NCBI GenBank assembly: GCA_964401135.1 | Contig: CAYNXC010000002.1 | Span: 112,975 to 176,974, forward strand | DNA from: an uncultured Candidatus Saccharibacteria bacterium | GTDB taxonomy: Bacteria > Patescibacteriota > Minisyncoccia > Phycocordibacterales > UBA9988 | Length of the DNA: 64,000 nucleotides | Direction: 5' to 3' | Shown here: positions 1 to 64,000 of the stretch, piece by piece | Layout of the letters: every line of letters starts with the position of its first letter | Position numbering within the stretch: the first letter of the stretch is position 1 | The notes under the pieces: model-generated | Databases searched by the model: none | What the model was told of the DNA's origin: nothing | The model's input: only the letters and a program-made list of their open reading frames with translations | Position numbers and translations under genes: made by a program

Positions 1-1
1 C

Positions 2-2188
2 GCAGATAAGCTTGATCCGGTGATTGGTCGCGATGAGGAGATTAAGCGCATTATGCAGATCCTCTCTCGTCGTACAAAAAATAATCCTATCTTGATTGGA
101 GAGGCGGGGACGGGGAAGACCGCTATCGTTGAAGGACTTGCACTCCGTATTGCGCACAACGATGTTTCAGAGTCATTGAAGGATAAAGAGATTGTCTCTC
201 TTGATCTGGGTCTCCTTATGGCAGGCACTAAGTATCGTGGAGAGTTTGAGGAGCGGCTTAAAAATATTTTGAAAGAGATTGAGCGCGCGGGAAATAAAAT
301 TATTCTCTTCATTGATGAGATCCATACTATTGTGGGCGCCGGCGCAGCAGAAGGCGCTTTGGATGCCTCAAACATGCTCAAGCCTGCGCTTGCACGCGGA
401 GAACTGCGCGCAGTGGGAGCGACTACCTTAAAGGAGTATCAGAAGCATATAGAAAAAGATCAGGCACTCACGAGACGCTTTCAGCCGGTACATATTGAAG
501 AGCCATCCACAGATGATGCGATCACTATTCTGCGTGGACTCAAAGAGAAGTATGAGCTACATCACGGTATTCGCATTACCGACGAGGCGATTGTTGCGGC
601 GGTGACACTATCATCACGCTACATTTCAGATCGCTTTTTGCCCGACAAGGCGGTTGATCTTATTGATGAAGCCGCGTCGGCACTTCGTTTAGAATTAGAG
701 AATAAGCCAGAGGCCTTGGAAAAGGCACAGCGTGATATTATGCGCTTACAGGTTGAGCAAGAGGCACTCAAAGAAGAAGTTAATACTCGTCTTGACTCGG
801 CGAGGCAGGCACACACGGATACGAAAGGCAAAGTGCGCATAAAAGAGATTGAAAAAGAAATTGCAAACCTGCGCGAAAAGACAGGGGAATTAGAGCTACG
901 ATGGGAGAATGAGAAAGAGGCAATTGGTAGTATCCGCGATATCAAAGAAAAGCTGGAGACCGCGCGCGTAGAAGCTGAACGCGCAGAGATGAATGCCGAT
1001 CTCTCAAAGGCGGCGGAGATTCGCTACGGACGCATCCCAGAGCTTACCAAAGAGCTAAAGGCAAAAGAGTCACGGTTGAAAAAATTACAGAGTTTCCGAA
1101 AAATTACTAAAGAGGATGTGACGGGTGAGGATATTGCCTCGGTGGTGGCACGGTGGACGGGAATACCGGTGCGTCGAATGTTAGAGGAGGAGGCAGAGAA
1201 GCTGGGGCGTATGGAAGAAGATTTGGGTAAGCGGGTTCTCGGGCAGCGCGAAGCAATTAAGAAGATCTCAGATGCAGTAAAGCGTTCTCGCGCGGGTATG
1301 TCTGACCCCAAGCGGCCGATTGGGTCCTTCATCTTCTTGGGACCAACAGGAGTGGGGAAGACTGAACTTGCGAAGGCACTCGCTGAATTTATGTTCAATG
1401 ATGAGAAATCGCTTATCCGCGTGGATATGAGCGAGTATATGGAAAAACATGCCATCTCAAAGATGATCGGCTCGCCACCCGGCTATGTTGGCTATGATGA
1501 GGGTGGAGCGCTTACAGAGATGGTGCGGCATCGTCCGTATTCAGTGGTACTTTTTGACGAGATTGAGAAGGCGCACCCCGAAGTCTTTAACATTCTTCTT
1601 CAGGTTCTAGATGATGGACGCCTCACGGACTCTAAGGGTCGTGTGGTGAATTTCAAGAACACAGTGATCATTATGACCTCTAACATCGGAAGTGATGCCT
1701 TGAACCGTCAGGGGACACTCGGGTTTAGTGAGGGAGGAATAGTGCGTGATAATGCGATGGTGAAAGAACGAATTTTGGAAAGCTTGAAAGAACGCTTTAA
1801 GCCCGAATTCTTAAACCGTGTAGATGACATCATCTTCTTTAATATCTTGAGTAAAGAAGTGCTCAAGGAGATTGTGGGTAATCAAATTGCTATTGTCTCT
1901 GCACGACTCAAGACAAAAGATATTGAACTTGAGGTGAGCGAGGCGGCCTTAGACTATCTTGGTGAAAAAGGTTTTGATCCGCACTACGGCGCGCGGCCTT
2001 TAAAGCGTCTCATCCAAGATAAAGTACTCAATCCGGTAGCGGAGTTCATCATTACACAGAAAGTGCGTGGTGGTGGCGCCGTATCAGTTACAATAGTGAA
2101 CGGAGAGCCAAAGGTGGAACTTCTGCGCTCGGGGAAGATACGAAGCCGCAAGTCAACCGAAAAGCATACCGAGAGGGCAATGGCGTAA
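2..2188 (+). CDS. clpB: ATP-dependent chaperone ClpB, 5-prime truncated by window edge (reading frame continues upstream of nt 20)
   Basis: Walker A GEAGTGKT, coiled-coil M-domain, second AAA module [16 protein letters not shown]-terminal small domain; translation upstream of the first Met is in frame ([13 protein letters not shown]). Confidence 0.9.
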
Positions 2189-2229
2189 CTCTGTGCGGGT
2201 ATGATATACTTCCCGCGAGTGTCTCTTTT

Positions 2230-2316
2230 GCGTAGGTGGCGGAGCGGTCAATCGCAACAGACTGTAAATCTGTCGCCCTTTGGGCTACGGGGGTTCGAAT
2301 CCCTCCCTACGCACCA
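2230..2316 (+). tRNA. tRNA-Tyr(GTA): tRNA-Tyr (anticodon GTA), type II long variable arm, CCA encoded
   Basis: 7-bp acceptor gcgtagg/cctacgc, anticodon loop ctGTAaa, T-arm gggggttcgaatccctcc, 3-prime aCCA. Confidence 0.85.
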
Positions 2317-2341
2317 CGATAAGCACGGCGTGAACAGAGTA

Positions 2342-2413
2342 GTCCCCGTAGTTTAACGGATAGAACACGGGCCTCCGAAGCTCGTAATACAGGTTCAATT
2401 CCTGTCGGGGGCA
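2342..2413 (+). tRNA. tRNA-Arg(CCG): tRNA-Arg (anticodon CCG), CCA not encoded
   Basis: acceptor gtccccg/cgggggc with one G-U pair, anticodon stem cgggc/gctcg, loop ctCCGaa, T-arm acaggttcaattcctgt. Confidence 0.75.
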
Positions 2414-2453
2414 TCGAGATATTTATTTTTATAGAAAATTGTTTTAACATTAT

Positions 2454-3581
2454 ATGATGGAAAAACCTTCATTTGAGCAGCCAAAACAAGAGATAGAACA
2501 AAAAGGATTAGGCGTGGAGAGAATTAATGATCCGGAGAGAGCTCACCTGATGGCTTCTTTGGAAAATCTTGCTTATGAACAGGCCGAAGCATATAGACAT
2601 TATCTTGAAAAGCCGGAAGATAACCTTGTAGAAGAAACTGCTCAATTTAGTGCATGGAAAGTGTTTGGATGTAGTCCTGCCGATATTAAAACTTTTGGCG
2701 CGGAAAATGCAAGAATTGCTGGAGAAAAATATGATATAGAAAAGATTGTACAAGGATATGAAGAGAGAAAAAGCAGGTTTGGTCTGATAAAAGAGCAGGT
2801 AAAATCTGTACTCAATATAACTGCGAGCCAGATTGGCTTTGTTTTCTCAGACCTCATGGCATCAAGAGATTCAAATAAAATAATGAAACTCCATCGTTTC
2901 TTTAAGAATTTTGATCTTGAATCATATCGTTTCTTTGTGGCGAATGAGGCCAGACTGAATCTGAATAAGGGTGGAAGAAAGGAATATATTGCGGATGCTT
3001 TGGATGCATTGGCGAAGGAGTCGCTCTTAAAGGCCGAGGGTTATCTATCGCCGGAAGCGCCGGAGGAAAAAGAAAAAGAAGAAGAAAAAGAAATAGACAC
3101 CACGCCGAAACTGAGCGAAGTGACCGCTGAGCCACAGGAAGAACATTGGGGACTGGGAGGTGAAGAATCGCAGAATGAAAATGAAGTGAGAGAGAAAGAC
3201 GATGTTGTCACCGACACATTTGATTGGGCGTATAAAAAATATGAAGAGTACCTCTCTTTGTCTCAAGAAGAAAAACAGAAACAGTCTTATTTTTTCCGAA
3301 ATCTGGAAAAGCAAGGAGTGCGTCTTGAGGATTTAAAAGATCAAGAGAAAGCTGTGAGTGAATGGCTGGGCAGGCTTATGGTATATGGTAAGCGTTTGGA
3401 GAATCTTACGGAAGATGAATTAAAAAAAGAAATGAAGTTCAGTTTCCTCACTTCTGTAACAAAGCAGATTATTGAAGACGATAAACAGAAGTCAGGAACG
3501 GAAATCCTGTTAGATTTAGGGACATCATTGTTTAAGACATATAAAGCGGCGAGAGAATTGGAAAAGCGTAAGGGTTCATAG
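2454..3581 (+). CDS. hypothetical protein, Lys/Glu-rich with EKEKEEEKE low-complexity tract, AT-rich coding sequence
   Basis: 375-aa ORF directly downstream of tRNA-Tyr/Arg; no recognisable motif; composition visibly more AT-rich than flanking genes. Confidence 0.5.
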   Translation: MMEKPSFEQPKQEIEQKGLGVERINDPERAHLMASLENLAYEQAEAYRHYLEKPEDNLVEETAQFSAWKVFGCSPADIKTFGAENARIAGEKYDIEKIVQGYEERKSRFGLIKEQVKSVLNITASQIGFVFSDLMASRDSNKIMKLHRFFKNFDLESYRFFVANEARLNLNKGGRKEYIADALDALAKESLLKAEGYLSPEAPEEKEKEEEKEIDTTPKLSEVTAEPQEEHWGLGGEESQNENEVREKDDVVTDTFDWAYKKYEEYLSLSQEEKQKQSYFFRNLEKQGVRLEDLKDQEKAVSEWLGRLMVYGKRLENLTEDELKKEMKFSFLTSVTKQIIEDDKQKSGTEILLDLGTSLFKTYKAARELEKRKGS

Positions 3582-3625
3582 AACTTATTGCAAAAGTATA
3601 TCAGGACTGGTATAGTTCCCCCAGT

Positions 3626-3784
3626 ATGTCACAGGATAACCTCATCAAGCTCGCCTGCGGGAAGTGCAAGCGGATTAACTATTGGAGTAGCAAAAACCGC
3701 AAGAAGGTGGAGCGTAAAATAGAGCTCAAAAAGTACTGTAAGTGGTGCAAGGCTTCTACTATGCACAAAGAGGCAAAAAAATAG
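3626..3784 (+). CDS. rpmG: 50S ribosomal protein L33 (52 aa; below ORF-track size cutoff)
   Basis: translation MSQDNLIKLACGKCKRINYWSSKNRKKVERKIELKKYCKWCKASTMHKEAKK matches L33 pattern (CxxC ... ELKKYCxxC ... HKE). Confidence 0.85.
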   Translation: MSQDNLIKLACGKCKRINYWSSKNRKKVERKIELKKYCKWCKASTMHKEAKK

Positions 3785-3872
3785 TATACTCCACTCAAGC
3801 GAGTAGATTTTTACGGCTTTATCCGCAAGTAGGCTCAGGTGACGATAAAAGTTTACTCGCCCAAGTTCTCGT

Positions 3873-3944
3873 GGGCCTATAGTTTCAATGGTAAAACAAC
3901 GGTCTCCAAAACCGTAGTTCGAGGTTCGACTCCTCGTGGGCCTG
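3873..3944 (+). tRNA. tRNA-Trp(CCA): tRNA-Trp (anticodon CCA), CCA not encoded
   Basis: acceptor gggccta/tgggcct (two G-U pairs), D-stem gttt/aaac, anticodon stem acggt/accgt with loop ctCCAaa, T-arm cgaggttcgactcctcg, discriminator G. Confidence 0.75.
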
Positions 3945-3947
3945 TAG

Positions 3948-4787
3948 CTATCGCCACATAATCTTTTTATTTCGTCTAAACCAAGTGCGTTGGCGTTTGG
4001 CGTAGTGCCAAATATCCATTTCTAATTTAGTGAGCATCTCTTCCCTGCTGATTGTGTGTCGCAGGTAGCGCGCGAGCCATCGATACTCAAGACCAAGATC
4101 CTCCATACGCCTCCACGAGAGGCCGTGTGAGTGTAGACGCTCCACCTCCCTTAACATACCGCTGCGTATACGCGAGTGCAGCCGCAGGTGAATTCTTTTC
4201 TTTAGTTCCTCGTTAGGGAGATCAATACCAATCCACTCAAAATGGATGGTAGGTAGGGGAGCGCTTTTTTGCACGGGGACTCTCCCCAGTGCCTCAACAA
4301 TCTCAAGCGCGCGGATAAGTCGGCGCGGATTTTTTGCATCAATTGTCTGCGAGCGTGATGGATCGCGCTTGTTGAGGAGCGTAAAAAGTTTGTATGTGCT
4401 CATCGTCTTTAATTTCTTTCGCAGAGCACTGTTTGGTGGTACAGAAGGAAGCACAGTACCTTCTATGAGTGCGTCAATATAAAAACCGGTACCGCCGCAG
4501 ATGATAGGGGTTTTGCCACGGGCAAGAATATCAGATAATGCTTTGCGCGCCTCCTTTTGGTATCGTACTACCGAGTATCGTCTCTTTGGATTGGCTACAG
4601 AGAGGAGGTAGTGAGGAATACCATTCTTCTCTTTTTCTGTCACCTTGCCAGTGCCAATGTCCATACCACGGTAGACTTGCCGAGAGTCGGCAGAGATAAC
4701 CTCACCGTCTACTTTTTTTGCGAGTTGTATTGCAAACGCGCTCTTGCCACTTGCGGTAGGCCCTACAATAATAAAGGCTTTTTTCAT
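3948..4787 (-). CDS. miaA: tRNA dimethylallyltransferase (isopentenyl-tRNA transferase)
   Basis: N-terminal P-loop IIVGPTASGKSAFAIQLAK, SADSRQVYRGMDIGTGK motif typical of MiaA. Confidence 0.9.
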   Translation of the reverse strand: MKKAFIIVGPTASGKSAFAIQLAKKVDGEVISADSRQVYRGMDIGTGKVTEKEKNGIPHYLLSVANPKRRYSVVRYQKEARKALSDILARGKTPIICGGTGFYIDALIEGTVLPSVPPNSALRKKLKTMSTYKLFTLLNKRDPSRSQTIDAKNPRRLIRALEIVEALGRVPVQKSAPLPTIHFEWIGIDLPNEELKKRIHLRLHSRIRSGMLREVERLHSHGLSWRRMEDLGLEYRWLARYLRHTISREEMLTKLEMDIWHYAKRQRTWFRRNKKIMWR

Positions 4788-4872
4788 AACGGAAGTGAGA
4801 CTTCCTCTTGCTCGAAGTCACACCCTATCCACCCTAGCAGATTGGATGAAAATGTGGTACTTTTTTTTAATT

Positions 4873-4955
4873 GCCGCGGTGGCGGAATGGTAGACGCGAT
4901 AGACTCAAAATCTATTGATCGTAGGGTCGTGAGAGTTCAAGTCTCTCCCGCGGCA
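4873..4955 (+). tRNA. tRNA-Leu(CAA): tRNA-Leu (anticodon CAA), type II, CCA not encoded
   Basis: acceptor gccgcgg/ccgcggc, anticodon stem ataga/tctat loop ctCAAaa, long variable arm, T-arm gagagttcaagtctctc. Confidence 0.85.
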
Positions 4956-4972
4956 CATGATATAATCTTTGT

Positions 4973-5929
4973 ATGACCAATATCTACAACAACTCTATAT
5001 TCTGGATTGAGGTTGATAAGATTGACCCAAATCCCTACCAGCCACGCCACGAGTTTGACGAGGCAAAGCTCAAGGAACTGTCAGAATCTATTCGACAGTA
5101 CGGTGTACTCCAGCCACTAGTGGTGACTCGCTGTGAAGGAGTTCGCGACGATGGAGGTATCACAGTCACCTACGAGCTCATCTCGGGAGAACGGCGCTTG
5201 CGCGCCTCCAAGCTCGCTGGTGTCTCGCAAGTACCTGCTATCATCCGTATTGGCTCTGACACCGAGAAGGAGAAGTTGGAGCTCGCTATCATTGAGAACC
5301 TCCAACGAGAAGATTTAAATTCTATCGACCGTGCGCTCGCCTTTCACCGTCTCGCCAACGAGTTTGGCTTCAAACACACCGAGATCGCCAAGAAGGTCGG
5401 CAAGAGTCGCGAGTATGTCTCCAACACTATTCGCATACTCTCACTCCCGCAAGATGTGATTGATGCCCTGCGCGAAGGTAAGATTACCGAGGGGCACACT
5501 CGTCCCATCCTCATGCTCGCTGAGAAGCCTGAGGAGCAGCTTACCCTCTTCAAAGAGATTTTGTACAAACAGCTCACCGTCCGTGAGGCGGAGGCACTCT
5601 CACGACGCATGGCGCAGGAGCGCGTGCGCAACAAGGAGTACCTCGTTGATCCACGCATCCTCGAGATAGAAGGGGAGCTAATGGAAAAACTGGGTACTCG
5701 CGTGCATATTGAGAAGCGCGGCGAGAAAGGAGGCAAGATCACCATAGACTTTTTCTCTGATGACGATCTCAAGACACTTCTTGAACAATTTATGCTAGAG
5801 AGTAGCAGTGCGGCTATCGGAGCCGTGACTGAAGGTCCGGCTCTTATGGTAGAGGAGAACTCTGATGCGCAGACTATTGACGAGGACGAGAGCGACGATC
5901 TCTATGCGGTGAGTAACTTCTCTCTGTAG
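4973..5929 (+). CDS. parB: chromosome partitioning protein ParB/Spo0J (no parA adjacent in window)
   Basis: ParB box GERRLRAS, HTH IENLQREDLN, dimerisation C-terminus. Confidence 0.85.
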   Translation: MTNIYNNSIFWIEVDKIDPNPYQPRHEFDEAKLKELSESIRQYGVLQPLVVTRCEGVRDDGGITVTYELISGERRLRASKLAGVSQVPAIIRIGSDTEKEKLELAIIENLQREDLNSIDRALAFHRLANEFGFKHTEIAKKVGKSREYVSNTIRILSLPQDVIDALREGKITEGHTRPILMLAEKPEEQLTLFKEILYKQLTVREAEALSRRMAQERVRNKEYLVDPRILEIEGELMEKLGTRVHIEKRGEKGGKITIDFFSDDDLKTLLEQFMLESSSAAIGAVTEGPALMVEENSDAQTIDEDESDDLYAVSNFSL

Positions 5930-5932
5930 GTG

Positions 5933-7390
5933 TTACGAGCTACCCTCTTTTTCTTGGATCGTCTTCTGTGAGAGACTGATGCGGATATTTTTCCGTGCCA
6001 TGCTCGTCTTCACATAGTCCAGCCATTTGTGTGAAGGGTGACTCGTCTTTTTTGTCTCTATATGCACAATGTCACCGCTCTTTAGTGTGTGATCTAGGGA
6101 GACATACTTCCCCGAGACATTGGCAGCGCTCGCGTGATCGCCAATGTCTGAGTGTATGGTGTAGGCAAAGTCCAAGGCAGAGGCACCCTCGGGGAGCTCA
6201 ACCACATCACCTTTGGGGGTAAATACAAAGATGCGATCCTGAAAGAAGTCCATCTTCAGATTCTCCAGGAATTCCTCATTCTCGTGGTACTCTCGCTGGA
6301 GGCGTAGCAACTCCTGTATCCACTTGAGCTTCTGTGATAGCTTCCACGGGCGCTTATTCTTCCCCATCTCTTCGTAACCTACATGTGATGCAACGCCGTA
6401 CTCTGCCTCATGGTGCATTGCAAAGGTGCGGATCTGGATCTCTGCCACTGAACCGTCCCCAGAAAAAACACTGGTGTGAATACTCTGGTAGCCGTTTGGC
6501 TTTGGAGTGGCAATGTAATCCTTGATGCGCTCTGGGGCAGGCTTCCACTGTGCGTGTATGATGCCGAGTACTTGGTAACAATCAGCGATGGAGGGTACAA
6601 TCACACGGAGCGCAATAATGTCGTATATCTTTTCAATATCCATGTTGTAACGGCGCAATTTTTTGTAGAGACTGTAGAGCCCTTTCACCCGGTAGTCAAT
6701 TTTGTAATCCTTTACACCGGCATCTGCGAGATTGCGCGTGAGTGAGCGGTACATCTTCTGTAAACGCAGTTCTGTCTCATGCTTCTTCTGCTTGAGAAGA
6801 TTTTTGACGAGCGCATATTCTTCAGGGTAAGCAAAAGGGAATGCCCCATCCTCAAGCGCCTCCTTCAACTGCCCCATACCGAGGCGGTTGGCGAGCGGTG
6901 CGTAGATGTCAATTGTCTCAAGTGCAATGCGCTTGTGCTTCCCTTCAGGCACAAAGAGGAGTGTGCGTACATTGTGAAGTCGGTCGGCGAGGCGGATGAG
7001 CATCACACGGATATCTCTTGCCATTGCAATAAAGAGCTTGCGTAAACTCTCTGCGTGCCGTTCCAATCCCTTGTACTTCAAATGCCCTAACTTGGTCACG
7101 CCCTCAACTAGGAAGAATATTTCTGGGCCGAATTCTTCTTTTAGCTGCTCGCGTTTATCCGGGTAGTCTTCAAGGCAGTCGTGCAAGATACCCGCAGCAA
7201 TAGTCTTCGCGTCTGCATCTTGTTCGGCAAGGATCTCTGCGACTGCGAGCGGGTGGATGATGTATGGCTCACCAGAGAAGCGTAATTGCCCCTCGTGCGT
7301 CTTTTGTGCAAACTCGTAGGCGCGGGAGATAAGCTCGCGATCAGAAGGGGAGAGTGACCCGAGCGATTGTATAATGTCGTGTAATTCCAT
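5933..7390 (-). CDS. rel: bifunctional (p)ppGpp synthetase/hydrolase Rel/SpoT-family, short form (HD + synthetase + TGS, no ACT domain)
   Basis: HD hydrolase motif ILHDCLED, synthetase region YRVKGLYSLYKKL...IALRVIV, TGS GDIVHIETKK. Confidence 0.85.
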   Translation of the reverse strand: MELHDIIQSLGSLSPSDRELISRAYEFAQKTHEGQLRFSGEPYIIHPLAVAEILAEQDADAKTIAAGILHDCLEDYPDKREQLKEEFGPEIFFLVEGVTKLGHLKYKGLERHAESLRKLFIAMARDIRVMLIRLADRLHNVRTLLFVPEGKHKRIALETIDIYAPLANRLGMGQLKEALEDGAFPFAYPEEYALVKNLLKQKKHETELRLQKMYRSLTRNLADAGVKDYKIDYRVKGLYSLYKKLRRYNMDIEKIYDIIALRVIVPSIADCYQVLGIIHAQWKPAPERIKDYIATPKPNGYQSIHTSVFSGDGSVAEIQIRTFAMHHEAEYGVASHVGYEEMGKNKRPWKLSQKLKWIQELLRLQREYHENEEFLENLKMDFFQDRIFVFTPKGDVVELPEGASALDFAYTIHSDIGDHASAANVSGKYVSLDHTLKSGDIVHIETKKTSHPSHKWLDYVKTSMARKNIRISLSQKTIQEKEGSS

Positions 7391-7398
7391 AACTCTTG

Positions 7399-9633
7399 CT
7401 AGGTCTCGCTACCTACCTTCGCCATCTTGTGCGGGTTATGATTTGGACACAGTTTATTCGAACATCGCTCTGGTATGGTTTTGGTCCCTTCCATCATGAG
7501 TGATCCACACTCCCGGCAGATATTTCCTGTTGGTTTACTCTTCACAATATGGTTACATGTGGGGTAGTTGGAGCATCCGTAAAAGACTCCGTAGCGCCCA
7601 CGCTTTCCTACCATCGTCCCATTCTTGCAGAGGGTGCACCGCACGCCAGTGTCATTCGCCTTGGCCGATTCTTCATCCTGTCTTTTAAACTTACATTTTG
7701 GGTAGTTGGAGCAGGTAATAAACTTCCCGTACCGGCCGTCGCGCTCAATCAATCTTCCTTCCTCACATCCAGGGCACTTCTCTCCCGTCTCCTTAGGCCC
7801 CTCCATCTCTCTTCCTCCTAGGGTGAGTGCGCCACTGCACGCGGGGAACTTTTTACAGCTGTAGAACTTACCGCCCTTCCCTAACTTAATACTCATAGCT
7901 CCACCGCAAACAGGACAGTGGAACTCCTGTGGAGCATCACCAAGATCATTAATTTTGGGTATATCTTTTTTAGATAGCACATCACGATGGAAGGGCATGT
8001 AAAAATCTGTGAGCGTCTTCTCGTAACTGCGCTTACCCAGAGCAATGTCGTCTAATTCATCTTCCATCTCCGCGGTGAAGGTGTCGCTGATGTACTCCAT
8101 AAAGTGTTCTTCGAGAAATGAGCTCACTACTTCGCCCAGGTCAGTTGGCTTTAATGAGCGTCCCTCCTTACTCACATATCCGCGGTCATTTAAGGTCTTG
8201 ATAATGCTCGCATAAGTAGACGGTCTGCCGATGTCTCGCTTCTCTAACTCTTTCACGAGTCCTGCCTCGGAGTAGCGGTGTGGAGGTTCTGTCTCTTTAC
8301 CATCCTTTTCTATAGAGCGGAGTCCTAAAATGTCACCCTTGGTGAGGTGAGGGACTTCAACCTCTTCCCCTCGTGCACCTGGATCAGCTAGGAGCCATCC
8401 TGGAGAGACAATCACATTTCCGTTTGCGGTAAAGTCGGGAGTCTGCCTATCGGCGGATACTCCTTGTGGCAGTGCAGTAATCTTGGTGCGAAGGAGCTTT
8501 GCATCTGCCATTTGACTCGCAATCGTCCTCTGCCAGATGATCTGGTACAATCTTTTTTCATCCACACTGTGCCCCGTGCTTTTTATCCCCACATCAGTAG
8601 GACGGATGGCCTCATGCGCCTCCTGCGCGTTTTTACTTTTTGTCTTGAATTGTCGCGTTGAGACCTGCGCAGCACCAAACTCTTTTTCAATCACGCGTGC
8701 GATTGATGTAAGAGCCTGCGCCGAGAGCGCTGTAGAGTCGGTGCGCATATAGGTAATGAGTCCTGCCTCATAGAGTTTCTGCGCAATGCGCATAGTATTT
8801 GCAGGGGAGAGGTTGAGGCGCGAAGATGCTGCTTGCTGGAGCGTGGAAGTGGTGAAGGGCGCCTTCGGCGCGCGCGCCACCTCTGTCTGTGTGATGTCGG
8901 TGACGCTCCACGAAAGTTCTCGGCCGACTTCTACAATCTTTTCTGCATCTTTCTCATCGCGTGGCTCTTCTACACAGGTGAAGGTAATAATGTTAGACAC
9001 CGAGTGTTTAACATCTTTAACACTCGGTGTCTCGAGCATTGCAGTGATGACAAAGTATGCCTCTGGTACAAAGGAGCGTATCTCACGCTCACGCTCTACT
9101 AAAATGCGCAATGCTGGTGACTGTACACGACCAGCCGAGAGTCCGTAGCGGAGCTTCTTCCAGATGAGTCCAGAAAGGTCGTAGCCTACGAGTCGGTCTA
9201 AGACGCGCCTTGTCTCCTGCGCCTCCTTTAGATTCTCATCGATGGCACGCGGAAACTCCAAAGCCTTCTTCACCGCGTCCTCTGTAATCTCGTGGAAGAC
9301 GACGCGTTTTGGATTTTCCAACTTGCATGCCTCCTTTACATGCCACGCGATGGCTTCTCCTTCACGGTCAGGGTCGGTTGCGAGGAGCACCTGCTCTGCA
9401 CGCTGTGCACGACGAGTAATTTCGTCTACGATACTCTCCTTGCCCCGCACTATCTCGTAGTGTGGGATGAAGCCGCGATCAATGTCCAGGGCATTCTTAT
9501 TGTTCTTCGGCAGGTCACGTATATGACCGACACTTGCAATAACCTCGTAGCCGTCACCGAGGTACTTTGAGATTGTCTTTGCTTTTGCTGGCGATTCAAC
9601 AATAAGCAGATTCATTGCTTCCAGTAGTAGCAC
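7399..9633 (-). CDS. topA: DNA topoisomerase I with multiple C-terminal Cys4 zinc ribbons
   Basis: Toprim start MNLLIVESPAKAKTISKYLG, active-site Tyr region, four CxxC...CxxC repeats at C-terminus. Confidence 0.9.
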   Translation of the reverse strand: MLLLEAMNLLIVESPAKAKTISKYLGDGYEVIASVGHIRDLPKNNKNALDIDRGFIPHYEIVRGKESIVDEITRRAQRAEQVLLATDPDREGEAIAWHVKEACKLENPKRVVFHEITEDAVKKALEFPRAIDENLKEAQETRRVLDRLVGYDLSGLIWKKLRYGLSAGRVQSPALRILVEREREIRSFVPEAYFVITAMLETPSVKDVKHSVSNIITFTCVEEPRDEKDAEKIVEVGRELSWSVTDITQTEVARAPKAPFTTSTLQQAASSRLNLSPANTMRIAQKLYEAGLITYMRTDSTALSAQALTSIARVIEKEFGAAQVSTRQFKTKSKNAQEAHEAIRPTDVGIKSTGHSVDEKRLYQIIWQRTIASQMADAKLLRTKITALPQGVSADRQTPDFTANGNVIVSPGWLLADPGARGEEVEVPHLTKGDILGLRSIEKDGKETEPPHRYSEAGLVKELEKRDIGRPSTYASIIKTLNDRGYVSKEGRSLKPTDLGEVVSSFLEEHFMEYISDTFTAEMEDELDDIALGKRSYEKTLTDFYMPFHRDVLSKKDIPKINDLGDAPQEFHCPVCGGAMSIKLGKGGKFYSCKKFPACSGALTLGGREMEGPKETGEKCPGCEEGRLIERDGRYGKFITCSNYPKCKFKRQDEESAKANDTGVRCTLCKNGTMVGKRGRYGVFYGCSNYPTCNHIVKSKPTGNICRECGSLMMEGTKTIPERCSNKLCPNHNPHKMAKVGSET

Positions 9634-9667
9634 GCTTTACGGATGCGCGCAAACTGTGTGTAAGTGA

Positions 9668-10564
9668 TTATGCCAAATAAAATTCTCCCAGCCGCTCTAT
9701 GATAACACCGCGAAGTTCTAATGAAGCGATGATGGTATTTGCCTCACTGATGTGGAGTGGATGCACGCTTTCACTTGATTGTGACGAGGCAAGCGCACGG
9801 ATGAGAGAGTCGCGTGGGGCAGGCTCTTGTGCGAGTAGCTCAATAATATTCCGTTCCACTGCTGTGAAGAGATCTAAATTGAGTGTCTGTGCCTCATCTG
9901 CATCGTTATGCAAGCATAGAGCTGAGAGTATATCATTACTCTCAGTCACAGTAGTTGCTCCTTGGCGTAGGAGTGCATTGGTGCCCTTGGAGCTGGGAGT
10001 AAAAATAGAACCTGGCACGACGAGTACATCACGGTTGTAATCAAGTGCGAGGCGTGCAGTGATGAGTGTACCCGAGTGCTCACCTGCTTCAATAATTAGT
10101 ACTGCGTGCGCAAGCCCTGCCATAATGCGATTGCGACGCGGGAAGGTGTGGAGTCCAGCTGGTGTTTGCGGAGAGAGTTCGGAGATAAGTGCACCCCCTG
10201 CATCAACAATCTTGTCTGCGAGATGGATGTTTGACGGAGGGTGGAGTACGGATCGATCTAATCCAGAGCCAGGGATGGCGATAGTGGTGAGTCCAGTAGA
10301 GAGTGCGGACTGATGCGCGATGGTATCAATCCCGATGGCGAGACCTGAGACGATGGCTAGCGGATGTCCTGCGAGTCCATGCACTAAAAACTCACACACT
10401 TCCTTCCCGTAGCCACTTAATTTACGCGAGCCAACCACAGCAAGATATTTTAACTCAGAAGAGGGGAGTACTCCCTCTAACCACAATTCCTTTGGGGCGT
10501 CAGGTATCTCTTGTAACAGTTCCGGAAACTCTTCCTGTCTTAGATGTGTAAACTCCCGCGCCAT
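9668..10564 (-). CDS. dprA: DNA processing protein DprA/Smf
   Basis: Rossmann-like DprA core LAVVGSRKLSGYGKEVCEFL...GIDTIAHQSAL. Confidence 0.8.
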   Translation of the reverse strand: MAREFTHLRQEEFPELLQEIPDAPKELWLEGVLPSSELKYLAVVGSRKLSGYGKEVCEFLVHGLAGHPLAIVSGLAIGIDTIAHQSALSTGLTTIAIPGSGLDRSVLHPPSNIHLADKIVDAGGALISELSPQTPAGLHTFPRRNRIMAGLAHAVLIIEAGEHSGTLITARLALDYNRDVLVVPGSIFTPSSKGTNALLRQGATTVTESNDILSALCLHNDADEAQTLNLDLFTAVERNIIELLAQEPAPRDSLIRALASSQSSESVHPLHISEANTIIASLELRGVIIERLGEFYLA

Positions 10565-10600
10565 CTATACAGTGTAACAGACTCGCGCTACTATAGGGCT

Positions 10601-11863
10601 ATGTTGGATATTAAGTTTATTCGGGATAATAAGGAGCTGGTAGCCGAGGCGGCTAAGAAGAAGCACATCACCTTTGATGTAGAACATCTAATCTCCTTGG
10701 ATGATGAGCGGGTCAGACTTCTCGCCGAGGTTGAAGGAGCTCGTGCCACACAAAACGCGGCCAATGATGCTATTGCCCAGGCAAGCACGAGTGAGCGAGA
10801 AAAACTACTCACTGAAATGCGCGCAGTTAAAGATGCTCTCGCTGGCGGTGAAGAAAAACTTAAAGAAGTGATGAATGAGTGGCGCTTAGCAATGCTCCAA
10901 GTCCCAAACGTTCCTGATATGAGTGTGCCTGATGGCGACGACGACTCCGCGAATGTTGAGTACTCCACATGGGGTGTGTTGCCTCAATTTTCGTTCACAC
11001 CCAAGAGTCACATCGAGCTTATGGAAGACTTACACATTCTTGATCTTGAGCGTGGCGCAAAGGTTTCCGGTTTCCGTGGCTACTTTCTAAAAGGGGACGG
11101 CGCACTTCTTTCCATGTCTATTTGGCGTCTCGCTATTGACTCTTTAGTGAAGAAGGGATATGAGCCGATGCTCACTCCTTCACTCGTCCGCAAAGAGCCA
11201 CTCTTTGGCACCGGCTATCTCCCGCAAGGAGAGGAGGATCTCTATAGAACACAAGATGGCGAATATCTCTCGGGTACCGCTGAGGTCCCTACGATGGGGT
11301 ATCTGATGGATGAGACACTGGAAGCACGCGAGCTCCCAAAAAGATTCGTTTCTTTTTCTCCCTGCTACCGCCGTGAGGCGGGGAGCCACGGCAAGGACAC
11401 GCGCGGAATTATGCGATTGCATGAGTTCTATAAAGTGGAGATGGTAGTGCTCTGTGAAGGCACACACGACGAGAGTGTGCGGTACCATGAAGAGATCCGT
11501 GAGAATGCGGAGGAGCTGATGCGCGCGCTCGAGATCCCGCATCATGTAGTTATAAACTGTGGTGGAGACCTAGGGCTTGGTCAGGTAAAGAAATACGACA
11601 TTGAAGCGTGGATCCCTTCAGAGAACCGCTACCGCGAGACGCACTCCATCTCGTACTTCCACGACTTTCAAACACGCCGTTTCAATATTAAATACAAAGA
11701 TGTGGAGGGGAAGCGCCGTTTTGCTCACTCGTTGAATGGTACCGCCTTTGCCACTCCACGCCTACTCATCCCACTCTTAGAAAATCATCAACGTGAGGAT
11801 GGGAGCGTCACTGTACCCAAGGCTCTCATACCATATTTCGGAAAAGAGACTCTTGTCCCGTAG
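10601..11863 (+). CDS. serS: seryl-tRNA synthetase (start placed at MLDIKFIR; ORF-track start at 10544 overlaps dprA)
   Basis: N-terminal coiled-coil arm, class II motifs FRREAGSHGKDTRGIMRLHEF and GTAFATPRLLIPLLENHQ. Confidence 0.9.
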   Translation: MLDIKFIRDNKELVAEAAKKKHITFDVEHLISLDDERVRLLAEVEGARATQNAANDAIAQASTSEREKLLTEMRAVKDALAGGEEKLKEVMNEWRLAMLQVPNVPDMSVPDGDDDSANVEYSTWGVLPQFSFTPKSHIELMEDLHILDLERGAKVSGFRGYFLKGDGALLSMSIWRLAIDSLVKKGYEPMLTPSLVRKEPLFGTGYLPQGEEDLYRTQDGEYLSGTAEVPTMGYLMDETLEARELPKRFVSFSPCYRREAGSHGKDTRGIMRLHEFYKVEMVVLCEGTHDESVRYHEEIRENAEELMRALEIPHHVVINCGGDLGLGQVKKYDIEAWIPSENRYRETHSISYFHDFQTRRFNIKYKDVEGKRRFAHSLNGTAFATPRLLIPLLENHQREDGSVTVPKALIPYFGKETLVP

Positions 11864-12679
11864 ATGAACAGAAAAGAAGTACTTCTCAAACGATCAGCCG
11901 AATTCAAGCGTCGTTCCCGCGCGGTCAAGATTGTCTTATCGTTCGGATTTTCCGTGTTTTTGGTACTGGGAATCTTAGTGGTCTTAAATCTCTCATCATT
12001 CTCCCTCTCACGGGTGAGTGTCGATGGCGCGAGCACAGTCTCTGCAGAAAAAATCTCTCGTGCTGCGAGAGAGGTCTTGCGTGGATCTTACTTCTACCTC
12101 ATCCCTCATAGAAGTATGGTATTCTTCCCGCGCAGTCGTGTGCGCGAGGAAGTGCTGGCTGTCTCTCCGCGCATTGAGCGAGTGTCACTCAATACACACC
12201 GTGGTACTTTGGTGGTGCATGTGAGCGAGCGAACGCCGGTGGCACTTTGGTGCGGAGAGCTTGTTGTGTGGAGTAGTACTTCGCAGTGCCTCTCGTTAGA
12301 CAGAGGCGGATTCGCCTTTGGCCTTGCTCCCTATGCCCACAGTGGCGCGTATCTCATATTCAACACCTCCGATCGTGGTCCACGCGTGGGGTCCTTCATT
12401 ACCGAGAGTGGCACCTTTGGCATGCTGTACAACTTTGTAAAAACATTTCCACTCCCTATCTCGCGCGTACTCATCAACAAAAATTTGCGCTACACGCTCT
12501 ACACAAAGGATGGTATGGCAATCTTTATTAATCCGCGCATTCCGCTTGATCAGACGCGGAGCTCTGTCATCACTGCGCTCTCAAGTGATGCACTTGCCTC
12601 GAGTACTCGCTTAGGGGAAAGCATAGAGTACTTAGATGTCCGTGTCTCTGGAAAAGTCTTCTACAAATTGAGAGAGTGA
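11864..12679 (+). CDS. ftsQ: cell division protein FtsQ/DivIB-like (N-terminal TM helix + POTRA)
   Basis: basic N-terminus, single TM, VSVDGASTVSAEKISRAAREVL POTRA-like segment; weak family resemblance only. Confidence 0.5.
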   Translation: MNRKEVLLKRSAEFKRRSRAVKIVLSFGFSVFLVLGILVVLNLSSFSLSRVSVDGASTVSAEKISRAAREVLRGSYFYLIPHRSMVFFPRSRVREEVLAVSPRIERVSLNTHRGTLVVHVSERTPVALWCGELVVWSSTSQCLSLDRGGFAFGLAPYAHSGAYLIFNTSDRGPRVGSFITESGTFGMLYNFVKTFPLPISRVLINKNLRYTLYTKDGMAIFINPRIPLDQTRSSVITALSSDALASSTRLGESIEYLDVRVSGKVFYKLRE

Positions 12680-12698
12680 TGCGATATACTGTAAGGTA

Positions 12699-15149
12699 AT
12701 GAGGATTTTTCCACCAAAACATACGATCATGATCGTGCTCACTGTTCTCTGTGCGGTTGGTGCTGGGCTTTTTATTGCGGCAGGTTTTGTGTATGGAGGG
12801 CGTTTTGCTCTCTCTCATTCTCCGCTCAAGCTCTCCGCTCAAGTGAGCAAAACTTCTTCCAGTCCTTCCAGTCCTTCCAGCCCTTCAGTCTCTACTCCTA
12901 TATACTCCAAGATCACTCTTGGCTCTCTTTCGCAGGATCTAAGCTCTCTGCCACAGCAAGGGAAGGCACTCTATGTAGATTTAGATGCCATGACCCTTTC
13001 TCTCTACTCCGATGGCACTGTGACAGAGAAAGTCCCCGTGATGTCTAAGGGACGCATTGGTACTCCCTGGGAGACGCCTCCAGGAGTGTATAAGGTTGAG
13101 ACGAAGGAGGAGAATCACTTCTCATCCATTGGTACCGTATGGATGCCGTACTCGATGCAGTTTTTTGGTAACTTTTTTATCCACGGGTGGCCATACTATC
13201 CTGGGGGGACGCCAGTCCCCAAGGGCTATTCGGGGGGGTGCATCCGTCTGAGCACCGAGGACGCAAAAAAGGTGTTTCTCTTTGCTGATACAGGCACTCC
13301 GCTTATTGTGGTGGGGAAAAACTCATCGAGCGCTACTTCTCCTGACGAGAACTTTTATTACATTGCTAATCTTGGCGCTACACCGAGAGTGTCTGCTGGT
13401 GCATACTTGGTTGCCGATCTTGATTCGGGTGACATTCTCCTTGAGCACAATAGTGGTAGAGAGTATCCCATTGCATCTCTCACCAAACTGATCACCGCAC
13501 TTACCTCACTTGATGTAGTAAACCAGTATCAGACTGCACGAGTGTCCAGCCGAGCGTCTGCTACATACGGTAACTTTGGAGGACTAAAGGAGGGTGAGGC
13601 TGTAAGCGTGGGAACCCTTCTGTACCCACTCCTCTTAGAATCATCTAATGATGCGGCAGAGGTGATTGCCGAGCATTACGGGAGAGATCGTTTTCTCTCG
13701 CAGATGAATAAAAAAGCGCGCTCCATCGGATTGAATATGACTCACTTTGATGATCCTAGCGGACTCTCTCCAGGGAACACTTCAACCGCACAAGATCTCT
13801 TTACGCTCGCGCAGTATATATACCGGCACAAGTCTTATGTGTTGGGCATTACCAAGACAGCAGTGAAGAAAGTTGAGAAAGAGAGTCCAAGTGCAAAAAC
13901 ACATACCTGGTACAACAATAATTATTTTGTTGTTAAAGGTGACCCAAAGTACTTGGGAGGGAAGAATGGTTATACCGATGCTGCAGGGCGCACCCTCATT
14001 TCACTGTTCTCACTCCCGCTCTCTGAGTTTCAAAAAAGAGATATTGCAGTCATCGTGCTTGCGAGTGAAAATCGCGAAAAAGATGCAGAAAAATTAGTCC
14101 AGTATGTGAGTAAAAATATATATTTCGGCTTAAGTCCAGATGCCAAGCGGCTTGCCGTCCAGTCTGTAGCTACTCCGGAGCTCACAAGAGGGCAGACACG
14201 AGAATCTGTCTGGAGCGCAATGGGGAAGCGCATGGTCTCTTCACTCGGTATCCTCGCAACATCGACAGCCAGCTCTAGTAAACAAGTCCGCCTACTCTTT
14301 GTTGGCGATATTATGGCTGATCGTGGAGTGCGTTCTGTCGTGGAGAGGAGCTTCTCGGGGGATTATCAACAACTATTTGCTCGTGCGCGCACAATTGCTG
14401 ATTACGATATTAGTTTTGCAAACCTTGAGGGGCCGGTCTCTCTCCGTGGGACGGATCATGGTAGTATCTACTCCTTCCGTATGGACCCAAAGCTTGTGCC
14501 CGCACTTAAGAAGGTGGGCTTTGATGTGTTGAGTGTGGCAAATAATCACGCAGGTGATTGGGGGGGCGAGGCATTTTACGATACCATTTCTCAAGTATCT
14601 GAGTACGGTATTCTCCCTGTTGGAGGAGGTTATGATCGCACAGATGCAGTAGCAGTGAAAATCCTTGAACGCAATGGAGTGCGCGTCGGCTTCTTAGGGT
14701 TTACTGATGTGGGACCTGACTGGTTAGAAGTTGGTGCAAAAAATGCGGGAGTGCTCCGTGCCGCTGATGGAGACTTTGACACACTGATTGCTCACGCGGC
14801 GAGGCAGGTGGACGCGCTTGTTGTCTCCTTCCACTTTGGTGATGAGTACCAGCCGCTCTCTAACGCACGGCAGAAGGCGCTTGCGCGGCGCGCGGTAGAA
14901 AACGGCGCGCGGATTGTAGTAGGACACCATCCTCATGTGGTACAAGAGCTGGAACGCTACAATGGTGGAGTGATTGCCTACAGCTTGGGTAACTTTATCT
15001 TTGATCAGAACTTTTCTCCCGAGACTATGCAGGGCTTAGGGCTCATGGTGACACTGAATGCACAAGGGGGAGTGGAGGATGTACGACGGCTCCCATTCAG
15101 TATAAACAAGTCATACCAGCCAGAACTTGATGTACAGAAAAAGAAATAG
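12699..15149 (+). CDS. three-domain peptidoglycan-remodelling fusion protein: TM anchor + L,D-transpeptidase (YkuD) + D-Ala-D-Ala carboxypeptidase (S11) + CapA/PGA_cap metallophosphatase-like domain
   Basis: Ldt catalytic HGWP...SGGCIRL; S11 motifs SLTKLIT (SxxK), LESSNDAAE (SxN), GGKNGYTD (KTG-like); CapA-like VRLLFVGDIMADRG...SVANNHAGDWG...GHHPHVVQE. Confidence 0.7.
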   Translation: MRIFPPKHTIMIVLTVLCAVGAGLFIAAGFVYGGRFALSHSPLKLSAQVSKTSSSPSSPSSPSVSTPIYSKITLGSLSQDLSSLPQQGKALYVDLDAMTLSLYSDGTVTEKVPVMSKGRIGTPWETPPGVYKVETKEENHFSSIGTVWMPYSMQFFGNFFIHGWPYYPGGTPVPKGYSGGCIRLSTEDAKKVFLFADTGTPLIVVGKNSSSATSPDENFYYIANLGATPRVSAGAYLVADLDSGDILLEHNSGREYPIASLTKLITALTSLDVVNQYQTARVSSRASATYGNFGGLKEGEAVSVGTLLYPLLLESSNDAAEVIAEHYGRDRFLSQMNKKARSIGLNMTHFDDPSGLSPGNTSTAQDLFTLAQYIYRHKSYVLGITKTAVKKVEKESPSAKTHTWYNNNYFVVKGDPKYLGGKNGYTDAAGRTLISLFSLPLSEFQKRDIAVIVLASENREKDAEKLVQYVSKNIYFGLSPDAKRLAVQSVATPELTRGQTRESVWSAMGKRMVSSLGILATSTASSSKQVRLLFVGDIMADRGVRSVVERSFSGDYQQLFARARTIADYDISFANLEGPVSLRGTDHGSIYSFRMDPKLVPALKKVGFDVLSVANNHAGDWGGEAFYDTISQVSEYGILPVGGGYDRTDAVAVKILERNGVRVGFLGFTDVGPDWLEVGAKNAGVLRAADGDFDTLIAHAARQVDALVVSFHFGDEYQPLSNARQKALARRAVENGARIVVGHHPHVVQELERYNGGVIAYSLGNFIFDQNFSPETMQGLGLMVTLNAQGGVEDVRRLPFSINKSYQPELDVQKKK

Positions 15150-15150
15150 C

Positions 15151-16356
15151 ATGAGCGCATTTTTTGTCTTTTCTTTTTTCTTTCCATTTTCTTTTGGGTG
15201 GGTCACCGATATGGCCTCTCAACTTGCGACACTGTCTGCTGGCGTAGGGCGTGCATACCCAGAGACAGTAGACATCCAAGATCTTATGGATCGTTACACT
15301 GCGGGGAAACTCTCTGTGCTTATTGTGCCTGGGCACGATAATGCAGATCCTGGCTCTGCTTTTGGGAAGGTGAGTGAGTCTGAGGTAAGCCTAACGATGA
15401 CTAAGTATCTTTTGGAACGCTTTGCAAATGATCCGCATATGCGCGCTTCAAGTACGCGCGATACTGAAACAGGGTCATACAGTACAGAATTGCAGTCATT
15501 TATACAAAAAGAGTCGCAAGATATTGACTCGTGGATGAGAACCTTGAGAGCCTTCTCTGCGCATTACCACCAAGTCGGTCTCTTAGATAAAAAAATACTT
15601 GTACACCATAACTCCGCAAATACGCGTGTATCGCGCATACTCTATGGCATTAACCGTTTTGCAAATGAGCACGACATAGACATTGTGCTTCATGTTCACT
15701 TTAACGATTACCCACGGCGCTCTACCCGGAATATAGGATCCTATTCTGGCTTCTCTATCTATGCGCCGAGTGAACAATTACCCAATGGTCGTGCAAGCCA
15801 GGCTCTTGCCGAGTCAATATGGTCTCGCCTCTACTCACGCTTACCTGTCAGTAATCTGCCCGGAGAAAACTCGGGCATCGTCCCAGATCAAGAATTGATT
15901 GCGGTTGGATCAAATGGTTCGCGAGAAAAAATATCACTACTGATTGAGTACGGGTATATCTACGAATCGCAGTTCAAAACACCTGAGGTGCGGGAAAAAA
16001 TTTTACGAGAAATGGCGTATCAGACCTACCTCGGTGTGGTAGATTTCTTTGAAGCAAGCGGTGCCACACTCGCAGAAGAGACGACACTCTTCCCCTATAC
16101 ATTCACGCGTAATCTTACTAAGGGAGAGAAGCATTCTGCTGATGTACTACACTTACAAGGAGTACTCCACACGATTGGCTTTTATCCTCCAGACGGGAAA
16201 ACACTCTCAGACTGTCCGATCAATGGAATTTTTGGGAACTGTGTAGAGCGCGCGGTAAAAGATTTCCAATCCGCGCATGACTTGAGTACCACTGGATCTG
16301 TGGGGCCGCAGACGCGTGAGAAGCTAAATAGATTTACGGAATTGGAAGAACAATAA
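15151..16356 (+). CDS. N-acetylmuramoyl-L-alanine amidase (Amidase_3) with C-terminal peptidoglycan-binding domain
   Basis: signal-like N-terminus, LIVPGHDNADPGSAF...EVSLTMTKYL amidase_3 core, C-terminal PG_binding_1-like GSVGPQTREKL. Confidence 0.75.
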   Translation: MSAFFVFSFFFPFSFGWVTDMASQLATLSAGVGRAYPETVDIQDLMDRYTAGKLSVLIVPGHDNADPGSAFGKVSESEVSLTMTKYLLERFANDPHMRASSTRDTETGSYSTELQSFIQKESQDIDSWMRTLRAFSAHYHQVGLLDKKILVHHNSANTRVSRILYGINRFANEHDIDIVLHVHFNDYPRRSTRNIGSYSGFSIYAPSEQLPNGRASQALAESIWSRLYSRLPVSNLPGENSGIVPDQELIAVGSNGSREKISLLIEYGYIYESQFKTPEVREKILREMAYQTYLGVVDFFEASGATLAEETTLFPYTFTRNLTKGEKHSADVLHLQGVLHTIGFYPPDGKTLSDCPINGIFGNCVERAVKDFQSAHDLSTTGSVGPQTREKLNRFTELEEQ

Positions 16357-16361
16357 AAATT

Positions 16362-16398
16362 CCCCTCTCACAATCCGCGATGCAGATTGTGAGAGGGG
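16362..16398. terminator. bidirectional intrinsic terminator hairpin between convergent genes
   Basis: perfect 14-bp inverted repeat cccctctcacaatc/gattgtgagagggg with 9-nt loop; A-run on + strand side gives U-run for the minus-strand transcript. Confidence 0.7.
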
Positions 16399-16444
16399 GT
16401 CTGTCTGAGAGGTATCCTACAAGAAGTGTGGCGGGCAAAAGTCC

Positions 16445-16894
16445 TTAGAACTCTTCATCCTCTCCACGATACGCGGGAGAGGGTAGGTAATAGCAGTCTT
16501 GATAGAGCGGACCACCATTTCGCTCATTTGTCCCAAAGAAGGTGAGAGGGAAGGTCGCTATCTCAAACACGCCGACTGCCGCATCCCGCACAGTCCGTAA
16601 GGGGCCGAGCACCGTACCAGCAATGTTAGAGAGTACTGGTATCTCTACCGCAGGGTCTCCATTAAAAACAGACCGGGTGATGTGTTTTGGAGAGGTCACG
16701 GCCATATGGACTCCGTGGGCAAAGCGGTTGCCCATCCGTGCGCCCATAGTATCAACTCTCATCTCAAGATCGGTGGGGCAGGGTGCTGGTGGACAGACAC
16801 AGCACGGCTCCTCTTGGTTGTAATACTGCTGTGCCAAGCAGAGATTAGTAAGAGAGCATACAAGCACAGCCAGAACGACGAGTAGCTGCTTCAT
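16445..16894 (-). CDS. small secreted Cys-rich hypothetical protein (signal peptide; CCVCPPAPCP motif)
   Basis: start MKQLLVVLAVLVCS preceded by perfect AAGGAG RBS; hydrophobic signal then cysteine cluster EEPCCVCPPAPCPTD. Confidence 0.6.
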   Translation of the reverse strand: MKQLLVVLAVLVCSLTNLCLAQQYYNQEEPCCVCPPAPCPTDLEMRVDTMGARMGNRFAHGVHMAVTSPKHITRSVFNGDPAVEIPVLSNIAGTVLGPLRTVRDAAVGVFEIATFPLTFFGTNERNGGPLYQDCYYLPSPAYRGEDEEF

Positions 16895-17004
16895 AGCAAG
16901 ACTCCTTTTATTGTGAGGATCATACCGCATGAGCGGTCTCTATTTCAACAGTACTACTTGTGGTGGAGATTGTCAATCAGAGGGTGCTCTGCTACGCTTC
17001 CTCT

Positions 17005-17946
17005 ATGCAAAGGGGATTCTGGGATACACTCCCGCGACCATTCTTCTGTCTCGCGCCAATGGCGAATGTCACCGACGCGGCTTTTCGTCGAATTATCACA
17101 CTCTATGGGAAACCGGATGTGTTCTGGACCGAATTTGTATCTGCAGATGGTCTACAGTCATCGGGGAGGGAAAAATTACTAATTGATCTGTCGTTTGAGA
17201 GTAAAGAACGGCCAATCGTTGCACAACTTTTCGGATCTCGCCCGGAGATTATGGAACGAAGCGCAGCACTTATAGCAGAACTCGGATTTGATGGAGTAGA
17301 CATCAATATGGGTTGCCCTGATCGTGCAATAGAGAAACAGGGCGCGGGCGCGGCACTCATCAAAGATCCGACTCTTGCAAGAGAATTGATCGAAGCGGCG
17401 CGGCAAGGAGTGAGAGATGCGATTCCAGTCTCGGTTAAGACTCGCACTGGGTATAACAAAAATAGTGCGGAAGAGTGGATAGGTCATTTACTCTTAGCGC
17501 GCCCCGCTGTCATCACTCTCCACGCGCGCACCAGAAAAGAAATGTCTCGAGTGTCTGCTGATTGGGAGTCTGTGCGACTAGCAGTCACTGTGGCGACCGG
17601 TACGGGGACGCGTATTATTGGGAACGGCGATGTAGAGACTGTTATGGATGCTCGGGAGAAAGCGCGTGAGTACGGCTGTGATGGTGTAATGTTAGGGAGA
17701 GGCATCTTTGGTAACCCATGGCTATTTGCCGAACGAACACCGGATGTGTGCGAGCGACTTACGGTGATGGTGGAACATTCACGGATGTTTGAGGCGATTC
17801 TTGGGGAACATAAAAGTTTTTCTATTATGCGCAAGCACTTTGGTGCCTATGTTAAGGGCTTTGTCGGAGCGGCGGAATTGCGCGAGAAATTGATGAGAAC
17901 CGAGACCGCAGATGAGGTGGAGCAGATAGTGCAGTGCATGCTATAA
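17005..17946 (+). CDS. dus: tRNA-dihydrouridine synthase (start uncertain; ORF-track start 16960)
   Basis: FMN-binding TIM barrel signature CLAPMANVTDAAFRRI, ...DINMGCP... Confidence 0.8.
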   Translation: MQRGFWDTLPRPFFCLAPMANVTDAAFRRIITLYGKPDVFWTEFVSADGLQSSGREKLLIDLSFESKERPIVAQLFGSRPEIMERSAALIAELGFDGVDINMGCPDRAIEKQGAGAALIKDPTLARELIEAARQGVRDAIPVSVKTRTGYNKNSAEEWIGHLLLARPAVITLHARTRKEMSRVSADWESVRLAVTVATGTGTRIIGNGDVETVMDAREKAREYGCDGVMLGRGIFGNPWLFAERTPDVCERLTVMVEHSRMFEAILGEHKSFSIMRKHFGAYVKGFVGAAELREKLMRTETADEVEQIVQCML

Positions 17947-17955
17947 TCGCTCCTG

Positions 17956-19014
17956 ATGAACGAGCGTGTGCTGTATCGTAAATATCGTCCGGCGAAGTGG
18001 ACCGATGTACTGGGTCAGTCACACATCGTGGATGTGCTTAAGGGAGCGGTAGCAGGAAAGACGATTGCGCATGCCTACCTCTTCTCGGGCTCACGGGGGA
18101 CAGGAAAGACTTCTGTAGCGCGTATTTTTGCCGCCGCAATTGGGTGCACTCCTACTGACTTATACGAGATTGATGCGGCATCAAATCGCGGCATTGACGA
18201 TGTACGAGAACTGCGAGATGCGGTTGCGACTCTCCCTTTTGAGAGTCCTTACAAAGTGTACTTGATTGATGAAGTGCACATGCTCACTAAGGAGGCCTTC
18301 AATGCGCTCCTTAAAACATTAGAGGAGCCACCCGCACATGTAGTCTTCATTCTCGCGACAACAGAGTACTCTCGTGTACCGGAGACGATTGTCTCTCGCT
18401 GTCAGACTTTTGTCTTTAAAAAACCTTCACGCGAGGAGCTGGCAAAGCATCTTGTCACGGTGGCGAAAAAGGAGGGTTGTGCGCTAGGGAAGGAAGCCGC
18501 ACAACTTATCGCCTCCTTAGGGGATAGCTCCTTCCGCGATGCGCTCGGTGTACTTCAAAAAGTGATGACGGTGAGCCTACCCCGCCAAGGGCGGGATGAA
18601 GATGCGGAGTTGACTGCCGATGAAGTCGCGCGTGTGACTGGGGCACCAAAGATAGAACTGGTGCGTAGCATCGCTCGCGCACTTGCAGAGGCCAATGCAG
18701 ACGCTGCACTCACGGCGGTAAGTGCCGCGCAGGAAGAGAATGTAGATATGAAGGTGCTCATGCGTCTTGTGATGCATACGGTGCGTGAGGCAATGCTCAT
18801 CATCTTTGCGCACGATCTCGCTGTGCAGATTGAGGGGGAAGTCTCGAGTGATGAGTACGCTTTTCTGGAGGATCTTGGGAGAGGGGAGAGGGGTAAGCGG
18901 CTATCACTGATATTGCGAGAACTCCTTGCTGCGTATCCTCTCATAGACGCTTCTCCCTCTCCGTCACTACCCTTAGAGCTTGCGATTATGAGACTCTCGG
19001 GGCAAGATAGGTAG
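17956..19014 (+). CDS. dnaX: DNA polymerase III subunit gamma/tau, short form
   Basis: clamp-loader AAA+ motifs: GTGKTS Walker A, DEVHML, SRC motif (VSRCQTF). Confidence 0.8.
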   Translation: MNERVLYRKYRPAKWTDVLGQSHIVDVLKGAVAGKTIAHAYLFSGSRGTGKTSVARIFAAAIGCTPTDLYEIDAASNRGIDDVRELRDAVATLPFESPYKVYLIDEVHMLTKEAFNALLKTLEEPPAHVVFILATTEYSRVPETIVSRCQTFVFKKPSREELAKHLVTVAKKEGCALGKEAAQLIASLGDSSFRDALGVLQKVMTVSLPRQGRDEDAELTADEVARVTGAPKIELVRSIARALAEANADAALTAVSAAQEENVDMKVLMRLVMHTVREAMLIIFAHDLAVQIEGEVSSDEYAFLEDLGRGERGKRLSLILRELLAAYPLIDASPSPSLPLELAIMRLSGQDR

Positions 19015-19021
19015 TACCCAG

Positions 19022-19095
19022 TGCCGAGTCGTCTAATGGTAGGACATCGCCCTTTGGAGGCGAGTATCTTGGTTCGAATCCAAGCTCGGCAGCCA
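19022..19095 (+). tRNA. tRNA-Gln(TTG): tRNA-Gln (anticodon TTG), CCA encoded; overlapped on opposite strand by the 3-prime end of the recombinase ORF
   Basis: acceptor tgccgag/ctcggca (U1-A72), anticodon stem tcgcc/ggcga loop ctTTGga, T-arm cttggttcgaatccaag, discriminator G + CCA. Confidence 0.8.
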
Positions 19096-20694
19096 ATTTG
19101 CATCTTTTTGATGCGCAGACACTTTTTGTCCAGTAGTTGCTGGCTCTTTTGTGATTTCTGCCAGTTCGTAGCTCATATTCAAGCGAGGAATCCAATTATG
19201 CAGAAATTCGGCAGCTTTTGAGTAAACGGGCTTGATTTCATAACGGTTTTGCAGAAGGTTCGTAAAAAGCTGGGAGAGAAGCAGACGCTTTTCCTCGATG
19301 TTGGCTTTCTCATAGATTTCCTTCGACCTGAATGCAAGCTCGTGGACTGCTAGACCAAGATGCAGAAACTCATCATTCTTGTCTCCCAAGCGTTCTAGCG
19401 CAGCTTCCAAGGTTTCTTCTTCGGTAGTGCACTCGGCAATCTTACGCTCAACGTATTCAAGTGGAGCTTCGCGGTTGATTTTTGCTTCGTAGTATTTGTC
19501 CTTCTGTTGGCGCACGTTGGCGAGAAGTCCGTTGAGATGAGCTATTTCTTGCTCGCGTGTCTTGATTTTGTCCGCGTGTTCCTCGCGCAAGATATTTTCA
19601 ATCTCGCATAGCACCTCCTCACTCTTGGGTGCGATGAGGTCAAAGAAGTCTGTATACTGGGACTCAATACGGTCTTGGCGCACGCAGGTTTTACCAGAAC
19701 ACCTCTTATACTCGCCGTGATTATTACAGTGTCCATACCAATGTCCTTTCTTCTCGTACCAGGTCAACATTCCGCCGCAGTGTTCACACTGAATCTTGCT
19801 CTTGAAAAGAGGGTTGTGCTTCGCCAGGTGCGGATTTTTGGTCTTGCGGCGCAAGATAGTCTGTACTTTGTCGAAGGTATCTTTGGTAATGATAGGCTCG
19901 TGCTTCGCAGGTAATACGCCACCTTTCCATCGCATCTTGCCGTAGAAGAAAGGATTTTGCAGAAGCTGGTGGATTTTACTCATCCCAACTTTCTTCCCGC
20001 CTTTCTTGATTTTCTTTCCATCCACTTCTTTTTCAGTGATTCTAGTACGCAGCCCCTTCTCGTATAGTTCCTTTTCTAGCTTTGAAAGGGAGTAGTTGCC
20101 TGTAGCGTACAACTCAAACATTTTTTTGATGTGAGGTGCGATATTCTCATCTACCTGGTGAATCTTGCCACCAGTTTCTTCGAGAGGTTTGTATCCTAGC
20201 GGTGGCTTTGTTGGGTATAGTTCATTCTCGACCTTCACTTTTTGACTCTTACGCACTTCTTCGGAAAGGTTATTGGAATAGAAGCGAGCGATAGCTACTT
20301 TCATATCCCATACAAGATTCTCGTGCGCTCGTGTCTCGCCGTTTGCGATAAATGATTCCTTTACGAAGTGAACAGCCCTCTGCGGGTCAGATTTAAGCCA
20401 TTCATCCACTGTTCCAGCGTCTTTAAGATTTCTAGTCAGACGGTCAATCTTTTCACATAAAATAACAGGAATCTTATTCTTGGTAGCAAACTGAATCATC
20501 TCGTAAAAGGTCTTTCGAGCGTGCTTGCCACTCGCAGATTCAGAGATTCGATACACTTTCACAACATTAAGATTCCTCTTGGTTGCGTGCTCTCTCAAGA
20601 GATTTTCCTGCGCGTCGAGTGAATAGCCAGTTTCCTGGTCTTTGGTTGAAACTCGACAATATGCAACTGCTTTTACTTTTGTTTCTGTGCTCAT
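19033..20694 (-). CDS. large serine recombinase (integrase) of integrated element; last ~21 codons lie antisense to tRNA-Gln
   Basis: N-terminal resolvase catalytic segment AVAYCRVSTKDQ, recombinase domain, zinc beta-ribbon CEHCGG...HCNNH...C, C-terminal coiled-coil. Confidence 0.85.
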   Translation of the reverse strand: MSTETKVKAVAYCRVSTKDQETGYSLDAQENLLREHATKRNLNVVKVYRISESASGKHARKTFYEMIQFATKNKIPVILCEKIDRLTRNLKDAGTVDEWLKSDPQRAVHFVKESFIANGETRAHENLVWDMKVAIARFYSNNLSEEVRKSQKVKVENELYPTKPPLGYKPLEETGGKIHQVDENIAPHIKKMFELYATGNYSLSKLEKELYEKGLRTRITEKEVDGKKIKKGGKKVGMSKIHQLLQNPFFYGKMRWKGGVLPAKHEPIITKDTFDKVQTILRRKTKNPHLAKHNPLFKSKIQCEHCGGMLTWYEKKGHWYGHCNNHGEYKRCSGKTCVRQDRIESQYTDFFDLIAPKSEEVLCEIENILREEHADKIKTREQEIAHLNGLLANVRQQKDKYYEAKINREAPLEYVERKIAECTTEEETLEAALERLGDKNDEFLHLGLAVHELAFRSKEIYEKANIEEKRLLLSQLFTNLLQNRYEIKPVYSKAAEFLHNWIPRLNMSYELAEITKEPATTGQKVSAHQKDANWLPSLDSNQDTRLQRAMSYH

Positions 20695-20700
20695 AGTTGG

Positions 20701-21252
20701 TTATTGGTTATCTTTTTTGTTATTAAGATTTCCATCTCCATCAAGCATTCCCATTTCTTTATAAAACTTCATCCTGCCAGCCTCTGATAGACCCCAGGGA
20801 TTACCTGCTCGCGCTGCTAGTTCTTGCTTGCGCTTTGCTTCGTACTCCTCAAGAAACTTCATTGTCTCTTTCTCTTTTTCCCAACGCTCATTTAGTTTAG
20901 GGTGAGGAATATAAACAGATTTTCCTTGTCGTAATAGTTCAAGCTGTTCCTCAATTTTCCTTTCGTCCTCTCGTTGGTTGTAGAGATGTTGTCCTACGCT
21001 ACAGATTCCCCACACGAGAAGGAAAAGACGGTAGCTCGTATCAATCTTTGTGATTTCAATTCCAATAGTCCAATCAAGAGCTATGCTCAATAGGAAAAGT
21101 ATTCCGAAGGCATAAATGAATCCAAAGAATACGATTCCTAGAAGGTACGAGATGCTTTCCTTTATTTCTTTTAGTGTTGATTGTTCTTGCATACAAAAAG
21201 CGGCAGCCGAGGAGCCTGCTGCCCGTAGTAATGAATTGCACGAGGCAACCAT
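20701..21252 (-). CDS. hypothetical membrane protein of element (2-3 TM helices, charged C-terminal tail); start uncertain
   Basis: hydrophobic segments LLGIVFFGFIYAFGILFLLSIAL and RLFLLVWGICSV; no RBS evident at either candidate start. Confidence 0.45.
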   Translation of the reverse strand: MVASCNSLLRAAGSSAAAFCMQEQSTLKEIKESISYLLGIVFFGFIYAFGILFLLSIALDWTIGIEITKIDTSYRLFLLVWGICSVGQHLYNQREDERKIEEQLELLRQGKSVYIPHPKLNERWEKEKETMKFLEEYEAKRKQELAARAGNPWGLSEAGRMKFYKEMGMLDGDGNLNNKKDNQ

Positions 21253-21375
21253 TTACGGAGGTCTCGACTGCCGCTTTCAGTCCATAAATGGAGCCTGAAA
21301 AGGCAGAGACCTCGTACATATTTCATTACTACAGGCAGCGTACTAATTATAGCAAGGTGTACAATTGTGGCAAGT

Positions 21376-21600
21376 CTACCTTTTGTCCACAGCGTTAAGC
21401 GCATCAGCGATTGCAGCAATAATGTCGTGGATGATACTCTCACTCACTTTTTCGATTTCTTCTTTTGTTAAAGGTCTATCAAGATACGCTTCCGCCTGGT
21501 CTTGCAAGTCAGCTTCTGTAAGCTCGTAGATGGTACGTCCTTCGCCTATTGTGTTCATCTGATTTAGTTGGTTAAAGCTAATAATCTCCAGGGGGTGCAT
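21376..21600 (-). CDS. small acidic hypothetical protein of element
   Basis: 74-aa ORF co-oriented and abutting (3-nt gap) the primase-polymerase gene. Confidence 0.4.
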   Translation of the reverse strand: MHPLEIISFNQLNQMNTIGEGRTIYELTEADLQDQAEAYLDRPLTKEEIEKVSESIIHDIIAAIADALNAVDKR

Positions 21601-21602
21601 TT

Positions 21603-23324
21603 TTAACCATCATCCACCCTGGGTTGGTTGAGTGTGCAAAGTACGGTGTTTTTCTGTCCCTGTTCCGTGTGCACTTCGCCAGCCTCGATAAGTTCTTCGA
21701 GCGTAGTTTTAAGGGTAGAGCGTCCGACTTTCACACCAGCGTCTCCGACACGTTTCAAAACATCACTTTTTGACAGTGGCTCAAGTGATTTTTCCAGTAC
21801 GCTTTTAATAGCCGCCGCAGCCTCTGCCTTCTTGCTCGGTTTCTCTTTCACTTTACCCGCGTACTCGAATCTCAAAGAATGCGGTTCGCTAACGACATTC
21901 ACCTCAAAAGGTTTCTGTTCTTCCTCCTGTCGCAATTTAGTCTGGGTAAGTGTTAAAAACCTCTCATCTGCTTTTCTTGATACAGCAATATGACAGTCCA
22001 GGAACGCGAGAATATCGGATGAGCCACGCATCTCTTGGGATAAATTAGAGGATACGCCACCTTGTTTTCTATGGTGATGCGTGATGAGAACGCTGATGCC
22101 ATTCTTCGTGAACTCTTTGAGATGTTTGGAAACAGCCGCCATTTTTGAAGCATCATTTTCATCTGTATTGTGAATCCTAATGAACGAATCGAAGATGATA
22201 ACTTTCGCTTCCAGCTTTTCGGCTACACCCAGAATGCTTTGCACATTCTCATCATTCAAAGAGAATCCTTGAAGTGAAATAAAGTGAATAGGCAGACCCG
22301 ATGTCGCCGAAAGTTTCTTTAACCGACCTTGAATCAGAGACGGAGAGTTTTCTTCGTCTACGATGAGTACAGGACTTTTCATAACATCAAAGTTATCGAA
22401 AACTCTGTTACCCTCGGCAATTTTGAGTGCGATATGTAGCGTGAGCCACGTCTTGTAGACCGCAGGTGCGCCAGAAATGAAAGTGATAGCGTCTTTCGGA
22501 ATGAGATTCTCGACCACCCACTGAATATCGCCGAAGTCTTGCCGCATCAATTCATCTAGGGACGTTGAAGCGAATGTTTTTGCAGGTTCTTTCTCGCCGC
22601 GCTTCTTGTTTTCACGTTCTCGAATACTCTCAAACGTGCGGCGCAGCTCAACTTCTTCGAGTGGAGGATTGCACTTGCTTTGATTCCAAGCAGATACAAG
22701 CGACCACGCCATTTCCCAGTCATTTCTGTCACGAAAACTACCGAGTAATTTTCCAATGACTTTTGCTGCGGTGTCATTGCGCCTACCTTCCAAAACTTTT
22801 TCATCTGTATTCCGTGAATCATTCCGTGTGCTTACTGGAATCTGTGTATCGAGCACCCACTGTGGCAATTCCTCAAAGCCAGAATCATCAGGAGAAATAA
22901 TCCACTCGTAGGATTTACCACTTTCGTGAATTGAGGGCGGCATAACTACGTACCCACCATCACCACGAACATCCACGTGCGAAATGATTCCAGCACTGTT
23001 TTTAACCTCTCTGCCTGGGTGCTTGTAGAAATAATGTTTTCCTCTACCTGTACGAGAAACTGCTGTAGGAGAAAGTGGTTTGTCTATCTTTTCCATCGTG
23101 TCTACATCAACCACAACAATGCCAGAAATTGCACCTGTAATGACTCCAACATTAGCGTTGGGAAACCGCGCATACCACTCCTCAATTTGTTCCTTCGATG
23201 CTCGCTCTTTCTGATACTTTTGCCAAACTACAAGTGGTTTTTTATCTCGCCCAACAGGAAAAACAGAGAAGCCGAGTTCGGCGTAATGCAATGCTGATTT
23301 AAGAATCTCGTTTCTGTTTTCCAT
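21603..23324 (-). CDS. replication protein: bifunctional DNA primase-polymerase (PrimPol) N-terminal domain fused to RepA/AAA_25-type ATPase-helicase domain
   Basis: PrimPol-like LGFSVFPVGRDKKP...GVITG...VVVDVD; ATPase block LIVDEENSP...VLITHHHRKQGG typical of AAA_25/RepA. Confidence 0.7.
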   Translation of the reverse strand: MENRNEILKSALHYAELGFSVFPVGRDKKPLVVWQKYQKERASKEQIEEWYARFPNANVGVITGAISGIVVVDVDTMEKIDKPLSPTAVSRTGRGKHYFYKHPGREVKNSAGIISHVDVRGDGGYVVMPPSIHESGKSYEWIISPDDSGFEELPQWVLDTQIPVSTRNDSRNTDEKVLEGRRNDTAAKVIGKLLGSFRDRNDWEMAWSLVSAWNQSKCNPPLEEVELRRTFESIRERENKKRGEKEPAKTFASTSLDELMRQDFGDIQWVVENLIPKDAITFISGAPAVYKTWLTLHIALKIAEGNRVFDNFDVMKSPVLIVDEENSPSLIQGRLKKLSATSGLPIHFISLQGFSLNDENVQSILGVAEKLEAKVIIFDSFIRIHNTDENDASKMAAVSKHLKEFTKNGISVLITHHHRKQGGVSSNLSQEMRGSSDILAFLDCHIAVSRKADERFLTLTQTKLRQEEEQKPFEVNVVSEPHSLRFEYAGKVKEKPSKKAEAAAAIKSVLEKSLEPLSKSDVLKRVGDAGVKVGRSTLKTTLEELIEAGEVHTEQGQKNTVLCTLNQPRVDDG

Positions 23325-23326
23325 AA

Positions 23327-23596
23327 TTATTTAATCTTCTTGCTCTTTTCAGCCCAACCACATACGAAGCCTGCCAAGAAGGATGTATCAACCAGGCTTT
23401 TCACATTCAGAAAAGAAATGGGCATACCACCAATTGCATCTGATTTAGCCAGGTTTGTTTGACTGAAATTGGAGAACTCTCGCCACATCTGCTGTTTTAT
23501 TCCCAAGAGTTTTTCTGCTCTTTTTGCGTTGTGTTCGGCTGCGTTGATGACTTGATGCGGGAACTTATTTAAGAACTTTTTAGTAAACTTTTTCAT
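23327..23596 (-). CDS. hypothetical small protein of element
   Basis: ORF only, co-oriented in operon-like array. Confidence 0.35.
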   Translation of the reverse strand: MKKFTKKFLNKFPHQVINAAEHNAKRAEKLLGIKQQMWREFSNFSQTNLAKSDAIGGMPISFLNVKSLVDTSFLAGFVCGWAEKSKKIK

Positions 23597-23603
23597 ATCT
23601 CAA

Positions 23604-23783
23604 TTAGCTATTTTTATTTACCTCCTCGTTTTTAATGCGAAGCTCAATCCTTGCGAGCGTCAGGTAGTAGTCCATTGCTGCTTCCAGCAACTTCTTCACA
23701 TCCTCATCGGGTATACCCGTGAACGCTCCGAGCTTGTCGAAAGGTTTGCGTAGCCGTGCAATTTGTTCGGGTCTCAATTGCAT
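23604..23783 (-). CDS. hypothetical 59-aa protein (below ORF-track cutoff)
   Basis: in-frame ATG..TAA MQLRPEQIARLRKPFDKL..., fills gap between co-oriented genes; not otherwise supported. Confidence 0.25.
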   Translation of the reverse strand: MQLRPEQIARLRKPFDKLGAFTGIPDEDVKKLLEAAMDYYLTLARIELRIKNEEVNKNS

Positions 23784-23785
23784 AG

Positions 23786-24055
23786 CTACTTCTCCGCATA
23801 GAGGCGGTTCTTAAGTTGGCGGAAATTATGGAACAGACTTTGGATGGGGACTTCAATTGTTTTGTCTCCCCAGAAGTCGCTGATAGCTGTTTCAATTCCT
23901 TCCGTCGCGGCAAACACAAAGTCCATCCTCTTGTCGCTTGTACGCTCCAAACCGACCAATTTGAATTGGAGCGTGAGCAGCGTTGCTGCCAAGCCAATAT
24001 CACTGATGAATACTTTTTGCTCTGTGCTTGCCATACTCTGATTCTTGCAAGCCAA
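23786..24055 (-). CDS. hypothetical small protein of element (strand choice tentative; alternative + ORF 23816-24067)
   Basis: co-orientation with flanking minus-strand genes. Confidence 0.3.
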   Translation of the reverse strand: MACKNQSMASTEQKVFISDIGLAATLLTLQFKLVGLERTSDKRMDFVFAATEGIETAISDFWGDKTIEVPIQSLFHNFRQLKNRLYAEK

Positions 24056-24163
24056 GTCCGTACCTAGATATCTCCATAGATACTTTCCAAAAGAGAAAAC
24101 ACTCCCAGAAATGAGAGTGTCTTTTTTACTTGTCCACAGTAGCTATTGAGTACCTATGGGTAC

Positions 24164-24871
24164 CTATCCGATTTTGATGATTTCTATCCGAGGGTTGAGT
24201 CTGTAGCCGCTCCCTTGTTTCGCTTCAATGAGTTTGAGTGAACCTTTTAAGTCCAGCTCGTCAGCAGTTGCTTTATTGAGCTTTCCAAACTCATTGCGCA
24301 ATCGTGCCGATGTCATATCAAGTTCTGATGCCATATCCTGCGTACTTAACTCGTAGTCAGCATTAGGATTGTCAATAAGATATTTGAAAACTTTGAAAGG
24401 CGCTCCATTTCGTGCCATAGAGTATGATTTTTCTTTCGTGTCCTTGAAAACAATCCCTTCGTCTTTGTAGTACAGAACCAATTTGTCTATTGGTGTTTGA
24501 GTAGAGACAACAGACTTTTGCTTATTCACAAATGCCGCAATCTTCTTCGGGTCAATCGTTATACGCCACGCGGTTTCTATGGAGTCGAGCATTTCCTCGT
24601 CGTTTTTTCGCCAGTTTTCTATATCTGCCTCTGATATCTCGTTGAAGTGCCATTCATTTTCTCCGCTCGTTCGCTCCATTTGTCCTTTGCATTGTTCGTG
24701 ATTGCTTACGCCGTGTTTGGATAGAAGCGAAAATCCCAGCATTAAATCGTGCAAGGTAATACCTTTCGCATCAAACATTTTTGTCGGTACATACACGACA
24801 CTTTTTTCTTTATTAAAATCTACACGCGAGTAGTCGTGAATGACTTTTGCGATATCCATCTCCATTGCCAT
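24164..24871 (-). CDS. hypothetical protein of element, possible C-terminal DNA-binding domain
   Basis: 235-aa ORF divergent from xis-like gene; no firm motif. Confidence 0.4.
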   Translation of the reverse strand: MAMEMDIAKVIHDYSRVDFNKEKSVVYVPTKMFDAKGITLHDLMLGFSLLSKHGVSNHEQCKGQMERTSGENEWHFNEISEADIENWRKNDEEMLDSIETAWRITIDPKKIAAFVNKQKSVVSTQTPIDKLVLYYKDEGIVFKDTKEKSYSMARNGAPFKVFKYLIDNPNADYELSTQDMASELDMTSARLRNEFGKLNKATADELDLKGSLKLIEAKQGSGYRLNPRIEIIKIG

Positions 24872-24938
24872 TTATCCAGTTTACCACAACTGGACACATT
24901 TGCTCATAGGCTTACATCGTAGTATTATGAGTATACCT

Positions 24939-25151
24939 ATGAAGAAAAGTAAGGAGGAGCAATTTTTGACTCTTCAAGAGGTCGCCAAGCGCTTGCGGGT
25001 TAGCGAGCGTTCGGTGTTTCGATATATTCACGACGGAAAGATTGAAGCCACGAAAGTGGGCTACTGGCGCATCACTGAAAGTGCTTTGGCAAAGTTTTTG
25101 AAAGACCGCTCCAATCTGAACAAGTCGCCGCGTAAGAAGTCGAAAAAGTAA
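24939..25151 (+). CDS. xis: excisionase-family HTH DNA-binding protein (MerR/Xis-like HTH_17); start at MKKSKEEQ
   Basis: LTLQEVAKRLRVSERSVFRYIHDGKIEATKVGYWRI matches excisionase/HTH_17 pattern. Confidence 0.7.
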   Translation: MKKSKEEQFLTLQEVAKRLRVSERSVFRYIHDGKIEATKVGYWRITESALAKFLKDRSNLNKSPRKKSKK

Positions 25152-25176
25152 CCTCGTTTTTTGAAATGGAAATGTA

Positions 25177-27687
25177 ATGCAAAAAGAAGCCAAAGCCAGA
25201 ATCAAAATAAACAACCTACTACAGCAATCTGGCTGGAGGTTTTTCGATGATGAGAACGGCAAGGCAAACATCACCCTTGAGCTTAATACCAAACTTACGA
25301 ACAAAGATATCAATGATATCGGCGAAAACTTTGAGAACACAAAGAACGGTTTTGTAGACTTCCTTCTGCTCGACGATAAGGGCTTTCCGTACGTTGTTCT
25401 TGAGGCAAAGTCCGAGGACAAAGACCCTCTTGATGGTAAAGAGCAGGCACGTCGCTATGCGCAGTCTCTGAACGTCCGCTTTGTTATCCTTTCAAACGGG
25501 AACCTCCACTACTTCTGGGACTTGGAGCGCGGCAATCCATCCATCATTATCCAATTCCCAACACCTGAATCTCTACAACATTTTGAGCAGTTCAAACCGA
25601 ATCCTAAACAACTTGCCGAGGAAAAAGTTTCTAACGATTACATAGTTCTTACCCAGAAAGCGGAGTACCAAAATGACCCGCGCTGGATAGACGAAGCACA
25701 GCGAGATGATTTCGTGTACGCGGAGTCGCTCAAGTTCTTGCGCCCGTATCAGCTTCGTGCGGTTCAGTCTCTCCAAGAAGCTGCTACTGCTGGTAATGAC
25801 CGTTATCTTTTTGAGATGGCAACGGGTACGGGTAAAACACTCGTGTCTGCTGCTGTTATCAAACTCTTTCTCAAGTCTGGTAATGCAAAGCGCATCCTCT
25901 TTCTTGTAGACCGTTTGGAACTTGAAGACCAAGCCGCAAAGAGTTTTAAGAAACTACTCTCGAAGGATTACACAACTGTTATCTACAAGGAGAGCAAGGA
26001 CGATTGGCGTAAGGCAGAGATTGTTGTCTCAACAGTGCAAAGTCTATCTTTCAATAACAAATACCAGCGACTCTTTTCTCCAACTGACTTCGACCTCATT
26101 ATCTCTGACGAAGCCCATCGTTCAATAGGCGGAAACAGCCGTGCGGTTTTCGAGTATTTTGTTGGCTACAAGCTCGGACTTACAGCAACACCAAAAAATT
26201 ATCTCAAGGGCATTGACCCAGATAAACTCAACTCAAAAGACCCTCGTGCGTGGGAACGCCGACAACTTCTTGATACCTACAAGACTTTTGGTTGCGAGAG
26301 CGGAGAACCTACATTCCGATACACACTCCTCGATGGCGTGAAAGATGGATATCTCATCAACCCTGTTGTTGCTGATGCTCGTACAGAGATTACGACAGAG
26401 CTTCTTTCAGAGAAGGGATATTCTCTGATGGTTGAAAGTGAAGATGGTAAAGAGGAGGAACAGGTCTTCTTTCATACTGATTTCGAGCGTAAGTTTTTCT
26501 CCGACAAGACCAATCAGATTTTGTGCAAAACATTCTTGGAAAACGCACTCAAAGACCCGATTACGGGTGAAATAGGAAAAGGTATCGTTTTCTGTGTGAG
26601 CCAGAAGCACGCCTCAAAAATTACCCAGACGCTCAATCAGTTTGCAGACCAGCTTTATCCAGGAAAGTACAACTCCGATTTTGCGGTGCAGATTACTTCC
26701 AACATTCCGAACGCACAGGAATATACCATCAACTTTGCGAACAATAACCTTAATGGCTATACGAAGTTCCTGGATGGCTATCGTTCCAGCAAGACACGCG
26801 TCTGCGTAACGGTAGGAATGATGACAACAGGATATGACTGCGAAGATATCCTGAATGTGGCACTGATGCGCCCTATATTCTCTCCAACAGATTTCATTCA
26901 GATAAAGGGACGCGGTACACGTAAGTTTTCGTTTGTGCACCAGGAAAAAGAAGGTGGCGAGATACAAGAAGCAAAGATACCAAAAGACAAGTTCAAGCTG
27001 TTCGATTTCTTTGCGAACTGTGAATACTTCGAGGACAAATATAACTACGATGAGGTTTTGGTTCTTCCAACCATCGGCACGGGCACAGGTGGTGGTGATG
27101 GTGTGAATATAGACGAAGTATCAATCACACAGCACGACCCACTCAAGACGTTTACTGAAAAAGCGGTTGGTATGGATGGAATGAAGATTGACCGCAAGCT
27201 ATTTGAGAAGTTTGAGGCGGCAATCAAAGAAGACCCATTCATCAAACAGAAATACGAAGAAGGCGACCTTGCTTCCATCGAAAATTACGTAAAAGAAAAT
27301 ATCTTCGATAAGCCAGAGGAATGGTTTAGTCTCGATAAGCTCCGCAAGTCTGTCAAAGCTGACCGTCGCATCAGCATCCGTGAGTTCATTGCCAAAGCGT
27401 TTGGAGGCATCACCAGGTTCAAGTCAAAGGATGAATTGCTTGAAGATGAGTTTGAGCAATTTGTCGCTATCAACAAACCAGACAGCCAATACGTAATGCC
27501 AATCAAGAATTATTTGAAGGCATACATCACTGATAACGAAATTAGAGACATTATCGAGAAAGGAGAATATACGCGCTTGGCAACCAACCCCAAGCTCACG
27601 TTTGCTGACCTCCAAGAGCTAAATGGTTGGATTGAACGCGTGCCAGAATACGTGAAGGACTACGTATCTCTTAACGCTTATATGTAA
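25177..27687 (+). CDS. hsdR: Type I restriction enzyme R subunit
   Basis: HsdR_N nuclease motif VDFLLLDDKG...VVLEAKSE, SF2 helicase motifs ATGTGKT (I), DEAHR (II), C-terminal helical region. Confidence 0.9.
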   Translation: MQKEAKARIKINNLLQQSGWRFFDDENGKANITLELNTKLTNKDINDIGENFENTKNGFVDFLLLDDKGFPYVVLEAKSEDKDPLDGKEQARRYAQSLNVRFVILSNGNLHYFWDLERGNPSIIIQFPTPESLQHFEQFKPNPKQLAEEKVSNDYIVLTQKAEYQNDPRWIDEAQRDDFVYAESLKFLRPYQLRAVQSLQEAATAGNDRYLFEMATGTGKTLVSAAVIKLFLKSGNAKRILFLVDRLELEDQAAKSFKKLLSKDYTTVIYKESKDDWRKAEIVVSTVQSLSFNNKYQRLFSPTDFDLIISDEAHRSIGGNSRAVFEYFVGYKLGLTATPKNYLKGIDPDKLNSKDPRAWERRQLLDTYKTFGCESGEPTFRYTLLDGVKDGYLINPVVADARTEITTELLSEKGYSLMVESEDGKEEEQVFFHTDFERKFFSDKTNQILCKTFLENALKDPITGEIGKGIVFCVSQKHASKITQTLNQFADQLYPGKYNSDFAVQITSNIPNAQEYTINFANNNLNGYTKFLDGYRSSKTRVCVTVGMMTTGYDCEDILNVALMRPIFSPTDFIQIKGRGTRKFSFVHQEKEGGEIQEAKIPKDKFKLFDFFANCEYFEDKYNYDEVLVLPTIGTGTGGGDGVNIDEVSITQHDPLKTFTEKAVGMDGMKIDRKLFEKFEAAIKEDPFIKQKYEEGDLASIENYVKENIFDKPEEWFSLDKLRKSVKADRRISIREFIAKAFGGITRFKSKDELLEDEFEQFVAINKPDSQYVMPIKNYLKAYITDNEIRDIIEKGEYTRLATNPKLTFADLQELNGWIERVPEYVKDYVSLNAYM

Positions 27688-27689
27688 TT

Positions 27690-30113
27690 ATGCTTACCGC
27701 AGAAACAAAAAGAAAAATTGATAATGCGCGAGATATCCTCGTAGGAAAAGTGCCAGACCCGAAGGCGCAGGTGGAGCAGATTACTACGGCGCTCATCTAT
27801 AAGTTTATGGATGATATGGATATGCACTCTGCCTCTCTCCCGAAAGGTAAAGCGCAATTCTTCACTAACGGTTTTGGAAAATATGCCTGGAGCAAACTGA
27901 TGGATGCGAAACTTGGTGGGCAAGAGCGTCTGAATCTTTACGAGGAAGCGATTAGAAAGATGTCTACTAATCCACACTTACCTCAACTTTTTCGTGATGT
28001 ATTTAAGGATGCTTATCTACCTTATCGAGACCCACAAACACTTAATCTTTTCTTGAAGGAGATAAACGATTTTGAATACGACCATAGCGAGAATCTTGGT
28101 GATGCGTTTGAATACCTACTTTCTGTACTTGGCTCTCAAGGTGAGGCTGGACAATTTCGCACACCACGCCACATCATTGATTTCATTGTTGAAGTGCTTG
28201 ACCCTAAAAAAGATGAAACCATCCTCGACCCAGCGTGTGGTACGGCAGGTTTTCTAATTTCTGCATATAAACACATACTCAAGGCAAATGAAAAAAAGCG
28301 ACTTACACCAGACGAAAAAAAGCGGCTAATGAGCAATTTGGCTGGATACGATATTTCACCAGATATGGTGAAGCTCTCTCTTGTGAATATGTATCTCCAC
28401 GGTTTTCCAAGTCCGAATATTCACGAATACGATACACTCACAAGCGATGAACGTTGGGACGAGCACTTTGACGTAATGATGGCGAATCCTCCTTTTATGA
28501 CTCCGAGGGGCGGTATCCGTCCTCATAAGCGATTTATGGTGCAAGCGAATCGTGCAGAAGTCTTGTTTGTTGATTACATAATGGAACATCTCAACAGCAA
28601 GGGGCGCGCAGGTATTATTGTTCCTGAAGGTGTTATTTTTCAATCTGCTGGTGCATATAAAGAGTTGAGGCGAGCGCTTGTGGCAGATGGATTGTATGCG
28701 GTTGTATCTTTACCTGCTGGTGTCTTTAATCCTTATGCGGGAGTGAAAACCAGTATCCTATTTTTTGATAACCAACTCTCAAAGTTATCCAAGGAAGTGC
28801 TTTTTATCAAAGTACTCAATGATGGTTTTAGTTTAGGTGCACAACGTAGACCAATAGATAAAAATGATTTACCACACGCTCTCAAGGTTTTGCAGGCGCA
28901 CAAAGAGGCAATACTCAATAAGAAAAGAAGCCCTCTCAAAAAAGAAAACCTGTTTGCTTGGACAATAAGTAAAAAGAAAATTGCTGAACGTGTTGATACT
29001 AACCTTGAGGGAGAGAGATACAAACCAGTAAAGTTTGCTGAAAGATTGAAGCATCCATTAGAGGAGTTGGGTAACATTATCGAACTCGATTTTGGAACGA
29101 GGATTACTCAAAAGAATAATACTGGCAGTCTATATCCTGTTTATGGTGGAGGCGGTGAAAGTTTTAGAACCGATGACTTCAACAGGCAGGATGAGGTAGT
29201 GATTTCGAGGTTTGCTATGTCAGAAAATTGTGCGCGAGTTGTGAAGGAAAAGTTTTTCCTAATGGACTCTGGTTTTACTTACTCAATCAAGGAAGAGTTT
29301 GCTGCTAGGGCGGATAAACAGTTCATAGATTACCTAATACTCAATATGCAGGAGCGTATCTATGCCTGTGGCAGAGGGCACGCCCAAAAGAATCTTGATA
29401 CCAAGGCTTTCAAAAAGTTACTCATTCCACTTCCAACACTTGAGGAACAGAAACAAATTATTTCTGAATTAGATAGCTACCAAAAAGTGGTTGATGGTGC
29501 GAATCAAGTAATTGAACACCACAAACCATCAATTCAAATTAGCGAGTCTTGGGAACGAGCAGAACTAGGTGATATTGCCAAGATGGAGTATGGATACACA
29601 GAAACAGCAAAGATTAAGGGAGATGCTCGTTTTGTCCGTATAACAGATATCAGTAACGAAGGACACCTAAAGTCGGAAGGTGCGAAGTACGTAAACCTTA
29701 CCAAAGAGGCAAAGGCATACTTACTCAAGCGCGGGGATGTTCTTGTTGCCCGTACTGGTGCAACGTATGGCAAAACTATGATTTTCAATGAAGAATATCC
29801 AGCAGTATTTGCTTCGTTTCTTATTCGCCTCAATTTCGATACCAAAAAGATTCTCCCAGAATACTATTGGGCATTTGCTCAAACCACTGATTACTGGAAT
29901 CAAGCAAGGGCGTTAGTAACAGGCGGTGTGCAGCCGCAGTTCAATGGTAATGCAATGAAACATCTTTCTATTCCACTACCAAGTTTAGAAGTCCAAGAGC
30001 AAATTATTGCTCAAGTGAAAAATGAACAAGCACACGCTTCATCTGCGATGAAAATGGTTGAGATTTATGGAGATAAGATTAAAAATAAAATTGCCGAAAT
30101 ATGGGGCGAATAA
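27690..30113 (+). CDS. hsdMS: fused Type I R-M methyltransferase-specificity protein (HsdM ~470 aa + HsdS with two target-recognition domains)
   Basis: HsdM N-terminal domain, SAM motif DPACGTAGFL, catalytic NPPF; C-terminal two TRD blocks each ending in HsdS conserved spacer LPLPTLEEQKQI / LPLPSLEVQEQI; uninterrupted 807-aa frame. Confidence 0.85.
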   Translation: MLTAETKRKIDNARDILVGKVPDPKAQVEQITTALIYKFMDDMDMHSASLPKGKAQFFTNGFGKYAWSKLMDAKLGGQERLNLYEEAIRKMSTNPHLPQLFRDVFKDAYLPYRDPQTLNLFLKEINDFEYDHSENLGDAFEYLLSVLGSQGEAGQFRTPRHIIDFIVEVLDPKKDETILDPACGTAGFLISAYKHILKANEKKRLTPDEKKRLMSNLAGYDISPDMVKLSLVNMYLHGFPSPNIHEYDTLTSDERWDEHFDVMMANPPFMTPRGGIRPHKRFMVQANRAEVLFVDYIMEHLNSKGRAGIIVPEGVIFQSAGAYKELRRALVADGLYAVVSLPAGVFNPYAGVKTSILFFDNQLSKLSKEVLFIKVLNDGFSLGAQRRPIDKNDLPHALKVLQAHKEAILNKKRSPLKKENLFAWTISKKKIAERVDTNLEGERYKPVKFAERLKHPLEELGNIIELDFGTRITQKNNTGSLYPVYGGGGESFRTDDFNRQDEVVISRFAMSENCARVVKEKFFLMDSGFTYSIKEEFAARADKQFIDYLILNMQERIYACGRGHAQKNLDTKAFKKLLIPLPTLEEQKQIISELDSYQKVVDGANQVIEHHKPSIQISESWERAELGDIAKMEYGYTETAKIKGDARFVRITDISNEGHLKSEGAKYVNLTKEAKAYLLKRGDVLVARTGATYGKTMIFNEEYPAVFASFLIRLNFDTKKILPEYYWAFAQTTDYWNQARALVTGGVQPQFNGNAMKHLSIPLPSLEVQEQIIAQVKNEQAHASSAMKMVEIYGDKIKNKIAEIWGE

Positions 30114-31459
30114 CCAAGAACATTATGAACCTCACCACTGAACAAAAGAAGGAACTGGAATCTTACTTGACGACATATCGAGACGTGCCAATTGTCGAGA
30201 ATGACGGTATGCAAGAATCATACGCATCCTTTGATGATAAGCGTGTTGCTGCAACAGTTGAGATAAAGAAGCTGGTTGATGATTTTCTGCGCGGCGGTCT
30301 TTCTGTTGCCGAGTTCAAGGAACAAAGCGATGCAATGAGTCGCAAGTTTTCATATTGGGGGTTCAAAGGTTTTAGCGGACAGATGCAGCTCAACCAGTAC
30401 GCAAACAATATCGAAGACGCAGAACAAGAGCAGCGTCTTAAGGAAGCTATTGCATTGCCCGCAACTCTCGATGAGGCGGTAGCGAAAATAAACACTTTCG
30501 CGGAGTATATGCGGGAGCTGAAAACAAAAACCGATAATCCCAAGAGTATCCCGCGTATCAACCAGTCTTTTATGCTCTCGTACTTCTGGGAGATGCAAAG
30601 CCCTGAACTCTATCCTGTGTACTTCGGTTCAATGAAGAACGTGTTGGAAAACCTGGGCTTTGACTTCAAGAGCCAAGAGACACCAGGAGACGAGTACCGA
30701 TACTTTGCAGAGATTTGCTACGCAGTTCGTGAGTTCTTTGAACAGAGCGGAATGCAGGAAACACACCCGATATGGTACGTCGAACACGTTATCTGGCACT
30801 ACTTCAAAAAGCAGAATACGGAGATTGAGACAGAGGTAAAACAAGCAGTGCCAAGCAAAATCAGAATCGGAAAAACACCAGAAGAAAGTTGGACACCACC
30901 TATCATTGGCGACCTTGAACAATTGGCGCTCAATCAAGAAACCGAATGGTCAAAATTGCGTGGGCTAAAACCTGAAAAAGCGTTTGAGACCAAGCTACGT
31001 TATCTGTTTACCATTCTTGGATACAACACCACCGAGCTTGGACAAGGTAGAGGCAGAGAGCCAGACGGTATTACTATCTCCAATGACGGTAACGCTGGCT
31101 ATTACGCCATCATCTACGATGCAAAAGCACGAGAAAAGGATTACTCAATCGGTACACAAGACCGAGAGATTGTTGAATACATCAAAAACAAACAGCGTGA
31201 GTTGCAGCGCCAGCGCGTTGATAAGGTTTCTTTCTTGATTGTTTCTTCGGAGTTCACTAACAGTCCTTCACTTGAAAACTCACTCAAAGACATCTACCGA
31301 GCAACGCGAGTACCAGTGATTCTCGTACGGGCAAAAGACCTGTTGCGTATCGTCGAGCGCAAACTATCGAATGCAGATATAGACCACGTGCAGCTCGAAG
31401 ACCTGTTCCTTGAGACAGGCGTACTCACCGCAGATAAAATTGTGGACGTACTTGGATAA
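30101..31459 (+). CDS. hypothetical protein with C-terminal Mrr-like PD-(D/E)xK restriction-endonuclease fold and unrecognised ~280-aa N-terminal domain; overlaps hsdMS stop (alternative start 30125)
   Basis: C-terminal ILGYNTTELGQGRGREPDGITIS...YAIIYDAKAREK fits Mrr_cat PD...(D/E)xK pattern; N-terminal region has no recognisable motif. Confidence 0.6.
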   Translation: MGRITKNIMNLTTEQKKELESYLTTYRDVPIVENDGMQESYASFDDKRVAATVEIKKLVDDFLRGGLSVAEFKEQSDAMSRKFSYWGFKGFSGQMQLNQYANNIEDAEQEQRLKEAIALPATLDEAVAKINTFAEYMRELKTKTDNPKSIPRINQSFMLSYFWEMQSPELYPVYFGSMKNVLENLGFDFKSQETPGDEYRYFAEICYAVREFFEQSGMQETHPIWYVEHVIWHYFKKQNTEIETEVKQAVPSKIRIGKTPEESWTPPIIGDLEQLALNQETEWSKLRGLKPEKAFETKLRYLFTILGYNTTELGQGRGREPDGITISNDGNAGYYAIIYDAKAREKDYSIGTQDREIVEYIKNKQRELQRQRVDKVSFLIVSSEFTNSPSLENSLKDIYRATRVPVILVRAKDLLRIVERKLSNADIDHVQLEDLFLETGVLTADKIVDVLG

Positions 31460-31460
31460 T

Positions 31461-32273
31461 ATGAAAAAGAAAACCGCCATCATACTCATAGTTGTTGCCG
31501 CTATCATCGCCTTCATCGCGGGGGCGTGGGTTTTTATGGGCGACTATTACGAAGCTGATGAGACTGCGTACATTCCTGAAAGTTGCAACGTGCTTGCGTT
31601 CGCCGTCAACGGTTATCTTGCTACATACACCAGCGACACCACAGCAGAAGAACTCGAAATGGATGCTGTTTCGTCGTGGAATATCGCCGATGGCATCCGC
31701 CACGCAAAAGATTACCCGAACGTCAAAGCAATCCTACTTTCCGTTGATTCAAGTGGCGGAGACCCCACCACTGGTGAAGAGATAGCAAACGCTCTCAAAG
31801 CCCTAGAATTGCCTTCTGTAGCGGTTATCCGAAGCATCGGAGCATCTGCTGCATATTGGGCTGCTACAGGAGCGGATACAGTCTTTGCATCTCGTGTTTC
31901 TGATGTTGGCAGTATCGGCGTTACCGCTTCTTATCTTGATGAGACCGTTAAGAATGCAAAGGATGGCTACACACTTGTAGAACTATCATCAGCACCACAC
32001 AAAGATGCGGGTAGCCCGAACCGCGCTCTCACTGCGACAGAAAAAGCAGCTATCGTTTCCGACCTCAAGAAGATACACGAAGTATTTGTTGATGATGTTG
32101 CTGCGAATCGAAACCTTGAACGTGAGAAAGTGGCACAGCTTGCGAACGGACTCACCTATCTCGGCGTTGACGCGCTTGAGTACGGCTTGGTAGATAAACT
32201 CGGCGACTTCACTGCCGCCACTGACTACATCGCAGAACAGATTGGCGAGCCAGTGGAGTTGTGTTGGTACTAG
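31461..32273 (+). CDS. sppA: signal peptide peptidase SppA-like (S49 / ClpP-fold) with N-terminal TM anchor
   Basis: TM helix AIILIVVAAIIAFIAG, S49 core ILLSVDSSGGDP...VIRSIGASAAYWAA. Confidence 0.75.
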   Translation: MKKKTAIILIVVAAIIAFIAGAWVFMGDYYEADETAYIPESCNVLAFAVNGYLATYTSDTTAEELEMDAVSSWNIADGIRHAKDYPNVKAILLSVDSSGGDPTTGEEIANALKALELPSVAVIRSIGASAAYWAATGADTVFASRVSDVGSIGVTASYLDETVKNAKDGYTLVELSSAPHKDAGSPNRALTATEKAAIVSDLKKIHEVFVDDVAANRNLEREKVAQLANGLTYLGVDALEYGLVDKLGDFTAATDYIAEQIGEPVELCWY

Positions 32274-32280
32274 AAATAAA

Positions 32281-32790
32281 ATGAATTGGCGTGAGAAGGT
32301 ACTAAAGAAACATAAGAAAGAAATTATCCTGTCGGCAGCGTTCGCTCTTACGCTTGCACTGGCAACTGCACTTTGGCACTACTTCACAGGAAAGAGTTTT
32401 GAGTGGCAGTCCATCACTCCGATAGAGCAGCCAGGACTGTTGCCGCGTCTCTTTTACAGCGCACTCGTCTTTGCTGTGCCTGGTTGGTTTCTGTACCACA
32501 AGCTCAAGTTTTGGAAGTTTCTATACGAACCTTATCGTGGAACTGGGCGGCGTGGTTATCGTGAGTATAAGAAACTCAAAGCCGCCATCTGGGGTCTCCT
32601 CATTCTTCTGATGTATTTTGTTATTGTGCCGTTTGTTGTAGATATTCTAAACACCATCATCTCGTTCTTCTTTAATCTCTACGTTCTCGTGCTGTATCTT
32701 GTCCCTTCACTTGCTATCTCGCTGCTTGTCTGTGGGGTTGGATTATTCATTTACAAAAAACACAATGCTCTCAAAAGAAGCACTCAATGA
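32281..32790 (+). CDS. hypothetical 4-TM membrane protein downstream of sppA
   Basis: four hydrophobic helices; basic loops; position analogous to small membrane partner genes of sppA operons. Confidence 0.5.
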   Translation: MNWREKVLKKHKKEIILSAAFALTLALATALWHYFTGKSFEWQSITPIEQPGLLPRLFYSALVFAVPGWFLYHKLKFWKFLYEPYRGTGRRGYREYKKLKAAIWGLLILLMYFVIVPFVVDILNTIISFFFNLYVLVLYLVPSLAISLLVCGVGLFIYKKHNALKRSTQ

Positions 32791-32950
32791 GTTCAAGAAA
32801 ATATGGCGGGAGGAGAAGGGTGAAGATGTATCCGACGAGCTTGCCGTTGAAGAAGCCATAAACCTCCTTACGTTGTTCAGCGCCATCTATCGCCCTGTGA
32901 AGCAGGAATGGGTAGATGAATACGACCGCACCCACAAGGTTAAAGAGTAA
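32765..32950 (+). CDS. hypothetical small protein (61 aa), last gene of element cargo array
   Basis: ORF overlapping the previous gene end by 26 nt; no motif. Confidence 0.3.
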   Translation: MLSKEALNEFKKIWREEKGEDVSDELAVEEAINLLTLFSAIYRPVKQEWVDEYDRTHKVKE

Positions 32951-33299
32951 TGCTCCCTAGATATTAGACTTTTGACCAAGAGTTTTTGGGTGAAAAAAGT
33001 GCGGGTGGAGAGGGTGTCCCCCGCGAAAGGAAAGGAGCGGAATGGAAAACTCCCACCACCCATTTCTGGATTTCGTACAAAACAACCCAAGATGAACGGG
33101 GTATACCCCTTTTGAGTGCTGTTTAGTCATCAATGCTATAGAAATGAGCACTAATGAACACACGGTAGGTACTAAAGTAAGAACAGGCAGAGGTATGGTG
33201 GGCACACTGTCCTTGTGTGGCATATCTACTACAGTGCTCGGACATATCTACCCCCTGTGCTATCTCACCACAGCCAATAACTGCTGCATCTGCTGTAGG

Positions 33300-33590
33300 G
33301 AAACGGTAGGATATGGGAATAGTTCAAGCCAGTTGATAGTTCGTAGTTCCTCCCGCCAAGCCAGCCACATTGTATGAATCGGAAAGGTTGCCTAGCCCGC
33401 TCGCTACTGGAGACCGTCGGGCCGGCCAAGCACGACCTTGCAAAGGTTGGACTCTGGCCACACGACGAACAGAGAGACGGGAAGTGCATGGATGGTACAG
33501 AGCTCTACGACCACCTCATTGTTCCAGCATAGGGTTCGAGATTTGAAACTATGGTCATGGCTTACGGAGTGAGGGAGCCGAGTAGGAAAG
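33300..33590 (+). ncRNA. candidate structured ncRNA, possibly a reduced RNase P RNA; coordinates and strand approximate
   Basis: ORF-poor GC-rich segment with ordered short matches to bacterial RNase P conserved regions: GGAAAGgttgcc, ccacacgacgAACAGAGAGac, cagcAUAGGGuUCgag, AUGGCUUAC; not verifiable without a covariance-model search. Confidence 0.25.
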
Positions 33591-33984
33591 AGGCAAGAGC
33601 TTTCTTTGCTTTCTCTGACGATCCGTGTTGCTTTGTAAACGCTTCGGTACCGTCCTTACCGCAAAGTCCAAGGATTGCGTCTTCTCCACCAGGGTGTTTA
33701 CTGATCCAGTCGGTGAGGTCGTACACATTTCCTCCTACAGCTGTGTAGCAGCTCGAAGTATCTGCATGCGCGGCTACATCTGCCATCGTAAAGATGACCC
33801 CGATATTAAGCTCATCCGCTACTTGGTCTGAGCTCGTTGCTACTTGTGTGCCTGGGGCACTATTTTGTCTATAGCTAATAAACGCAATTCCTCCGACGAC
33901 CAGCACTCCGGCAATATATAGATATAGTCTGTCCATATTCATATTTTTTTTATGCCAATGACTACTCGTAGCGCAGAGTGCCAA
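33562..33984 (-). CDS. cytochrome b5-like heme-binding domain protein with N-terminal TM anchor
   Basis: TM LYLYIAGVLVVGGIAFI; Cyt-b5 motif DLTDWISKHPGGEDAILGLCGKDGTEAF. Confidence 0.7.
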   Translation of the reverse strand: MALCATSSHWHKKNMNMDRLYLYIAGVLVVGGIAFISYRQNSAPGTQVATSSDQVADELNIGVIFTMADVAAHADTSSCYTAVGGNVYDLTDWISKHPGGEDAILGLCGKDGTEAFTKQHGSSEKAKKALASFLLGSLTP

Positions 33985-34208
33985 TCGGGTTTAAGCGAGT
34001 GGCGTGTCGCGCAGGATAGTAGTAAAAGATTATACCAATTACTGCAGAAATTCCAAATGCCAAAGCAATAGGGCCTCATGAGGCGGTCGTATGAAAAGGG
34101 AGCATCTTCTGTTCGGACTACTGCCAGTCCTCATGCAACAAGCACCCAAGTGAGTACGCTACTACTAAAATTATTGAATGCCTTAAAAAATAGACTATAA
34201 TAGGATGT

Positions 34209-34613
34209 ATGGAACAATTGCCACACAGAGAAGAGGCTCTTGAAGTTCCTGAAAAAGAAGACTCTGTGCGGTACGAGCTCCTTGCTCGTGCCGATGAAGC
34301 AGTTGCACAAGCCGTGCACGAACTTTCTGTACGCACAGAAGCAGAACTGGAGACCCTCACTCATTTTGAACTGAATGGACGGGAGTGGAAGATAGAGGAT
34401 GCAGACGATAGAGTCTTTGCAATGGAGTTGAGACTCTTGGAAGGGGTACGCGATATTGCGGATCGGGAGACTGATTACTATAGAAAGAAAGGGCTACTCA
34501 AGGTTTTTGAACTGCAACAGTCGCACATAGAGATACTCCGCCGTACGATAGAATTGAAGCGGGATTGGCCATTGGTAGCAGCGCAGATGGAAGGCAGAGA
34601 ACAAAACAGATGA
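34209..34613 (+). CDS. hypothetical acidic protein
   Basis: 134-aa ORF, ATGA overlap with downstream GH15-like gene. Confidence 0.4.
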   Translation: MEQLPHREEALEVPEKEDSVRYELLARADEAVAQAVHELSVRTEAELETLTHFELNGREWKIEDADDRVFAMELRLLEGVRDIADRETDYYRKKGLLKVFELQQSHIEILRRTIELKRDWPLVAAQMEGREQNR

Positions 34614-35644
34614 GTAGTACTGTAGATTCACATCTTACTGTAATTAAATCACTCCAGTCGCCATCGGGACTCTTTCTCGCGTCAGCACAAGAGGTCTCTA
34701 CCGGATACAACAAGGCGTGGCTCCGTGACAACTTTTATACCGCGCTTGCCTTTGAGTCAGTAGGAGATTGGGATACGGTGCAGCATACCTACCGCGCACT
34801 GCTTGATGTATTGAAAAAGCATGAGACAAAGATCTCATGGGTAGCACACAATAAGCCCTACGCGACATGGCAATACATCCATGCGCGCTATAATCCAGAA
34901 ACCTTTGAAGAATTTTGGGAAGAGTGGGGAAATAAGCAGAATGACGCTGTTGGAGCACTCTTGTACAAGTTTGGAGATTTGGAGACAAGCGGCCATGGTG
35001 TAGTAGAGACAGATGATGATAAGCGAATGCTGCAAAAATTGGTGGAGTATGCTGGCGCTATTGAGTATTGGCACGACCCTGACTCGGGGATGTGGGAGGA
35101 GAGAGAAGAAGTGCACGCTTCTTCTGTAGGGGCGATGCTCGCAGGTCTAGAGTCAGTAGCGCGACTTCCGTACATCACAGTGCCTCGTGAGTACATTAAA
35201 AGAGGCGGAGCTACTCTGGAAAAATTGTTACCTCGAGAGAGTAAAGATAAGTTTTGCGATCTTTCTTTGCTCTCACTCATCTGGCCATATCGGATTGTGA
35301 GTAGAGAAAATGCAGACAGTATTCTCCGCAATCTTGAATACCACCTAGAGAAGCGACACGGCGTGCTCCGTTACAAGACAGACCGCTACTATAACGCAAA
35401 TGAGGATGGTTGGAGTGAGGAAGCAGAGTGGACATTCGGATTCCCTTGGCTTGCCATCATCTACGCCGAGCGCGGAGATGGTGAAAGAGCACGAGAATAT
35501 TTCAGAAAGGCAGAGTCGGTTGTCACGAAAGATGGGCTTCTCCCCGAACTCTACTATAGTAACAGCGAGCGTTATAATGAGAATGTTCCACTCGCGTGGA
35601 GTGAGAGTCTCTATGTGGTGGCAAAGACTCTTGTCGGCACATAA
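34610..35644 (+). CDS. glycoside hydrolase family 15-like (glucoamylase-related) protein, catalytic (alpha/alpha)6 portion only
   Basis: GYNKAWLRDNFYTALAF and W..WEEREEVHASSVGAMLAGL segments typical of GH15. Confidence 0.6.
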   Translation: MSSTVDSHLTVIKSLQSPSGLFLASAQEVSTGYNKAWLRDNFYTALAFESVGDWDTVQHTYRALLDVLKKHETKISWVAHNKPYATWQYIHARYNPETFEEFWEEWGNKQNDAVGALLYKFGDLETSGHGVVETDDDKRMLQKLVEYAGAIEYWHDPDSGMWEEREEVHASSVGAMLAGLESVARLPYITVPREYIKRGGATLEKLLPRESKDKFCDLSLLSLIWPYRIVSRENADSILRNLEYHLEKRHGVLRYKTDRYYNANEDGWSEEAEWTFGFPWLAIIYAERGDGERAREYFRKAESVVTKDGLLPELYYSNSERYNENVPLAWSESLYVVAKTLVGT

Positions 35645-35694
35645 CACCGTGTGATATAGTCTCTCTGGTAAAGAACTTTTGAAAGGAGAGTGTT

Positions 35695-36174
35695 ATGGGG
35701 AGTACCTCACTGGAAACACTTGTGGCAGAAGATTTTTCTGCTGTAGGAAAACGTAGAGAAGAGAGTGAGCAGGAGTGCTTACGTATTCTGACCAACATTG
35801 TTACAGAGTTTAAGATGGACCAAAGGGTGATCGAGACTCTTACACCGCTCACACGTTCGGCGGAGTCAATGTTTTCAATCTTGTGTGTCTTGATAAAAGA
35901 CTCATCTGATACCGAGACAATGTCTCACAATCTCTGTGAGTGGTTCAACAGGCAATCAACACAAGTAAAAACATTTCCTCTGCGGATCCAAAATTTTAAG
36001 GTTCCTGCATACTATTTTGAATTGTTGCAAGACGATCCGGACGTAGAAGTACGAAAAGCCTTGGCAGATCATCCCTGTGTTCCACTCCCTCTTCTTCGAA
36101 AATTAAAAATGGACAGAGATCTTGCGGTACAAACGATTGCCGCGAGGAATACTGCCATTCCTGTACAGCGATAA
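35695..36174 (+). CDS. hypothetical protein with HEAT/PBS-lyase-like repeats
   Basis: DPDVEVRKALADHPCVPLPLLRKL...DLAVQTIAARN repeat pattern. Confidence 0.4.
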   Translation: MGSTSLETLVAEDFSAVGKRREESEQECLRILTNIVTEFKMDQRVIETLTPLTRSAESMFSILCVLIKDSSDTETMSHNLCEWFNRQSTQVKTFPLRIQNFKVPAYYFELLQDDPDVEVRKALADHPCVPLPLLRKLKMDRDLAVQTIAARNTAIPVQR

Positions 36175-36187
36175 TATGTACACCTCT

Positions 36188-36222
36188 ATCCGTCCGCCTC
36201 TCCCGCGGGCGGATTTCTTTTT
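36188..36222 (+). terminator. intrinsic terminator
   Basis: 10-bp stem atccgtccgc/gcgggcggat (one G-U) followed by ttcttttt. Confidence 0.6.
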
Positions 36223-36245
36223 GTTTGATATACTACATTACGCGT

Positions 36246-36833
36246 ATGTTTGATATGGTTGCTCTAATTGAGTGGGGAGGTTATGTGGGTCTCACAGTTA
36301 TTATCTTTGCCGAGAGTGGGCTCTTTTTTGGTTTCTTTCTACCAGGAGATAGCCTCCTCTTTACGGCAGGGTTTCTCGCTTCGCAGGGGTATTTGAATAT
36401 CTGGATCCTCGCTCCGCTTCTCTTTATTGCCGCTGTCACGGGAGACTCCGTTGGTTACGCTTTTGGTTACCGTGTTGGCCCCGCACTTTTTTCGCGGGCA
36501 GATTCCCGTTTTTTTAAAAAGGAATATCTTGTCCGTACCGAGCACTTTTTTGAGAAGTACGGATCGCGCGCAATTATCATTGCGCGCTTTATCCCAATCG
36601 TACGCACCTTCACCCCCATCCTTGCGGGAGTGGGGAAGATGCGCTACGCGACCTTTCTCTCCTTTAATATTATTGGAGCGGGTCTCTGGGCACTTGGGAT
36701 GACTTACCTAGGGTACTTTCTTGGGTCAGTCATTCAGGGGATTGATCAATACTTACTTCCGATAATTTTTGCCATTATCATTATCTCAGTACTACCTCCA
36801 TGTTATGAATATTGGAAGAGTCGTCGCACATAG
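36246..36833 (+). CDS. dedA: DedA-family membrane protein
   Basis: FAESGLFFGFFLPGDSLLFTAGFLA, ...RFIPIVRTFTPILAGVGKM motifs of DedA/SNARE-associated family. Confidence 0.8.
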   Translation: MFDMVALIEWGGYVGLTVIIFAESGLFFGFFLPGDSLLFTAGFLASQGYLNIWILAPLLFIAAVTGDSVGYAFGYRVGPALFSRADSRFFKKEYLVRTEHFFEKYGSRAIIIARFIPIVRTFTPILAGVGKMRYATFLSFNIIGAGLWALGMTYLGYFLGSVIQGIDQYLLPIIFAIIIISVLPPCYEYWKSRRT

Positions 36834-37263
36834 GGATTTGCTATTTCTATGGGGTCGTGGTAGAGTATTTTTCAGAATGTTCTTACTCGGGAGGTAACGA
36901 TAATGATCAGGTTTGGTGATGAGGATAAAGCTATTGGTCCGACTCATACAAAGAAGGCAGCTAGTTCAATGTTTATCACTCGTTCTGGGACGATACAGGT
37001 CTCTACGACTCAAGACGGAGTGCTCACGATTTCTGGTCCTGGAGTAAAGAAAGTCTTTGTACATTCATCTCATCGTACTGTCCCCATCATTCGCCGTATT
37101 GGATGATGGGGATTTGTTTTTGGATTCAATAGGTTATCAACAGTTTTGTTCTTGTAGGCTACTTTTCTCATTGCGTGTGACACACAATTCTCTACAATGG
37201 ATGTAAACACTCTCTGTTTAAGAGAAGGTCGAATATTAACCAATCGATCATCACATACATACT

Positions 37264-37311
37264 ATGGCAGCAAAGAAGAAGGCAAAGAAGGCAAAGAAGG
37301 GAAAGAAATAA
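37264..37311 (+). other. 15-codon Lys-rich mini-ORF (MAAKKKAKKAKKGKK) built on a tandem 9-nt repeat, followed by a strong hairpin (37323-37357)
   Basis: atg gca gca aag aag aag gca aag aag gca aag aag gga aag aaa taa; hairpin aaaaccccctctt/aagagagggggtttt. Confidence 0.2.
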
Positions 37312-37425
37312 GTTCTACTTCTAAAACCCCCTCTTTTTCAATAAGAGAGGGGGTTTTGCGTGCTTGCGCTTCTTCTTTTTTGGTGTAGAGTGGATGTATC
37401 ATCGGAAGCTTATCAGCCAGCATAT

Positions 37426-38574
37426 ATGGCTATGAAAAAAATATTACTCATTGCGTGTGTTGCTCTCCTTTACCCATTAAGCTCTCACGCGGCTCTCATT
37501 AAGGGGGGAGATGAGTACTCACTCCGTCAGCTCGATGTGGTATCGGGTGATCTCTATGTGGGAGCTGGCACGGCCTCAATTGCAGGCGTTGTGCGTGGCG
37601 ATCTCTCGGTTGGAGGAGGTACAGTACTCTACACTGGGTATACGGCAGGAGATATATTAGTCGGCGGTGGCACTGTAACACTCACCGGCCGTGCGAACGA
37701 TGATGTCCGTGTGGCGGGAGGTACGGTGATCGTGAGTGGTCCCATTGCCGGTGATTTGATCGTTGCAGGTGGGCTGGTCCGTGTAGAGTCAACGGCGAGT
37801 ATTGCTGGAGATGTGTTGATTGGCGGTGGACGCGTTGTGTTAGATGGCCCTGTACAGGGTAATCTCCGCGTCTATGGAGGACAAGTTGATATAGAGAGTA
37901 TGGTGAATGGTTCTGTAGAGGCTGCTGCGGACAGGCTCGTTATAAGACCCCGTGCCTATATCCGTGGCGATCTCATCTACCGTGCCCCGCAACGAGCGGT
38001 CATAGCAAATTCTGCGGTGATTGATGGAAAAATAATTTATAAAGAAACCAAGGACTTTTTAGCGATAGGGAAGACCTCTGTCCGAGAGGCAGCCGCTGCG
38101 TTCTTAGGACTCTGGCTTATCCTTAAATTCGTTATGACGCTCTTGATTGCTCTCATTATTGTGCTTCTCTTTGGTAATTTGGCGCACGAGCTGGTCTACC
38201 GTGTTGTGCATGAACCATGGTGGACAGTACTTATGGGTTTTGTTCTTCTCGTCTCTCTTCCTGTGGCAACACTGCTAATCTGTATGACCATCGTTGGTAT
38301 ACCTATAGGAATTCTTGCACTGCTTATGTACGCCTTCTTCATTCTCCTATCTATTCCTCTAGCAAGTCTTATTTGCGGAATATGGGCGATAAAACTGATT
38401 AAGAAAGAGTCCACTATCACAGCCACATGGCAGGCGGCGGTACTTGGCTCGCTTATATATACTGCACTTGGATTTATCCCAATCCTTGGATGGGTAGTTA
38501 AGCTCCTTTTTGTGCTTGCCGCACTCGGAGCCTTTTCGCACTATTGGTATCGCTTCATCTGGATGAATCGTTGA
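37426..38574 (+). CDS. secreted bactofilin-like beta-helical repeat protein with C-terminal multi-TM domain
   Basis: signal peptide MKKILLIACVALLYPLSSHA; repeated GDL-V-GG-V-G motifs; five hydrophobic helices at C-terminus. Confidence 0.6.
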   Translation: MAMKKILLIACVALLYPLSSHAALIKGGDEYSLRQLDVVSGDLYVGAGTASIAGVVRGDLSVGGGTVLYTGYTAGDILVGGGTVTLTGRANDDVRVAGGTVIVSGPIAGDLIVAGGLVRVESTASIAGDVLIGGGRVVLDGPVQGNLRVYGGQVDIESMVNGSVEAAADRLVIRPRAYIRGDLIYRAPQRAVIANSAVIDGKIIYKETKDFLAIGKTSVREAAAAFLGLWLILKFVMTLLIALIIVLLFGNLAHELVYRVVHEPWWTVLMGFVLLVSLPVATLLICMTIVGIPIGILALLMYAFFILLSIPLASLICGIWAIKLIKKESTITATWQAAVLGSLIYTALGFIPILGWVVKLLFVLAALGAFSHYWYRFIWMNR

Positions 38575-38659
38575 GAGGGAAGTATGGCAATTACTATGAA
38601 CAGTATCGAATAGGTACTGTAGTAAATATATAGCCATCCGCCGACTATCCTAGTGGATA

Positions 38660-39025
38660 ATGCTTTTCAATGAGGGTGTCTCTTTGCTAGGATTGGGTAT
38701 GGTCAGTTATGATGATTTCAAAGAACTTGATCTGCGCGTTGTGCGTGTGCACGAGGCTTCTCGTGTGGAGGGGTCAGAAAAACTCCTTAAACTCCTCGTC
38801 GAGTCGGGCAGTGGCGAGATCAGACAGATCATTGCCGGCATTGGGAAGGCTTATGAGCCAGAGGCACTTATGGGCAGGAGTATTGTAATTGTGGCCAACC
38901 TTGATCCTCGCACTCTGATGGGTTTAGAGAGTCAGGGCATGGTGCTTGCCGCACATGGGGAAGATGGAGCGCCGGTGCTCTTGTCCCCCGAGCGTGAAGT
39001 CCCGTCTGGCTCAGAGATTAGTTAA
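38660..39025 (+). CDS. tRNA-binding (EMAP/CsaA/Trbp111-like) domain protein
   Basis: DLRVVRVHEA...LLKLLVESGSGEIRQIIAGI OB-fold tRNA-binding signature. Confidence 0.7.
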   Translation: MLFNEGVSLLGLGMVSYDDFKELDLRVVRVHEASRVEGSEKLLKLLVESGSGEIRQIIAGIGKAYEPEALMGRSIVIVANLDPRTLMGLESQGMVLAAHGEDGAPVLLSPEREVPSGSEIS

Positions 39026-39026
39026 T

Positions 39027-39097
39027 GGGCCTATAGTAAAGTGGTATTACGCGGCATTCGCATTGCCGAGTCCCGGGTCCGACTCCCGGTAGGTCCA
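39027..39097 (+). tRNA. tRNA-Ala(CGC): tRNA-Ala (anticodon CGC), G3-U70 identity pair, CCA not encoded
   Basis: acceptor gggccta/taggtcc with G3:U70, anticodon stem cggca/tgccg loop ttCGCat, T-arm ccgggtccgactcccgg. Confidence 0.8.
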
Positions 39098-39122
39098 CAA
39101 GTATGGTATACTCTTATGATAT

Positions 39123-39425
39123 ATGAAAGGCTTCATCGAATTTATCCGTGAACAAGGAGTTGTGGGGTTAGCTGTTGGCTTTATTCTAGGAGGCGCAGTT
39201 TCTAAGGTAGTCTCGGCACTGGTGACCGATGTTATCAACCCACTCCTTGGGCTCGTTCTTGGGGCGGCAGGAGGGTTAAAGGATGTTGCTATCTCCGTCG
39301 GCTCCGCACGCATTCTCTATGGGGATCTCGTGAGTGTGGTGATTGATTTTCTTGTTATTGCGCTCGTGGTCTACTATGGCGTCAGACTACTCCGATTGGA
39401 CAAGTTGGATAAGAAAAAGGTATGA
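39123..39425 (+). CDS. mscL: large-conductance mechanosensitive channel
   Basis: FIREQGVVGLAVGFILGGAVSKVVSALVTDVINPLLG. Confidence 0.85.
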   Translation: MKGFIEFIREQGVVGLAVGFILGGAVSKVVSALVTDVINPLLGLVLGAAGGLKDVAISVGSARILYGDLVSVVIDFLVIALVVYYGVRLLRLDKLDKKKV

Positions 39426-39448
39426 TCGCAATCTCTACTCGAGCAAGC

Positions 39449-39478
39449 CTCGCCATGCCTCTTGTATGGCGGGTTTTT
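39449..39478 (+). terminator. intrinsic terminator after mscL
   Basis: hairpin cgccat-gcctcttgt-atggcg followed by ggttttta. Confidence 0.5.
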
Positions 39479-39503
39479 ATAAAGTGCTATACTATACATA
39501 TCT

Positions 39504-40202
39504 ATGGGATCGGCTCAACTTACAGAGCAAATACGAGTAGCGCTTGCTACTGGTAAACGCAAGGAGGAGATTTACCAAGAGCTACTCGCTCAAGGGACTA
39601 CTCTCACGGCAATTGAGGCAGGCTTTGACTCCCTTATACAAGAGACTGCAAAGAGCGACTCTCACAAGTGGGCGGTACGAGTGATCGTGAGCATAGGTGC
39701 GCTCTTGGTTGCTGCTGGCATCTTCTCCTTCGTAGCGGCCAACTGGCAGGAGATTGGGCGCATGGCCAAGGTTGGCATCGTGCTTACAGCGATGGCTGTC
39801 TCATACGGGCTCGGGTTCTATTTAAAAGAGTATCGCAGTTATGCCCGCTCTGGTGAGGCACTCATACTCCTTGGAGCTATTAGCTATGGCGCGGGGATCT
39901 TTCTTGTTGCACAACTCTTTCATGTGCAGGTTGAGTGGCCGGATGGTTTCCTACTCTGGATGCTCGGTACTCTGGCGATGGCCATTGCCATTGACTCCTA
40001 CCTTCTCTACTACTTAAGTCTACCGCTCGGATTCGCTGGATTGGTGGGGCTTCCTTCTATTATGTTTGAACTCTTTTGGTCGCGTGGCATCTCCGCTACT
40101 TTTATCTCGATATCCCTCCTTATCATCTCTGCCCTTTGTACCTTTGCTACTGGATGGATTATAAGGCGGAGAATGCCCGATGAATTAAAGCAACTCTACT
40201 AG
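39504..40202 (+). CDS. DUF2157-family integral membrane protein
   Basis: multi-TM architecture, first gene of conserved DUF2157/DUF4401/GDYXXLXY triad. Confidence 0.6.
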   Translation: MGSAQLTEQIRVALATGKRKEEIYQELLAQGTTLTAIEAGFDSLIQETAKSDSHKWAVRVIVSIGALLVAAGIFSFVAANWQEIGRMAKVGIVLTAMAVSYGLGFYLKEYRSYARSGEALILLGAISYGAGIFLVAQLFHVQVEWPDGFLLWMLGTLAMAIAIDSYLLYYLSLPLGFAGLVGLPSIMFELFWSRGISATFISISLLIISALCTFATGWIIRRRMPDELKQLY

Positions 40203-40206
40203 TACT

Positions 40207-41334
40207 ATGTCCGCACTCGGCTTCATCCCATTCTTCATCGTCATCGGACTTGCAATCCCTCTACTCTTGCTTTTCTTTGTCATCCGTTTTGTGTTTGGGA
40301 TCTTTCGTCATCGAGGTGGCACTTCCGTGAAGAGCGAGTGGCATCTCATGGTTGCCAACTCTCGCGAGGACGCGGTGAGCCAAGCATTTTTCTTCCTCTC
40401 CTTCCTATCTCTCTGTATGATACTCCTCCATATCAATCAAGAGCTAGATTACCTGCTCTCATCGCAGACGATATTCCTCATCTCCTCCATTGTAGGGCTC
40501 GCCGGTGCTTACTGGCTCAAAAATGTATACCTTTTGGTGGGCTCCTTGGCAGGTGTGACGCTCTGGTGGGGAGCGCAAGCAGCGCTCTGGGCTAGTGAAA
40601 GAGTGGGAGACATTGCTCTCTCTTCCATTACCATCGTCAGCGGTATCGGTCTCATTACTTTGCTTTTTTATGCGCTTGGTAGATTGCATGAGTGGTTCCC
40701 CAAAGCAAAACGCTTTGCGCTCACCTACCTAGTTCTCGGCGTAGTTCCTGTCACTGCCCTTCTCTTCTTTTTATCCACGGGCATTGGATTAGAGGCTTTA
40801 GAAGATATGACAAGAGGAACATCGATGCTCAATACTTGGCAGGTACTTTTCTCCTTTGTAGTGATTGGGATCGCGCTTGTGGTGACACTCACGGTTATCA
40901 CCATTAAGCGTCTCATATACCCAGGAGAACTTGCGGCACTCATTGTGCTCGTGGCACTCTTAGGGAGCATCGCCTTCCTTCCCGCGCAGACTTTGGTGGC
41001 GAAGGGGGACTCATACTCATATTCGCGTACACTCACGAGTACGGGCATTATTTGGGCGAGCATCTTTAACATCGCACTTCTTGCCGAGTTGGTGGGGATC
41101 GTGTTTATGGGTTACGCACGCCGCGCAACAGGGCTCATCAATCTCGGTGCCTTGGCACTCTTCATCTTTATTTTCATAAAATACTTTGACTGGTTCTTTA
41201 GTTATATAAATAAGAGCGTATTTTTTATCGGCGCGGGCGTTCTCCTCTTTGCACTCGGCTGGCTGATGGAGCGGGGGAGGCGGCGTATGATCGCAACACT
41301 TAAGAGCACTGAAAATCAACCCTCAACACTATGA
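40207..41334 (+). CDS. DUF4401-family polytopic membrane protein
   Basis: ~10 TM helices, second gene of triad, 4-nt gap to previous gene. Confidence 0.6.
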   Translation: MSALGFIPFFIVIGLAIPLLLLFFVIRFVFGIFRHRGGTSVKSEWHLMVANSREDAVSQAFFFLSFLSLCMILLHINQELDYLLSSQTIFLISSIVGLAGAYWLKNVYLLVGSLAGVTLWWGAQAALWASERVGDIALSSITIVSGIGLITLLFYALGRLHEWFPKAKRFALTYLVLGVVPVTALLFFLSTGIGLEALEDMTRGTSMLNTWQVLFSFVVIGIALVVTLTVITIKRLIYPGELAALIVLVALLGSIAFLPAQTLVAKGDSYSYSRTLTSTGIIWASIFNIALLAELVGIVFMGYARRATGLINLGALALFIFIFIKYFDWFFSYINKSVFFIGAGVLLFALGWLMERGRRRMIATLKSTENQPSTL

Positions 41335-41921
41335 TACCTACGAGTACAAAATTCTTTCTCGCCTTTGCGTTGCAGGTTATTGTGATTCTTGTACTTGTAC
41401 TTGTGAAGCTCTCTGTCTTAGAAAGTGGCACTGAAGTTCTTTTGCGTATCGCCCCTGTAGACCCACGAGATCCTCTGCGTGGAGACTATGTAACCTTCCA
41501 GTATGAAATTTCACAGGTAGACTCATTTCTAGTAAGGGGTGATAATCTCCGTACTCTACACAATGGTGATGACCTCTATGTGGTGCTACAAGAAGGTAAT
41601 CCATATTGGCACATTAGTTACGCAAGTACCGAGAGGCCCAATACAAACGAGAGTCAGATTTTTTTGAAGGGAAAGATAGTGCGGGGGGCACGGAGTCCAC
41701 TAGAAGAATCTCAGACAGGAACCAGCACTCAAATAGCACAGTCAGTAAAAATTGTGGATGACTTAACACTCTCGTATGGGATGGAGCAATACTTTATTCC
41801 CGAGGGAAAAGGGAATAGTTTTAATTTTTGGGACAAAGAAGTGGGGATGCGCATTAAGGTAGATGCAAACGGCAAAGCTGTCCCTGATCAATTGTTTGTT
41901 GACGGAAAAAGGTGGCCGTAG
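41331..41921 (+). CDS. GDYXXLXY-domain protein (N-terminal TM anchor)
   Basis: motif GDYVTFQY after the N-terminal TM; 4-nt overlap with upstream gene. Confidence 0.65.
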   Translation: MIPTSTKFFLAFALQVIVILVLVLVKLSVLESGTEVLLRIAPVDPRDPLRGDYVTFQYEISQVDSFLVRGDNLRTLHNGDDLYVVLQEGNPYWHISYASTERPNTNESQIFLKGKIVRGARSPLEESQTGTSTQIAQSVKIVDDLTLSYGMEQYFIPEGKGNSFNFWDKEVGMRIKVDANGKAVPDQLFVDGKRWP

Positions 41922-41924
41922 ACT

Positions 41925-42143
41925 TTAATTGATTCCAAAAAACTTTTTGACTCGTACTGTGTGTGCTGGCCAGCGCTGTTCAATATAGCTCTGCAGTACT
42001 ACACGCCAGCCGAGTAGCTCCAGTCCGACAATGCCGAGCCATGCGCCGGGGGTGAGCGGAGTGAGAATAGAGAGGATACCGAGGATAACAAGGAGTACTC
42101 CTAGGATCTTTTTCAGTATTAACTTCGTGAGTGCCATAGACAT
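41925..42143 (-). CDS. small 2-TM membrane protein (DUF454/YbaN-like)
   Basis: 72-aa ORF, two hydrophobic helices. Confidence 0.35.
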   Translation of the reverse strand: MSMALTKLILKKILGVLLVILGILSILTPLTPGAWLGIVGLELLGWRVVLQSYIEQRWPAHTVRVKKFFGIN

Positions 42144-42162
42144 ATGATAGACTGATACAAGT

Positions 42163-42684
42163 ATGTCGTCAAAGCAGACCTTTGCACTCTATGTGAAGAC
42201 ATTTATCTTTGGTGTGGAAGATAGTCTCGTCTCCACGGTGGGGCTTCTCTCTGGTGTTGCGCTTGCGGGCGCTGATCGTGACTCCATTCTCCTTTCCGGA
42301 TTTATTCTCATTTTTGTTGAGGCTTTTTCTATGGGGGTAGGGAGTCTTCTTGCTGAACACCAAGCAGAAAATTATCTTGCACATAGGACTGTCCCCATCA
42401 GACATGCGGCTACTTCAGGGGTGCTTATGTTTACCTCATACCTTGTTGCGGGATTGATCCCTATTCTGCCTTACCTATATTACACAAACAGCGTGGCCGT
42501 CTCGCTCTCTATCGCACTTACCCTCTCGGCACTCTTTGTTCTTGGTCTTGTAAGTGCCTTCTTCTTTAAAATCAGCTTGTTGCGTAATGGCTTTGAGATG
42601 CTTATTATGGGAGGGCTCGCAATCCTCGTCGGCATCCTCGTGGGGCATTTCGTAGGAGGCGGGCTTCTCACGGCGGTCGGTTAG
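42163..42684 (+). CDS. VIT1/CCC1-family (iron/manganese transporter-like) membrane protein
   Basis: FIFGVEDSLVSTVGLLSGVA and downstream TM pattern. Confidence 0.7.
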   Translation: MSSKQTFALYVKTFIFGVEDSLVSTVGLLSGVALAGADRDSILLSGFILIFVEAFSMGVGSLLAEHQAENYLAHRTVPIRHAATSGVLMFTSYLVAGLIPILPYLYYTNSVAVSLSIALTLSALFVLGLVSAFFFKISLLRNGFEMLIMGGLAILVGILVGHFVGGGLLTAVG

Positions 42685-42810
42685 CCCGCCTGGATGGCTC
42701 CAGTTGAGCAGGCTCAGTGGTACCCGCCCGAACGCTGATGTCGTTCAGTTAGGTGTGGGGAGCGCGATCCATATGATGGACAGACTCGGGCAACAAAGGA
42801 GATGAAAGAT

Positions 42811-42882
42811 GCGCCTTTAGCTCAGTGGTAGAGCGTTCGCTTCACACGCGAAAGGCCGTAGGTTCAATCCCTACAAGGCGCA
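42811..42882 (+). tRNA. tRNA-Val(CAC): tRNA-Val (anticodon CAC), CCA not encoded
   Basis: acceptor gcgcctt/aaggcgc, D-arm agctcagtggtagagc, anticodon stem ttcgc/gcgaa loop ttCACac, T-arm gtaggttcaatccctac. Confidence 0.85.
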
Positions 42883-42992
42883 CAAGCTAAGACGCGAGAG
42901 GTCGTAGACTTGTCCCGATGTAGTCCGCCCTGTCTATCGATAGGCAGGCGTGGTGGACGGGGGAGGATTTATCTCCTACAGAGTGAGCTCGT

Positions 42993-43823
42993 TTATCTTT
43001 CTCCGCGTATTTTCACAGAGAAATTAGGATCATCTGCATACTTTAGCGCGCGGGTGTTGATAAGGTATCGTTCACGCGCTTGATTAAACGAGAGGTCCGT
43101 TTCAATAAGGCCGAGTGTGTAAGCAAGTCGATCAGAATTTTTTGGTAAAAAGACATGTAGACTAAAGAGAGGGACGCGCCCCGGTGCGATGCTGTTGATA
43201 TGGCGGACTATGTTTGTAGTGCAGGTGTTAAAAATAGCGTTGTAAAATTCCGGCCGTTCTTGCAGTGCATTTGTTCGCTTAAGCATACTCACAAAAAGTT
43301 CTCGTACTTTTTCTGGAGATGCCTTACCGGGGTACAAGTACACCATATCCTTGCGATAATTTGAACGAAGTTTGATCACATCGCGTTCATCAGCAACTAC
43401 ATACATGATCTCGTAACGACTCAGTAGTCCCTTGATTGCGCTAAAGCTTTCTCCTTTTTCTTTTCTAATCTCTACAGAGATTGCAATAAATTGACCCCCC
43501 TTAAATTCAAAGCTCAAAAAAGTATGAGCTGACCCGGGGAAGCCCGAGAATGGCTCTACCACATACCAGACCCTCTGTATGTCTCCCAAATTAAACTGCC
43601 CGTCGTAGTAGTGAGGGATGTAGCTAGTAGTTGAGGCATAGGTAAAGTTCCGTATGTTATGTACTGTTACTGTATCTCCCTTAAACTCTGCGTAGGGGAG
43701 TAGCGCCTGATCTGGGTTCCACTCACGCTCGTTTGAGGGAGTGGTGCTAATGCTCAAAAGGAGGTAGGCAATGATTATTGTCGCACATATTTTTAGCATT
43801 AAAATTGCAAATGTACGAAACAT
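42993..43823 (-). CDS. hypothetical membrane-anchored/secreted protein
   Basis: N-terminal TM MLKICATIIIAYLLLSI; 276 aa; no motif. Confidence 0.5.
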   Translation of the reverse strand: MFRTFAILMLKICATIIIAYLLLSISTTPSNEREWNPDQALLPYAEFKGDTVTVHNIRNFTYASTTSYIPHYYDGQFNLGDIQRVWYVVEPFSGFPGSAHTFLSFEFKGGQFIAISVEIRKEKGESFSAIKGLLSRYEIMYVVADERDVIKLRSNYRKDMVYLYPGKASPEKVRELFVSMLKRTNALQERPEFYNAIFNTCTTNIVRHINSIAPGRVPLFSLHVFLPKNSDRLAYTLGLIETDLSFNQARERYLINTRALKYADDPNFSVKIRGER

Positions 43824-43842
43824 ATTCTCATTATTGCATATA

Positions 43843-43871
43843 TTGACTTTCTTGTCATTTGACTTTATAAT
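43843..43871 (+). promoter_or_regulatory. consensus sigma-70-type promoter for the 1437-aa gene
   Basis: TTGACT - 17 nt - TATAAT, followed by AGGAG RBS 10 nt upstream of ATG 43948. Confidence 0.65.
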
Positions 43872-43947
43872 CCCGTCCAGAAATGCACCTTTACATCAAG
43901 GGTGATAATAAACAAAATAGAACTGAAAAGACTGAAAGGAGACAGGA

Positions 43948-46900
43948 ATGGAGATAGAATCGGTAGGTATTTGCTGCGGTTCTTCAACCGTAGCTGGAGT
44001 GAGCTTAGATGGAAGATTTGTTGAATCTAAGCTACGGCACAATGGAGATGTTGCTGATACAGCCCAAGAAATTCTCAATATTCTTTCACCCTCCCCAAAT
44101 GCAAAAATTGTTATCACGGGACGGGCGCGTCAAGCTTTTTCCAACTATCCCTATGTGACGGAGCCAGAAGCTCTTCAACGAGCTCTCAAAGAGTTCGTAT
44201 CAGAGGAGTATCCTGAAGCTGTCGTCAGCTTTGGTGGACAGACGATTCTTGCGTATGAAGTTGATACGCAAGGGTATATTGTTCGTTCACATTCGTTCAA
44301 CAAGTGTGGTAGTGGGACTGGAGAATTCATGATCCAGCAGATTGGCAGGCTCGGCTTTACTTCGCTTACCCATGCGATGGATGCCGCAAACGATCCTTTG
44401 TCGTACGCCAATCCGTATGTACCAGCGAGTCGTTGTAGTGTATTCTGCAAATCTGACTGTACTCATGCAGCAAACGAAGGTAAGGCAAGCACAAGCCAGA
44501 TCACAGCCGGTCTATGCCTTATGGTTGCTCAAAAAATCGCAGAACTTGCAGGTAAGATAGAAGCAAGATGTCTCTGGCTTATTGGAGGAGGCTCGGCACT
44601 TGGACCAGTACGGTCATATCTTGAGGATCTCGGATTTCGAGTCACTATACCTCCTCATGCAGAACATTTTGAAGCGTGGGGAGCCGCACTCCTTGGTGCT
44701 GACGATGACGAAAGAGCGTGCCAGAAACAATTTATGGCAAGTGAAAAAAGCGATTCTTTTCCTCGATTGCCGCCACTAGAAAATTTTTCACACCTCGTTA
44801 CCTACAAAGAGGCACTGCGTGGGGAAGCAGAAGCTAACGATCAGTGTATCCTCTCAATTGATGTTGGATCAACCACGACTAAGGCTGCATTACTGCGACT
44901 TGATGACTTAAGTCTCCTTGCTTCTCACTATGGTTATACACATGGGATGCCTCACAAGGCAATGCTTGAGTGCTTTGCCGAACTTGACAAATTGATTACT
45001 GTTCCGATTCAGATTGTCGGTATCAATGTAACTGGTTCGGGGCGTTATCTTGCCGAAGCATTTTTGACCGATTATGCTCTACAAGATAAAAATGCCGCGC
45101 AGATCTCTGTTGTGAATGAGATCACTTGTCATGCAACTGCTGCCGAACGTTTGAATCCAGGAGTATCATGTGTATTAGAGATTGGCGGACAGGACGCGAA
45201 ATACACATACCTAGAATCTGGAGTGCCACTTGATTTCTGCATGAATGAAGCATGTTCTGCCGGGACGGGAAGCTTTCTTGCTGAGGTTGCAAAAGAATTG
45301 TTTCAGATCCAGGATCCTAATAAGATCGCGCCAACTGCTCTTGAGGGTAAGAGGCCGATCAAGTTTGGAGAACAATGCTCCGCATTCATTGAGAGCGACA
45401 TCAATTCAGCGCTTCGCGAAGGTGCTTTACAGGAAGATGTTATGGCTGGATTGTGTTATTCTGTCTGCTACAACTATGTCAATCGTGTTGTTGGCAATCG
45501 TCCGATCAGAGGAACCATTTCTCTCCAAGGTGGCACTGCCTATAATCCTGCATTCTGTCTTGCAATGGCGGGAGTCCTGTCTCAGAGCGCGATATTAGGG
45601 AAGGACGATCGTATTATTGTATCGCGCGAAGCGGGGCTCATGGGAGTGATAGGCGGAGCAGCTTTCCTTGTTGAAAAAATTCGACAAGGAGGCTATAAGC
45701 TTATACATACGACACTTGCCACCCTTCTCACCAAAGAACTCAAAGAAGCTTCGAGTTTCGAATGCAGAGGATGCACATACAAATGTTCCATAAAGCGATT
45801 CGAGATTACGAGTGAGGGAAAATCTACAAAAGTTCCTTTTGGTGGATTCTGTCGCAAGTACGATACAATTCGCCGCGGAAGTAAGCCATTTTCGTCGGAT
45901 GATTATGACTTTACTGCACTACGAGACCAGATGTTGTTTGGAGTCTATTCTAACCTCGGCCAATCGCTTTCTAGTACAGCTCCGTCCATTGGAGTTCTTG
46001 GAAATTTCTTTGAGCTCAAGTATCTGCCTCTCTTCTCAACGATCTTCGCTAGCCTTGGTATGAGGACTGTGTTGGCGGATGCTGTGGATCAAAATGGTCT
46101 ACAACGCCAAAGCGGTTCCTATTGTTGGCCAGTTGGACGATCCCACGGACTTATGGAGAATCTTATACAAAAAAATCCAGATTTCTTCTGGATGCCACAT
46201 GTCCATACTGTGGAGTCCTCTGATATTACGCGAGATCAATGCTGCCCACTTGCGCAAGGCACTCCGTTCTTGCTCAAGACGGCTTTCCCAGAAATTCCTC
46301 CACATAAGATTATGGATCCGTATCTGTGTATCACCGATGATATCTCCGATCTCCTCACAGCATTTACTCCCCTCGCAAAACAAATAGGAGTGGGGCGAAG
46401 AAAGCTGAAGAAGGCGATAGAGGCGGGTATTGAAGCTCAGCGATGTTTTACACTAGCGTGCAAACAGAAGGGCCGCGAACTTCTTGAAGAACTTGCGCAA
46501 TGTCCTGGAGAAATAGCTTTTGTTATGGTCGGAAGACCATATAATGCTCTCTCAAACCACTTAGGAAGTAATAAGGGTCTTTCTCGTAAAATTGCTTCGA
46601 TGGGTATCCGCGTCATTCCACTCGATTTTCTTCCTCTGGATGAGGTTGAAGATGAGCCGGATATGTACTGGTCAGCGGGGCAAGACATATTACGCGCGGC
46701 GCGATTCATTGCTCAACGGAAAGAATTGTATGGAGTATTCCTTACCAACTTCAGTTGTGGACCAGATTCTTTCCTTGTCACTAAGTATCGTCGCTATCTC
46801 GATGGTAAGCCATCTCTTATTCTTGAGTTCGATGCACATACGGCGAATGCCGGATTTGACACGAGAATTGAAGCATTTCATGAAATCGTGCAAAGCTTCA

Positions 46901-48261
46901 TCCGCGTAAGTGCTTCGGGACACAGGCCAGAGAAGATCCTTGCTTTTGATGGCTCTCCTTTGGAGACAGATCCAGAGGATATCAGAGGCCAGAAGATGAG
47001 AGTCGTTATTCCTGACATGGGAAGCTTCTATTCACAGGCGCTTTCCGCTACCTTAGAAAGTTTCGGAGTTAGGACAACACTGTTGCCTCAACCGGATCAT
47101 GCCACTCTCGCTTTGGGGCGTCGACATGCAAGTTGTAAAGAATGTCTGCCCTACAATCTGACGATTGGGAGTTTCCTTCATTATCTGGAGCATGAGCGTG
47201 AGTCTGGAGAATCCACCGCACTCTTTATGCCAGCTGGATCAGGGCCATGTCGTTTTGGGCAGTATAGTATTCACACACGGCTTCTACTCCATGAGTTGGG
47301 ATATTCCGATGTCACAGTACTCTCGCCTTCGGATAGTACCGCGTATGCAGGACTTGGCCCAAGCTTTCGGGAGAGAGCATGGATCGCTCTCGTCGCTGGC
47401 TCTCTCGTTGAGAACATTAGTTGTGCTCTTCAAACTCTTGCAGTGGATGTTGAGGAAGCCAAGACGATACTCCATACTTCTTGGGGTAGAATTGTAGAGA
47501 AAATACGCGGGGGAGTACAGATGAAGAACATATCAAGTTTCCTCTCTCTCCTCCAAAAAGAGGCTCAGATCCTTAAGACAATCCCACTCCATAACTCTCT
47601 GGACAAGGTGCCGAAGGTACTTATCACAGGTGAGATCTATGTACGCCTCTCTGACTTTACCACCTTGCCGATTGTCCGTTATCTTGGACAGCATGGCATC
47701 GTAGCAGTCAAGGAACCTGCTACAAACTGGTTGAAGTATGTTGATTATATTTATCAGCATGCGTATGTCTTACAAAAACAAAGTATGAAGGCGCGCTTCC
47801 TCCATTTTGTTAAGAGGAAGGTACAAGTACTCTACGAAAGGCTTATCACAGACGCTCTCTCTATGTCCGGACTATGTGCAGATACAAGCGGGAATATAGA
47901 AGAGATTATAAAATGGGCTCAGCCTTATCTCTCCGATCGTCTATGGGGAGAGGCTATCCTTACTATAGGCAGTGCACGATTTGAATCTCTCGGACGATAC
48001 GCGGGAGTTGTTGTGGTCGGCCCGTTTGGCTGTATGCCAACACGGCTTGCAAGCGGCATCCTAACCTACACAATGTCGGTAGAGGATAAAGTCGCATCTG
48101 ATCCTCATTGTATCCCTGAAGCTTTGAGAAAATCATGTTCTCACTGTCCCTTCATCACCCTTGAGACTGACGGAGTTGCACTCTCCCCAATCACCTGTTC
48201 GTCACTTGACGCATTTTGTGTCGTAGCGAAAAGGGTACACGGAGTAATGCAGAAATCGTGA
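43948..48261 (+). CDS. 1437-aa CoA-substrate-specific enzyme activase-family fusion: two ASKHA (BadF/BadG/BcrA/BcrD) ATPase domains + DUF2229 / 2-hydroxyacyl-CoA dehydratase (HgdB/FldB)-like C-terminal region
   Basis: two acetate/sugar-kinase-like modules (ILSIDVGSTTTKAALL; LEIGGQDAKYTYLE; CSAGTGSFLAEVAKEL), then Cys-rich dehydratase-like region. Confidence 0.75.
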   Translation: MEIESVGICCGSSTVAGVSLDGRFVESKLRHNGDVADTAQEILNILSPSPNAKIVITGRARQAFSNYPYVTEPEALQRALKEFVSEEYPEAVVSFGGQTILAYEVDTQGYIVRSHSFNKCGSGTGEFMIQQIGRLGFTSLTHAMDAANDPLSYANPYVPASRCSVFCKSDCTHAANEGKASTSQITAGLCLMVAQKIAELAGKIEARCLWLIGGGSALGPVRSYLEDLGFRVTIPPHAEHFEAWGAALLGADDDERACQKQFMASEKSDSFPRLPPLENFSHLVTYKEALRGEAEANDQCILSIDVGSTTTKAALLRLDDLSLLASHYGYTHGMPHKAMLECFAELDKLITVPIQIVGINVTGSGRYLAEAFLTDYALQDKNAAQISVVNEITCHATAAERLNPGVSCVLEIGGQDAKYTYLESGVPLDFCMNEACSAGTGSFLAEVAKELFQIQDPNKIAPTALEGKRPIKFGEQCSAFIESDINSALREGALQEDVMAGLCYSVCYNYVNRVVGNRPIRGTISLQGGTAYNPAFCLAMAGVLSQSAILGKDDRIIVSREAGLMGVIGGAAFLVEKIRQGGYKLIHTTLATLLTKELKEASSFECRGCTYKCSIKRFEITSEGKSTKVPFGGFCRKYDTIRRGSKPFSSDDYDFTALRDQMLFGVYSNLGQSLSSTAPSIGVLGNFFELKYLPLFSTIFASLGMRTVLADAVDQNGLQRQSGSYCWPVGRSHGLMENLIQKNPDFFWMPHVHTVESSDITRDQCCPLAQGTPFLLKTAFPEIPPHKIMDPYLCITDDISDLLTAFTPLAKQIGVGRRKLKKAIEAGIEAQRCFTLACKQKGRELLEELAQCPGEIAFVMVGRPYNALSNHLGSNKGLSRKIASMGIRVIPLDFLPLDEVEDEPDMYWSAGQDILRAARFIAQRKELYGVFLTNFSCGPDSFLVTKYRRYLDGKPSLILEFDAHTANAGFDTRIEAFHEIVQSFIRVSASGHRPEKILAFDGSPLETDPEDIRGQKMRVVIPDMGSFYSQALSATLESFGVRTTLLPQPDHATLALGRRHASCKECLPYNLTIGSFLHYLEHERESGESTALFMPAGSGPCRFGQYSIHTRLLLHELGYSDVTVLSPSDSTAYAGLGPSFRERAWIALVAGSLVENISCALQTLAVDVEEAKTILHTSWGRIVEKIRGGVQMKNISSFLSLLQKEAQILKTIPLHNSLDKVPKVLITGEIYVRLSDFTTLPIVRYLGQHGIVAVKEPATNWLKYVDYIYQHAYVLQKQSMKARFLHFVKRKVQVLYERLITDALSMSGLCADTSGNIEEIIKWAQPYLSDRLWGEAILTIGSARFESLGRYAGVVVVGPFGCMPTRLASGILTYTMSVEDKVASDPHCIPEALRKSCSHCPFITLETDGVALSPITCSSLDAFCVVAKRVHGVMQKS

Positions 48262-48267
48262 TATATT

Positions 48268-48309
48268 CCCGTTCCATTCTCATAATTTGAGAGTGGGACG
48301 GGTTTTTTT
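48268..48309 (+). terminator. intrinsic terminator after the 1437-aa gene
   Basis: 14-bp stem cccgttccattctc/gagagtgggacggg (two G-U), loop ataattt, then ttttttt. Confidence 0.75.
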
Positions 48310-48343
48310 ATTTTTCATTATTTTGTGCTACAATCCGCACACA

Positions 48344-48724
48344 ATGAAGTCATGGATTGCCATCTTTGTGCTCTCTCTAATGCTTGCAGTGAGTGTAGTG
48401 GGAGTACTGCACAGTAGCGAGTCTGGGCACATGGGGCACGGCTCCGGGTGCGTTTTTAATTTCGGCGGGCAGGAGTTATGTATTACTGATATTGCGGCTA
48501 CTCTCTCTGAAATACGAGATATCCTACCTACTGCTCTAGTATTTTTTGCAGCATCTCTTTCTATCGCATTTATCTATACATCTTTCCTCCGGGCACCACA
48601 GTCTCATCCAATTCGTGGATATACTCGTACATGGCTCACGCGGCTCCGAGGTCTTTGTCCGCCGCACCATCTCTCTCTCGCATTTTCATCAGGAGTAGTT
48701 CATCCGAAACTCTTTCTTTCCTAG
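48344..48724 (+). CDS. small membrane protein with His/Met-rich motif (SGHMGHGSG), possible metal-binding
   Basis: extended -10 TGcTACAAT upstream; signal/TM then HMGHGSGC; ORF-track start 48287 lies inside the terminator so it is rejected. Confidence 0.5.
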   Translation: MKSWIAIFVLSLMLAVSVVGVLHSSESGHMGHGSGCVFNFGGQELCITDIAATLSEIRDILPTALVFFAASLSIAFIYTSFLRAPQSHPIRGYTRTWLTRLRGLCPPHHLSLAFSSGVVHPKLFLS

Positions 48725-48755
48725 CCACGATTCTTTATCAGCTAGGTAAAAAAGT

Positions 48756-50102
48756 ATGTCTTCACACACACAAGAGCACACACTCCACGTGCAGGGTATG
48801 CACTGTCGTGGATGCGAGGTGCTCATAGAAAGGAAGTTTGGAGAAATTGATGGTATAAGTTCTGTGCGGGCACATCAGCATCGGGGTACCGTCTCTTTTC
48901 GCAGTTCTCGCGATATCCCCTTAGATGTTCTCAATGCAGCGATTACTGCCGATGGTTACCATGTCACTCACGAACCACTTACTGTCGTACGACAAAAGAA
49001 TACGGCGCTTGATTACATGGAGATCGGAGCGGTCGCGATGATTCTCTTCTCTTCGTACCTGCTCTTCTCAAAACTTGGTCTCATTCCTGAAGTGTCTCTA
49101 TCGGAGAATATGAGCTACGGGGTCATCTTTATTATTGGCCTCGTTGCCGCCTTCTCTACTTGTATGGCAGTCTCAGGAGGATTACTCCTTGCCATCAGTG
49201 CCCGTGCAGCAGAAAAAAATCCGCACGCAACGCGCCGTGAACGATTGGTCCCACACCTCTACTTCAACATCGGCCGCATCATCTCCTACACTTTTTTAGG
49301 AGGAGCTATTGGAGCACTCGGTTCTGTCATTGCACTCTCGCCTGCAATCAATGGGATTGTTACGGTGCTTGCCTCCCTTGTTATGATCGTGCTTGGATTC
49401 CAAATTCTGAATCTCTTCCCTCGCCTCTCGTATCTGATTCCCAAAATGCCCAAGTTACTTGGGCACCGCATCCACGCCTTGGCAGGTCGCGATGGGGGTC
49501 GGGGATCATTCTTATTGGGAGCCGGAACCTTTTTCCTCCCCTGCGGGTTTACCCAGGCACTCCAGCTCTATGTGCTTGCACAAGGGTCGGCACTCACCGG
49601 AGCACTCACGATGCTTACCTTTGCACTCGGTACTCTACCCGCCTTTCTTGCTGTTGGAGCAGTATCACAAGCTGAAAGTGGCACATTCCGTCGTTACTTA
49701 CTCAAAACGGCGGGAGTGCTCGCGCTTACTCTTGGTATCGTCAACACGAGTGCAGGATTTACTCTCTTAGGAGTTGGCGGCATTACAAAGGGTACTGGTA
49801 ATGCTGTTACGATAACAGAGGAAGGTGGTACGCAAGTTGTTGAGATGAAGGTGCGTGGTCTCTCGTACTCTCCCTCACAATTTGTTGTCAAAAAAGGCGT
49901 TCCTGTTGAATGGCGCATTGATGGCACTGGTGCCGCAGGGTGCGCACGAGTCATTGTTGCCCCTAAGCTTGGTCTCTCCACCTACTTGAAGGCGGACGGC
50001 CCGACTATTGTTACCTTCACTCCAGAACAAGAGGGGACTATAGAGTTCAGTTGTAGTATGGGGATGACAACTCGTGGTGCAAAGTTTATCGTTAAATCAT
50101 AA
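48756..50102 (+). CDS. HMA (CxxC) domain + DsbD/CcdA-like transmembrane domain + C-terminal cupredoxin-like domain protein
   Basis: GMHCRGC metal-binding motif, 6 TM region with paired Cys, C-terminal beta-sandwich with Cys/His/Met candidates. Confidence 0.65.
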
Positions 50103-50107
50103 TCTGT

Positions 50108-52282
50108 ATGAAAACTATTCAATTCCGCATCCCCGATATGCACTGTGCTTCGTGCGTGACTAATAATGAGTCTGCACTCAAAGCACTTTCCGGGGTGCAG
50201 TCAGCATCAGTCAACTTTGCAACACGAGCGGCAACGGTTGAATATAATGAGGCGCAGGTATCAGAAGAAAAGCTCCATGAAGCAGTCATACAGAATGGGT
50301 ACCATGTAGCGCCTCTCCACAATGATGGAGCGAGTTCACATGAGCATCACAATGAGGTGAAGAGTGCACGGTTCCGCGCATTTTCTGCTATCCTTCTTGC
50401 TCTCCCGCCACTTATCCTCTCAATGGGAGCTATCCGTTTTGGCACGCTCTTTGTCGGTTTAGATCTGAGCATCTGGATCCAAACACTACTCTCTTCATTC
50501 GTTATCCTGATTATTGGAAGCGAGTTCCATATCCGTATGTTACGACAAGCACGGAGATTCCGCGCCGATATGGATACACTCATCTCTGTTGGTACTCTCT
50601 CTGCACTCTTGCTCTCGCTCTGGTCACTCACACAGGGGGATAGCGAGTCGCTCTACTTTGAGACGGGGGCAGTAATCACAGCTCTTATTCTCCTCGGGCG
50701 CTACTTTGAAGCGCTCTCGCGTGGGAGGGCGAGTGCGGCAATAGAAAAGTTGATGGCACTTGGCGCAAAAACTGCTCGTGTGCTTCGCGACGGTGAGGAG
50801 CGTGACATCCCGATAGAAGAGATACACATTGGAGATCAGATCCGCGTGCGACCAGGAGAAAAAATTCCAGTAGATGGGATTATTGTTGATGGAGTCTCCA
50901 GCGTTGATGAGTCTGCCTTGACGGGCGAGAGCATGCCTGTTGAGAAAAAAAATGGTGACACAGTGCTCGGTGCAAGCGTCAACCAATATGGTTCCTTCGT
51001 AGTACGAGCAGAAAAGATTGGTGCAGATTCAGTACTCGGTCAGATGGTAACAATGGTGGCAGAAGCGCAGAGTGCCAAGGCGCCGATACAAAAACTTGCC
51101 GATCGTGTCTCGGGCATCTTTGTTCCGATAGTCATGCTCATTGCACTGATTACCGCGGTACTCTGGTTTATAGTTACCAGAGATGTAGGAGCATCACTCA
51201 TCCCCGCAGTTGCCGTATTGGTTATTGCATGCCCGTGCGCGCTTGGGTTAGCCACTCCTACCGCAATTATGGTGGGGACAGGCACCGGTGCACGACGGGG
51301 GATACTGATTAAAAATGGAGAGTCATTGGAGAAGGGGAAAAATATAGACACAGTAGTCTTTGACAAAACAGGTACCTTAACTGAAGGTCATCCTGGAGTC
51401 ACCAATGTAGATTGTGCTACAGGAGTACAAGAAGCAGAGATGCTTGCACTTGCGGCAAGTCTAGAGATACTTTCGGAACATCCGCTTGCTCGCGCTGTTG
51501 TAGAGTATGCAAAGACGCACCACATTACCTTACATACAGCGACAGAGTTTGCGAGTATTCCTGGTCGTGGTGTACGGGGGAACATAGGGCCTCATACGAT
51601 CTCTGTTACGAGTGTCAGAGATGCGGAGACGCGGGGAGTCAATTTTTCTGCGTATCGTGAGCAGATACGACTCCGTGAGACAGAGGCAAAGACTGTTCTC
51701 GTTGTCGTTCGTGGAGAAGAGTACCTCGGGTCAATCTCTGTTGCAGACACAGTGAAGCCAGAATCTCACCGTGCTATTGCCGCGCTACAGAAGCGAGGCA
51801 TCCGTACCGTGATGATAACGGGCGATAATCAATTGACGGCCGAAGCGATTGCGCGAGCGGTTGGTATTACTGAAGTGTTTGCAGAAGTACTCCCACAAGA
51901 TAAGCGCAATAAGGTACAGGAACTCCAACAGAAAGGTCGGCATGTTGCTTTTGTCGGTGACGGTATTAATGACGCGCCCGCGCTCGCTCAATCTGATCTG
52001 GGGATTGCTTTAGGTACAGGGACTGACATTGCCATTGAGACCGGTGATATTGTCTTGGTAAAAGGGAGCCCTCTGAAGGCGCTTGAGGGGCTCATGCTCT
52101 CACAAAAGACCTTCCGCATTATCAAGCAAAATCTCTTTTGGGCTTTTGCTTACAATGTAGCAGCGATACCTCTTGCGGCACTCGGTTTTCTCAATCCTAT
52201 GATCGCTGCCGCAGCAATGGCCTTCTCATCTATCTCTGTCATTCTCAATTCACTTCGTCTCCGTATCCCTGTGTTATACTAG
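50108..52282 (+). CDS. copA: copper-translocating P1B-type ATPase
   Basis: N-terminal HMA MHCASC, TM CPC motif ([12 protein letters not shown]), DKTGTLT phosphorylation site, GDGINDAP. Confidence 0.9.
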
Positions 52283-52321
52283 TTCTTAGGCCGTATTACT
52301 CACATTAACACAGACATTACT

Positions 52322-52441
52322 ATGATGGGATTCGGATATGGGGGTGGATTTGGACCTCTTCTCTCACTCCTCTCGAGCATCGTGTGGCTCGTGGCTGGCA
52401 TTCTCCTTATTATCTGGCTGTGGAAGCAAATCAGCAAGTAG
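52322..52441 (+). CDS. 39-aa Gly-zipper hydrophobic peptide (MMGFGYGGGFGPLLSLLSSIVWLVAGILLIIWLWKQISK), below ORF-track cutoff
   Basis: in-frame ATG..TAG immediately after copA and before a terminator hairpin. Confidence 0.35.
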   Translation: MMGFGYGGGFGPLLSLLSSIVWLVAGILLIIWLWKQISK

Positions 52442-52456
52442 CCCTTGCCAGAAAAG

Positions 52457-52488
52457 AAAATCCCTCCGCTTAAAGCGGAGGGATTTTA
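52457..52488 (+). terminator. intrinsic terminator closing copper module
   Basis: stem aaaatccctccgc/gcggagggatttt with ttaa loop and T-run. Confidence 0.7.
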
Positions 52489-52544
52489 GTGAATTATAAG
52501 GTTGTCCACCGTCTTTTTTGAACTCTACCCTGTATAATAGAGGC

Positions 52545-53765
52545 ATGGCACTACGAGTGCTAATGTTCGGCTGGGAGTTTCCTCCCCGGTCAAGTGGCGG
52601 CTTGGGCGTGGCGTGTTTTGGATTGACTCGAGCACTTACGCAAGATGGAGTGAAGGTTCATTTTGTACTTCCTAAGCATATGGATCCGGAAGTGACTTTT
52701 ATGGATTTTTCTTTTGCTGACATTCCCAACGTTGTTGCTACAGGAGTAAACTCATTGCTCTATCCCTATGTGACCGAAGGAAGCTACCTCTCCTCGTACT
52801 ACACAGTAGGTGGTGGGGGTGGTATGTACGGTCCCTCACTTTTTGAAGAGGTACTGCTCTACGCGTCCAAGGCGGAAGAGATAGCCAGTAATTCATCATT
52901 TGATGTTATTCATGCACATGATTGGCTCTCCTTTCTCGCGGGGCTTGAGGCAAAACGGGTGAGCGGGAAGCCTCTAGTGGTTCATGTTCACGCAACTGAG
53001 TTTGATCGGAGTGGTGGGAACAGCGCCAATCCTCGCGTGTATGAGATCGAGAAGAAAGGGATGCAGGGAGCAGACAAGGTTGTGGCAGTCTCCTTATGGA
53101 CCAAACAAGTAATCATAGAGAAGTACGGTATTACTCCAGAAAAAATAGAAGTAGTACACAATGGGGTTGAGGCGAAAGACTTCAGAGCACTCCCATCAGA
53201 CTTAACCGCACTCAAGCACGCAGGTAAAAAAATCGTGCTCTTCCATGGGCGTATTACTCTACAGAAGGGCCCAGACTATTTTATCCGTACTGCGAAGCGC
53301 GTGCTTGAATATTATCCTGATGCACTTTTCATCGTGTCTGGTATTGGTGATATGCTCCCACAGATGATACGCGAGACAGTGCGACTTGGTATCTCCGACA
53401 AAGTATTCTTTGTTGGTGCCTTATGGGATGACGAACGTGATCGCGTGTATCAGGCGGCAGATGTAGTGCTGATGCCATCGGTCTCAGAGCCATTTGGTAT
53501 CGTGCCACTAGAGGCGCTTACAAATGGAGCCCCGGTACTTATTTCAAAACAATCTGGTGTCGCAGAGGTCCTCTCTCATGCCTTAAAGAGTGACTTTTGG
53601 GACATTGATGAAATGGCAAATAAGATTGTGGTGATGCTCCGGAATGATTCATTACAAGCGACCTTGCGTAAAAATGGTGGTAAAGAAGTTGAGACCATCA
53701 CTTGGTCTAAGGCGGCGCAGAAGCTCCTTGGGGTGTATCAGTCGCTCGCACCTAAATTTACATAA
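52545..53765 (+). CDS. glgA: glycogen/alpha-glucan synthase-like glycosyltransferase (GT4/GT5-like, K-x-GGL-type motif)
   Basis: MALRVLMFGWEFPPRSSGGLGVAC N-terminus, C-terminal GT-B E..E region; GAGG RBS. Confidence 0.7.
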   Translation: MALRVLMFGWEFPPRSSGGLGVACFGLTRALTQDGVKVHFVLPKHMDPEVTFMDFSFADIPNVVATGVNSLLYPYVTEGSYLSSYYTVGGGGGMYGPSLFEEVLLYASKAEEIASNSSFDVIHAHDWLSFLAGLEAKRVSGKPLVVHVHATEFDRSGGNSANPRVYEIEKKGMQGADKVVAVSLWTKQVIIEKYGITPEKIEVVHNGVEAKDFRALPSDLTALKHAGKKIVLFHGRITLQKGPDYFIRTAKRVLEYYPDALFIVSGIGDMLPQMIRETVRLGISDKVFFVGALWDDERDRVYQAADVVLMPSVSEPFGIVPLEALTNGAPVLISKQSGVAEVLSHALKSDFWDIDEMANKIVVMLRNDSLQATLRKNGGKEVETITWSKAAQKLLGVYQSLAPKFT

Positions 53766-54964
53766 TGGCATCCGTCTGTTTTTACTTTCAAGTCCACCAG
53801 CCCTGGCGCGTAAAGCGCTTCAGAATCTTTGATGTGGGGAACGGAGGGAGATATTTTGACGATCAGTCTGTGACAAATCTCAATAACGAGAAGATATTTA
53901 GAAAAGTCGCCGAGAAATCCTATCTACCGGCGAATGCGGTTATGCTCGCACTTTTGAAGCGCCATCCTGAATTCCGCGTGAGCTACTCACTTTCGGGAGT
54001 ATTTATGGAACAGATGGAGAGCTTTGGCACTGATGTGTTGGACTCCTTCCGTCGCCTTGTTGATACTGGTCGCGCTGAACTCCTCTCTGAGACTTACTAT
54101 CACTCACTCTCCTTCCTCTACTCGCGTGACGAGTTTGCTGAGCAAGTGAAGCTCCATCGCGACAAGGAGCACTCGCTCTTTGGGGTAACACCGAGAGTCT
54201 TTCGTAATACAGAGTTGATCTTTAGTAATGAAGTAGCACAAGCTGCAGCCGAACTCGGTTACACGGGGATCCTCGCTGAAGGGGCAGACCATGTGCTGGA
54301 CTGGCGCAGTCCAAACTTTTTGTACACAGCAAAGGGGGCAAACAATATCAAGCTGATGCTCAAGAATTACAAACTCTCAGACGATATTGCTTTCCGTTTT
54401 GGTAGTCGCTCATGGGCAGAGTATCCGCTCACGGCGCCGAAATTTTCACAGTGGGTGAATGCGATTAATGGGAACGGCGATGTGGTAAATCTCTTTATGG
54501 ACTACGAGACTTTTGGAGAACATCAGTGGGAGGATACTGGTATTTTTAAATTTTTAGAGTCACTACCGCGAGAAATTTTAAGACATCCTGACAATGACTT
54601 TGTCACCGTGTCTGAAGCAGTGGAGCGTTATGAGCCAGTCTCAGAATTGGATGTCCCTCACTATGTCTCATGGGCAGATACCGAGCGAGACCTCTCTGCG
54701 TGGCTTTCCAACGAGATCCAGTACGATGCAATTGGTAAACTTTATGCGCTGGAAGGGGAGGTAAAAAAGAGCGGTGACCGACGCATTATGGAAGACTGGC
54801 GACGACTCACCACCTCGGATCACTTCTACTACATGTGTACCAAGTGGTGGAACGATGGCGATGTACACAAGTACTTTAATCCTTACGAGTCTCCCTACGA
54901 CGCCTTTATCTCATACATGAATGTACTGGAAGATCTCAAAATGCGTCTCGCTATACCCGTGTAA
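53765..54964 (+). CDS. glycoside hydrolase family 57 protein (alpha-glucan branching/amylase-type)
   Basis: N-terminal FQVHQPWR GH57 signature, catalytic-domain-length 399 aa. Confidence 0.65.
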   Translation: MASVCFYFQVHQPWRVKRFRIFDVGNGGRYFDDQSVTNLNNEKIFRKVAEKSYLPANAVMLALLKRHPEFRVSYSLSGVFMEQMESFGTDVLDSFRRLVDTGRAELLSETYYHSLSFLYSRDEFAEQVKLHRDKEHSLFGVTPRVFRNTELIFSNEVAQAAAELGYTGILAEGADHVLDWRSPNFLYTAKGANNIKLMLKNYKLSDDIAFRFGSRSWAEYPLTAPKFSQWVNAINGNGDVVNLFMDYETFGEHQWEDTGIFKFLESLPREILRHPDNDFVTVSEAVERYEPVSELDVPHYVSWADTERDLSAWLSNEIQYDAIGKLYALEGEVKKSGDRRIMEDWRRLTTSDHFYYMCTKWWNDGDVHKYFNPYESPYDAFISYMNVLEDLKMRLAIPV

Positions 54965-54975
54965 GTTTTAATAAA

Positions 54976-55017
54976 AGATCACACTTCTTCACGACAGTGA
55001 GAAAGTGTGATCTTTTT
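54976..55017 (+). terminator. intrinsic terminator
   Basis: stem agatcacacttcttc/gagaaagtgtgatct then ttttt. Confidence 0.7.
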
Positions 55018-55135
55018 CTACTAAGCGCTGAGCATATGTCTTCTTAAGTATAATAAAAGTATCACGGCCGTGAGAGAATTATTACATCTCATTTATCCAC
55101 CACGCGTGAATGTATAAGCGTGGTATTATCTTGTT

Positions 55136-57133
55136 ATGGCAAGAGCCCTCACACTTGGGAATGGGAGTATTCTCGTTGGTGTTGATCACTGTGGAGAAGT
55201 GCGTGATTTTTACTATCCCTATGTTGGTCTTGAGAATCAGGTGGGAGGAAATTCAGTACACCGCATTGGTGTCTTTGCTGATAATAGGCTTGCATGGCTC
55301 TCCGATCCATCGTGGAAGGTTAGCGTGGGAAGCAAAGAAGAATCTCTCTCAAGTGCAATTAGTGCCGAGAATCGAGAACTTGGTGTCTCTCTAACTTCAA
55401 ATGATCTCGTCTACAACGAGCGTAATGTTTTTATTCGCAAAGTGACAGTTAAAAATCTTCAAGGAATCAGCCGTCCGATAAAAATATTCTTCGCCCACCA
55501 ATTTGAGATAGCCGAGTCGCATCGCGCACACACTGCATACTTTGATCCAAGTACACACACAATCATCCACTACCGCGGACGGAGGGTGTTTCTTATCAAC
55601 GCAAAGATTGAGGGGCGAGTCTTTGATGATTACTCAACTGGCGTTTTTGACTCAGAGGGGAAGGAGGGGACACATAAGGATGCCGAGGATGGTCAACTAG
55701 CAAAGAATCCAATTGAGCACGGATCCGCCGATTCCGTAATTGGGCTCTCTGCTGACTTTGGTCCAGGTGAGGAAAAGACGGTTTATTATTGGGTCTGTGT
55801 GGCCAAAACACATCGCGCCGTTAAGTATTTAAATGTAATGGTACAAGAGAAGAGTCCTGCGCATATGATTAAGACAACGGAAGACTACTGGCGCGCGTGG
55901 ATTAATCGACAGAATTTCACCTTCCATGGTCTCTCTCCAGAGGTTGTCGCGCTCTTTAAAAAATCACTTCTTGTCATACGAGCACATACCGATAAAAAGG
56001 GTGCAATCATTGCCTCCAGTGACTCCAGTATGATGCAACAAGGTGGAAAGGATAATTATTGTTACATCTGGCACCGTGATGCTGCCTTCTCTTCTATGGC
56101 GCTTGATCGTGTTGGCGACTTTACTGTATGTCAACGTTTTTTTGAGTTTTCAAATGAAGTGATCAGTGACCAGGGCTACTTTATGCATAAGTACTGTCCA
56201 GATAAGTCACTTGGGAGCTCGTGGCATGGATGGATAGATAAGGACACGCATAATGCGCGACTTCCCATCCAAGAGGATGAGACTGCACTCACTCTCATTG
56301 CACTTGCTCGGCATTACGAATTTACTAAAGATTTGGAGTTTATAGAACTTATCTATAATTCACTCATCCGTCGCGCGGCAAATTTTCTTGTGTCGTATCG
56401 CGATGAGACGACGGGGCTCCCACTTCCCAGCAACGACTTGTGGGAAGAAAAGTTTGGAATACATACATTTACTGCCGCAAGCGTGTACGCTGCATTGCTG
56501 GCCGCATCTCACTTCGCAGAAATCCTTGGCAAAGCAAAGAGCCAAATACGCTTTGCGGAGACAGCAAAAGAGATTAAGGAGGCAATCCTGAAGCATCTCT
56601 ACAACGAAGAGGGAGGATACTTTGCAAAGTCACTCACTATCCGTGAGGGCGCACTCTTACGTGATGATACTGTGGATGCATCGAGCGCGTATGGGATTTT
56701 TGCTTTCGGAGTACTTCCTACTGATGACCTCCGCCTTATCCGTGCGATGAAAAAAACCGAGGAGGAACTTTCTGTGCGTACTCCCATTGGTGGTGTAGCA
56801 CGCTACCAAGGTGATCGTTACTACCGCCCCGGTGGCGCTGCCCCAGGTAATCCATGGGTTGTCACCACGCTCTGGCTTGCTGAATACTTTATCTCTATAG
56901 CACGCAACGATCATGATCTTGATCGTGTCCGCACTATTTTCTCTTGGGTTGTATCTCGTGCAGATAAGAGTGGAGTGCTCCCAGAACAAATCCACCCCTT
57001 CAGCGGCGCGGCTCTCTCTGCTGCTCCGCTCGTGTGGAGCCACGCATCTTTCATCCACGCGGTAGTAAGCTACTTAGACAAACTAGAAGAGTTAGGGATT
57101 TGCAAGGCGTGCGATCCACTGAATGGATCTTAG
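55136..57133 (+). CDS. bacterial glucoamylase/glucodextranase-type GH15 enzyme with N-terminal beta-sandwich domain
   Basis: GH15 catalytic signatures YIWHRDAAF, GYFMHKYCPD...SWHGWID, LWEEKFG. Confidence 0.75.
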   Translation: MARALTLGNGSILVGVDHCGEVRDFYYPYVGLENQVGGNSVHRIGVFADNRLAWLSDPSWKVSVGSKEESLSSAISAENRELGVSLTSNDLVYNERNVFIRKVTVKNLQGISRPIKIFFAHQFEIAESHRAHTAYFDPSTHTIIHYRGRRVFLINAKIEGRVFDDYSTGVFDSEGKEGTHKDAEDGQLAKNPIEHGSADSVIGLSADFGPGEEKTVYYWVCVAKTHRAVKYLNVMVQEKSPAHMIKTTEDYWRAWINRQNFTFHGLSPEVVALFKKSLLVIRAHTDKKGAIIASSDSSMMQQGGKDNYCYIWHRDAAFSSMALDRVGDFTVCQRFFEFSNEVISDQGYFMHKYCPDKSLGSSWHGWIDKDTHNARLPIQEDETALTLIALARHYEFTKDLEFIELIYNSLIRRAANFLVSYRDETTGLPLPSNDLWEEKFGIHTFTAASVYAALLAASHFAEILGKAKSQIRFAETAKEIKEAILKHLYNEEGGYFAKSLTIREGALLRDDTVDASSAYGIFAFGVLPTDDLRLIRAMKKTEEELSVRTPIGGVARYQGDRYYRPGGAAPGNPWVVTTLWLAEYFISIARNDHDLDRVRTIFSWVVSRADKSGVLPEQIHPFSGAALSAAPLVWSHASFIHAVVSYLDKLEELGICKACDPLNGS

Positions 57134-57153
57134 GCCGTGCTACACTAGAGCCG

Positions 57154-58536
57154 ATGCAGGCAAAAGGAGCAGTACTCGTCATCTTTGGCGCGACAGGAGA
57201 CCTCGCAGGGCGTAAGCTTTTTCCTGCGCTTCTTAATCTGAGCGGAAGAAATCAGTTGCCAGAGGAATTTAATATTATTGCACTGGGGCGAAAGCCTCAT
57301 TCCGAGCACTCGTTTCGTGTGGTAGTACGGGAAAAGTTAGACGAGCATGGTCATGGGTTTGGAAACGCTACCGTGGAACAATTTCTCTCTCGTATCCGTT
57401 ATGTGGAATGTGACATCACTCACGCTACGGCCTACACAACGCTATCTACCCAACTTTCTTTCTTTGGCGAATGTGACCGCTTGTTTTATCTAGCAGTCCC
57501 TCCACTCTTGTATGAGAATATAGTGGAACAACTTTCTTTATCAAAGCTTGTATCACGCGGGCATGGGAAAAAACTATCACGCATCCTGATTGAGAAACCT
57601 TTTGGTAGAGATGCCACGACAGCAGAGGCCTTGGATGTAGCTCTAGGAGCACTCTTTCTTGAGGAGCATATCTTCCGCATAGATCACTACCTTGCTAAGG
57701 AGACGCTCCAAAATATTCTCGCATTCCGTTTTTCTAACACACTCTTTGAGCCTGTGTGGAATGCCGAGTTCATAGAGTCTGTACACATCCTGCTCTCTGA
57801 GCGGGGCGCAGTAGAGACTCGTGCCGCTTTCTACTCCGATACAGGAGCACTCAAAGATGTAGGACAAAATCATCTACTCCAGATGCTCGCGCTCATTGCG
57901 ATGGAACGACCGCAGGACTTAGATCCGGAACATATTCGGGCGGCACGCGCTACCGTGCTCAAGTCGCTTATCCCGGTCACTCGTCAAGATGTTCTGACTA
58001 GAGTATCACGAGGACGCTGTAGCTCCTGTGTGCTTGGAGCGAGTGGCGCAGAGACCTACTTTAAGGTACAAACTTCTCTCTCCATCCCGCGTTGGGAGGG
58101 AGTTCCTTTTATCTTAGAGAGCGGCAAGTACCTACAGGAAGACCGCGTACAAATTTGTGTTTCCTTCAAGCCGGGGACTTCTTGTTTCCCCATTTTGGGA
58201 ACTTGCCCAGTGGGGAATCGTCTAACTTTTACGATACAGCCAGAAGAAGGAATCACGCTCACCTTTTTAGCAAAGAAGCCTGGCTTCACGATTGAGCTGG
58301 AAGAGCGAACCCTCGTCCTCTCTTACGCCAATAAAGAGGCACAAGGTGTATCACCAAGTGCGTATGAGAGAATCCTCTATGATGGCATTCGCGGTGACAC
58401 AACGCTCTTCACCTCAACCGAAGAAGTACTTGCCTCATGGCGCTTTATTAGCTCGGTGCTCTCAGTGTGGGAGGCCGTGCCACTCGTGCTCTATACACAG
58501 GGAGCTAGAGAGCTTGGGTACACTATTGTACAATGA
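57154..58536 (+). CDS. zwf: glucose-6-phosphate 1-dehydrogenase
   Basis: VIFGATGDLAGRKLFPAL NADP site, EKPFGRD, RIDHYLAKE active-site motif. Confidence 0.9.
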   Translation: MQAKGAVLVIFGATGDLAGRKLFPALLNLSGRNQLPEEFNIIALGRKPHSEHSFRVVVREKLDEHGHGFGNATVEQFLSRIRYVECDITHATAYTTLSTQLSFFGECDRLFYLAVPPLLYENIVEQLSLSKLVSRGHGKKLSRILIEKPFGRDATTAEALDVALGALFLEEHIFRIDHYLAKETLQNILAFRFSNTLFEPVWNAEFIESVHILLSERGAVETRAAFYSDTGALKDVGQNHLLQMLALIAMERPQDLDPEHIRAARATVLKSLIPVTRQDVLTRVSRGRCSSCVLGASGAETYFKVQTSLSIPRWEGVPFILESGKYLQEDRVQICVSFKPGTSCFPILGTCPVGNRLTFTIQPEEGITLTFLAKKPGFTIELEERTLVLSYANKEAQGVSPSAYERILYDGIRGDTTLFTSTEEVLASWRFISSVLSVWEAVPLVLYTQGARELGYTIVQ

Positions 58537-58540
58537 GCAT

Positions 58541-59443
58541 ATGACGCTCGGATACATTGGCCTTGGTAAGATGGGTTACCCTATGGTGCTCAACCTTCTA
58601 GAGCATGGACATATGGTGGTTGCTTACAATCGTTCTCGTGAGCCGATTGATCAAGTAAAAGCAGCTGGAGCTCTCCCTACCTACTCCTACGATGAATTTA
58701 TCAAAGAGCTTCCTAGCCCTCGCACGATTTGGATCATGGTCCCACACGAGGCAGTAGAAGCAGTGCTTGCAGAGCTTGCGCCGAGACTCAACTCGGGAGA
58801 CACTCTTGTAGATGGCGGTAACTCGCCCTATCAGATATCGCAAAAACGGCACACGGACTTTGCCGCACGGGGAATCTCTTTTCTTGATGTGGGCATTAGT
58901 GGAGGTGTCTACGGAGCACGGCACGGCACCTGTATCATGGTGGGAGGAGATCGAGCAGCCTATGATCGCTACGAATCTCTCTTTGAATCACTTTCTGCGA
59001 ACGGTGGTTACGGGTATATGGGAGAGTCTGGTGCGGGACATTTTGTAAAAATGGTACATAATGCGATAGAGTACGGGATGATGCAAGCGATTGCGGAAGG
59101 TTTTGATGTTCTTAACGCAGCTCCCTTTACACTTGATCTGCCTCACATTGCAGAACTCTACAACCACAATAGTGTGATTACATCACGGCTCATGGGCTGG
59201 CTTTCAGATGCGTATAAAAAACATGGCGCAGACTTAAGAGAGATTTCGGGCGTCGTCGCCGCAACTGGAGGAGGCGAGTGGACTATCAATTACGCCAAAG
59301 AGAAAGGAATCCCCGTCCCCAGTATGGAGAGCGCGCTTGCTGTACGCAGAGAGTCAGATCAGGATCCTCGTTATGCCGGGAAGATTCTTTCAGCACTTCG
59401 AAACGAGTTTGGTGGTCACGAAGTATTACATAAAAAAGTATGA
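58541..59443 (+). CDS. gnd: 6-phosphogluconate dehydrogenase (decarboxylating), short (gnd-like/YqeC) form
   Basis: MTLGYIGLGKMGYPMVLNLLEHGH Rossmann start, ...GGEWTINYA... Confidence 0.8.
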   Translation: MTLGYIGLGKMGYPMVLNLLEHGHMVVAYNRSREPIDQVKAAGALPTYSYDEFIKELPSPRTIWIMVPHEAVEAVLAELAPRLNSGDTLVDGGNSPYQISQKRHTDFAARGISFLDVGISGGVYGARHGTCIMVGGDRAAYDRYESLFESLSANGGYGYMGESGAGHFVKMVHNAIEYGMMQAIAEGFDVLNAAPFTLDLPHIAELYNHNSVITSRLMGWLSDAYKKHGADLREISGVVAATGGGEWTINYAKEKGIPVPSMESALAVRRESDQDPRYAGKILSALRNEFGGHEVLHKKV

Positions 59444-60738
59444 AGCATCTGATCCTTGCTCACAGGGAAAAAGCGCGTATCCCAGAAGATAGTGTGCAGC
59501 GTTGCGCGGATGAGTTGAATGGCTACCGTACTCACCTCATTGCCGTAACAGAGTCGGAAGAGTACGATTTTCCAGAATCATCCCTATGTCTACCATTTGA
59601 CTCTGTTATGGAAGAGACCTTGAAATCTCTTACTCCTCGCCTCAAGACAAACAAGCTTTCTTGCATCATCCTCATTGGTTCTGGAGGATCTGCACTTGGA
59701 GCGTACAGTATCTATGCGGCGCGGTACCCTTGGACGGATGCTTTCTCGTCACGGACACCAAAACTCCTAGTTCTCGATGGCCTAAATGCGAGTATTTTGA
59801 AAAGTTTACTCGCGATGCTCGATCGTGGTGTTCGTACTCCAGAAGAAGTGCTAGTGTTTGTCTCTACTAAATCAGGGACCACGACAGAGACGATTGCGCA
59901 GTACGAAGTAATAGCCGAGTACTTACATAATCGCTTCGGATCCGTGCAGGATCGTTTTATTTTTTTCACCGATATGACCTCACCGTTAATGGAGCAGGCG
60001 CGACTACATGGTATGCAAGTACGAGAGACTCCACGCTTAGTGGGGGGGCGTTTCTCTGTCTTCTCATTAGCTCACCTCTTACCCCTCGCTGTCTCTGGAA
60101 TCGAAGTCTTTCCACTCCTTGAGGGAGCACGAGCGATGCGCACGCGTTGCCTTGATGCTGATCTAGATGAGAATCCGGCGCTCTTTTCTGCCGCAGCACT
60201 CTACTACCACTACGAAAAAGGGAAGCGTTCACATTCACTCTTCCTCTTTGATTCTGCCCTCTCTGGGGTTGGGGCTTGGTATCGACAGCTACTCTCAGAG
60301 AGTCTGGGGAAAAATGGGAAGGGGATACTACCCATCATTGCCGTCGGCCCACAGGATCTGCACTCACTCGCGCAGCTCTTCCTTGGTGGTCCGAAAGATT
60401 TTTTCACTACCTTCGTCTCCACTTATGAGGGAGAGAGCCTGCGTCTCCATCGTACCGAACTTGCTCAACATCTCGCTCCCGGCATAGTAGGGAAGAGTGT
60501 TGATGAAATAAATCGTGCAATTAGGAGGGGAGTGGAGGATGCCTACGAGCGACACGGGCTACCTTATCTAAGCGCAGTGCTTCCCGATACGAGCGAGCGT
60601 TCTCTTGGGCAGTTTCTGATGTGGCAGATGATGACAGTTATGTACTTGGGTAAGCTTATGGGAGTAAACTCATTTGATCAACCGGATGTAGAAGATTACA
60701 AACGAGAGACGAAGGGGTATCTATCCCGTCCTTCTTAA
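59440..60738 (+). CDS. pgi: glucose-6-phosphate isomerase (SIS-domain type)
   Basis: IGSGGSALGAYSIY, GGRFSVFSLAHLLPLAVSG motifs. Confidence 0.8.
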   Translation: MKHLILAHREKARIPEDSVQRCADELNGYRTHLIAVTESEEYDFPESSLCLPFDSVMEETLKSLTPRLKTNKLSCIILIGSGGSALGAYSIYAARYPWTDAFSSRTPKLLVLDGLNASILKSLLAMLDRGVRTPEEVLVFVSTKSGTTTETIAQYEVIAEYLHNRFGSVQDRFIFFTDMTSPLMEQARLHGMQVRETPRLVGGRFSVFSLAHLLPLAVSGIEVFPLLEGARAMRTRCLDADLDENPALFSAAALYYHYEKGKRSHSLFLFDSALSGVGAWYRQLLSESLGKNGKGILPIIAVGPQDLHSLAQLFLGGPKDFFTTFVSTYEGESLRLHRTELAQHLAPGIVGKSVDEINRAIRRGVEDAYERHGLPYLSAVLPDTSERSLGQFLMWQMMTVMYLGKLMGVNSFDQPDVEDYKRETKGYLSRPS

Positions 60739-60747
60739 CTCGCCTGT

Positions 60748-61548
60748 ATGAATATTCTCCTTGATATTGGTGGTACAAAGATGCGTATTACTGCGGCGAG
60801 TGGTGGGGATGCCTTTGTCACGCCTCATATTGTAGATACTCCCGCAACGGGAGACGAAGCACTTCGTGTGATTGCCTCAAACGCTCGTGAGCTTGCTAAT
60901 GATAATACAATTAGTGGTGTCTATGCTGGTGTGCGAGCCTATGATCGTATCACTGGCACACTGCGTGACCATCCTCGTCTCCCTATGTGGGAGGGTTTTG
61001 CTATCCGTGATGCACTACAAAAAAATTTCAATACAACCGTAGTAATAGAGAATGATGCTGCTGTGGTAGGGCTTGGAGAAGCAGTCTGCGGAGCAGGGAA
61101 GGGAAGACAGATTGTTGCGTATCTCACTATCTCGACCGGTGTTGGTGGTGCAAAAATAGTAGATGGGCGCATTGATGAGAATGCAATTGGTTTTGAGCCG
61201 GGTGCGGAAATCGTTGATGGTACGCATACCCTTGAAGAGCTCATCTCAGGATCGGCGATAGAGTCTAAGTATGGAATGTCACCAAAGGATATCACTAATC
61301 CTAAAATATGGGAGGAGCTAGCACATTTTTTAGCAATTGGTGTAAACAATGCGATTGTGCACTGGTCTCCGGATTGTGTCGTGCTGGGTGGTAGTATGAT
61401 GAATGAGGTTGGTATCCCGCTTCCCTTAGTAGAAGAGTCTCTCTCCAAGATGCTTACGGTGTATGGTGCTTGTCCACCGATCGTACATGCTTCACTCGGA
61501 GACCTCGGCGGGCTCTACGGCGCGCTTGCACTCTCTCGGCAATCATAA
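60748..61548 (+). CDS. glk: ROK-family glucokinase
   Basis: MNILLDIGGTKMRI ATPase N-terminus, ROK core ENDAAVVGLGEAVCGAG. Confidence 0.75.
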   Translation: MNILLDIGGTKMRITAASGGDAFVTPHIVDTPATGDEALRVIASNARELANDNTISGVYAGVRAYDRITGTLRDHPRLPMWEGFAIRDALQKNFNTTVVIENDAAVVGLGEAVCGAGKGRQIVAYLTISTGVGGAKIVDGRIDENAIGFEPGAEIVDGTHTLEELISGSAIESKYGMSPKDITNPKIWEELAHFLAIGVNNAIVHWSPDCVVLGGSMMNEVGIPLPLVEESLSKMLTVYGACPPIVHASLGDLGGLYGALALSRQS

Positions 61549-61561
61549 GTAATATAAAAAA

Positions 61562-61596
61562 GGGGGCAAGGTATGCGATACCGTACCCCCTTTTTC
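61562..61596 (+). terminator. intrinsic terminator after glk
   Basis: ggggg...ccccc hairpin with inner ggta/tacc stem followed by tttttct. Confidence 0.65.
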
Positions 61597-61798
61597 TGTG
61601 TTCACGCAAGAGTATGTCTATATCTCTGTTAGTCTCTTCTCGAATATACACAAGGGAAGATGAGAGCGCCTGTTGGCTCTTCCTTGGTTATTACGAATCG
61701 TGCCTGGTAAACAACTCCTGCGTGTGTCATTACATAGGCCACCTCCTCTAGGAAGTACTTACGCGATCTTTTTGCATTATACTACGGATCAATCTTCT

Positions 61799-63004
61799 AT
61801 GCAATCTCAAGCTCTGTGCTATAGTGGCAAAGTGTCACACTTTGCTATAGAAAGACGAATTGAGGGGAGCCTTGCGCGAGCGGCTACACTCACCACTCCT
61901 CATGGTGTTATCACAACACCCGCGTTTGTTGCTGTTGGCACTAAGGCGACGATCAAATCACTGACTCCAGAACAGGCAAAGAAAAGTGGTGTACAGGTAG
62001 TATTGGGGAATACTTATCATCTCTATCTGGAGCCCGGAGCGGAGACGGTAGAGAAAGCAAAAGGGCTCGGTACTTTTATGCACTGGGATAGGCCGACAGT
62101 GACGGACTCTGGTGGCTTTCAAGCCTTCTCACTCGGAGCGGCGTACAAAAAAGGGATTAGTAAGATCGCAAAAGGGGAAGCTCCTGTGTGTGAAGATGCC
62201 GAACCATCACTCGCGACTGTGACAGAAGATGGGGTAGCCTTCAAATCCCACTTGGATGGGAGTGAACATTTTTTTACTCCAGAACGATCCATACAGATTC
62301 AGCACCAACTTGGAGCGGATATTATCTTTGCCTTTGACGAGTGTACCTCTCCGCACGCGAATGACACATACCAAGAGGAGGCGATGTGGAGGACGCATCG
62401 CTGGGCGGCACGCTGTCTTACAGAGCACAGAAAGCTTGGTGGTGAGCAGTTACTTTTCGGGATTGTACAAGGGGGGAGGGTGAAAGAGTTACGAGAAGAG
62501 AGTGCAAATACCATCGGCGCTCTGGACTTTGATGGTTTTGGCATTGGTGGCTCCTTCAATAAAGACGACTTAGACACTGCTGTCGCTTGGGTGAACAGGA
62601 TACTTACCGAAGATAGACCACGGCACTTGCTTGGCATCGGTGAGCCGGAGGATATTGTACGTGGGGTTGTGGCAGGGTGCGATCTTTTTGACTGTGTGAC
62701 GCCAACGCGCAACGCACGGAATGGCTCCTTATACACAAAAGTTGGGAGAATGAATATAAGTAACACCAAGTATCGTGAAGATTTTTCTCCCATCGAAGAA
62801 GGATGTGATTGTTACACTTGTACATATATAACCCGTTCCTACCTCGCGCACCTCTTTCGCGCAAAAGAGATGCTCGCGGGTACGCTCGCGACCATACATA
62901 ATCTCCGCTTTCTTACTCGTCTCACCGAGGAGCTTCGTGCTGCAATTCTAAACAGTACTCTAACCGAGTACTCGCAAACATTTTTATCAACATATCAAAA
63001 ATAA
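61799..63004 (+). CDS. tgt: queuine tRNA-ribosyltransferase (start placed at MQSQ; ORF-track start 61673)
   Basis: TPHGVITTPAFVAVGT, VVLGNTYHL, zinc site CDCYTC...H. Confidence 0.85.
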   Translation: MQSQALCYSGKVSHFAIERRIEGSLARAATLTTPHGVITTPAFVAVGTKATIKSLTPEQAKKSGVQVVLGNTYHLYLEPGAETVEKAKGLGTFMHWDRPTVTDSGGFQAFSLGAAYKKGISKIAKGEAPVCEDAEPSLATVTEDGVAFKSHLDGSEHFFTPERSIQIQHQLGADIIFAFDECTSPHANDTYQEEAMWRTHRWAARCLTEHRKLGGEQLLFGIVQGGRVKELREESANTIGALDFDGFGIGGSFNKDDLDTAVAWVNRILTEDRPRHLLGIGEPEDIVRGVVAGCDLFDCVTPTRNARNGSLYTKVGRMNISNTKYREDFSPIEEGCDCYTCTYITRSYLAHLFRAKEMLAGTLATIHNLRFLTRLTEELRAAILNSTLTEYSQTFLSTYQK

Positions 63005-63173
63005 AAAGCGGTCCCACTCGTTGTAATGGGACCGCCGAAGGTAATCGGGCTTGGGGTGCATACTCGCTACTATCAGAGGATGGGAATCCCAGTTTCCGAA
63101 AAGAGCTTCTATTCACACACTAGCATCATTACTGTACCTGTCAATTAGTTGACGAATATGGTAATTTAGTGTG

Positions 63174-64000
63174 ATGTCCACAGGTATATTTAAGCTCAAG
63201 TCACCCTTTGCTCCCGCAGGAGATCAGCCAGAGGCGATAGCGCAGTTGTTGGAGGGGCTCAAAAAAGGCAATCGTTGTCAAACGCTTTTAGGAGTGACCG
63301 GATCGGGTAAGACATTCACTATGGCAAATGTAATTGCCGCAGTACAAAAGCCGACACTCGTCATCGCACACAATAAAACTCTCGCCGCACAACTTGCACA
63401 GGAGTATCGCGAATTTTTTCCTGAGAACGCGGTACACTATTTTGTCTCTTACTATGACTACTATCAGCCGGAGGCCTACCTTCCCGTCACCGATACTTAT
63501 ATAGAGAAGGATGCCTCTATCAACGAGGAGATTGACCGTCTCCGCCACGCCAGTACCCAGGCGCTCCTCACACGTAAGGATGTAATTATTGTCGCATCAG
63601 TTTCATGTATCTATGGATTGGGGAGTCCCAAGGAGTATGAGCGCGAGAATCTTAAATTACTCGTTGGAGAAATTTCTTCTCGTAGTAAGCTCCTCCAACA
63701 TTTGGTAGATATTCACTTTGAGCGCATCCCGCCGGCAGGTGGGTCTGATCTCACACCAGGGAGATTTCGCACCACTGGTAACACGGTTGAGATCATGCCG
63801 ACGGGTGAGACGCTGGTGTATAATGTGCGCTTGGAGGGCTCTACCATTACAGAGATCACAGTTATTGATCCCGTCTCCCGCCGCATTCTTCGTGAGGAGA
63901 AGTGTATTTTTATTTTTCCAGCAAAACACTTTATTACTACAAAAAAAGCGCGTGAGGCGGCGATCAAGTCTATACAGATTGAATTAGATGAGCGGCTGAA
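63174..64000 (+). CDS. uvrB: excinuclease ABC subunit B, 5-prime part (continues beyond window; absent from ORF track because no stop)
   Basis: MSTGIFKLKSPFAPAGDQPEAI...LLGVTGSGKTFTMANVIA...LVIAHNKTLAAQL...YFVSYYDYYQPEAY. Confidence 0.9.
   Translation, partial: MSTGIFKLKSPFAPAGDQPEAIAQLLEGLKKGNRCQTLLGVTGSGKTFTMANVIAAVQKPTLVIAHNKTLAAQLAQEYREFFPENAVHYFVSYYDYYQPEAYLPVTDTYIEKDASINEEIDRLRHASTQALLTRKDVIIVASVSCIYGLGSPKEYERENLKLLVGEISSRSKLLQHLVDIHFERIPPAGGSDLTPGRFRTTGNTVEIMPTGETLVYNVRLEGSTITEITVIDPVSRRILREEKCIFIFPAKHFITTKKAREAAIKSIQIELDERL

Follow-up and report, generated by a model that had tools for sequence, protein, structure and literature searches.

In several bacteria, peptidoglycan stem peptides are trimmed by separate proteins acting in turn. 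S. pneumoniae uses the S11 peptidase DacA and then LdcB/DacB (M15B), E. coli uses PBP5/6a and then LdtD, and in H. pylori Csd3 is followed by Csd6, an LD-carboxypeptidase with a YkuD fold, and then by the DL-carboxypeptidase Csd4. We know of no characterized peptidoglycan pathway in which a CapA-type domain takes part. Patescibacteria account for a large share of bacterial diversity, and their wall chemistry is essentially unknown.

The reaction of CapA/PgsA has itself been unresolved for decades, the poly-γ-glutamate (PGA) synthetase being an unstable membrane complex; CapA has been proposed to be a PGA epimerase (PMC8179263). Our literature search found no settled function for PgsA/CapA. The only characterized relative of the CapA-type domain described below is MslH, a Ca-dependent epimerase of the C-terminal Trp of a lasso peptide, which has a calcineurin-like fold (PMC10406935). 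In wall synthesis, epimerization at the peptide level is exemplified by MurD2/MurL of Xanthomonas, through which stem D-Glu is made without recourse to free D-Glu (PMC8788868). MurL, however, is cytoplasmic, ATP-dependent and of unrelated fold, and its substrate is UDP-MurNAc-dipeptide rather than assembled wall.

A conserved three-domain membrane protein

Within the window (the whole 64,000-nucleotide stretch of DNA that was analyzed) we characterized one gene in which a YkuD domain, an S11 domain and a CapA-type (PGA_cap) domain follow a membrane anchor:

12699..15149, + strand, whole fusion gene (YkuD + S11 + PGA_cap; 816 aa from an ATG start, without internal stops)
12726..12794, + strand, N-terminal signal-anchor or transmembrane helix (aa ~10-32; hydropathy; helix 6-40 in the AF2 model)
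12819..12902, + strand, disordered Ser/Pro-rich stalk (aa 41-68, SSSPSSPSSPSVSTP; pLDDT < 50; poorly conserved)
12966..13310, + strand, YkuD L,D-transpeptidase domain (aa 90-204; Pfam PF03734, E 1.3e-15; catalytic His162 and Cys181, the latter at codon 13239-13241)
13353..14129, + strand, Peptidase S11 penicillin-binding DD-peptidase domain (structural aa 219-477; Pfam aa 228-435; PF00768 and PDB matches)
14169..14273, + strand, disordered inter-domain linker (aa 491-525; pLDDT 39-52; conservation 0.25)
14286..15128, + strand, PGA_cap domain, CapA-type with a calcineurin-like fold (structural aa 530-810; Pfam aa 532-770; PF09587, E 1.5e-65)

The initial annotation, made from the sequence alone, had read this frame as a single-chain, membrane-anchored fusion of three domains, and it was right on each count. 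All three Pfam matches exceed their cut-offs at the boundaries given above: YkuD with 58.6 bits against 23.4 (profile positions 3-146 of 146), Peptidase_S11 with 124 bits against 27.6 (E 7.4e-36), and PGA_cap with 222 bits against 27 (positions 2-255 of 255, the full length of the profile). The AF2 model contains three well-folded domains on disordered linkers (pTM 0.64). Residues ~10-32 are the sole TM-like segment (Kyte-Doolittle 2.65), and of 81 related proteins, covering all architectures, 80 have the same N-terminal anchor by hydropathy. The product is a type-II membrane-anchored protein; because the basic residues R2, K7 and H8 precede the helix, an extracytoplasmic location is predicted for the catalytic domains.

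Such a frame might also arise from chimeric assembly, or from sequencing errors that join two or three neighboring genes by read-through, and one GTDB genome (L077) does carry a split module with overlapping YkuD+S11 and PGA_cap ORFs. However, the identical 816-aa protein was called on 11 independent contigs, three of which were traced, each to a different SRA run. All 120 of the best database homologues (41-100% identity, 643-816 aa) are contiguous proteins with PF03734, PF00768 and PF09587, and the linkers in the family alignment vary in sequence yet keep the reading frame. The identical protein on 11 contigs and the 120 homologues of the same architecture rule out mis-assembly or frameshift, leaving a negligible chance of an artefact. 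The three-domain gene is confirmed as real and as conserved across many ultra-small Patescibacteria. Its architecture had been called nonstandard, which is correct in general but not for Patescibacteria (Parcubacteria/Minisyncoccota), where it is shared by all of the best 120 hits and found again in GTDB species representatives. A literature search found no paper on the YkuD + S11 + PGA_cap fusion, nor on PGA_cap in Patescibacteria.

The YkuD domain carries S178-G-G-C181-I-R-L, the SGGCIRL motif singled out previously, which fits the pattern (S/T)xGCh(R/N). H162 is present in 90 of 91 family members and C181 in 84 of 91, the remainder having Ser (six) or Asp (one). In the S11 domain the active-site residues are S260-L-T-K263 (Ser260 codon 13476-13478), S315-S-N317 and K422-N-G424; SxxK, SxN and K.G are kept in 88-90 of the 91 members. 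The middle residue of the third motif varies (T36/N22/S13/V12/I5/R3), such that Lys and Gly are conserved and the hydroxyl is not.

By sequence and by fold, the S11 domain matches PDB entries 3mfd (34% identity, rmsd 2.1 Å), 6azi, 4ppr and 1skf. It scores best against PBP7/DacB/K15-type enzymes, the K15 DD-transpeptidase being a close fold match, and its best NCBIfam match, to a model for PBP7-type endopeptidases, falls far short of the cut-off (97.7 bits against 294). Neither Pfam nor the AF2 model places a PBP5-type C-terminal domain after it. Because that domain is missing and the best scores are to PBP7/DacB/K15-type enzymes, the module may have DD-endopeptidase or DD-transpeptidase activity and not be a carboxypeptidase in the strict sense. 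Of the complete S11 penicillin-binding carboxypeptidase module assigned earlier, the SxxK and SxN motifs are present and the "KTG-like" one is KNG; the strict carboxypeptidase role may not apply. The accompanying idea, that S11 feeds the L,D-transpeptidase, follows established biology, in which S11-type DD-carboxypeptidases generate its tetrapeptide donors (PMC13344953). Since KTG is degenerate and the L,D-transpeptidase Cys is replaced in 7 of 91 members, the partner domains of some family members may have altered or lost activity.

Fusion partners of the CapA-type domain

To compare architectures we took a census of 80 GTDB species loci whose PGA_cap domains belong to this subfamily by our own HMM (E 1e-100 to 1e-120). 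The YkuD+S11+PGA_cap form occurs at 14 of the 80 loci, S11+PGA_cap at 40, and PGA_cap alone at 14. Ten more have PGA_cap with a C-terminal extension, identified by Pfam as VanY in all six cases tested, and two have S11+PGA_cap+VanY. In all five forms the gene occupies one syntenic position, immediately 3' of the RNase R gene. The VanY partner has its nearest relatives among the LdcB L,D-carboxypeptidases (PDB 4ox3, E 2e-35; top NCBIfam match LD_carboxy_LdcB).

The recurrent partners of PGA_cap thus represent three unrelated folds, each of which acts on stem positions 3-5 in C-terminal trimming. They are homologous to the enzymes of the separate-protein pathways, S11 to DacA/DacB/PBP7, VanY to LdcB and YkuD to the L,D-transpeptidases, and those pathways follow the order that we propose below: D-Ala5 is removed first, and the L-Xaa3-D-Ala4 bond is attacked afterwards. 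What differs is that here the trimming steps are joined in one polypeptide, and that a CapA-type domain stands where an M14 DL-carboxypeptidase acts in Helicobacter. From the fusion pattern we infer that the protein evolved around PGA_cap as its core. Fusion and synteny show a functional linkage, not a reaction.

Relationship of the domain to MslH, CapA and metallophosphoesterases

The CapA/PGA_cap assignment itself is borne out by the full-length PF09587 match and by the motifs shared with CapA of B. anthracis pXO2. Fourteen residues are unchanged in 91 of 91 family members: D537, N575, E577, N616, H617 (codon 14547-14549), D620, H712, G714, E716, H744, H746, N765, D769 and Q770. A profile search of the PDB with the domain returned MslH alone (E 1e-21), and MslH (PDB 8gq9) is the top match both by sequence and by fold. 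Its catalytic and metal residues E44, N87, H88, D91, H259 and H295, among them the Ca ligands E44, N87 and H259 and the H88/D91 dyad, align with the invariant E577, N616, H617, D620, H712 and H746; D11 probably corresponds to D537, judging from a shared GD motif in a stretch outside the alignment.

The likeness to MslH includes the calcineurin-like fold and would extend to the type of substrate, a peptide residue with a free α-carboxylate. Identity, however, is only ~18-19%, and the fusion protein is not an equivalog, scoring 51.6 bits with the MslH-type NCBIfam model NF038314 against a cut-off of 700. MslH is moreover a cytoplasmic RiPP enzyme with neither membrane anchor nor fused domains. 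Ligand positions are swapped between the two proteins: the MslH ligand H261 is Gly714 here, and MslH Gly293 is His744. Because H261 is replaced by Gly714, with invariant E716 and H744 instead, the predicted metal site follows the CapA pattern and not that of MslH. The residues in common with MslH are also generic metallophosphoesterase (MPE) motif residues that cannot separate an epimerase from a hydrolase.

The initial annotation had called the domain a phosphoesterase, a label that applies at the level of fold only. The MPE class is marked by the motifs DxH, GD, GNH(D/E), H and GHxH around a two-metal site. Here motif I is D537-I-M539, without the DxH His, and motif II is N-L-E577 in place of GD; motifs III-V are kept (N616-H617, H712 and H744-P-H746). 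A true metallophosphoesterase, acting on a phosphodiester-linked (teichoic-acid-like) wall polymer or a pyrophosphate lipid carrier beside the peptide-processing domains, would accord with the calcineurin-like fold (PMC10406935), with the retention of three of the four site-A ligands, and with the generic Asp, Asn-His and His residues and an HxH motif V, in which the domain resembles canonical MPEs more than MslH does. We nevertheless consider this reading unlikely. Besides the changes in motifs I and II, no metallophosphoesterase was found at E<=1 in the PDB profile search, the sole characterized family member is not a phosphoesterase, and the recurrent fusion partners are all peptide-stem enzymes, none of which acts on glycan or phosphate-linked polymers.

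Identity to pXO2 CapA is 34% across 85% of the domain, and the two have in common all of the CapA motifs: GDxM, NxE, NNHxxD, HxGxEY, RQ, GHHPH and YSLGNFxFDQ. The topology is also that of CapA, with an N-terminal anchor and the domain outside. Differences from CapA/PgsA lie in the joined peptidoglycan peptidases and in YSFRMDP, SDVGPxW and FSxxTM, which are invariant in this family and absent from CapA. A role in capsule anchoring, as once suggested for the domain, finds no counterpart in CapA, since anchoring is done by CapD. Searches of all ORFs with pXO2 queries (phmmer) found no CapB/C/D/E homologue within ±6 kb at the 80 related loci; a scan of the 20 large ORFs of the window found none either, nor did five other locus contexts of homologues contain one. 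The co-encoded PgsB/CapB ligase and PgsC/CapC that define PgsBCA(E)/CapBCADE systems are accordingly absent from the 80 loci (±6 kb) and from the 20 large ORFs covered in the window.

PGA_cap might still act as CapA/PgsA does, on a poly-γ-glutamate-like polymer made by PgsB/PgsC encoded elsewhere, while YkuD and S11 prepare stems and attach the polymer to peptidoglycan. The identity, motifs and topology shared with CapA are in keeping with such a role, and some YkuD enzymes do couple stems to amines from outside peptidoglycan, Braun lipoprotein being one example. Yet the missing CapB/C/D/E genes speak against it, the majority of the family lacks YkuD (40 loci with S11+PGA_cap and 24 with neither S11 nor YkuD), the three family-specific motifs suggest a different substrate, and our literature search found no paper tying Patescibacteria to poly-γ-glutamate. 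We rate this explanation as quite improbable. It resembles the "secondary polymer" idea of the initial annotation.

Proposed function and neighboring genes

Our working proposal, to which we give an even chance of being right, is that the fusion is a membrane-anchored, outward-facing enzyme that matures peptidoglycan stem peptides, with a CapA-like domain that works on the stem once it has been trimmed. Going by family membership, the S11 domain would first remove D-Ala5 or open 4-3 cross-links to leave tetrapeptide stems. Cys181 of the YkuD domain would then attack the L-Xaa3-D-Ala4 bond of these tetrapeptides and free D-Ala4, forming 3-3 cross-links or, with water, tripeptides. The fusion pattern suggests that this stem peptide would also be the substrate of PGA_cap, most likely at the γ-D-glutamyl-Xaa terminus, with a free α-carboxylate, that trimming would bare. 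Such an end would chemically resemble the C-terminus of poly-γ-glutamate.

Because PGA_cap is repeatedly fused to wall-peptide trimming enzymes, it is suggested to be an undescribed cell-wall peptide-modifying enzyme. The best precedent for its chemistry would be metal-dependent, two-base Cα epimerization as in MslH; alternatively, it might hydrolyze a γ-glutamyl bond, converting tri- to dipeptide. We propose, more speculatively, that PGA_cap could stand for an unrecognized class of enzymes that tailor peptidoglycan outside the cytoplasm; it would be an epimerase that needs a metal but no cofactor (or a γ-glutamyl-bond enzyme) and would act on the γ-D-Glu-Xaa-COOH of partner-trimmed stems. A different substrate would be free D-alanine, which PGA_cap might, for example, racemize for salvage by an amino-acid-auxotrophic cell. 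D-Ala is released by all three partner folds, as established by enzymology, and the family offers a precedent for Cα epimerization beside a free carboxylate. This version is nonetheless very improbable: MslH works on peptides through a long substrate cleft, stand-alone PGA_cap forms are common, and racemizing a diffusible product outside the cell would bring no obvious advantage.

If the tailoring-enzyme proposal is true, Patescibacterial walls bear a stem-peptide modification described in no bacterium, and the fusion pattern is the first contextual clue to the reaction of CapA/PgsA in poly-γ-glutamate synthesis. A PGA_cap domain with all CapA motifs stands here beside enzymes whose substrates are exactly known, on an ectodomain that should be soluble; for these reasons a defined test of CapA-type chemistry is possible. 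The combination of a DD-peptidase, an LD-transpeptidase or LD-carboxypeptidase and a CapA-like module, conserved and often apparently single-copy, is likely to be central to Patescibacterial wall maturation. It would bear on susceptibility to β-lactams and carbapenems and on the wall fragments that Patescibacteria release onto their hosts.

The surroundings of the fusion gene comprise the following features:

11864..12679, + strand, FtsQ-like gene (weak POTRA), ending 19 nt before the fusion gene
15130..16356, + strand, gene for an N-acetylmuramoyl-L-alanine amidase (Amidase_3) with PG_binding_1, by Pfam; overlaps the fusion stop codon
16362..16398, no strand assigned, GC-rich 17-bp hairpin lying between the amidase gene and an ORF that converges on it

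The adjoining amidase with a peptidoglycan-binding domain was correctly recognized at the outset, as both Pfam matches exceed their cut-offs (Amidase_3 42.6 bits against 27, PG_binding_1 46.5 against 23). The fusion and amidase genes are probably co-transcribed. The pair is also found in the locus of a 48%-identical homologue and in one GTDB locus (L068); in another (L088) an amidase homologue lies ~3 kb downstream of the PGA_cap-bearing gene. Adjacency to an amidase is ruled out as a family-wide trait by its absence from loci at 41-43% identity.

The upstream gene matches Pfam POTRA_1 (E 6e-4) and NCBIfam FtsQ (E 2e-6), both below cut-off. At 8 of the 80 loci the PGA_cap-bearing gene is preceded by a homologue of this FtsQ-like gene, and in several, stand-alone forms included, the two genes directly abut. 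Because an amidase with a peptidoglycan-binding domain adjoins the fusion gene and an FtsQ-like gene precedes it, the context suggests a role in septal or daughter-cell wall remodeling in this lineage. A scan for sigma-70 promoters returned fewer sites than shuffled sequence and was uninformative. The 17-bp hairpin is likely the end of a SerRS / FtsQ-like / fusion / amidase transcription unit.

Architecture and neighbourhood of the three-domain protein

The open reading frame (ORF) encoding the fusion runs uninterrupted for 816 codons in the window ORF scan, and all three domains named in the initial annotation pass their curated Pfam cut-offs on this single chain. The PGA_cap match spans the whole 255-position profile, which upholds the CapA assignment. 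An AlphaFold2 model with a 91-sequence family alignment as input (mean pLDDT 88) gave the remaining boundaries.

Layout of the 816-aa protein (ORF 12699..15149, +)
aa 6-40: N-terminal helix (AlphaFold2)
aa 41-68: disordered Ser/Pro stalk (AlphaFold2)
aa 90-204: YkuD (Pfam, E 1.3e-15; AlphaFold2, aa 89-205)
aa 228-435: Peptidase_S11 (Pfam, E 7.4e-36; AlphaFold2, aa 219-477)
aa 491-525: disordered linker (AlphaFold2)
aa 532-770: PGA_cap (Pfam, E 1.5e-65; AlphaFold2, aa 530-810)

The catalytic motifs quoted earlier are present (SGGC181IRL in YkuD; S260LTK and S315SN in S11), with K422NG where a KTG-like motif had been claimed; as an observation, the annotation was confirmed in every particular. 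Hydropathy places the only hydrophobic segment at aa ~10-32, and this anchor and the domain layout predict that the catalytic domains face outward.

The expected amidase with a peptidoglycan-binding domain does follow directly. SerRS, the FtsQ-like gene, the fusion and the amidase share one direction, with gaps of ≤19 nt or overlaps.

Genes and features around the fusion
10544-11863: SerRS, co-directional with the fusion
11864-12679: FtsQ-like gene, co-directional with the fusion
15130..16356: Amidase_3 + PG_binding_1 (Pfam), overlapping the fusion stop codon
16362-16398: 17-bp hairpin, after the amidase gene and before a convergent ORF

A 48%-identical homologue retains the fusion-amidase pair together with its flanks (DprA, SerRS, FtsQ-like, Dus, DnaX), as does locus L068 (OZ246403.1), FtsQ-like and amidase neighbours included, but neither pairing nor flanks were seen in homologue loci at 41-43% identity; the amidase link is therefore lineage-specific. 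In another locus (L088), PGA_cap stands alone and an amidase homologue follows ~3 kb downstream. The convergent ORF (16445-16930, -) encodes 161 aa with an N-terminal hydrophobic segment and a Cys/Pro-rich CCVCPPAPCP stretch; it has no Pfam match, and gene calls include it in each of the three identical contigs.

A conserved family with a constant core and changing partners

Gene calls gave the identical 816-aa protein on 11 contigs; the three shown each derive from a different SRA run. When 5.8 billion clustered proteins were searched, 1295 of the 8000 candidates scored matched at E≤1e-5. All 120 matches listed (41-100% identity, 643-816 aa) contain PF03734, PF00768 and PF09587, and the named sources among them are Patescibacteria/Parcubacteria (Paceibacterota, Ryanbacteria, Vogelbacteria). 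An assembly artefact was rejected on these grounds, and the fusion is thus a conserved protein family of Patescibacteria (NCBI Minisyncoccota). The same fusion had been sought in related genomes and was found there, both in these homologues and in 14 of the best 80 GTDB loci, so that an architecture described as not standard is not rare within this phylum. None of the three domain families is new, and public databases already contain the proteins under generic names, those listed usually as just "CapA family protein"; we found no publication that describes the fusion or reports PGA_cap from Patescibacteria. The title 'uncultured Candidatus Saccharibacteria bacterium' is borne by many TPA_asm metagenome-assembled genomes with this Parcubacteria-type gene, L068 among them, and seems to be a placeholder, not a genuine Saccharibacteria assignment.

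Across the 91 aligned sequences, 14 PGA_cap positions are identical in every member: D537, N575, E577, N616, H617, D620, H712, G714, E716, H744, H746, N765, D769 and Q770. The YkuD domain keeps His162 in 90/91 and Cys181 in 84/91 (6 Ser, 1 Asp); S11 keeps Ser260 in 88/91, Lys263, Ser315/Asn317 and Lys422 in 89/91 and Gly424 in 90/91, while the middle KTG position (aa 423) varies freely (T36, N22, S13, V12, I5, R3) and the linkers are ~24% conserved. No active site in the fusion is under stricter constraint than that of the CapA-like domain. The S11 nucleophile is substituted in three members, and the partner domains may be inactive or re-purposed in some of the family.

Among GTDB species representatives, scanning recovered 588 or more related loci; the ORFs of the best 80 were searched with domain HMMs built from the family alignment, followed by a Pfam check. 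Those with a phylum-level name are all Patescibacterial, and the same PGA_cap subfamily occurs in every form at E 1e-100 to 1e-120.

Architectures in the best 80 of at least 588 loci (proportions are not an unbiased census, since the scan used PGA_cap motifs as anchors and was capped)
PGA_cap alone, ~350 aa: 14 loci, 8 downstream of RNase R
PGA_cap + ~240-aa C-terminal extension, ~550 aa: 10 loci, 7 downstream of RNase R; VanY (PF02557) in 6/6 Pfam-tested
S11+PGA_cap: 40 loci, 39 downstream of RNase R
S11+PGA_cap+VanY: 2 loci, both Pfam-confirmed and both downstream of RNase R
YkuD+S11+PGA_cap: 14 loci, 6 downstream of RNase R

Particular arrangements (the first three are counted within the five totals)
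L077, 5773-8210: two overlapping ORFs, one for YkuD+S11 and one for PGA_cap; split gene or frameshift
L066, 3126-4650: inverted order, PGA_cap then S11
L081, 5686-8672: two PGA_cap genes in tandem
L009, 5884-9261: three-domain gene immediately preceded by an additional S11-only gene

Neighbour clustering of these 80 loci placed all five architectures directly downstream of RNase R. A second recurrent position, downstream of an FtsQ-like gene, is common to stand-alone and three-domain forms and is the one found in the window. A single N-terminal anchor is present in 80/81 proteins covering all architectures. The closest matches of the VanY partner are LdcB L,D-carboxypeptidases, first B. subtilis YodJ (4ox3, E 2e-35) and next S. 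pneumoniae LdcB/DacB; its top NCBIfam match is LD_carboxy_LdcB, with a score below the cut-off. The recurrent partners thus represent three unrelated folds (serine S11, zinc M15B LdcB-like and cysteine YkuD) that all act on peptidoglycan stem positions 3-5: PGA_cap forms an unchanging core, joined in turn by different trimmers of the stem peptide. In a crude, CapA-rooted neighbour-joining tree of PGA_cap without support values, three-domain forms are basal and the others nest inside them, a hint at an old fusion whose domains were subsequently lost or exchanged.

Relatives and candidate substrate of the PGA_cap domain

The sole solved relative by sequence is MslH (8gq9), recovered with a single-sequence query and with an all-architecture profile (E 1e-21); it is also the top Foldseek match of the whole fusion model (E 4e-20). 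MslH is a Ca(II)-dependent epimerase acting on the C-terminal residue of a peptide, with acid/base pairs His88/Asp91 and His295/Asp11 and metal ligands Glu44, Asn87, His259 and His261 (PMC10406935). HMMER aligned its N87-H88-xx-D91 with N616-H617-xx-D620 of the fusion, and E44, H259 and H295 with E577, H712 and H746; H261 coincides with Gly714, near which Glu716 and His744 are invariant. D11 would correspond to D537 by a shared GD motif only, outside the aligned stretch.

PDB sequence and profile searches with the domain returned no metallophosphoesterase, even at E≤1. The canonical DxH His is missing (D537-I-M539) and NLE replaces the GD motif. The "phosphoesterase" of the initial annotation is therefore a fold label only. 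Hydrolytic chemistry would nevertheless be compatible with the sequence, in which motifs III-V are retained.

The genuine capsule CapA of B. anthracis pXO2 is much closer than MslH (34% identity) and shares every motif, including HxGxEY and GHHPH, but lacks the invariant family motifs YSFRMDP, SDVGPxW and FSxxTM, which suggests a different substrate. The proposed link to poly-gamma-glutamate or capsule found no support: homologues of CapB, CapC, CapD and CapE were absent from all 80 loci, from five other genomic contexts and, within the window, from the 20 other large ORFs scanned. Plasmids of Rhizobium, Sinorhizobium, Streptomyces, Deinococcus and haloarchaea widely carry CapA-family genes, and the one non-Bacillus example inspected (Aquabacterium olei plasmid pTB101, L090, 4413-5837) has no adjacent cap genes; together these suggest roles other than poly-gamma-glutamate synthesis for much of the family. 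The discoverers of MslH proposed that CapA itself is an epimerase making D-Glu in poly-gamma-glutamate (PMC8179263), and we found no later paper settling this.

The fusion pattern is a strong guilt-by-fusion clue to CapA family function. S11 enzymes convert pentapeptides or 4-3 cross-links to tetrapeptides, and LdcB converts tetra- to tripeptides. YkuD enzymes require tetrapeptide donors, releasing D-Ala4 to form 3-3 cross-links or tripeptides (PMC13344953; PMC12729407). We hold these S11 and YkuD roles with high confidence at family level. PGA_cap would act on the same stem as its partners, at a trimmed gamma-D-Glu-Xaa end with a free alpha-carboxylate, which closely resembles both the poly-gamma-glutamate C-terminus and the free-carboxylate residue epimerised by MslH. 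Such stem-peptide maturation has, as an overall model, an even chance of being right; action of PGA_cap on the stem is plausible, if slightly short of that. The main alternative for its chemistry is to cut the gamma-glutamyl bond and so turn tri- into dipeptides, a step carried out by Csd4/Pgp1 in Helicobacter and Campylobacter. Epimerisation is the sole chemistry with precedent inside the family, and MurL, a cytoplasmic and unrelated enzyme, sets a precedent for peptide-level Glu epimerisation in peptidoglycan synthesis (PMC8788868); that PGA_cap is specifically an epimerase nonetheless seems unlikely.

Other features of the window

A probable integrated mobile element (19022-31459) adjoins tRNA-Gln (19022-19095). 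Its serine recombinase follows DnaX in the identical contigs and is missing there in the 48%-identical homologue's locus.

Genes of the probable element
19033-20694 (-): large serine recombinase, 3' end overlapping tRNA-Gln
21603-23324 (-): Prim-Pol/AAA_25 primase-helicase
25177-27687: HsdR of a type I restriction-modification system
27690-30113: HsdM/S fusion of the same system
30101-31459: protein with FokI-cleavage domain

A 1437-aa BadF/BcrA/BcrD-type ATPase + DUF2229 'CoA enzyme activase' (43948-48261) is unexpected in a small Patescibacterial genome. A carbohydrate cluster (52518-60738) comprises GT4/GT5 glycogen-synthase-like, GH57 and GH15 genes, then G6PD, 6PGD and PGI; the G6PD ORF as listed shares ~100 nt with the GH15 end and ~240 nt with the 6PGD ORF, so true start codons in this stretch are probably later than listed. 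Lastly, a 404-aa protein (37360-38574) has a marginal bactofilin match (30.8 bits vs cut-off 27.9) and may be part of a cytoskeleton with a bearing on cell wall or shape.

Follow-up and report, generated by a model that had tools for sequence, protein, structure and literature searches.

A probable plasmid-like integrative element of a Patescibacteria host, with the attP core located within its large serine recombinase gene

The 64,000-nucleotide stretch of DNA analysed here (hereafter referred to as the window) probably harbours a 14,272-bp integrative, self-replicating and plasmid-like element, which is inserted at the 3' end of a tRNA-Gln(UUG) gene of an uncultured CPR/Patescibacteria (Paceibacteria-like) host, encodes a large serine recombinase (LSR) and carries its attP core inside the integrase open reading frame (ORF). 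The original prediction had correctly recorded the overlap of the recombinase gene with the tRNA gene, though as a curiosity, and had missed both the attP core in the ORF and the displaced gene end. This overlap marks an attP core situated within the integrase ORF, and the part of the gene that is missing here is found at the opposite end of the element. LSR genes that overlap attL have been known from Dehalococcoides since 2011; the crossover core inside the integrase ORF and the conserved tail at the far end of the element are new.

Extent and composition of the element

Comparison of an empty with an occupied site places the element at 19096-33367. The ends are fixed by contig L099 (SRR12404947), from another metagenome, in which the element is missing and the tRNA-Gln gene abuts the right flank from window position 33368 onward; this flank is 98.8% identical to that of the window, and the contig reads ...GGTTCGAATCCAAGCTCGGCAGCCA followed immediately by CATTGTATGAATCGG... 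A 6-bp direct repeat, CAGCCA, which takes in the encoded CCA end of the tRNA, bounds the element. The tRNA sequence in L099 is identical to the window copy, and the gene is intact in the empty as well as the occupied site. Both occupied-site junctions were seen independently, at 100% identity, in the Logan contigs L001 and L092. Near-identical hosts differ at this site, which is either empty or occupied at the same core by at least three other elements (L093, L094/L101 and L002; flanks 98.6-100% identical), and all the alignments of L093, L094, L099 and L101 begin at 33362. The sites at the two ends are as follows.

19022-19095 (+), host tRNA-Gln(UUG) gene (ARAGORN), CCA encoded; B arm of attB
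19072-19078 (+), T-loop motif GTTCGAA in the left arm of attB, starting 18 nt left of the core; putative recognition motif of the zinc-ribbon domain (ZD)
19090-19095 (+), attL copy of the common core CAGCCA, tRNA positions 71-76 (empty versus occupied site)
33260-33361 (-), displaced 3' end of the integrase gene, 33 codons AWREELRTINWLELFPYPTVSLQQMQQLLAVVR and stop, in frame with the core W-L (in-silico circle, tail profile)
33339-33345 (+), T-loop mimic GTTCGTA in the left arm of attP, starting 23 nt left of the core; its minus strand encodes Leu-Arg-Thr of the tail
33362-33367 (+), attR copy of the common core CAGCCA (empty versus occupied site)
33368-33392 (+), host B' arm of attB, the start of the conserved right flank, common to the empty-site contig and the contigs with other elements

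The GC content of the element is 44.2%, against 48.4% in the remaining window (1-kb tiles, Mann-Whitney p = 5e-6), and it stands at a tetranucleotide distance of 0.022 from host sequence; equally sized host chunks reach no more than 0.0074. All its ORFs are intact, and Pfam and PHROG searches detected no capsid, tail, terminase, portal or conjugation families in them. The prediction of a compact, AT-rich, plasmid-like element with defence cargo integrated at tRNA-Gln, devoid of virion and conjugation genes, is supported by these results, together with the LSR and the empty site. The right end lacks a long direct repeat, as anticipated, the repeat being of 6 bp; this end had been placed at 32.95-33.3 kb, which is about 70-400 bp too far left. 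The 417-bp right stretch that had been described as ORF-free is coding in part, since 33260-33361 (-) encodes the displaced C-terminus of the integrase.

Gene content and domain organisation

The ORFs of the element, with the family matches on which their annotation is based, are given below.

19033-20694 (-), integrated-form integrase ORF, 553 aa (Pfam, PDB, translation)
20701-21252 (-), 183-aa ORF, no family match; also called as a gene on L001
21376-21600 (-), 74-aa ORF, no significant family match (Pfam)
21603-23324 (-), replication protein, a fusion of PrimPol, PriCT_1 and AAA_25 (RepA/DnaB-like ATPase) (Pfam 3.5e-34, 5.8e-12 and 9.1e-26)
23327-24055 (-), three small backbone ORFs of 89, 59 and 89 aa, the last being DUF5659 (Pfam 4e-9)
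24164-24871 (-), 235-aa backbone ORF, no family match; ORFs of ~230 aa at the same position in relatives
24840-25151 (+), HTH_17/excisionase-family DNA-binding gene (Pfam 6.6e-13; PHROG excisionase families; TIGR01764)
25177-27687 (+), HsdR, type I restriction subunit (Pfam ResIII, HSDR_N; PADLOC REase_I 1.9e-55)
27690-30113 (+), HsdM-HsdS, fused type I methyltransferase and specificity subunit (Pfam N6_Mtase 7.3e-55, Methylase_S; PADLOC MTase_I 1.3e-102, Specificity_I)
30101-31459 (+), 452-aa protein with a C-terminal FokI-type cleavage domain (Pfam PF09254, 1.4e-7)
31410-32273 (+), S49 (SppA-type) serine peptidase (Pfam 6.2e-29; TIGR00706 2.7e-41; phrog_53, head maturation protease, 1.6e-45)
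32242-32790 (+), membrane ORF, no family match; called as a gene on L092
32699-32950 (+), small ORF, no family match; called as a gene on L092

The backbone is conserved in the relatives L220 and L221, which have DUF5659 at the same position and other defence-type cargo in place of that found here. The replication protein also matches PHROG DNA polymerase/primase families. The HTH_17 gene, present in L220 too, is divergent from the backbone and stands first in the cargo operon; its start codon is probably internal to the ORF. It shows a weak match to MADS MAD1. The Xis role named in the original prediction is putative: the gene is a candidate for a recombination directionality factor (RDF), or else its product may regulate the operon. 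The PrimPol-AAA_25 fusion named in the original prediction was recovered by Pfam with PriCT_1 in addition, and so were hsdR, the fused hsdM-hsdS and sppA, the hsd genes also by PADLOC and sppA by TIGR00706. The gene at 30101-31459 had been called Mrr-like, but Pfam matches it to PF09254 and to no Mrr family. The N-terminal region of its product has no family match, and the protein has no PADLOC, NCBIfam or PDB sequence matches.

The integrase and its split gene

The 553-aa ORF matches Resolvase (1.9e-22), Recombinase (5e-15) and Zn_ribbon_recom (6.6e-4) in Pfam and the A118 integrase (4kis, E 3e-7) in the PDB, and judged by these matches it is a genuine LSR, as predicted; its scores against NCBIfam equivalogs are all far below the cut-offs. 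Codons 1-533 belong to the element, W534-L535 to the core, and the last 18 codons and the stop are antisense to tRNA-Gln, so that the predicted antisense overlap comprises the final 20 sense codons and the TAG stop (19033-19095).

All four sites, attL, attR, attB and attP, were reconstructed. When the ends of the element are joined in silico, the resulting circle carries an integrase ORF of 568 aa with a 33-aa C-terminal module. A profile built from the tails of 11 homologues found a single match in the six-frame translated window, at 33263-33391 (-) (E 1.3e-20; next best 0.42). Read from these reconstructions, the attP core lies inside the integrase ORF, 33 codons upstream of its natural stop. 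Integration removes these codons, leaving them at the far (attR) end without the rest of the gene, and the integrated form is a 553-aa chimera with the C-terminal module swapped for 18 antisense-tRNA residues. Since integration severs the 33 terminal codons, a complete integrase gene of this element can exist in the excised circle only. For this element itself a circular form was not detected: the 568-aa protein is absent from a collection of 15 billion proteins and the attP junction from IMG/VR; the exact integrase protein occurs on one Logan contig and one NCBI contig.

Attachment-site geometry

The crossover falls within the 6-bp CAGCCA core. The GTTCG motif of attP lies 5 bp farther from the core than that of the tRNA (attB). 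Correspondingly, CGAAC is found at nt 20 in the tRNA-type tails and at nt 25 in 11 of the 14 attP-type tails. In LSRs the ZD motif is located 5 bp farther from the centre in attP than in attB (PMC3783163), and the offset of the T-loop-like motif is as expected from this analogy. These patterns suggest that the conserved T-arm of tRNA genes is what the integrase recognises. Neither attB nor attP shows dyad symmetry beyond that expected by chance.

Distribution of the arrangement among homologues

Of the metagenomic homologues that could be assessed, 66 in all, 43 run out in antisense orientation within a tRNA gene (Asn 32, Gln 5, Ser 2, Asp 2, Ile 1, Glu 1); the full tail is present in seven. 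In L120/L121, L133/L134 and L186 the split element is complete, and one contig carries both halves of the gene. Truncated copies prevail in the databases, and their tails, of 2-40 residues, are arbitrary. One relative (L109) is a closed circle of 8,984 bp with a 55-bp terminal overlap and a full-length integrase, and L110, from a separate sample, is a circular permutation of it, 100% identical and also full-length. Some full-length homologues (L102-L108) lie within long chromosomal contigs; hence a complete gene need not mean a free circle.

The C-terminal module

At the C-terminus of the 568-aa integrase a disordered linker leads into a small, conserved helical module, (W/L)LAWxxxLRTxxWxxxFPxPxVSLxQxxxLL, which is free of stops and frameshifts in every displaced copy found. 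In the AF2 model of the homologue P0068, a zinc ribbon and two long helices (348-395 and 401-452), as in a coiled-coil insertion, precede a disordered stretch (508-524, pLDDT <50) and three short helices (pLDDT ~75-83); the module is thus predicted to be a folded helical unit behind a disordered linker. Tail codons 11-31, which lie 31-93 nt from the core and outside the 25-bp attP half-site of the A118 structure, have identities of 0.55, 0.71 and 0.36 at the three codon positions, a pattern of selection acting on the protein. Codons 1-10 may be under an overlapping constraint on the DNA itself, as suggested by their third-position identity of 0.69.

Alternative explanations

The attP site may merely be packed into a dispensable 3' end of the integrase gene, the module having no role in recombination and the 553-aa protein working as well as the 568-aa one. 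This reading is possible, though we consider it the less probable one. The predominance of truncated copies with arbitrary tails agrees with it, and so does the constraint on the DNA of the proximal tail; the 28 C-terminal residues of the SPbeta integrase are disordered in cryo-EM maps (PMC11722253), and a similar 'trivial' reading was offered for dsiB by McMurdie et al. (PMC3146451). The truncated integrase may indeed be fully active. However, the distal codons carry the pattern of protein-level selection well away from the core, every displaced copy is intact, and a folded module is predicted after the linker, all of which argue against a dispensable end.

It is unlikely that the island is an immobile, decaying relic with an integrase inactivated by the split. 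The lack of a detected circle in the protein collection and IMG/VR, and the restriction of the exact integrase to two contigs, would fit such a relic, but the ORFs are all intact, the displaced tail is intact and in frame, the site is polymorphic between nearly identical flanks and a free circle is known for a relative. Still less probable is a phage satellite or degraded prophage that depends on a helper phage for packaging and uses the S49 protease for head maturation. The phrog_53 match, the three distant relatives held by IMG/VR, and the satellite-like tycheposons, in which an integrase and a primase go together with a single packaging gene (10.1101/2020.12.28.424599), point in that direction; yet Pfam and PHROG searches assigned no ORF to the capsid, portal, terminase or tail families, the peptidase scores better as SppA and is followed by a membrane protein gene, and relatives have other defence-type cargo at its position.

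Proposed mechanism

For the preferred reading, a plasmid-like element whose integrase gene is split by its own integration, the following cycle is proposed. The complete integrase, made from the free circle only, would perform attP x attB integration, with strand exchange in CAGCCA (tRNA positions 71-76); as this core includes the encoded CCA, the tRNA is left unchanged. The altered integrase made thereafter may be less active or different in behaviour, which would stabilise the integrated island. Excision, perhaps with the help of the HTH_17 protein as a putative RDF, would restore the integrase gene, and the PrimPol-helicase would replicate the circle. Host or element may benefit from the cargo, including the type I R-M system, and the element may also pass from cell to cell.

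Comparison with known systems

The overlap of an LSR gene with attL was noted in 2011 for dsiB, which encodes the CcrB-like serine integrase DsiB of the Dehalococcoides ssrA islands, and McMurdie et al. speculated that dsiB is fully functional on the circle only (PMC3146451). As in the present element, the LSR gene lies at the left island edge, reads outward, has a variable C-terminus and invariably overlaps both attL and a tRNA-like gene at its 3' end, and different islands accumulate downstream of one gene. The target there is a tmRNA, with a 20-bp repeat and insertion at the T-loop, whereas here the element is inserted at the CCA end of a tRNA, with a core of 6 bp. DsiB is paired with a second small recombinase, DsiA, and the Dehalococcoides islands lack replication genes; the present element has no second recombinase and carries a PrimPol-helicase. 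For DsiB, McMurdie et al. demonstrated neither a conserved, restored C-terminal module nor a circular form or an att-motif geometry (PMC3146451), and the two integrase families are likened here by description.

The tycheposons and cryptic integrative elements of Prochlorococcus (Hackl et al., 10.1101/2020.12.28.424599) are likewise compact and tRNA-targeting. They lack conjugation genes and combine a site-specific integrase and an excisionase-type gene with a primase/helicase module for replication and with adaptive or defence cargo that varies. In that account tyrosine recombinases are found in 910 of 937, in contrast to the LSR here, and the host phylum differs; a limited search of its text met no mention of a split integrase gene.

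With the LSRs of phages and ICEs (A118/LI, phiC31, Bxb1, SPbeta SprA, CcrB, XisF) the integrase shares the order of its domains, from the catalytic domain through the recombinase domain to the zinc ribbon with coiled-coil insertion, as well as a short common core and an attP arm motif 5 bp farther out than in attB (PMC3783163). It differs from them in its distant sequence (4kis, E 3e-7), in targeting a tRNA 3' end instead of a protein-coding gene, in the attP site within its own ORF and in the extra tethered C-terminal module.

In Int of the Myxococcus phage Mx8, on which Magrini et al. are said to have reported in 1999, the att site reportedly lies inside the integrase gene and integration into a tRNA gene alters Int. 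The SSV-type tyrosine integrases of Sulfolobus fuselloviruses also have att inside the integrase gene, which is interrupted by integration into a tRNA gene (PMC5861418). Both are tyrosine recombinases, unrelated in fold and mechanism to the serine recombinase described here. The SSV1 gene is split near its 5' part and a large C-terminal segment is replaced in Mx8, whereas in the present element just a 33-aa tethered module is exchanged.

Integration site and boundaries of the element

The mobile element with a serine recombinase that was originally predicted at tRNA-Gln is confirmed by ARAGORN, by Pfam and by the recombinase ORF (hereafter the integrase), whose final 20 sense codons and TAG stop are antisense to the tRNA gene. 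The features that define the site are:

19022-19095 (+), tRNA-Gln(UUG), CCA end encoded (ARAGORN)
19033-20694 (-), integrase ORF of 553 aa, integrated form
19090-19095, CAGCCA, core of the left junction (attL)
19096-33367, element, 14,272 bp
33260-33361 (-), displaced copy of the 33-aa integrase C-terminus (hereafter the tail)
33362-33367, CAGCCA, core of the right junction (attR)

The 6-bp CAGCCA is the sole identity common to attL, attR and the empty site (attB), and the extent of the element follows from this being the only sequence shared at both ends. A second copy of the tRNA 3' end is absent from the window even with up to three mismatches allowed, and hence there is no long att repeat, as had been noticed for the right end.

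Many contigs of near-identical strains were gathered from metagenomes (Logan contigs, L-numbers) by exact-protein look-up of the flanking genes. Both occupied-site junctions occur at 100% identity in L001 and L092 (both SRR10580904). The empty tRNA-Gln site, which the original prediction had proposed to seek in relatives, is present in L099 (SRR12404947), in which ...AAGCTCGGCAGCCA is followed directly by CATTGTATGAATCGG..., the tRNA being joined straight to the right flank, and this flank is 98.8% identical to the window. As these are 31-mer assemblies, a 6-bp repeat should, by our own reasoning, be unable to produce such a junction artificially. The synthetic attP junction, made from the element ends, reads ...CCGCCAAGCCAGCCAATTTGCATC... 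and the synthetic attB junction ...CTCGGCAGCCACATTGTATG.... The interpretation as an integrative element stands, while the right boundary, which had been placed in an ORF-free stretch at 32.95-33.3 kb, is corrected to 33367 by the empty site and the CAGCCA core, and one gene name is corrected by a FokI match described below. An initial guess for the right junction, AGCCAAT at about 33272, was ruled out by the empty-site contig. The compositional shift seen by eye is borne out by a GC content of 44.2% in the element against 48.4% in the rest of the window (p = 5e-6, 1-kb tiles) and by a tetranucleotide profile three times further from the host than that of any equal-size host chunk.

The same site is used by other elements in other samples. 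The sequences that abut the core at the right ends in L093 and L094/L101 are different, L002 has a variant recombinase at its left end, and yet other left junctions at tRNA-Gln are found in L007 (CAGCCA followed by AAAAAAAGAATCACC) and L009/L010. The last two contigs, from two other samples, carry DnaX and tRNA-Gln (L009 1094-3757, corresponding to window 17956-19095), with the tRNA ending in ...GGCAG followed by CAATCATGTGAG and CCA not encoded. Genes for membrane, DUF305 and DsbA-like proteins, absent from the 64-kb window, come after the tRNA, a different arrangement at the same tRNA-Gln without an adjoining integrase. Four further contigs from four samples (L003, L004, L005 and L008) all end at 19058 in the middle of tRNA-Gln, probably reflecting 31-mers common to the tRNA-Gln genes of other species in the community.

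A close reference genome with an empty site was also sought; the best DnaX match in genome contigs (Candidatus Taylorbacteria / Paceibacterota) is 57% identical and too distant for this purpose, which indicates that the host belongs to an unrepresented CPR/Patescibacteria lineage. To the right of the element, the cyt-b5 protein taken from the ATG at 33942 gave no match on look-up, the gene being called from 33936. The neighbouring GH15-family gene (34209-35644, +) is preceded by an overlapping 134-aa ORF and called as separate 134-aa and 344-aa genes, and its Pfam match spans just the first 191 of 427 profile positions; the glycoside hydrolase is possibly truncated or split.

Class membership and predicted structure of the integrase

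Judged by its sequence, the 553-aa ORF is a large serine recombinase (LSR) with predicted recombination activity. The catalytic resolvase-type domain (Pfam Resolvase PF00239, E 1.9e-22) covers residues 9-157 and includes the nucleophilic serine, R14, V15 and S16 being invariant in an alignment of 26 sequences. It is accompanied by Recombinase (PF07508, E 5e-15) and by Zn_ribbon_recom (PF13408, E 6.6e-4, under the gathering score), and the cysteines C303, C306, C323 and C332 are invariant in the same alignment. Residues 227-424 are matched by PDB 4kis. The short common core of 6 bp without a long repeat is as expected of LSRs. Dyad symmetry in attB and attP does not rise above chance (at the best centre, 9/24 positions match; null expectation 6.0 +/- 2.2); weak att symmetry is common in LSR sites and does not exclude membership of the class.

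An AF2 model of the integrase homologue P0068, run with an 81-sequence alignment (mean pLDDT 85), has the LSR layout, with beta strands at 298-312, long helices at 348-395 and 401-452 after the zinc ribbon, consistent with the coiled-coil insertion of this domain in LSRs, and strands at 466-480. Residues 508-524 are modelled as disordered and three short helices follow at 518-529, 532-535 and 539-552 (pLDDT about 75-83), so that in the model the tail looks like a tethered small helical module.

Splitting of the integrase gene by integration

More than 1,000 integrase homologues were identified at E <= 1e-20, the few named ones being from CPR lineages, and their C-termini are of two types. In one, a conserved ...P-x-(W/L)-L leads into peptides like RGWDSNPRP or PDLDSNQDKRIQSPLSYH, which are translated antisense tRNA: the W codon TGG is complementary to CCA, and DSN is read from the strand opposite the T-loop. 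In the other, the protein ends in the conserved module (W/L)LAWxxxLRTxxWxxxFPxPxVSLxQxxxLL. When the ends of the window element are joined in silico, the integrase ORF grows to 568 aa and ends in ...DANWL-AWREELRTINWLELFPYPTVSLQQMQQLLAVVR. A profile of 11 homologue tails, none of them from the window, was searched against all six frames of the 64-kb window and gave a sole match, at 33263-33391 (-) with E 1.3e-20, the next best having E 0.42. The right ends of other elements at this site read, in our translation, WLCLLEKVRT.. and WLCLLNKIRT.. in the same frame. There is thus strong sequence evidence for an integrase gene split by integration.

The displaced tail lies about 190 nt downstream of the host cyt-b5 gene and has the same orientation. 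The host CAT directly after the attR core supplies an in-frame ATG on the minus strand (window 33260-33370), and translation from it could yield the tail as a separate peptide of 36 aa, MWLAWREELRT...AVVR. An in-frame ATG occurs 0-3 codons from the core in four of six independent displaced tails (window, L133/L134, L115) and is absent near the core in L120/L121 and L186; a start codon before displaced tails is therefore too inconsistent to be claimed as a general feature.

Family-wide pattern and circular forms

A metagenome scan for integrase homologues yielded 80 loci, in 66 of which the 3' end could be assessed. The ORF ends in or against an antisense tRNA gene in 43 of the 66 (Asn 32, Gln 5, Ser 2, Asp 2, Ile 1, Glu 1) and carries a full tail in seven; the other 16 have mostly tRNA-like tails near contig ends, and some of these possibly lie at tRNAs missed by ARAGORN. 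On three sets of contigs (L120/L121, L133/L134 and L186) a single contig carries both a truncated integrase at a tRNA and, a few kb upstream in the same orientation, a displaced tail, indicating complete small integrated elements. The homologue P0068, with a full tail, is encoded on L109, whose ends overlap by 55 bp and so close it into a circle of 8,984 bp; the same circle, opened at another point and 100% identical, was recovered from a second sample as L110. L109/L110 is the free form of a related (54%-identical) element with its integrase gene intact.

For the window element itself, the 568-aa sequence is absent from the protein collection and the attP junction from IMG/VR; the relatives in IMG/VR are just three, moderately close and all at contig ends, and offer nothing on circular forms. 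A full-length integrase was considered as a marker of free circles and rejected, since P0058, P0064 and P0077 are encoded in the interior of long chromosomal contigs, in the company of other mobile-element genes. These contigs (L102-L108, 150-488 kb) carry TrwB-like, OLD-nuclease, ArdC, IS21 and tyrosine-integrase genes among the neighbours, and L105 also has PKD/CHU_C and IS66 genes, Bacteroidota-like in look. Such unsplit copies might be accounted for by elements in tandem, by use of another att site or by a composite element of larger size. In L115, the integrase homologue (6001-7566, +) ends in ...ELLPE and a stop, and the matching displaced tail (NELAWQDSLRTIKW...; 11559-11651, -) follows 4 kb downstream but on the other strand, which might reflect either an inversion or the presence of a second, oppositely oriented element.

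The family targets tRNA-Asn(GUU) far more often than any other tRNA (32/43; L112-L191), and several loci among L112-L191 have LLRG- or LLRR-type ends with no tRNA detected. Group I introns are reported to hide tRNA-Asn and tRNA-Asp genes in Patescibacteria (2026 paper, PMC13011429), and intron-hidden tRNAs could explain these ends.

Constraint on the tail and geometry of the att sites

The main rival to a functional role of the split is that the overlap with the tRNA is incidental and the tail dispensable. Nine distinct tail-coding sequences were compared by codon position. In codons 11-31 (31-93 nt from the core), pairwise identity is 0.55, 0.71 and 0.36 at positions 1, 2 and 3, which on sequence comparison is the signature of selection on the protein. 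In codons 1-10, third-position identity is 0.69, which points to an extra constraint on the DNA itself in this part of the tail. Part of this constraint is CGAAC, encoding the Arg-Thr of LRT; 11 of the 14 attP-type tails have it at nt 25, counted from the W/L codon, and in tRNA-type tails the T-loop CGAAC lies at nt 20.

The corresponding motifs in the window, both on the plus strand, are:

19072-19078 (+), GTTCGAA, attB left arm, starting 18 nt left of the core
33339-33345 (+), GTTCGTA, attP left arm, starting 23 nt left of the core

According to Rutherford et al. (PMC3783163), the zinc-ribbon-domain motif of LSRs is nearer to the centre in attB than in attP by 5 bp, exactly the offset seen here; in SPbeta the shift is 4 bp (PMC11722253). 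The offset applies to the left arms only, no comparable motif being present in the right arms. In the A118 geometry the motif occupies positions 11-19 in attB and 16-24 in attP; if this geometry holds, the crossover dinucleotide would be CA or AG at the 5' side of the core.

Replication module, cargo and relatives

The genes listed in the original prediction (PrimPol/AAA_25, HTH, hsdR, fused hsdM-hsdS and S49) are present as listed according to Pfam, PADLOC, PHROGs and NCBIfam; the gene called 'Mrr-like' matches the FokI cleavage domain (Pfam) instead. The principal assignments are:

Element backbone, PrimPol + PriCT_1 + AAA_25 fusion (Pfam)
24840-25151, HTH_17/excisionase-family gene (Pfam, PHROGs, NCBIfam)
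HsdR, REase_I E 1.9e-55 (PADLOC)
27690-30113, fused HsdM-HsdS, MTase_I E 1.3e-102 and Specificity_I E 2.7e-46 (PADLOC)

The HsdR, HsdM and HsdS functions of a type I restriction-modification (R-M) system are all present. No defence-system assignment was obtained for the FokI-domain protein, the S49 peptidase or the membrane genes in PADLOC, NCBIfam and PDB sequence searches. The HTH_17 gene may encode a directionality factor or an operon regulator. Its product has a weak match to MADS MAD1 (NCBIfam, 1.6e-4, under the cut-off) and the HsdM-HsdS fusion matches PADLOC mad2 and mad5, so that the 'Xis-like' gene may belong to the R-M operon.

The view that the element is neither a prophage nor an ICE holds: Pfam and PHROGs detected no capsid, portal, terminase or tail genes, the sole phage-like match being that of the S49 peptidase to head-maturation proteases (PHROGs), and relaxase, coupling-protein and type IV secretion families were found in none of the ORFs of 19096-33367. 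With a tRNA-site integrase, an autonomous replication gene and cargo, and no transfer genes, the element is a replicative integrative element. Two related elements, on L220 and L221, have their backbone in the same order, from a ~230-aa ORF through DUF5659 and a small ORF to the replication protein, another small ORF and the integrase. For replication they encode a Toprim primase in place of the PrimPol-AAA_25 of the window, and the defence-type cargo on the other strand also differs, L220 carrying an HTH_17 gene and a type III-like R-M system and L221 a PHP/AAA protein in contrast to the type I system of the window.

Proposed working of the element

What the sequences show is the integration site with its core, a split gene whose complete ORF returns when the element ends are joined, the same pattern across the family, a circular relative and the attB/attP motif offset, and on these a proposed life cycle is built. 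The circle would express the complete integrase and integrate at the 3' end of the tRNA gene through recognition of the T-arm motif. The integrated copy would make a tail-swapped enzyme of reduced or altered activity, and excision would restore the integrase gene. The PrimPol-helicase may replicate the circle and, as transfer genes are absent, passage from cell to cell would take place by other routes.

A more far-reaching reading, which we regard as rather unlikely, combines two ideas, namely that the exchangeable module is a built-in state sensor setting the direction of recombination and that a CPR-wide LSR family recognises the universal T-loop/CCA end of tRNA genes. The integrase of the circle, with its module tethered, would be competent for attP x attB recombination, while that of the integrated copy would be without the module, perhaps freed as the peptide starting at the attR ATG, and either change would alter coiled-coil control. 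Excision or silencing would then be set by the topology of the element and not solely by a separate RDF, and the T-loop signal would have been copied into the integrase coding sequence as Leu-Arg-Thr. If true, this would explain the repeated switches among tRNA-Asn, Gln, Ser, Asp, Ile and Glu.

Significance and comparison with known systems

For CPR biology, the element provides a precisely bounded example with an empty site from a large integrase family that appears to deliver R-M and other defence genes to tRNA genes. A serine integrase gene that is complete only in the excised, circular state offers a natural experiment on the role of the C-terminus in LSR activity and directionality, a current subject of structural work. 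Targeting of tRNA ends with a T-loop mimic in attP may underlie the target switching of the family and could be of use in designing integrases for conserved sites. The split gene also explains the odd, non-homologous annotated C-termini of these proteins and the assemblies that break at these tRNAs.

Full-text literature searches found no description of this element family, and nothing closer than the following systems was found on CPR mobile elements with serine recombinases or on LSRs with attP inside the integrase gene. In Mx8, a tyrosine-recombinase case, integration changes the integrase gene. The integrase gene is likewise altered by integration in SSV-type elements, which also use tyrosine recombinases (PMC5861418). 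Tycheposons (10.1101/2020.12.28.424599) are alike in overall design, but their recombinases are mostly tyrosine recombinases. For DsiB, the serine integrase of Dehalococcoides islands, the authors suggested that full function is perhaps attained only on the circle (PMC3146451). Seen beside these systems, the element is of an ordinary type (integrative, replicative and defence-carrying); it is unusual in the conserved integrase module that can be exchanged, in a core at the CCA end paired with a T-loop mimic and in its spread across the CPR.

Follow-up and report, generated by a model that had tools for sequence, protein, structure and literature searches.

The 64,000-nucleotide stretch of DNA analysed here (the window) contains an open reading frame that seemed to join the methyltransferase and specificity subunits of a Type I R-M system in one polypeptide, next to a separate restriction gene. 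This raises two questions: whether the gene is a genuine natural fusion, and how a chain with one methyltransferase module and two TRDs would work with its partner. The reading that we favour, and consider likely on the strength of sequence and model comparisons, is a functional two-gene Type I R-M system of the 'Type IMS' layout carried by an integrated mobile element. The features of the locus are as follows.

19033-20694, serine recombinase at the island edge, adjoining tRNA-Gln
24939..25151, + strand, small HTH_17 gene of 70 aa (Pfam HTH_17, E 2.5e-13), directly upstream of hsdR
25177..27687, + strand, hsdR, restriction subunit of 836 aa, assigned by Pfam, PADLOC, PDB match and motif conservation
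27690..30113, + strand, hsdMS, fused methyltransferase-specificity protein (M~S), one 807-aa ORF
27690..29054, + strand, M module of hsdMS (aa 1-455), assigned by PADLOC, Pfam, PDB sequence matches and fold matches
29058..29429, + strand, TRD1 (aa 457-580), delimited by AF2 secondary structure and bimodal identity to homologues
29439..29519, + strand, CR1, central conserved helix (aa 584-610) with IPLPTLEEQKQI just before it, delimited by AF2 and a direct repeat copy
29553..29978, + strand, TRD2 (aa 622-763), delimited by a Pfam Methylase_S stretch, AF2 and bimodal identity
29985..30104, + strand, CR2, C-terminal conserved helix (aa 766-805) with IPLPSLEVQEQI just before it, delimited by AF2, the repeat and a fold match
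30125..31459, + strand, FokI-like nuclease gene of 444 aa, starting 11 nt past hsdMS

The hsdMS gene has an ATG start, 807 codons and a TAA stop, and the uninterrupted frame that had been reported for it contains no internal stop codon. It is a genuine natural M~S fusion, with no sequencing frameshift. In classical systems hsdM and hsdS are adjacent or overlapping and could be fused by a 1-nt error, and the region around 29.1 kb had been named as the place to check for a frameshift or stop. In this rival reading two separate genes would have been joined by a frameshift introduced in sequencing or assembly, or by the loss of a stop codon. This explanation is effectively refuted. An identical 807-aa protein is encoded on an independent Logan contig, that is, in a separate assembly. 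Among the best 120 homologues 117 are 776-904 aa long and contain both PF02384 and PF01420, and 72 of the 77 complete genes in the GTDB loci (species-representative genomes) are single ORFs of 785-889 aa. Hundreds of independent contigs, representing over 20 phyla, have the fusion, and its junction (...NLxGxRY, linker, TRD1) is conserved; in the window protein the tail of the M module ends in NLEGERY (aa 438-444). The two 'S-only' matches that were inspected (P0242 and P0307) proved to be N-terminally truncated and to retain the C-terminus of M, which is the reverse artefact.

The M module consists of an HsdM-type N-terminal helical domain, a gamma-class N6-adenine MTase core and the tail. The SAM-binding and NPPF motifs of the preliminary description were found as motif I (LDPACGTAGFL, aa 179-189) and NPPF (aa 266-269), both of which are invariant across 69 members of the M~S family. 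Pfam N6_Mtase matches aa 134-445 (E 7e-55) and the PADLOC profile MTase_I (PDLC03021) aa 1-460 (E 1e-102). The PDB sequence matches to the module include 5ybb_A, 2okc_A and EcoKI M, and HsdM chains match the fold of the M~S protein at TM 0.6-0.74, the upper value being that of 2okc_A over the whole target. The HsdM N-terminal domain claimed earlier is supported by the PADLOC Type I MTase profile and by the 2okc_A fold, but not by Pfam HsdM_N (PF12161), which had no match in aa 1-134 even at E<=5. The AF2 model of the whole chain has a pLDDT of 85, and its inter-domain geometry is uncertain (pTM 0.52).

The rest of the chain has the order TRD1, helix, TRD2, helix, and thus makes up a complete HsdS module. 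Pfam Methylase_S matches it in two stretches (E 4e-25; best stretch aa 619-773), and PADLOC Specificity_I profiles match aa 459-611 and 619-790. In the AF2 model two beta-rich TRDs are flanked by helices 584-610 and 766-805, and complete HsdS chains can be superposed on the whole S part (7vru_C, TM 0.71; 1yf2, TM 0.63; 1ydx, TM 0.62). Both TRD-like blocks of the preliminary description are therefore real, and the profile comparison that it proposed gave N6_Mtase and Methylase_S matches, with an HsdS-like C-terminal part. The conserved spacers with which it ended the blocks are also both present (IPLPTLEEQKQI at aa 579-590 and IPLPSLEVQEQI at aa 761-772); its quotation was wrong in the first residue, the sequence not being LPLP.... 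A 45-nt direct repeat (D3) lies at the spacers (29424-29468 and 29970-30014, 546 nt apart), and CR1 and CR2 share 34% similarity over 58 aa. The TRDs had been called compact, which is only mildly true: the S part has 352 aa, as compared with 383-425 aa in solved HsdS chains.

Identity of the TRDs to their homologues is bimodal, 53-67% or 8-25% for TRD1, independent of M identity, and 51-80% or 11-28% for TRD2. All four combinations of same and different TRD1 and TRD2 occur among the homologues, uncoupled from M identity; P0002 and P0016 are an example of members that have just one of the two TRDs in common. To judge from these distributions, TRD1 and TRD2 are swapped independently among the relatives, like those of classical hsdS genes.

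The separate HsdR reported next to the fusion is encoded by an intact gene, whose stop codon lies 2 nt ahead of the hsdMS start. The protein contains a PD-(D/E)xK nuclease and an SF2 translocase (Pfam HSDR_N_2, HSDR_N, ResIII and Helicase_C; PADLOC REase_I). Among NCBIfam models it scores best with the EcoAI/FtnUII R subunit (247.8 bits, under the 550-bit cut-off), and its best PDB match is 3h1t, the V. vulnificus HsdR. Residues D61...E76-A-K78, Walker A (214-221), DEAH (311-314) and QxxGRGxR (575-582) are at least 97% identical in 62 homologues. An HsdR homologue with 51-84% identity was found in all 65 related loci that have at least 2.6 kb of upstream sequence; it is upstream and on the same strand in 64 of them, with a gap of less than 60 nt in 41 of those 64. 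One related locus, P0101, is without R.

Compared with the characteristics of a Type I system, the locus has a gamma-class HsdM-type N6-adenine MTase (with the caveat of the undetected HsdM_N), two variable TRDs with conserved helical spacers, and an HsdR combining the PD-(D/E)xK nuclease with an SF2 ATP-dependent translocase. It departs from them in one respect, M and S being one ORF and not separate subunits. We regard it as highly probable that the locus is a true Type I system of the R + M~S kind. The fused architecture with a separate HsdR agrees with the definition of 'Type IMS' (Roer et al. 2012), which in its authors' wording explicitly takes in one or two TRDs (PMC3510504). Nothing is overturned by this assignment; the parts, their order and the likely mechanism are those of a standard Type I system. 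Scores against the NCBIfam equivalogs (TIGR00497 hsdM, 56.7 bits with a cut-off of 242.75; PRK09737 hsdS, 70.1 with a cut-off of 662) are, like that against the EcoAI R subunit, far below the cut-offs, which places the system outside the curated IA-IE families. Classical Type I systems, of which family IB contains the closest R model (EcoAI/FtnUII), have the same three modules, the same motifs, the same TRD-helix-TRD-helix order and TRD shuffling; even the same kinds of insert (Fic, RhuM, KilA-N/ORF6N, PIN) occur inside the operon. The difference is that here M and S are one polypeptide.

The best solved-structure match of the fusion is the crystal structure 7EEW (sequence E 5e-33, query 113-592 against chain 119-600; fold E 5e-29), the 'minimal intact' Type I methyltransferase of V. 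vulnificus YJ016, composed of HsdM and half an HsdS (Seo et al. 2022, as cited in PMC12429846). According to the account in that source, this natural M~S1/2 fusion dimerises and so recapitulates M2S1. With the HsdR 3H1T it likewise pairs a naturally fused M~S with an HsdR encoded apart. Its chain has one TRD and one helix, the dimer keeping 2M:2TRD, whereas in the window protein a second TRD and helix are added (aa 611-807), giving 1M:2TRD. The target of the window protein is presumably asymmetric and bipartite.

The same overall plan, a full HsdM fused in-frame to a two-TRD HsdS with HsdR separate, is found in two engineered proteins. These are the EcoKI MSFusion, whose design was named 'Type IMS' in 2012 (PMC3510504), and the S. 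aureus CC398-1 MSfus (PMC6158711). Both were made by removing the frameshift from classical systems (IA and Sau1, respectively), whereas the family of the window gene is natural, ancient and diverse, has M, CR and R sequence types of its own, and did not arise from IA or IC systems. A literature search for a natural two-TRD M~S family yielded nothing beyond engineered fusions and the V. vulnificus protein with its single TRD. HsdMS of P. aeruginosa PAO1 was considered as a natural fusion and rejected, as the genes are separate there.

Other systems resemble the locus in part. AloI and CjeI (Type IIB/IIG, R~M~S) likewise have one methyltransferase domain per two C-terminal TRDs, and a PADLOC IIG profile (1271 positions) matches the S part of the window protein. 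In AloI/CjeI, however, the nuclease is fused N-terminal to M, there is no ATP-dependent translocase and cuts are made at fixed positions, whereas the nuclease of the present system belongs to HsdR, a separate protein that also contains a helicase. A Type IIB/IIG assignment (AloI/CjeI, MmeI) was rejected, because aa 1-130 align to the HsdM N-terminal region and nuclease and helicase are on R. Type ISP enzymes (LlaGI, LlaBIII) are alike in joining M to a TRD and in having an SF2 motor and a nuclease of the Type I kind. In them all these parts, with just one TRD, are on one polypeptide, and this class was rejected for a system of two genes and two TRDs. The methylation-associated defence system (MADS) was rejected as well: MAD2 and MAD5 scored 93.9 and 49.3 bits, below their cut-offs of 720 and 400, and no other mad genes were found in the neighbourhood. 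Nature has used widely the layout that Dryden's group built to link Type I with Type IIB/IIG.

We looked for sources of additional subunits close to the gene. Searches (tblastn) with the M and S parts found nothing else within the 64-kb window, and none of the 80 related loci has a second hsdM or hsdS within ±8 kb. Meaningful inverted repeats were also lacking in the window, the longest being at most 29 nt at no more than 82% identity. The preliminary description was thus correct in finding no spare hsdS cassettes or inverted repeats, and a phase-variable hsdS inverton was rejected. A programmed frameshift at the M/S junction could be a source of free M. In 72 genes in-frame X_XXY_YYZ heptamers were not enriched at aligned positions 400-460: the 20-aa bins had them in 8, 12 and 4 sequences, much as elsewhere in the gene. 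The A-runs at codons 416-430 of the window hsdMS are not canonical slippery sites, and conserved slippage was rejected.

The adjacent genes on both sides were also considered. The small HTH_17 gene may be an operon regulator or the excisionase of the element, and is context, not core; the same gene is upstream of R-M~S in loci L002 and L003, and also upstream of a classical M-S-R operon that adjoins a FokI-like homologue. The FokI-like gene has an alternative ATG at 30101, use of which would give an overlap of 13 nt with hsdMS. It is an accessory gene, outside the conserved R + M~S system. The N-terminal domain of its product resembles base-flipping glycosylase folds, not a TRD. At the island edge the serine recombinase fits the role of an integrase. 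No att-site repeats of 11 nt or longer were found for the tRNA-Gln region, and a search for DNA similarity to known phages gave no match.

In the Type I reading the two TRDs of M~S, spaced by the two conserved helices, would read a bipartite DNA target, and the gamma-class domain (NPPF) would methylate adenine. HsdR would dock on the M part at unmodified targets, translocate DNA with ATP and then cut via its PD-(D/E)xK nuclease. Type I systems are further characterised by an asymmetric bipartite target, m6A on both of its strands and ATP-dependent cleavage at a distance from it, for which the engineered fusions are the sole precedent. The canonical working Type I methylase is M2S1 and the holoenzyme R2M2S1. 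The fusion had been said to fix the M:S stoichiometry. It does set the ratio at 1:1, but because the working methylase needs M2S1, a stoichiometry problem is created and not solved. Since each chain brings a single M to its two TRDs, the likeliest solution is an M2S1-like core whose second M would be provided in trans, either by another M~S chain with an idle S part or by a clipped M-containing fragment. The engineered fusions offer the analogy. EcoKI MSFusion together with HsdR restricts and modifies in vivo, and the purified protein required added free HsdM in vitro (PMC3510504). CC398-1 MSfus, expressed alone in vivo, methylated both strands of ACCN5RTGA (about 77% and 76% of motifs on the two strands), cuts with HsdR, may dimerise, and was co-purified with a clipped M-containing fragment of ~73 kDa (PMC6158711). 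We give supply of the second M in trans no more than an even chance. One S would be wasted per complex, which is unexpected in a family so widespread.

A rival arrangement is R1(M~S)1, in which both TRDs would read the target and a single MTase domain would methylate the adenine of one strand. Restriction would then require enzymes that translocate in one direction to collide, as those of Type ISP or Type III do. The gene does encode exactly one M per two TRDs, with no other hsdM in the window or near the 80 loci and no conserved frameshift site for free M at the junction, and a 1RM:2TRD ratio is similarly unexplained in natural AloI/CjeI (PMC3874165). We nevertheless hold this arrangement to be unlikely. 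Methylation of both strands by CC398-1 MSfus alone speaks against it, as does the fact that HsdR is an ordinary Type I R. The one-TRD relatives must dimerise, retaining 2M:2TRD, an argument for the canonical M2-type core in this family. A bolder proposal is slightly less probable still: that the two-TRD M~S forms an asymmetric, one-strand-methylating and collision-restricting R1M1S1 enzyme and that, separately, the recurrent FokI-like protein is a new modification-dependent restriction enzyme travelling with Patescibacteria Type I operons. If R1M1S1 were true, the system would correspond to Type ISP with its functions divided between two genes, and the long-standing 1RM:2TRD puzzle of AloI/CjeI would have a tractable model. 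In any case, a large family in which nature has paired a single M with two TRDs offers a simple two-protein system for the stoichiometry question that it shares with those enzymes.

Two further readings would take HsdR out of the central role. M~S might act alone as an orphan, epigenetic methylase, with HsdR inactive or unrelated; Type I methylases are active without R, and at least one relative (P0101) has no adjacent R. This is very improbable given that R stops 2 nt before M~S and retains all its nuclease and ATPase motifs, invariant in the 62 homologues, that all 65 testable loci have R as well, and that the locus is on a mobile island with other defence-type genes. Alternatively, M~S might protect against the FokI-like nuclease in a Type II-like hybrid, as the AhdI and BstXI methylases do, with HsdR being secondary. 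A gap of 11 nt separates the FokI-like gene from hsdMS, unless the two overlap by 13 nt. The PD...D-x-K motif of its product is intact, and homologues of the gene occur immediately downstream of other m6A RM operons. There is scarcely any likelihood of this either: the FokI-like gene occurs in none of the 80 related M~S loci, as opposed to HsdR in 65 of 65 testable ones, and the N-terminal domain is glycosylase-like and not a TRD. Moreover, close FokI-like homologues (about 73% identity) are found beside RM systems with unrelated S subunits, whose sequence specificity they therefore cannot share, and sometimes where there is no RM system. A methylase of the AhdI 'Type 1 1/2' or BstXI type was rejected on the same distribution.

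How common the two-gene Type I system is differs from what had been assumed. The preliminary description called the arrangement uncommon, which is an overstatement: at least 587 relatives of R + M~S are present in species-representative genomes, from more than 20 phyla and some archaea, and R is kept in all 65 testable loci. A one-TRD form is found on about 106 E. coli plasmids (IncF), and together with P0057, P0061, P0106 and L082 these plasmid forms fall within the family of the window protein. Cultured carriers include Paracoccus zhejiangensis J6 (pPZ02), Thiobacillus denitrificans RG, Roseovarius lutimaris DSM 28463 and Leptothermofonsia sp. ETS-13. The R + M~S pair is a large, conserved and poorly annotated family. 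PGAP labels M~S only 'N-6 DNA methylase' and R only 'DEAD/DEAH box helicase family protein'. R + M~S pairs are therefore easily missed as restriction barriers, a consequence that extends to the one-TRD version on many E. coli IncF plasmids.

The 807-aa product of hsdMS is an HsdM-HsdS fusion with two TRDs, as the preliminary description had proposed; Pfam, PADLOC and fold matches agree on this. The gene lies in the following surroundings:

19022-19095, tRNA-Gln gene, abutting the large serine recombinase gene
19033-20694, minus strand, large serine recombinase, at the island edge
21603-23324, minus strand, primase-polymerase with AAA_25 domain
24939-25151, plus strand, 70-aa HTH_17 protein, directly 5′ of hsdR
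25177-27687, plus strand, hsdR (836 aa), stop codon 2 nt ahead of hsdMS
27690-30113, plus strand, hsdMS, ATG-to-TAA, 807 codons, no internal stops
30125-31459, plus strand, FokI-like gene (444 aa), beginning 11 nt past hsdMS
31410-32273, plus strand, S49/SppA-type peptidase, TTG start

In the Pfam search N6_Mtase matched aa 134-445 (E 7e-55) and Methylase_S matched in two stretches, of which 619-773 scored best. The PADLOC profile of Type I methyltransferases spans the whole of aa 1-460 (E 1e-102), and Type I specificity profiles match aa 459-611 and 619-790. Motif I (LDPACGTAGFL, aa 179-189) and motif IV (NPPF, aa 266-269) are both invariant in the 69 aligned relatives. The HsdM N-terminal domain described earlier stood in part: Pfam HsdM_N was not detected, even at a lax threshold, whereas the N-terminal 130 residues lie within the PADLOC profile and superpose on HsdM structures (2okc_A, TM 0.74, target-normalised). 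The two conserved spacers are both present (aa 579-590 and 761-772) but start with IPLP, not with LPLP as had been read; they form a 71%-identical 45-nt direct repeat with copies 546 nt apart. The M-domain segment ANEKKRLTPDEKKRL (window 28290-28316, codons 201-209) contains two in-frame AAAAAAG heptamers 8 codons apart, whose position is not conserved in the family and to which no function was assigned.

In the AlphaFold2 model (69 input sequences, mean pLDDT 85, pTM 0.52) the M domain is followed by a short low-confidence linker (448-452), TRD1 (457-580), a helix (584-610), TRD2 (622-763) and a long helix (766-805). The top solved match in Foldseek was 7eew_A; HsdM chains came next, and then complete HsdS chains (7vru_C, TM 0.71; 1yf2, TM 0.63; 1ydx, TM 0.62). 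Because complete HsdS chains are matched, the C-terminal 352 residues represent a whole HsdS, slightly shorter than solved HsdS proteins (383-425 aa).

A merger of two genes by a sequencing frameshift was refuted by a Logan contig, assembled independently, that encodes the identical 807-aa protein, and by the single-ORF homologues. Of the 120 best homologues drawn from a set of 5.8 billion proteins, three have 634-638 aa; the other 117 carry both Pfam domains and measure 776-904 aa. Scanning GTDB with a single genome for each species yielded at least 587 relatives in more than 20 phyla, with numerous Patescibacteria and including archaea, and 'uncommon' was therefore an overstatement. At the best 80 of these loci, 72 of the 77 complete genes are single ORFs (785-889 aa); three others have 638-677 aa and one is truncated. 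Two S-part-like database entries named 'restriction endonuclease subunit S' (P0242 and P0307) start within the M catalytic domain, at query aa 338 and 382, and are fused genes with a truncated call rather than separate S subunits.

The separate HsdR next to the fusion was borne out by its ORF, by its Pfam domains (HSDR_N, ResIII, Helicase_C) and by the nuclease triad D61/E76/K78, Walker A, DEAH box and motif VI, all invariant in 62 HsdR homologues. Among NCBIfam models, that of the EcoAI/FtnUII R subunit (family IB) scores highest, though well under its cut-off. Upstream sequence extends to 2.6 kb or more in 65 of the related loci, and every one of these has an HsdR homologue (51-84% identity), which in 64 precedes hsdMS on the same strand. 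The hsdR-hsdMS gap is shorter than 60 nt in 41 of these 64 loci, and 19 carry a 0.6-2.2-kb insert (insert-bearing loci: L009, L015, L025, L041, L044, L046, L054, L056, L057, L065, L071, L073, L076, L082-L085, L087). The ten inserts scanned encode KilA-N, ORF6N, Fic, DUF4062/HATPase_c_4, a 23S_rRNA_IVP four-helix protein, PD-(D/E)XK_3, PIN and RhuM, the kind of cargo also reported within classical Type I operons. No second hsdM or hsdS was found elsewhere in the 64-kb window or within 8 kb on either side at the 80 best related loci.

Segment-wise comparison of the 120 homologues with the window protein gave steady M identity, 61-94% in N-terminal domain and catalytic core alike (leaving out one N-terminally truncated homologue), and bimodal identity in TRD1 (53-67% or 8-25%) and TRD2 (51-80% or 11-28%). 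All four same/different combinations of the TRDs occur, uncoupled from M identity: P0002 (M 92-94%) shares only TRD2 and P0016 only TRD1, P0015 (M 85-89%) shares neither, and P0008 (M 66-71%) shares both. This mosaic is the pattern that defines classical hsdS evolution, and both TRDs appear to behave as live specificity modules. The reported lack of spare hsdS cassettes and phase-variation repeats held: the 64-kb window contains no further S-like sequence, and its longest inverted repeats (<30 nt, at most 82% complementary) are at chance level.

The system is a natural example of 'Type IMS', the name proposed for M~S fusions that carry either one TRD or two and have HsdR as a separate protein (PMC3510504). 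In the literature searched, which did not extend to REBASE, we found no description of the natural two-TRD family as such. One-TRD forms occur within the same family, including a system on ~106 E. coli plasmids of IncF type, in an IncFIA example between finO and repA. On plasmid NZ_AP022031.1 (50064-57612, locus L091) it comprises an 849-aa 'DEAD/DEAH box helicase family protein', a 677-aa 'N-6 DNA methylase', 47% identical to M~S over aa 1-591, and a 951-aa 'TrlF family AAA-like ATPase'; in PGAP's naming of these plasmid genes no Type I subunit appears. Paracoccus zhejiangensis pPZ02 carries a two-TRD form.

The best-supported reading of these sequences is an ordinary Type I mechanism, in which the S part of M~S would read a bipartite target, the M part would methylate adenine, and HsdR would translocate and cleave unmodified DNA. 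The claim that fusion fixes the M:S stoichiometry misread the consequence, since each chain brings a single M for its two TRDs, against the two M per S of the functional M2S1 methylase. Loenen et al. called the same ratio in AloI and CjeI 'a mystery' (PMC3874165). Roer et al. obtained a fusion by removing the frameshift between EcoKI hsdM and hsdS; with HsdR it restricted and modified in vivo, and the purified protein required added free HsdM (PMC3510504). A like fusion, built by Bower et al. from S. aureus CC398-1, when expressed alone methylated ACCN5RTGA on both strands (at ~77% and ~76% of motifs), and with HsdR it cut DNA with no M added; it ran at a dimer-compatible size, and a clipped ~73-kDa fragment (M and half of TRD1) co-purified (PMC6158711).

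The behaviour of these engineered fusions suggests that the second M may be supplied in trans, by another fusion chain or a clipped fragment. With a single M per chain, M~S might instead be a half-enzyme methylating one strand only; this is less likely, because methylation by the engineered two-TRD fusion reached both strands and the 2M:2TRD ratio is retained in the one-TRD relatives. A natural HsdM-half-HsdS fusion from Vibrio vulnificus YJ016 was crystallised (7EEW), its two copies being M2S1-like according to a citing paper (PMC12429846). No conserved frameshift site that could make free M was found at the junction. The value of the system, a modest one, lies in a large, poorly annotated natural family and in its usefulness for the 1M:2TRD question.

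The operon lies in an integrated mobile island (19022 to ~32000) with 41-44% GC vs ~50% to the left, where the primase-polymerase is followed by the HTH_17 gene, the R-M operon and the S49 peptidase. The closest relative (P0002, 76% identity; loci L002/L003) sits in the same kind of element with the same layout. Since the recombinase is located at the tRNA-Gln/low-GC edge and the closest relative in a like element, its role fits an integrase, not an hsdS invertase. No att repeat of at least 11 nt was found for the island.

The FokI-like gene is missing from all 80 best related M~S loci and is thus outside the conserved system. Homologue lengths point to 30125 as its start, rather than to an alternative ATG at 30101 that would give a 13-nt overlap with hsdMS. 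An unrelated R-M operon lies directly upstream in three of five further FokI-like homologues (four of six mapped places), and the other two have no R-M genes nearby. The protein is most readily seen as an accessory nuclease that accompanies R-M operons in Patescibacteria, possibly a modification-dependent one. Taken from TTG, the S49 peptidase ORF begins within the 3′ end of the FokI-like gene; Logan's call of the peptidase here is 277 aa long. The peptidase may be island cargo or a host gene. The small HTH_17 gene also leads the R-M~S operon in L002/L003 and a classical M-S-R operon beside a FokI-like homologue; its product could be a C-protein-like controller of the R-M genes or the excisionase of the element.
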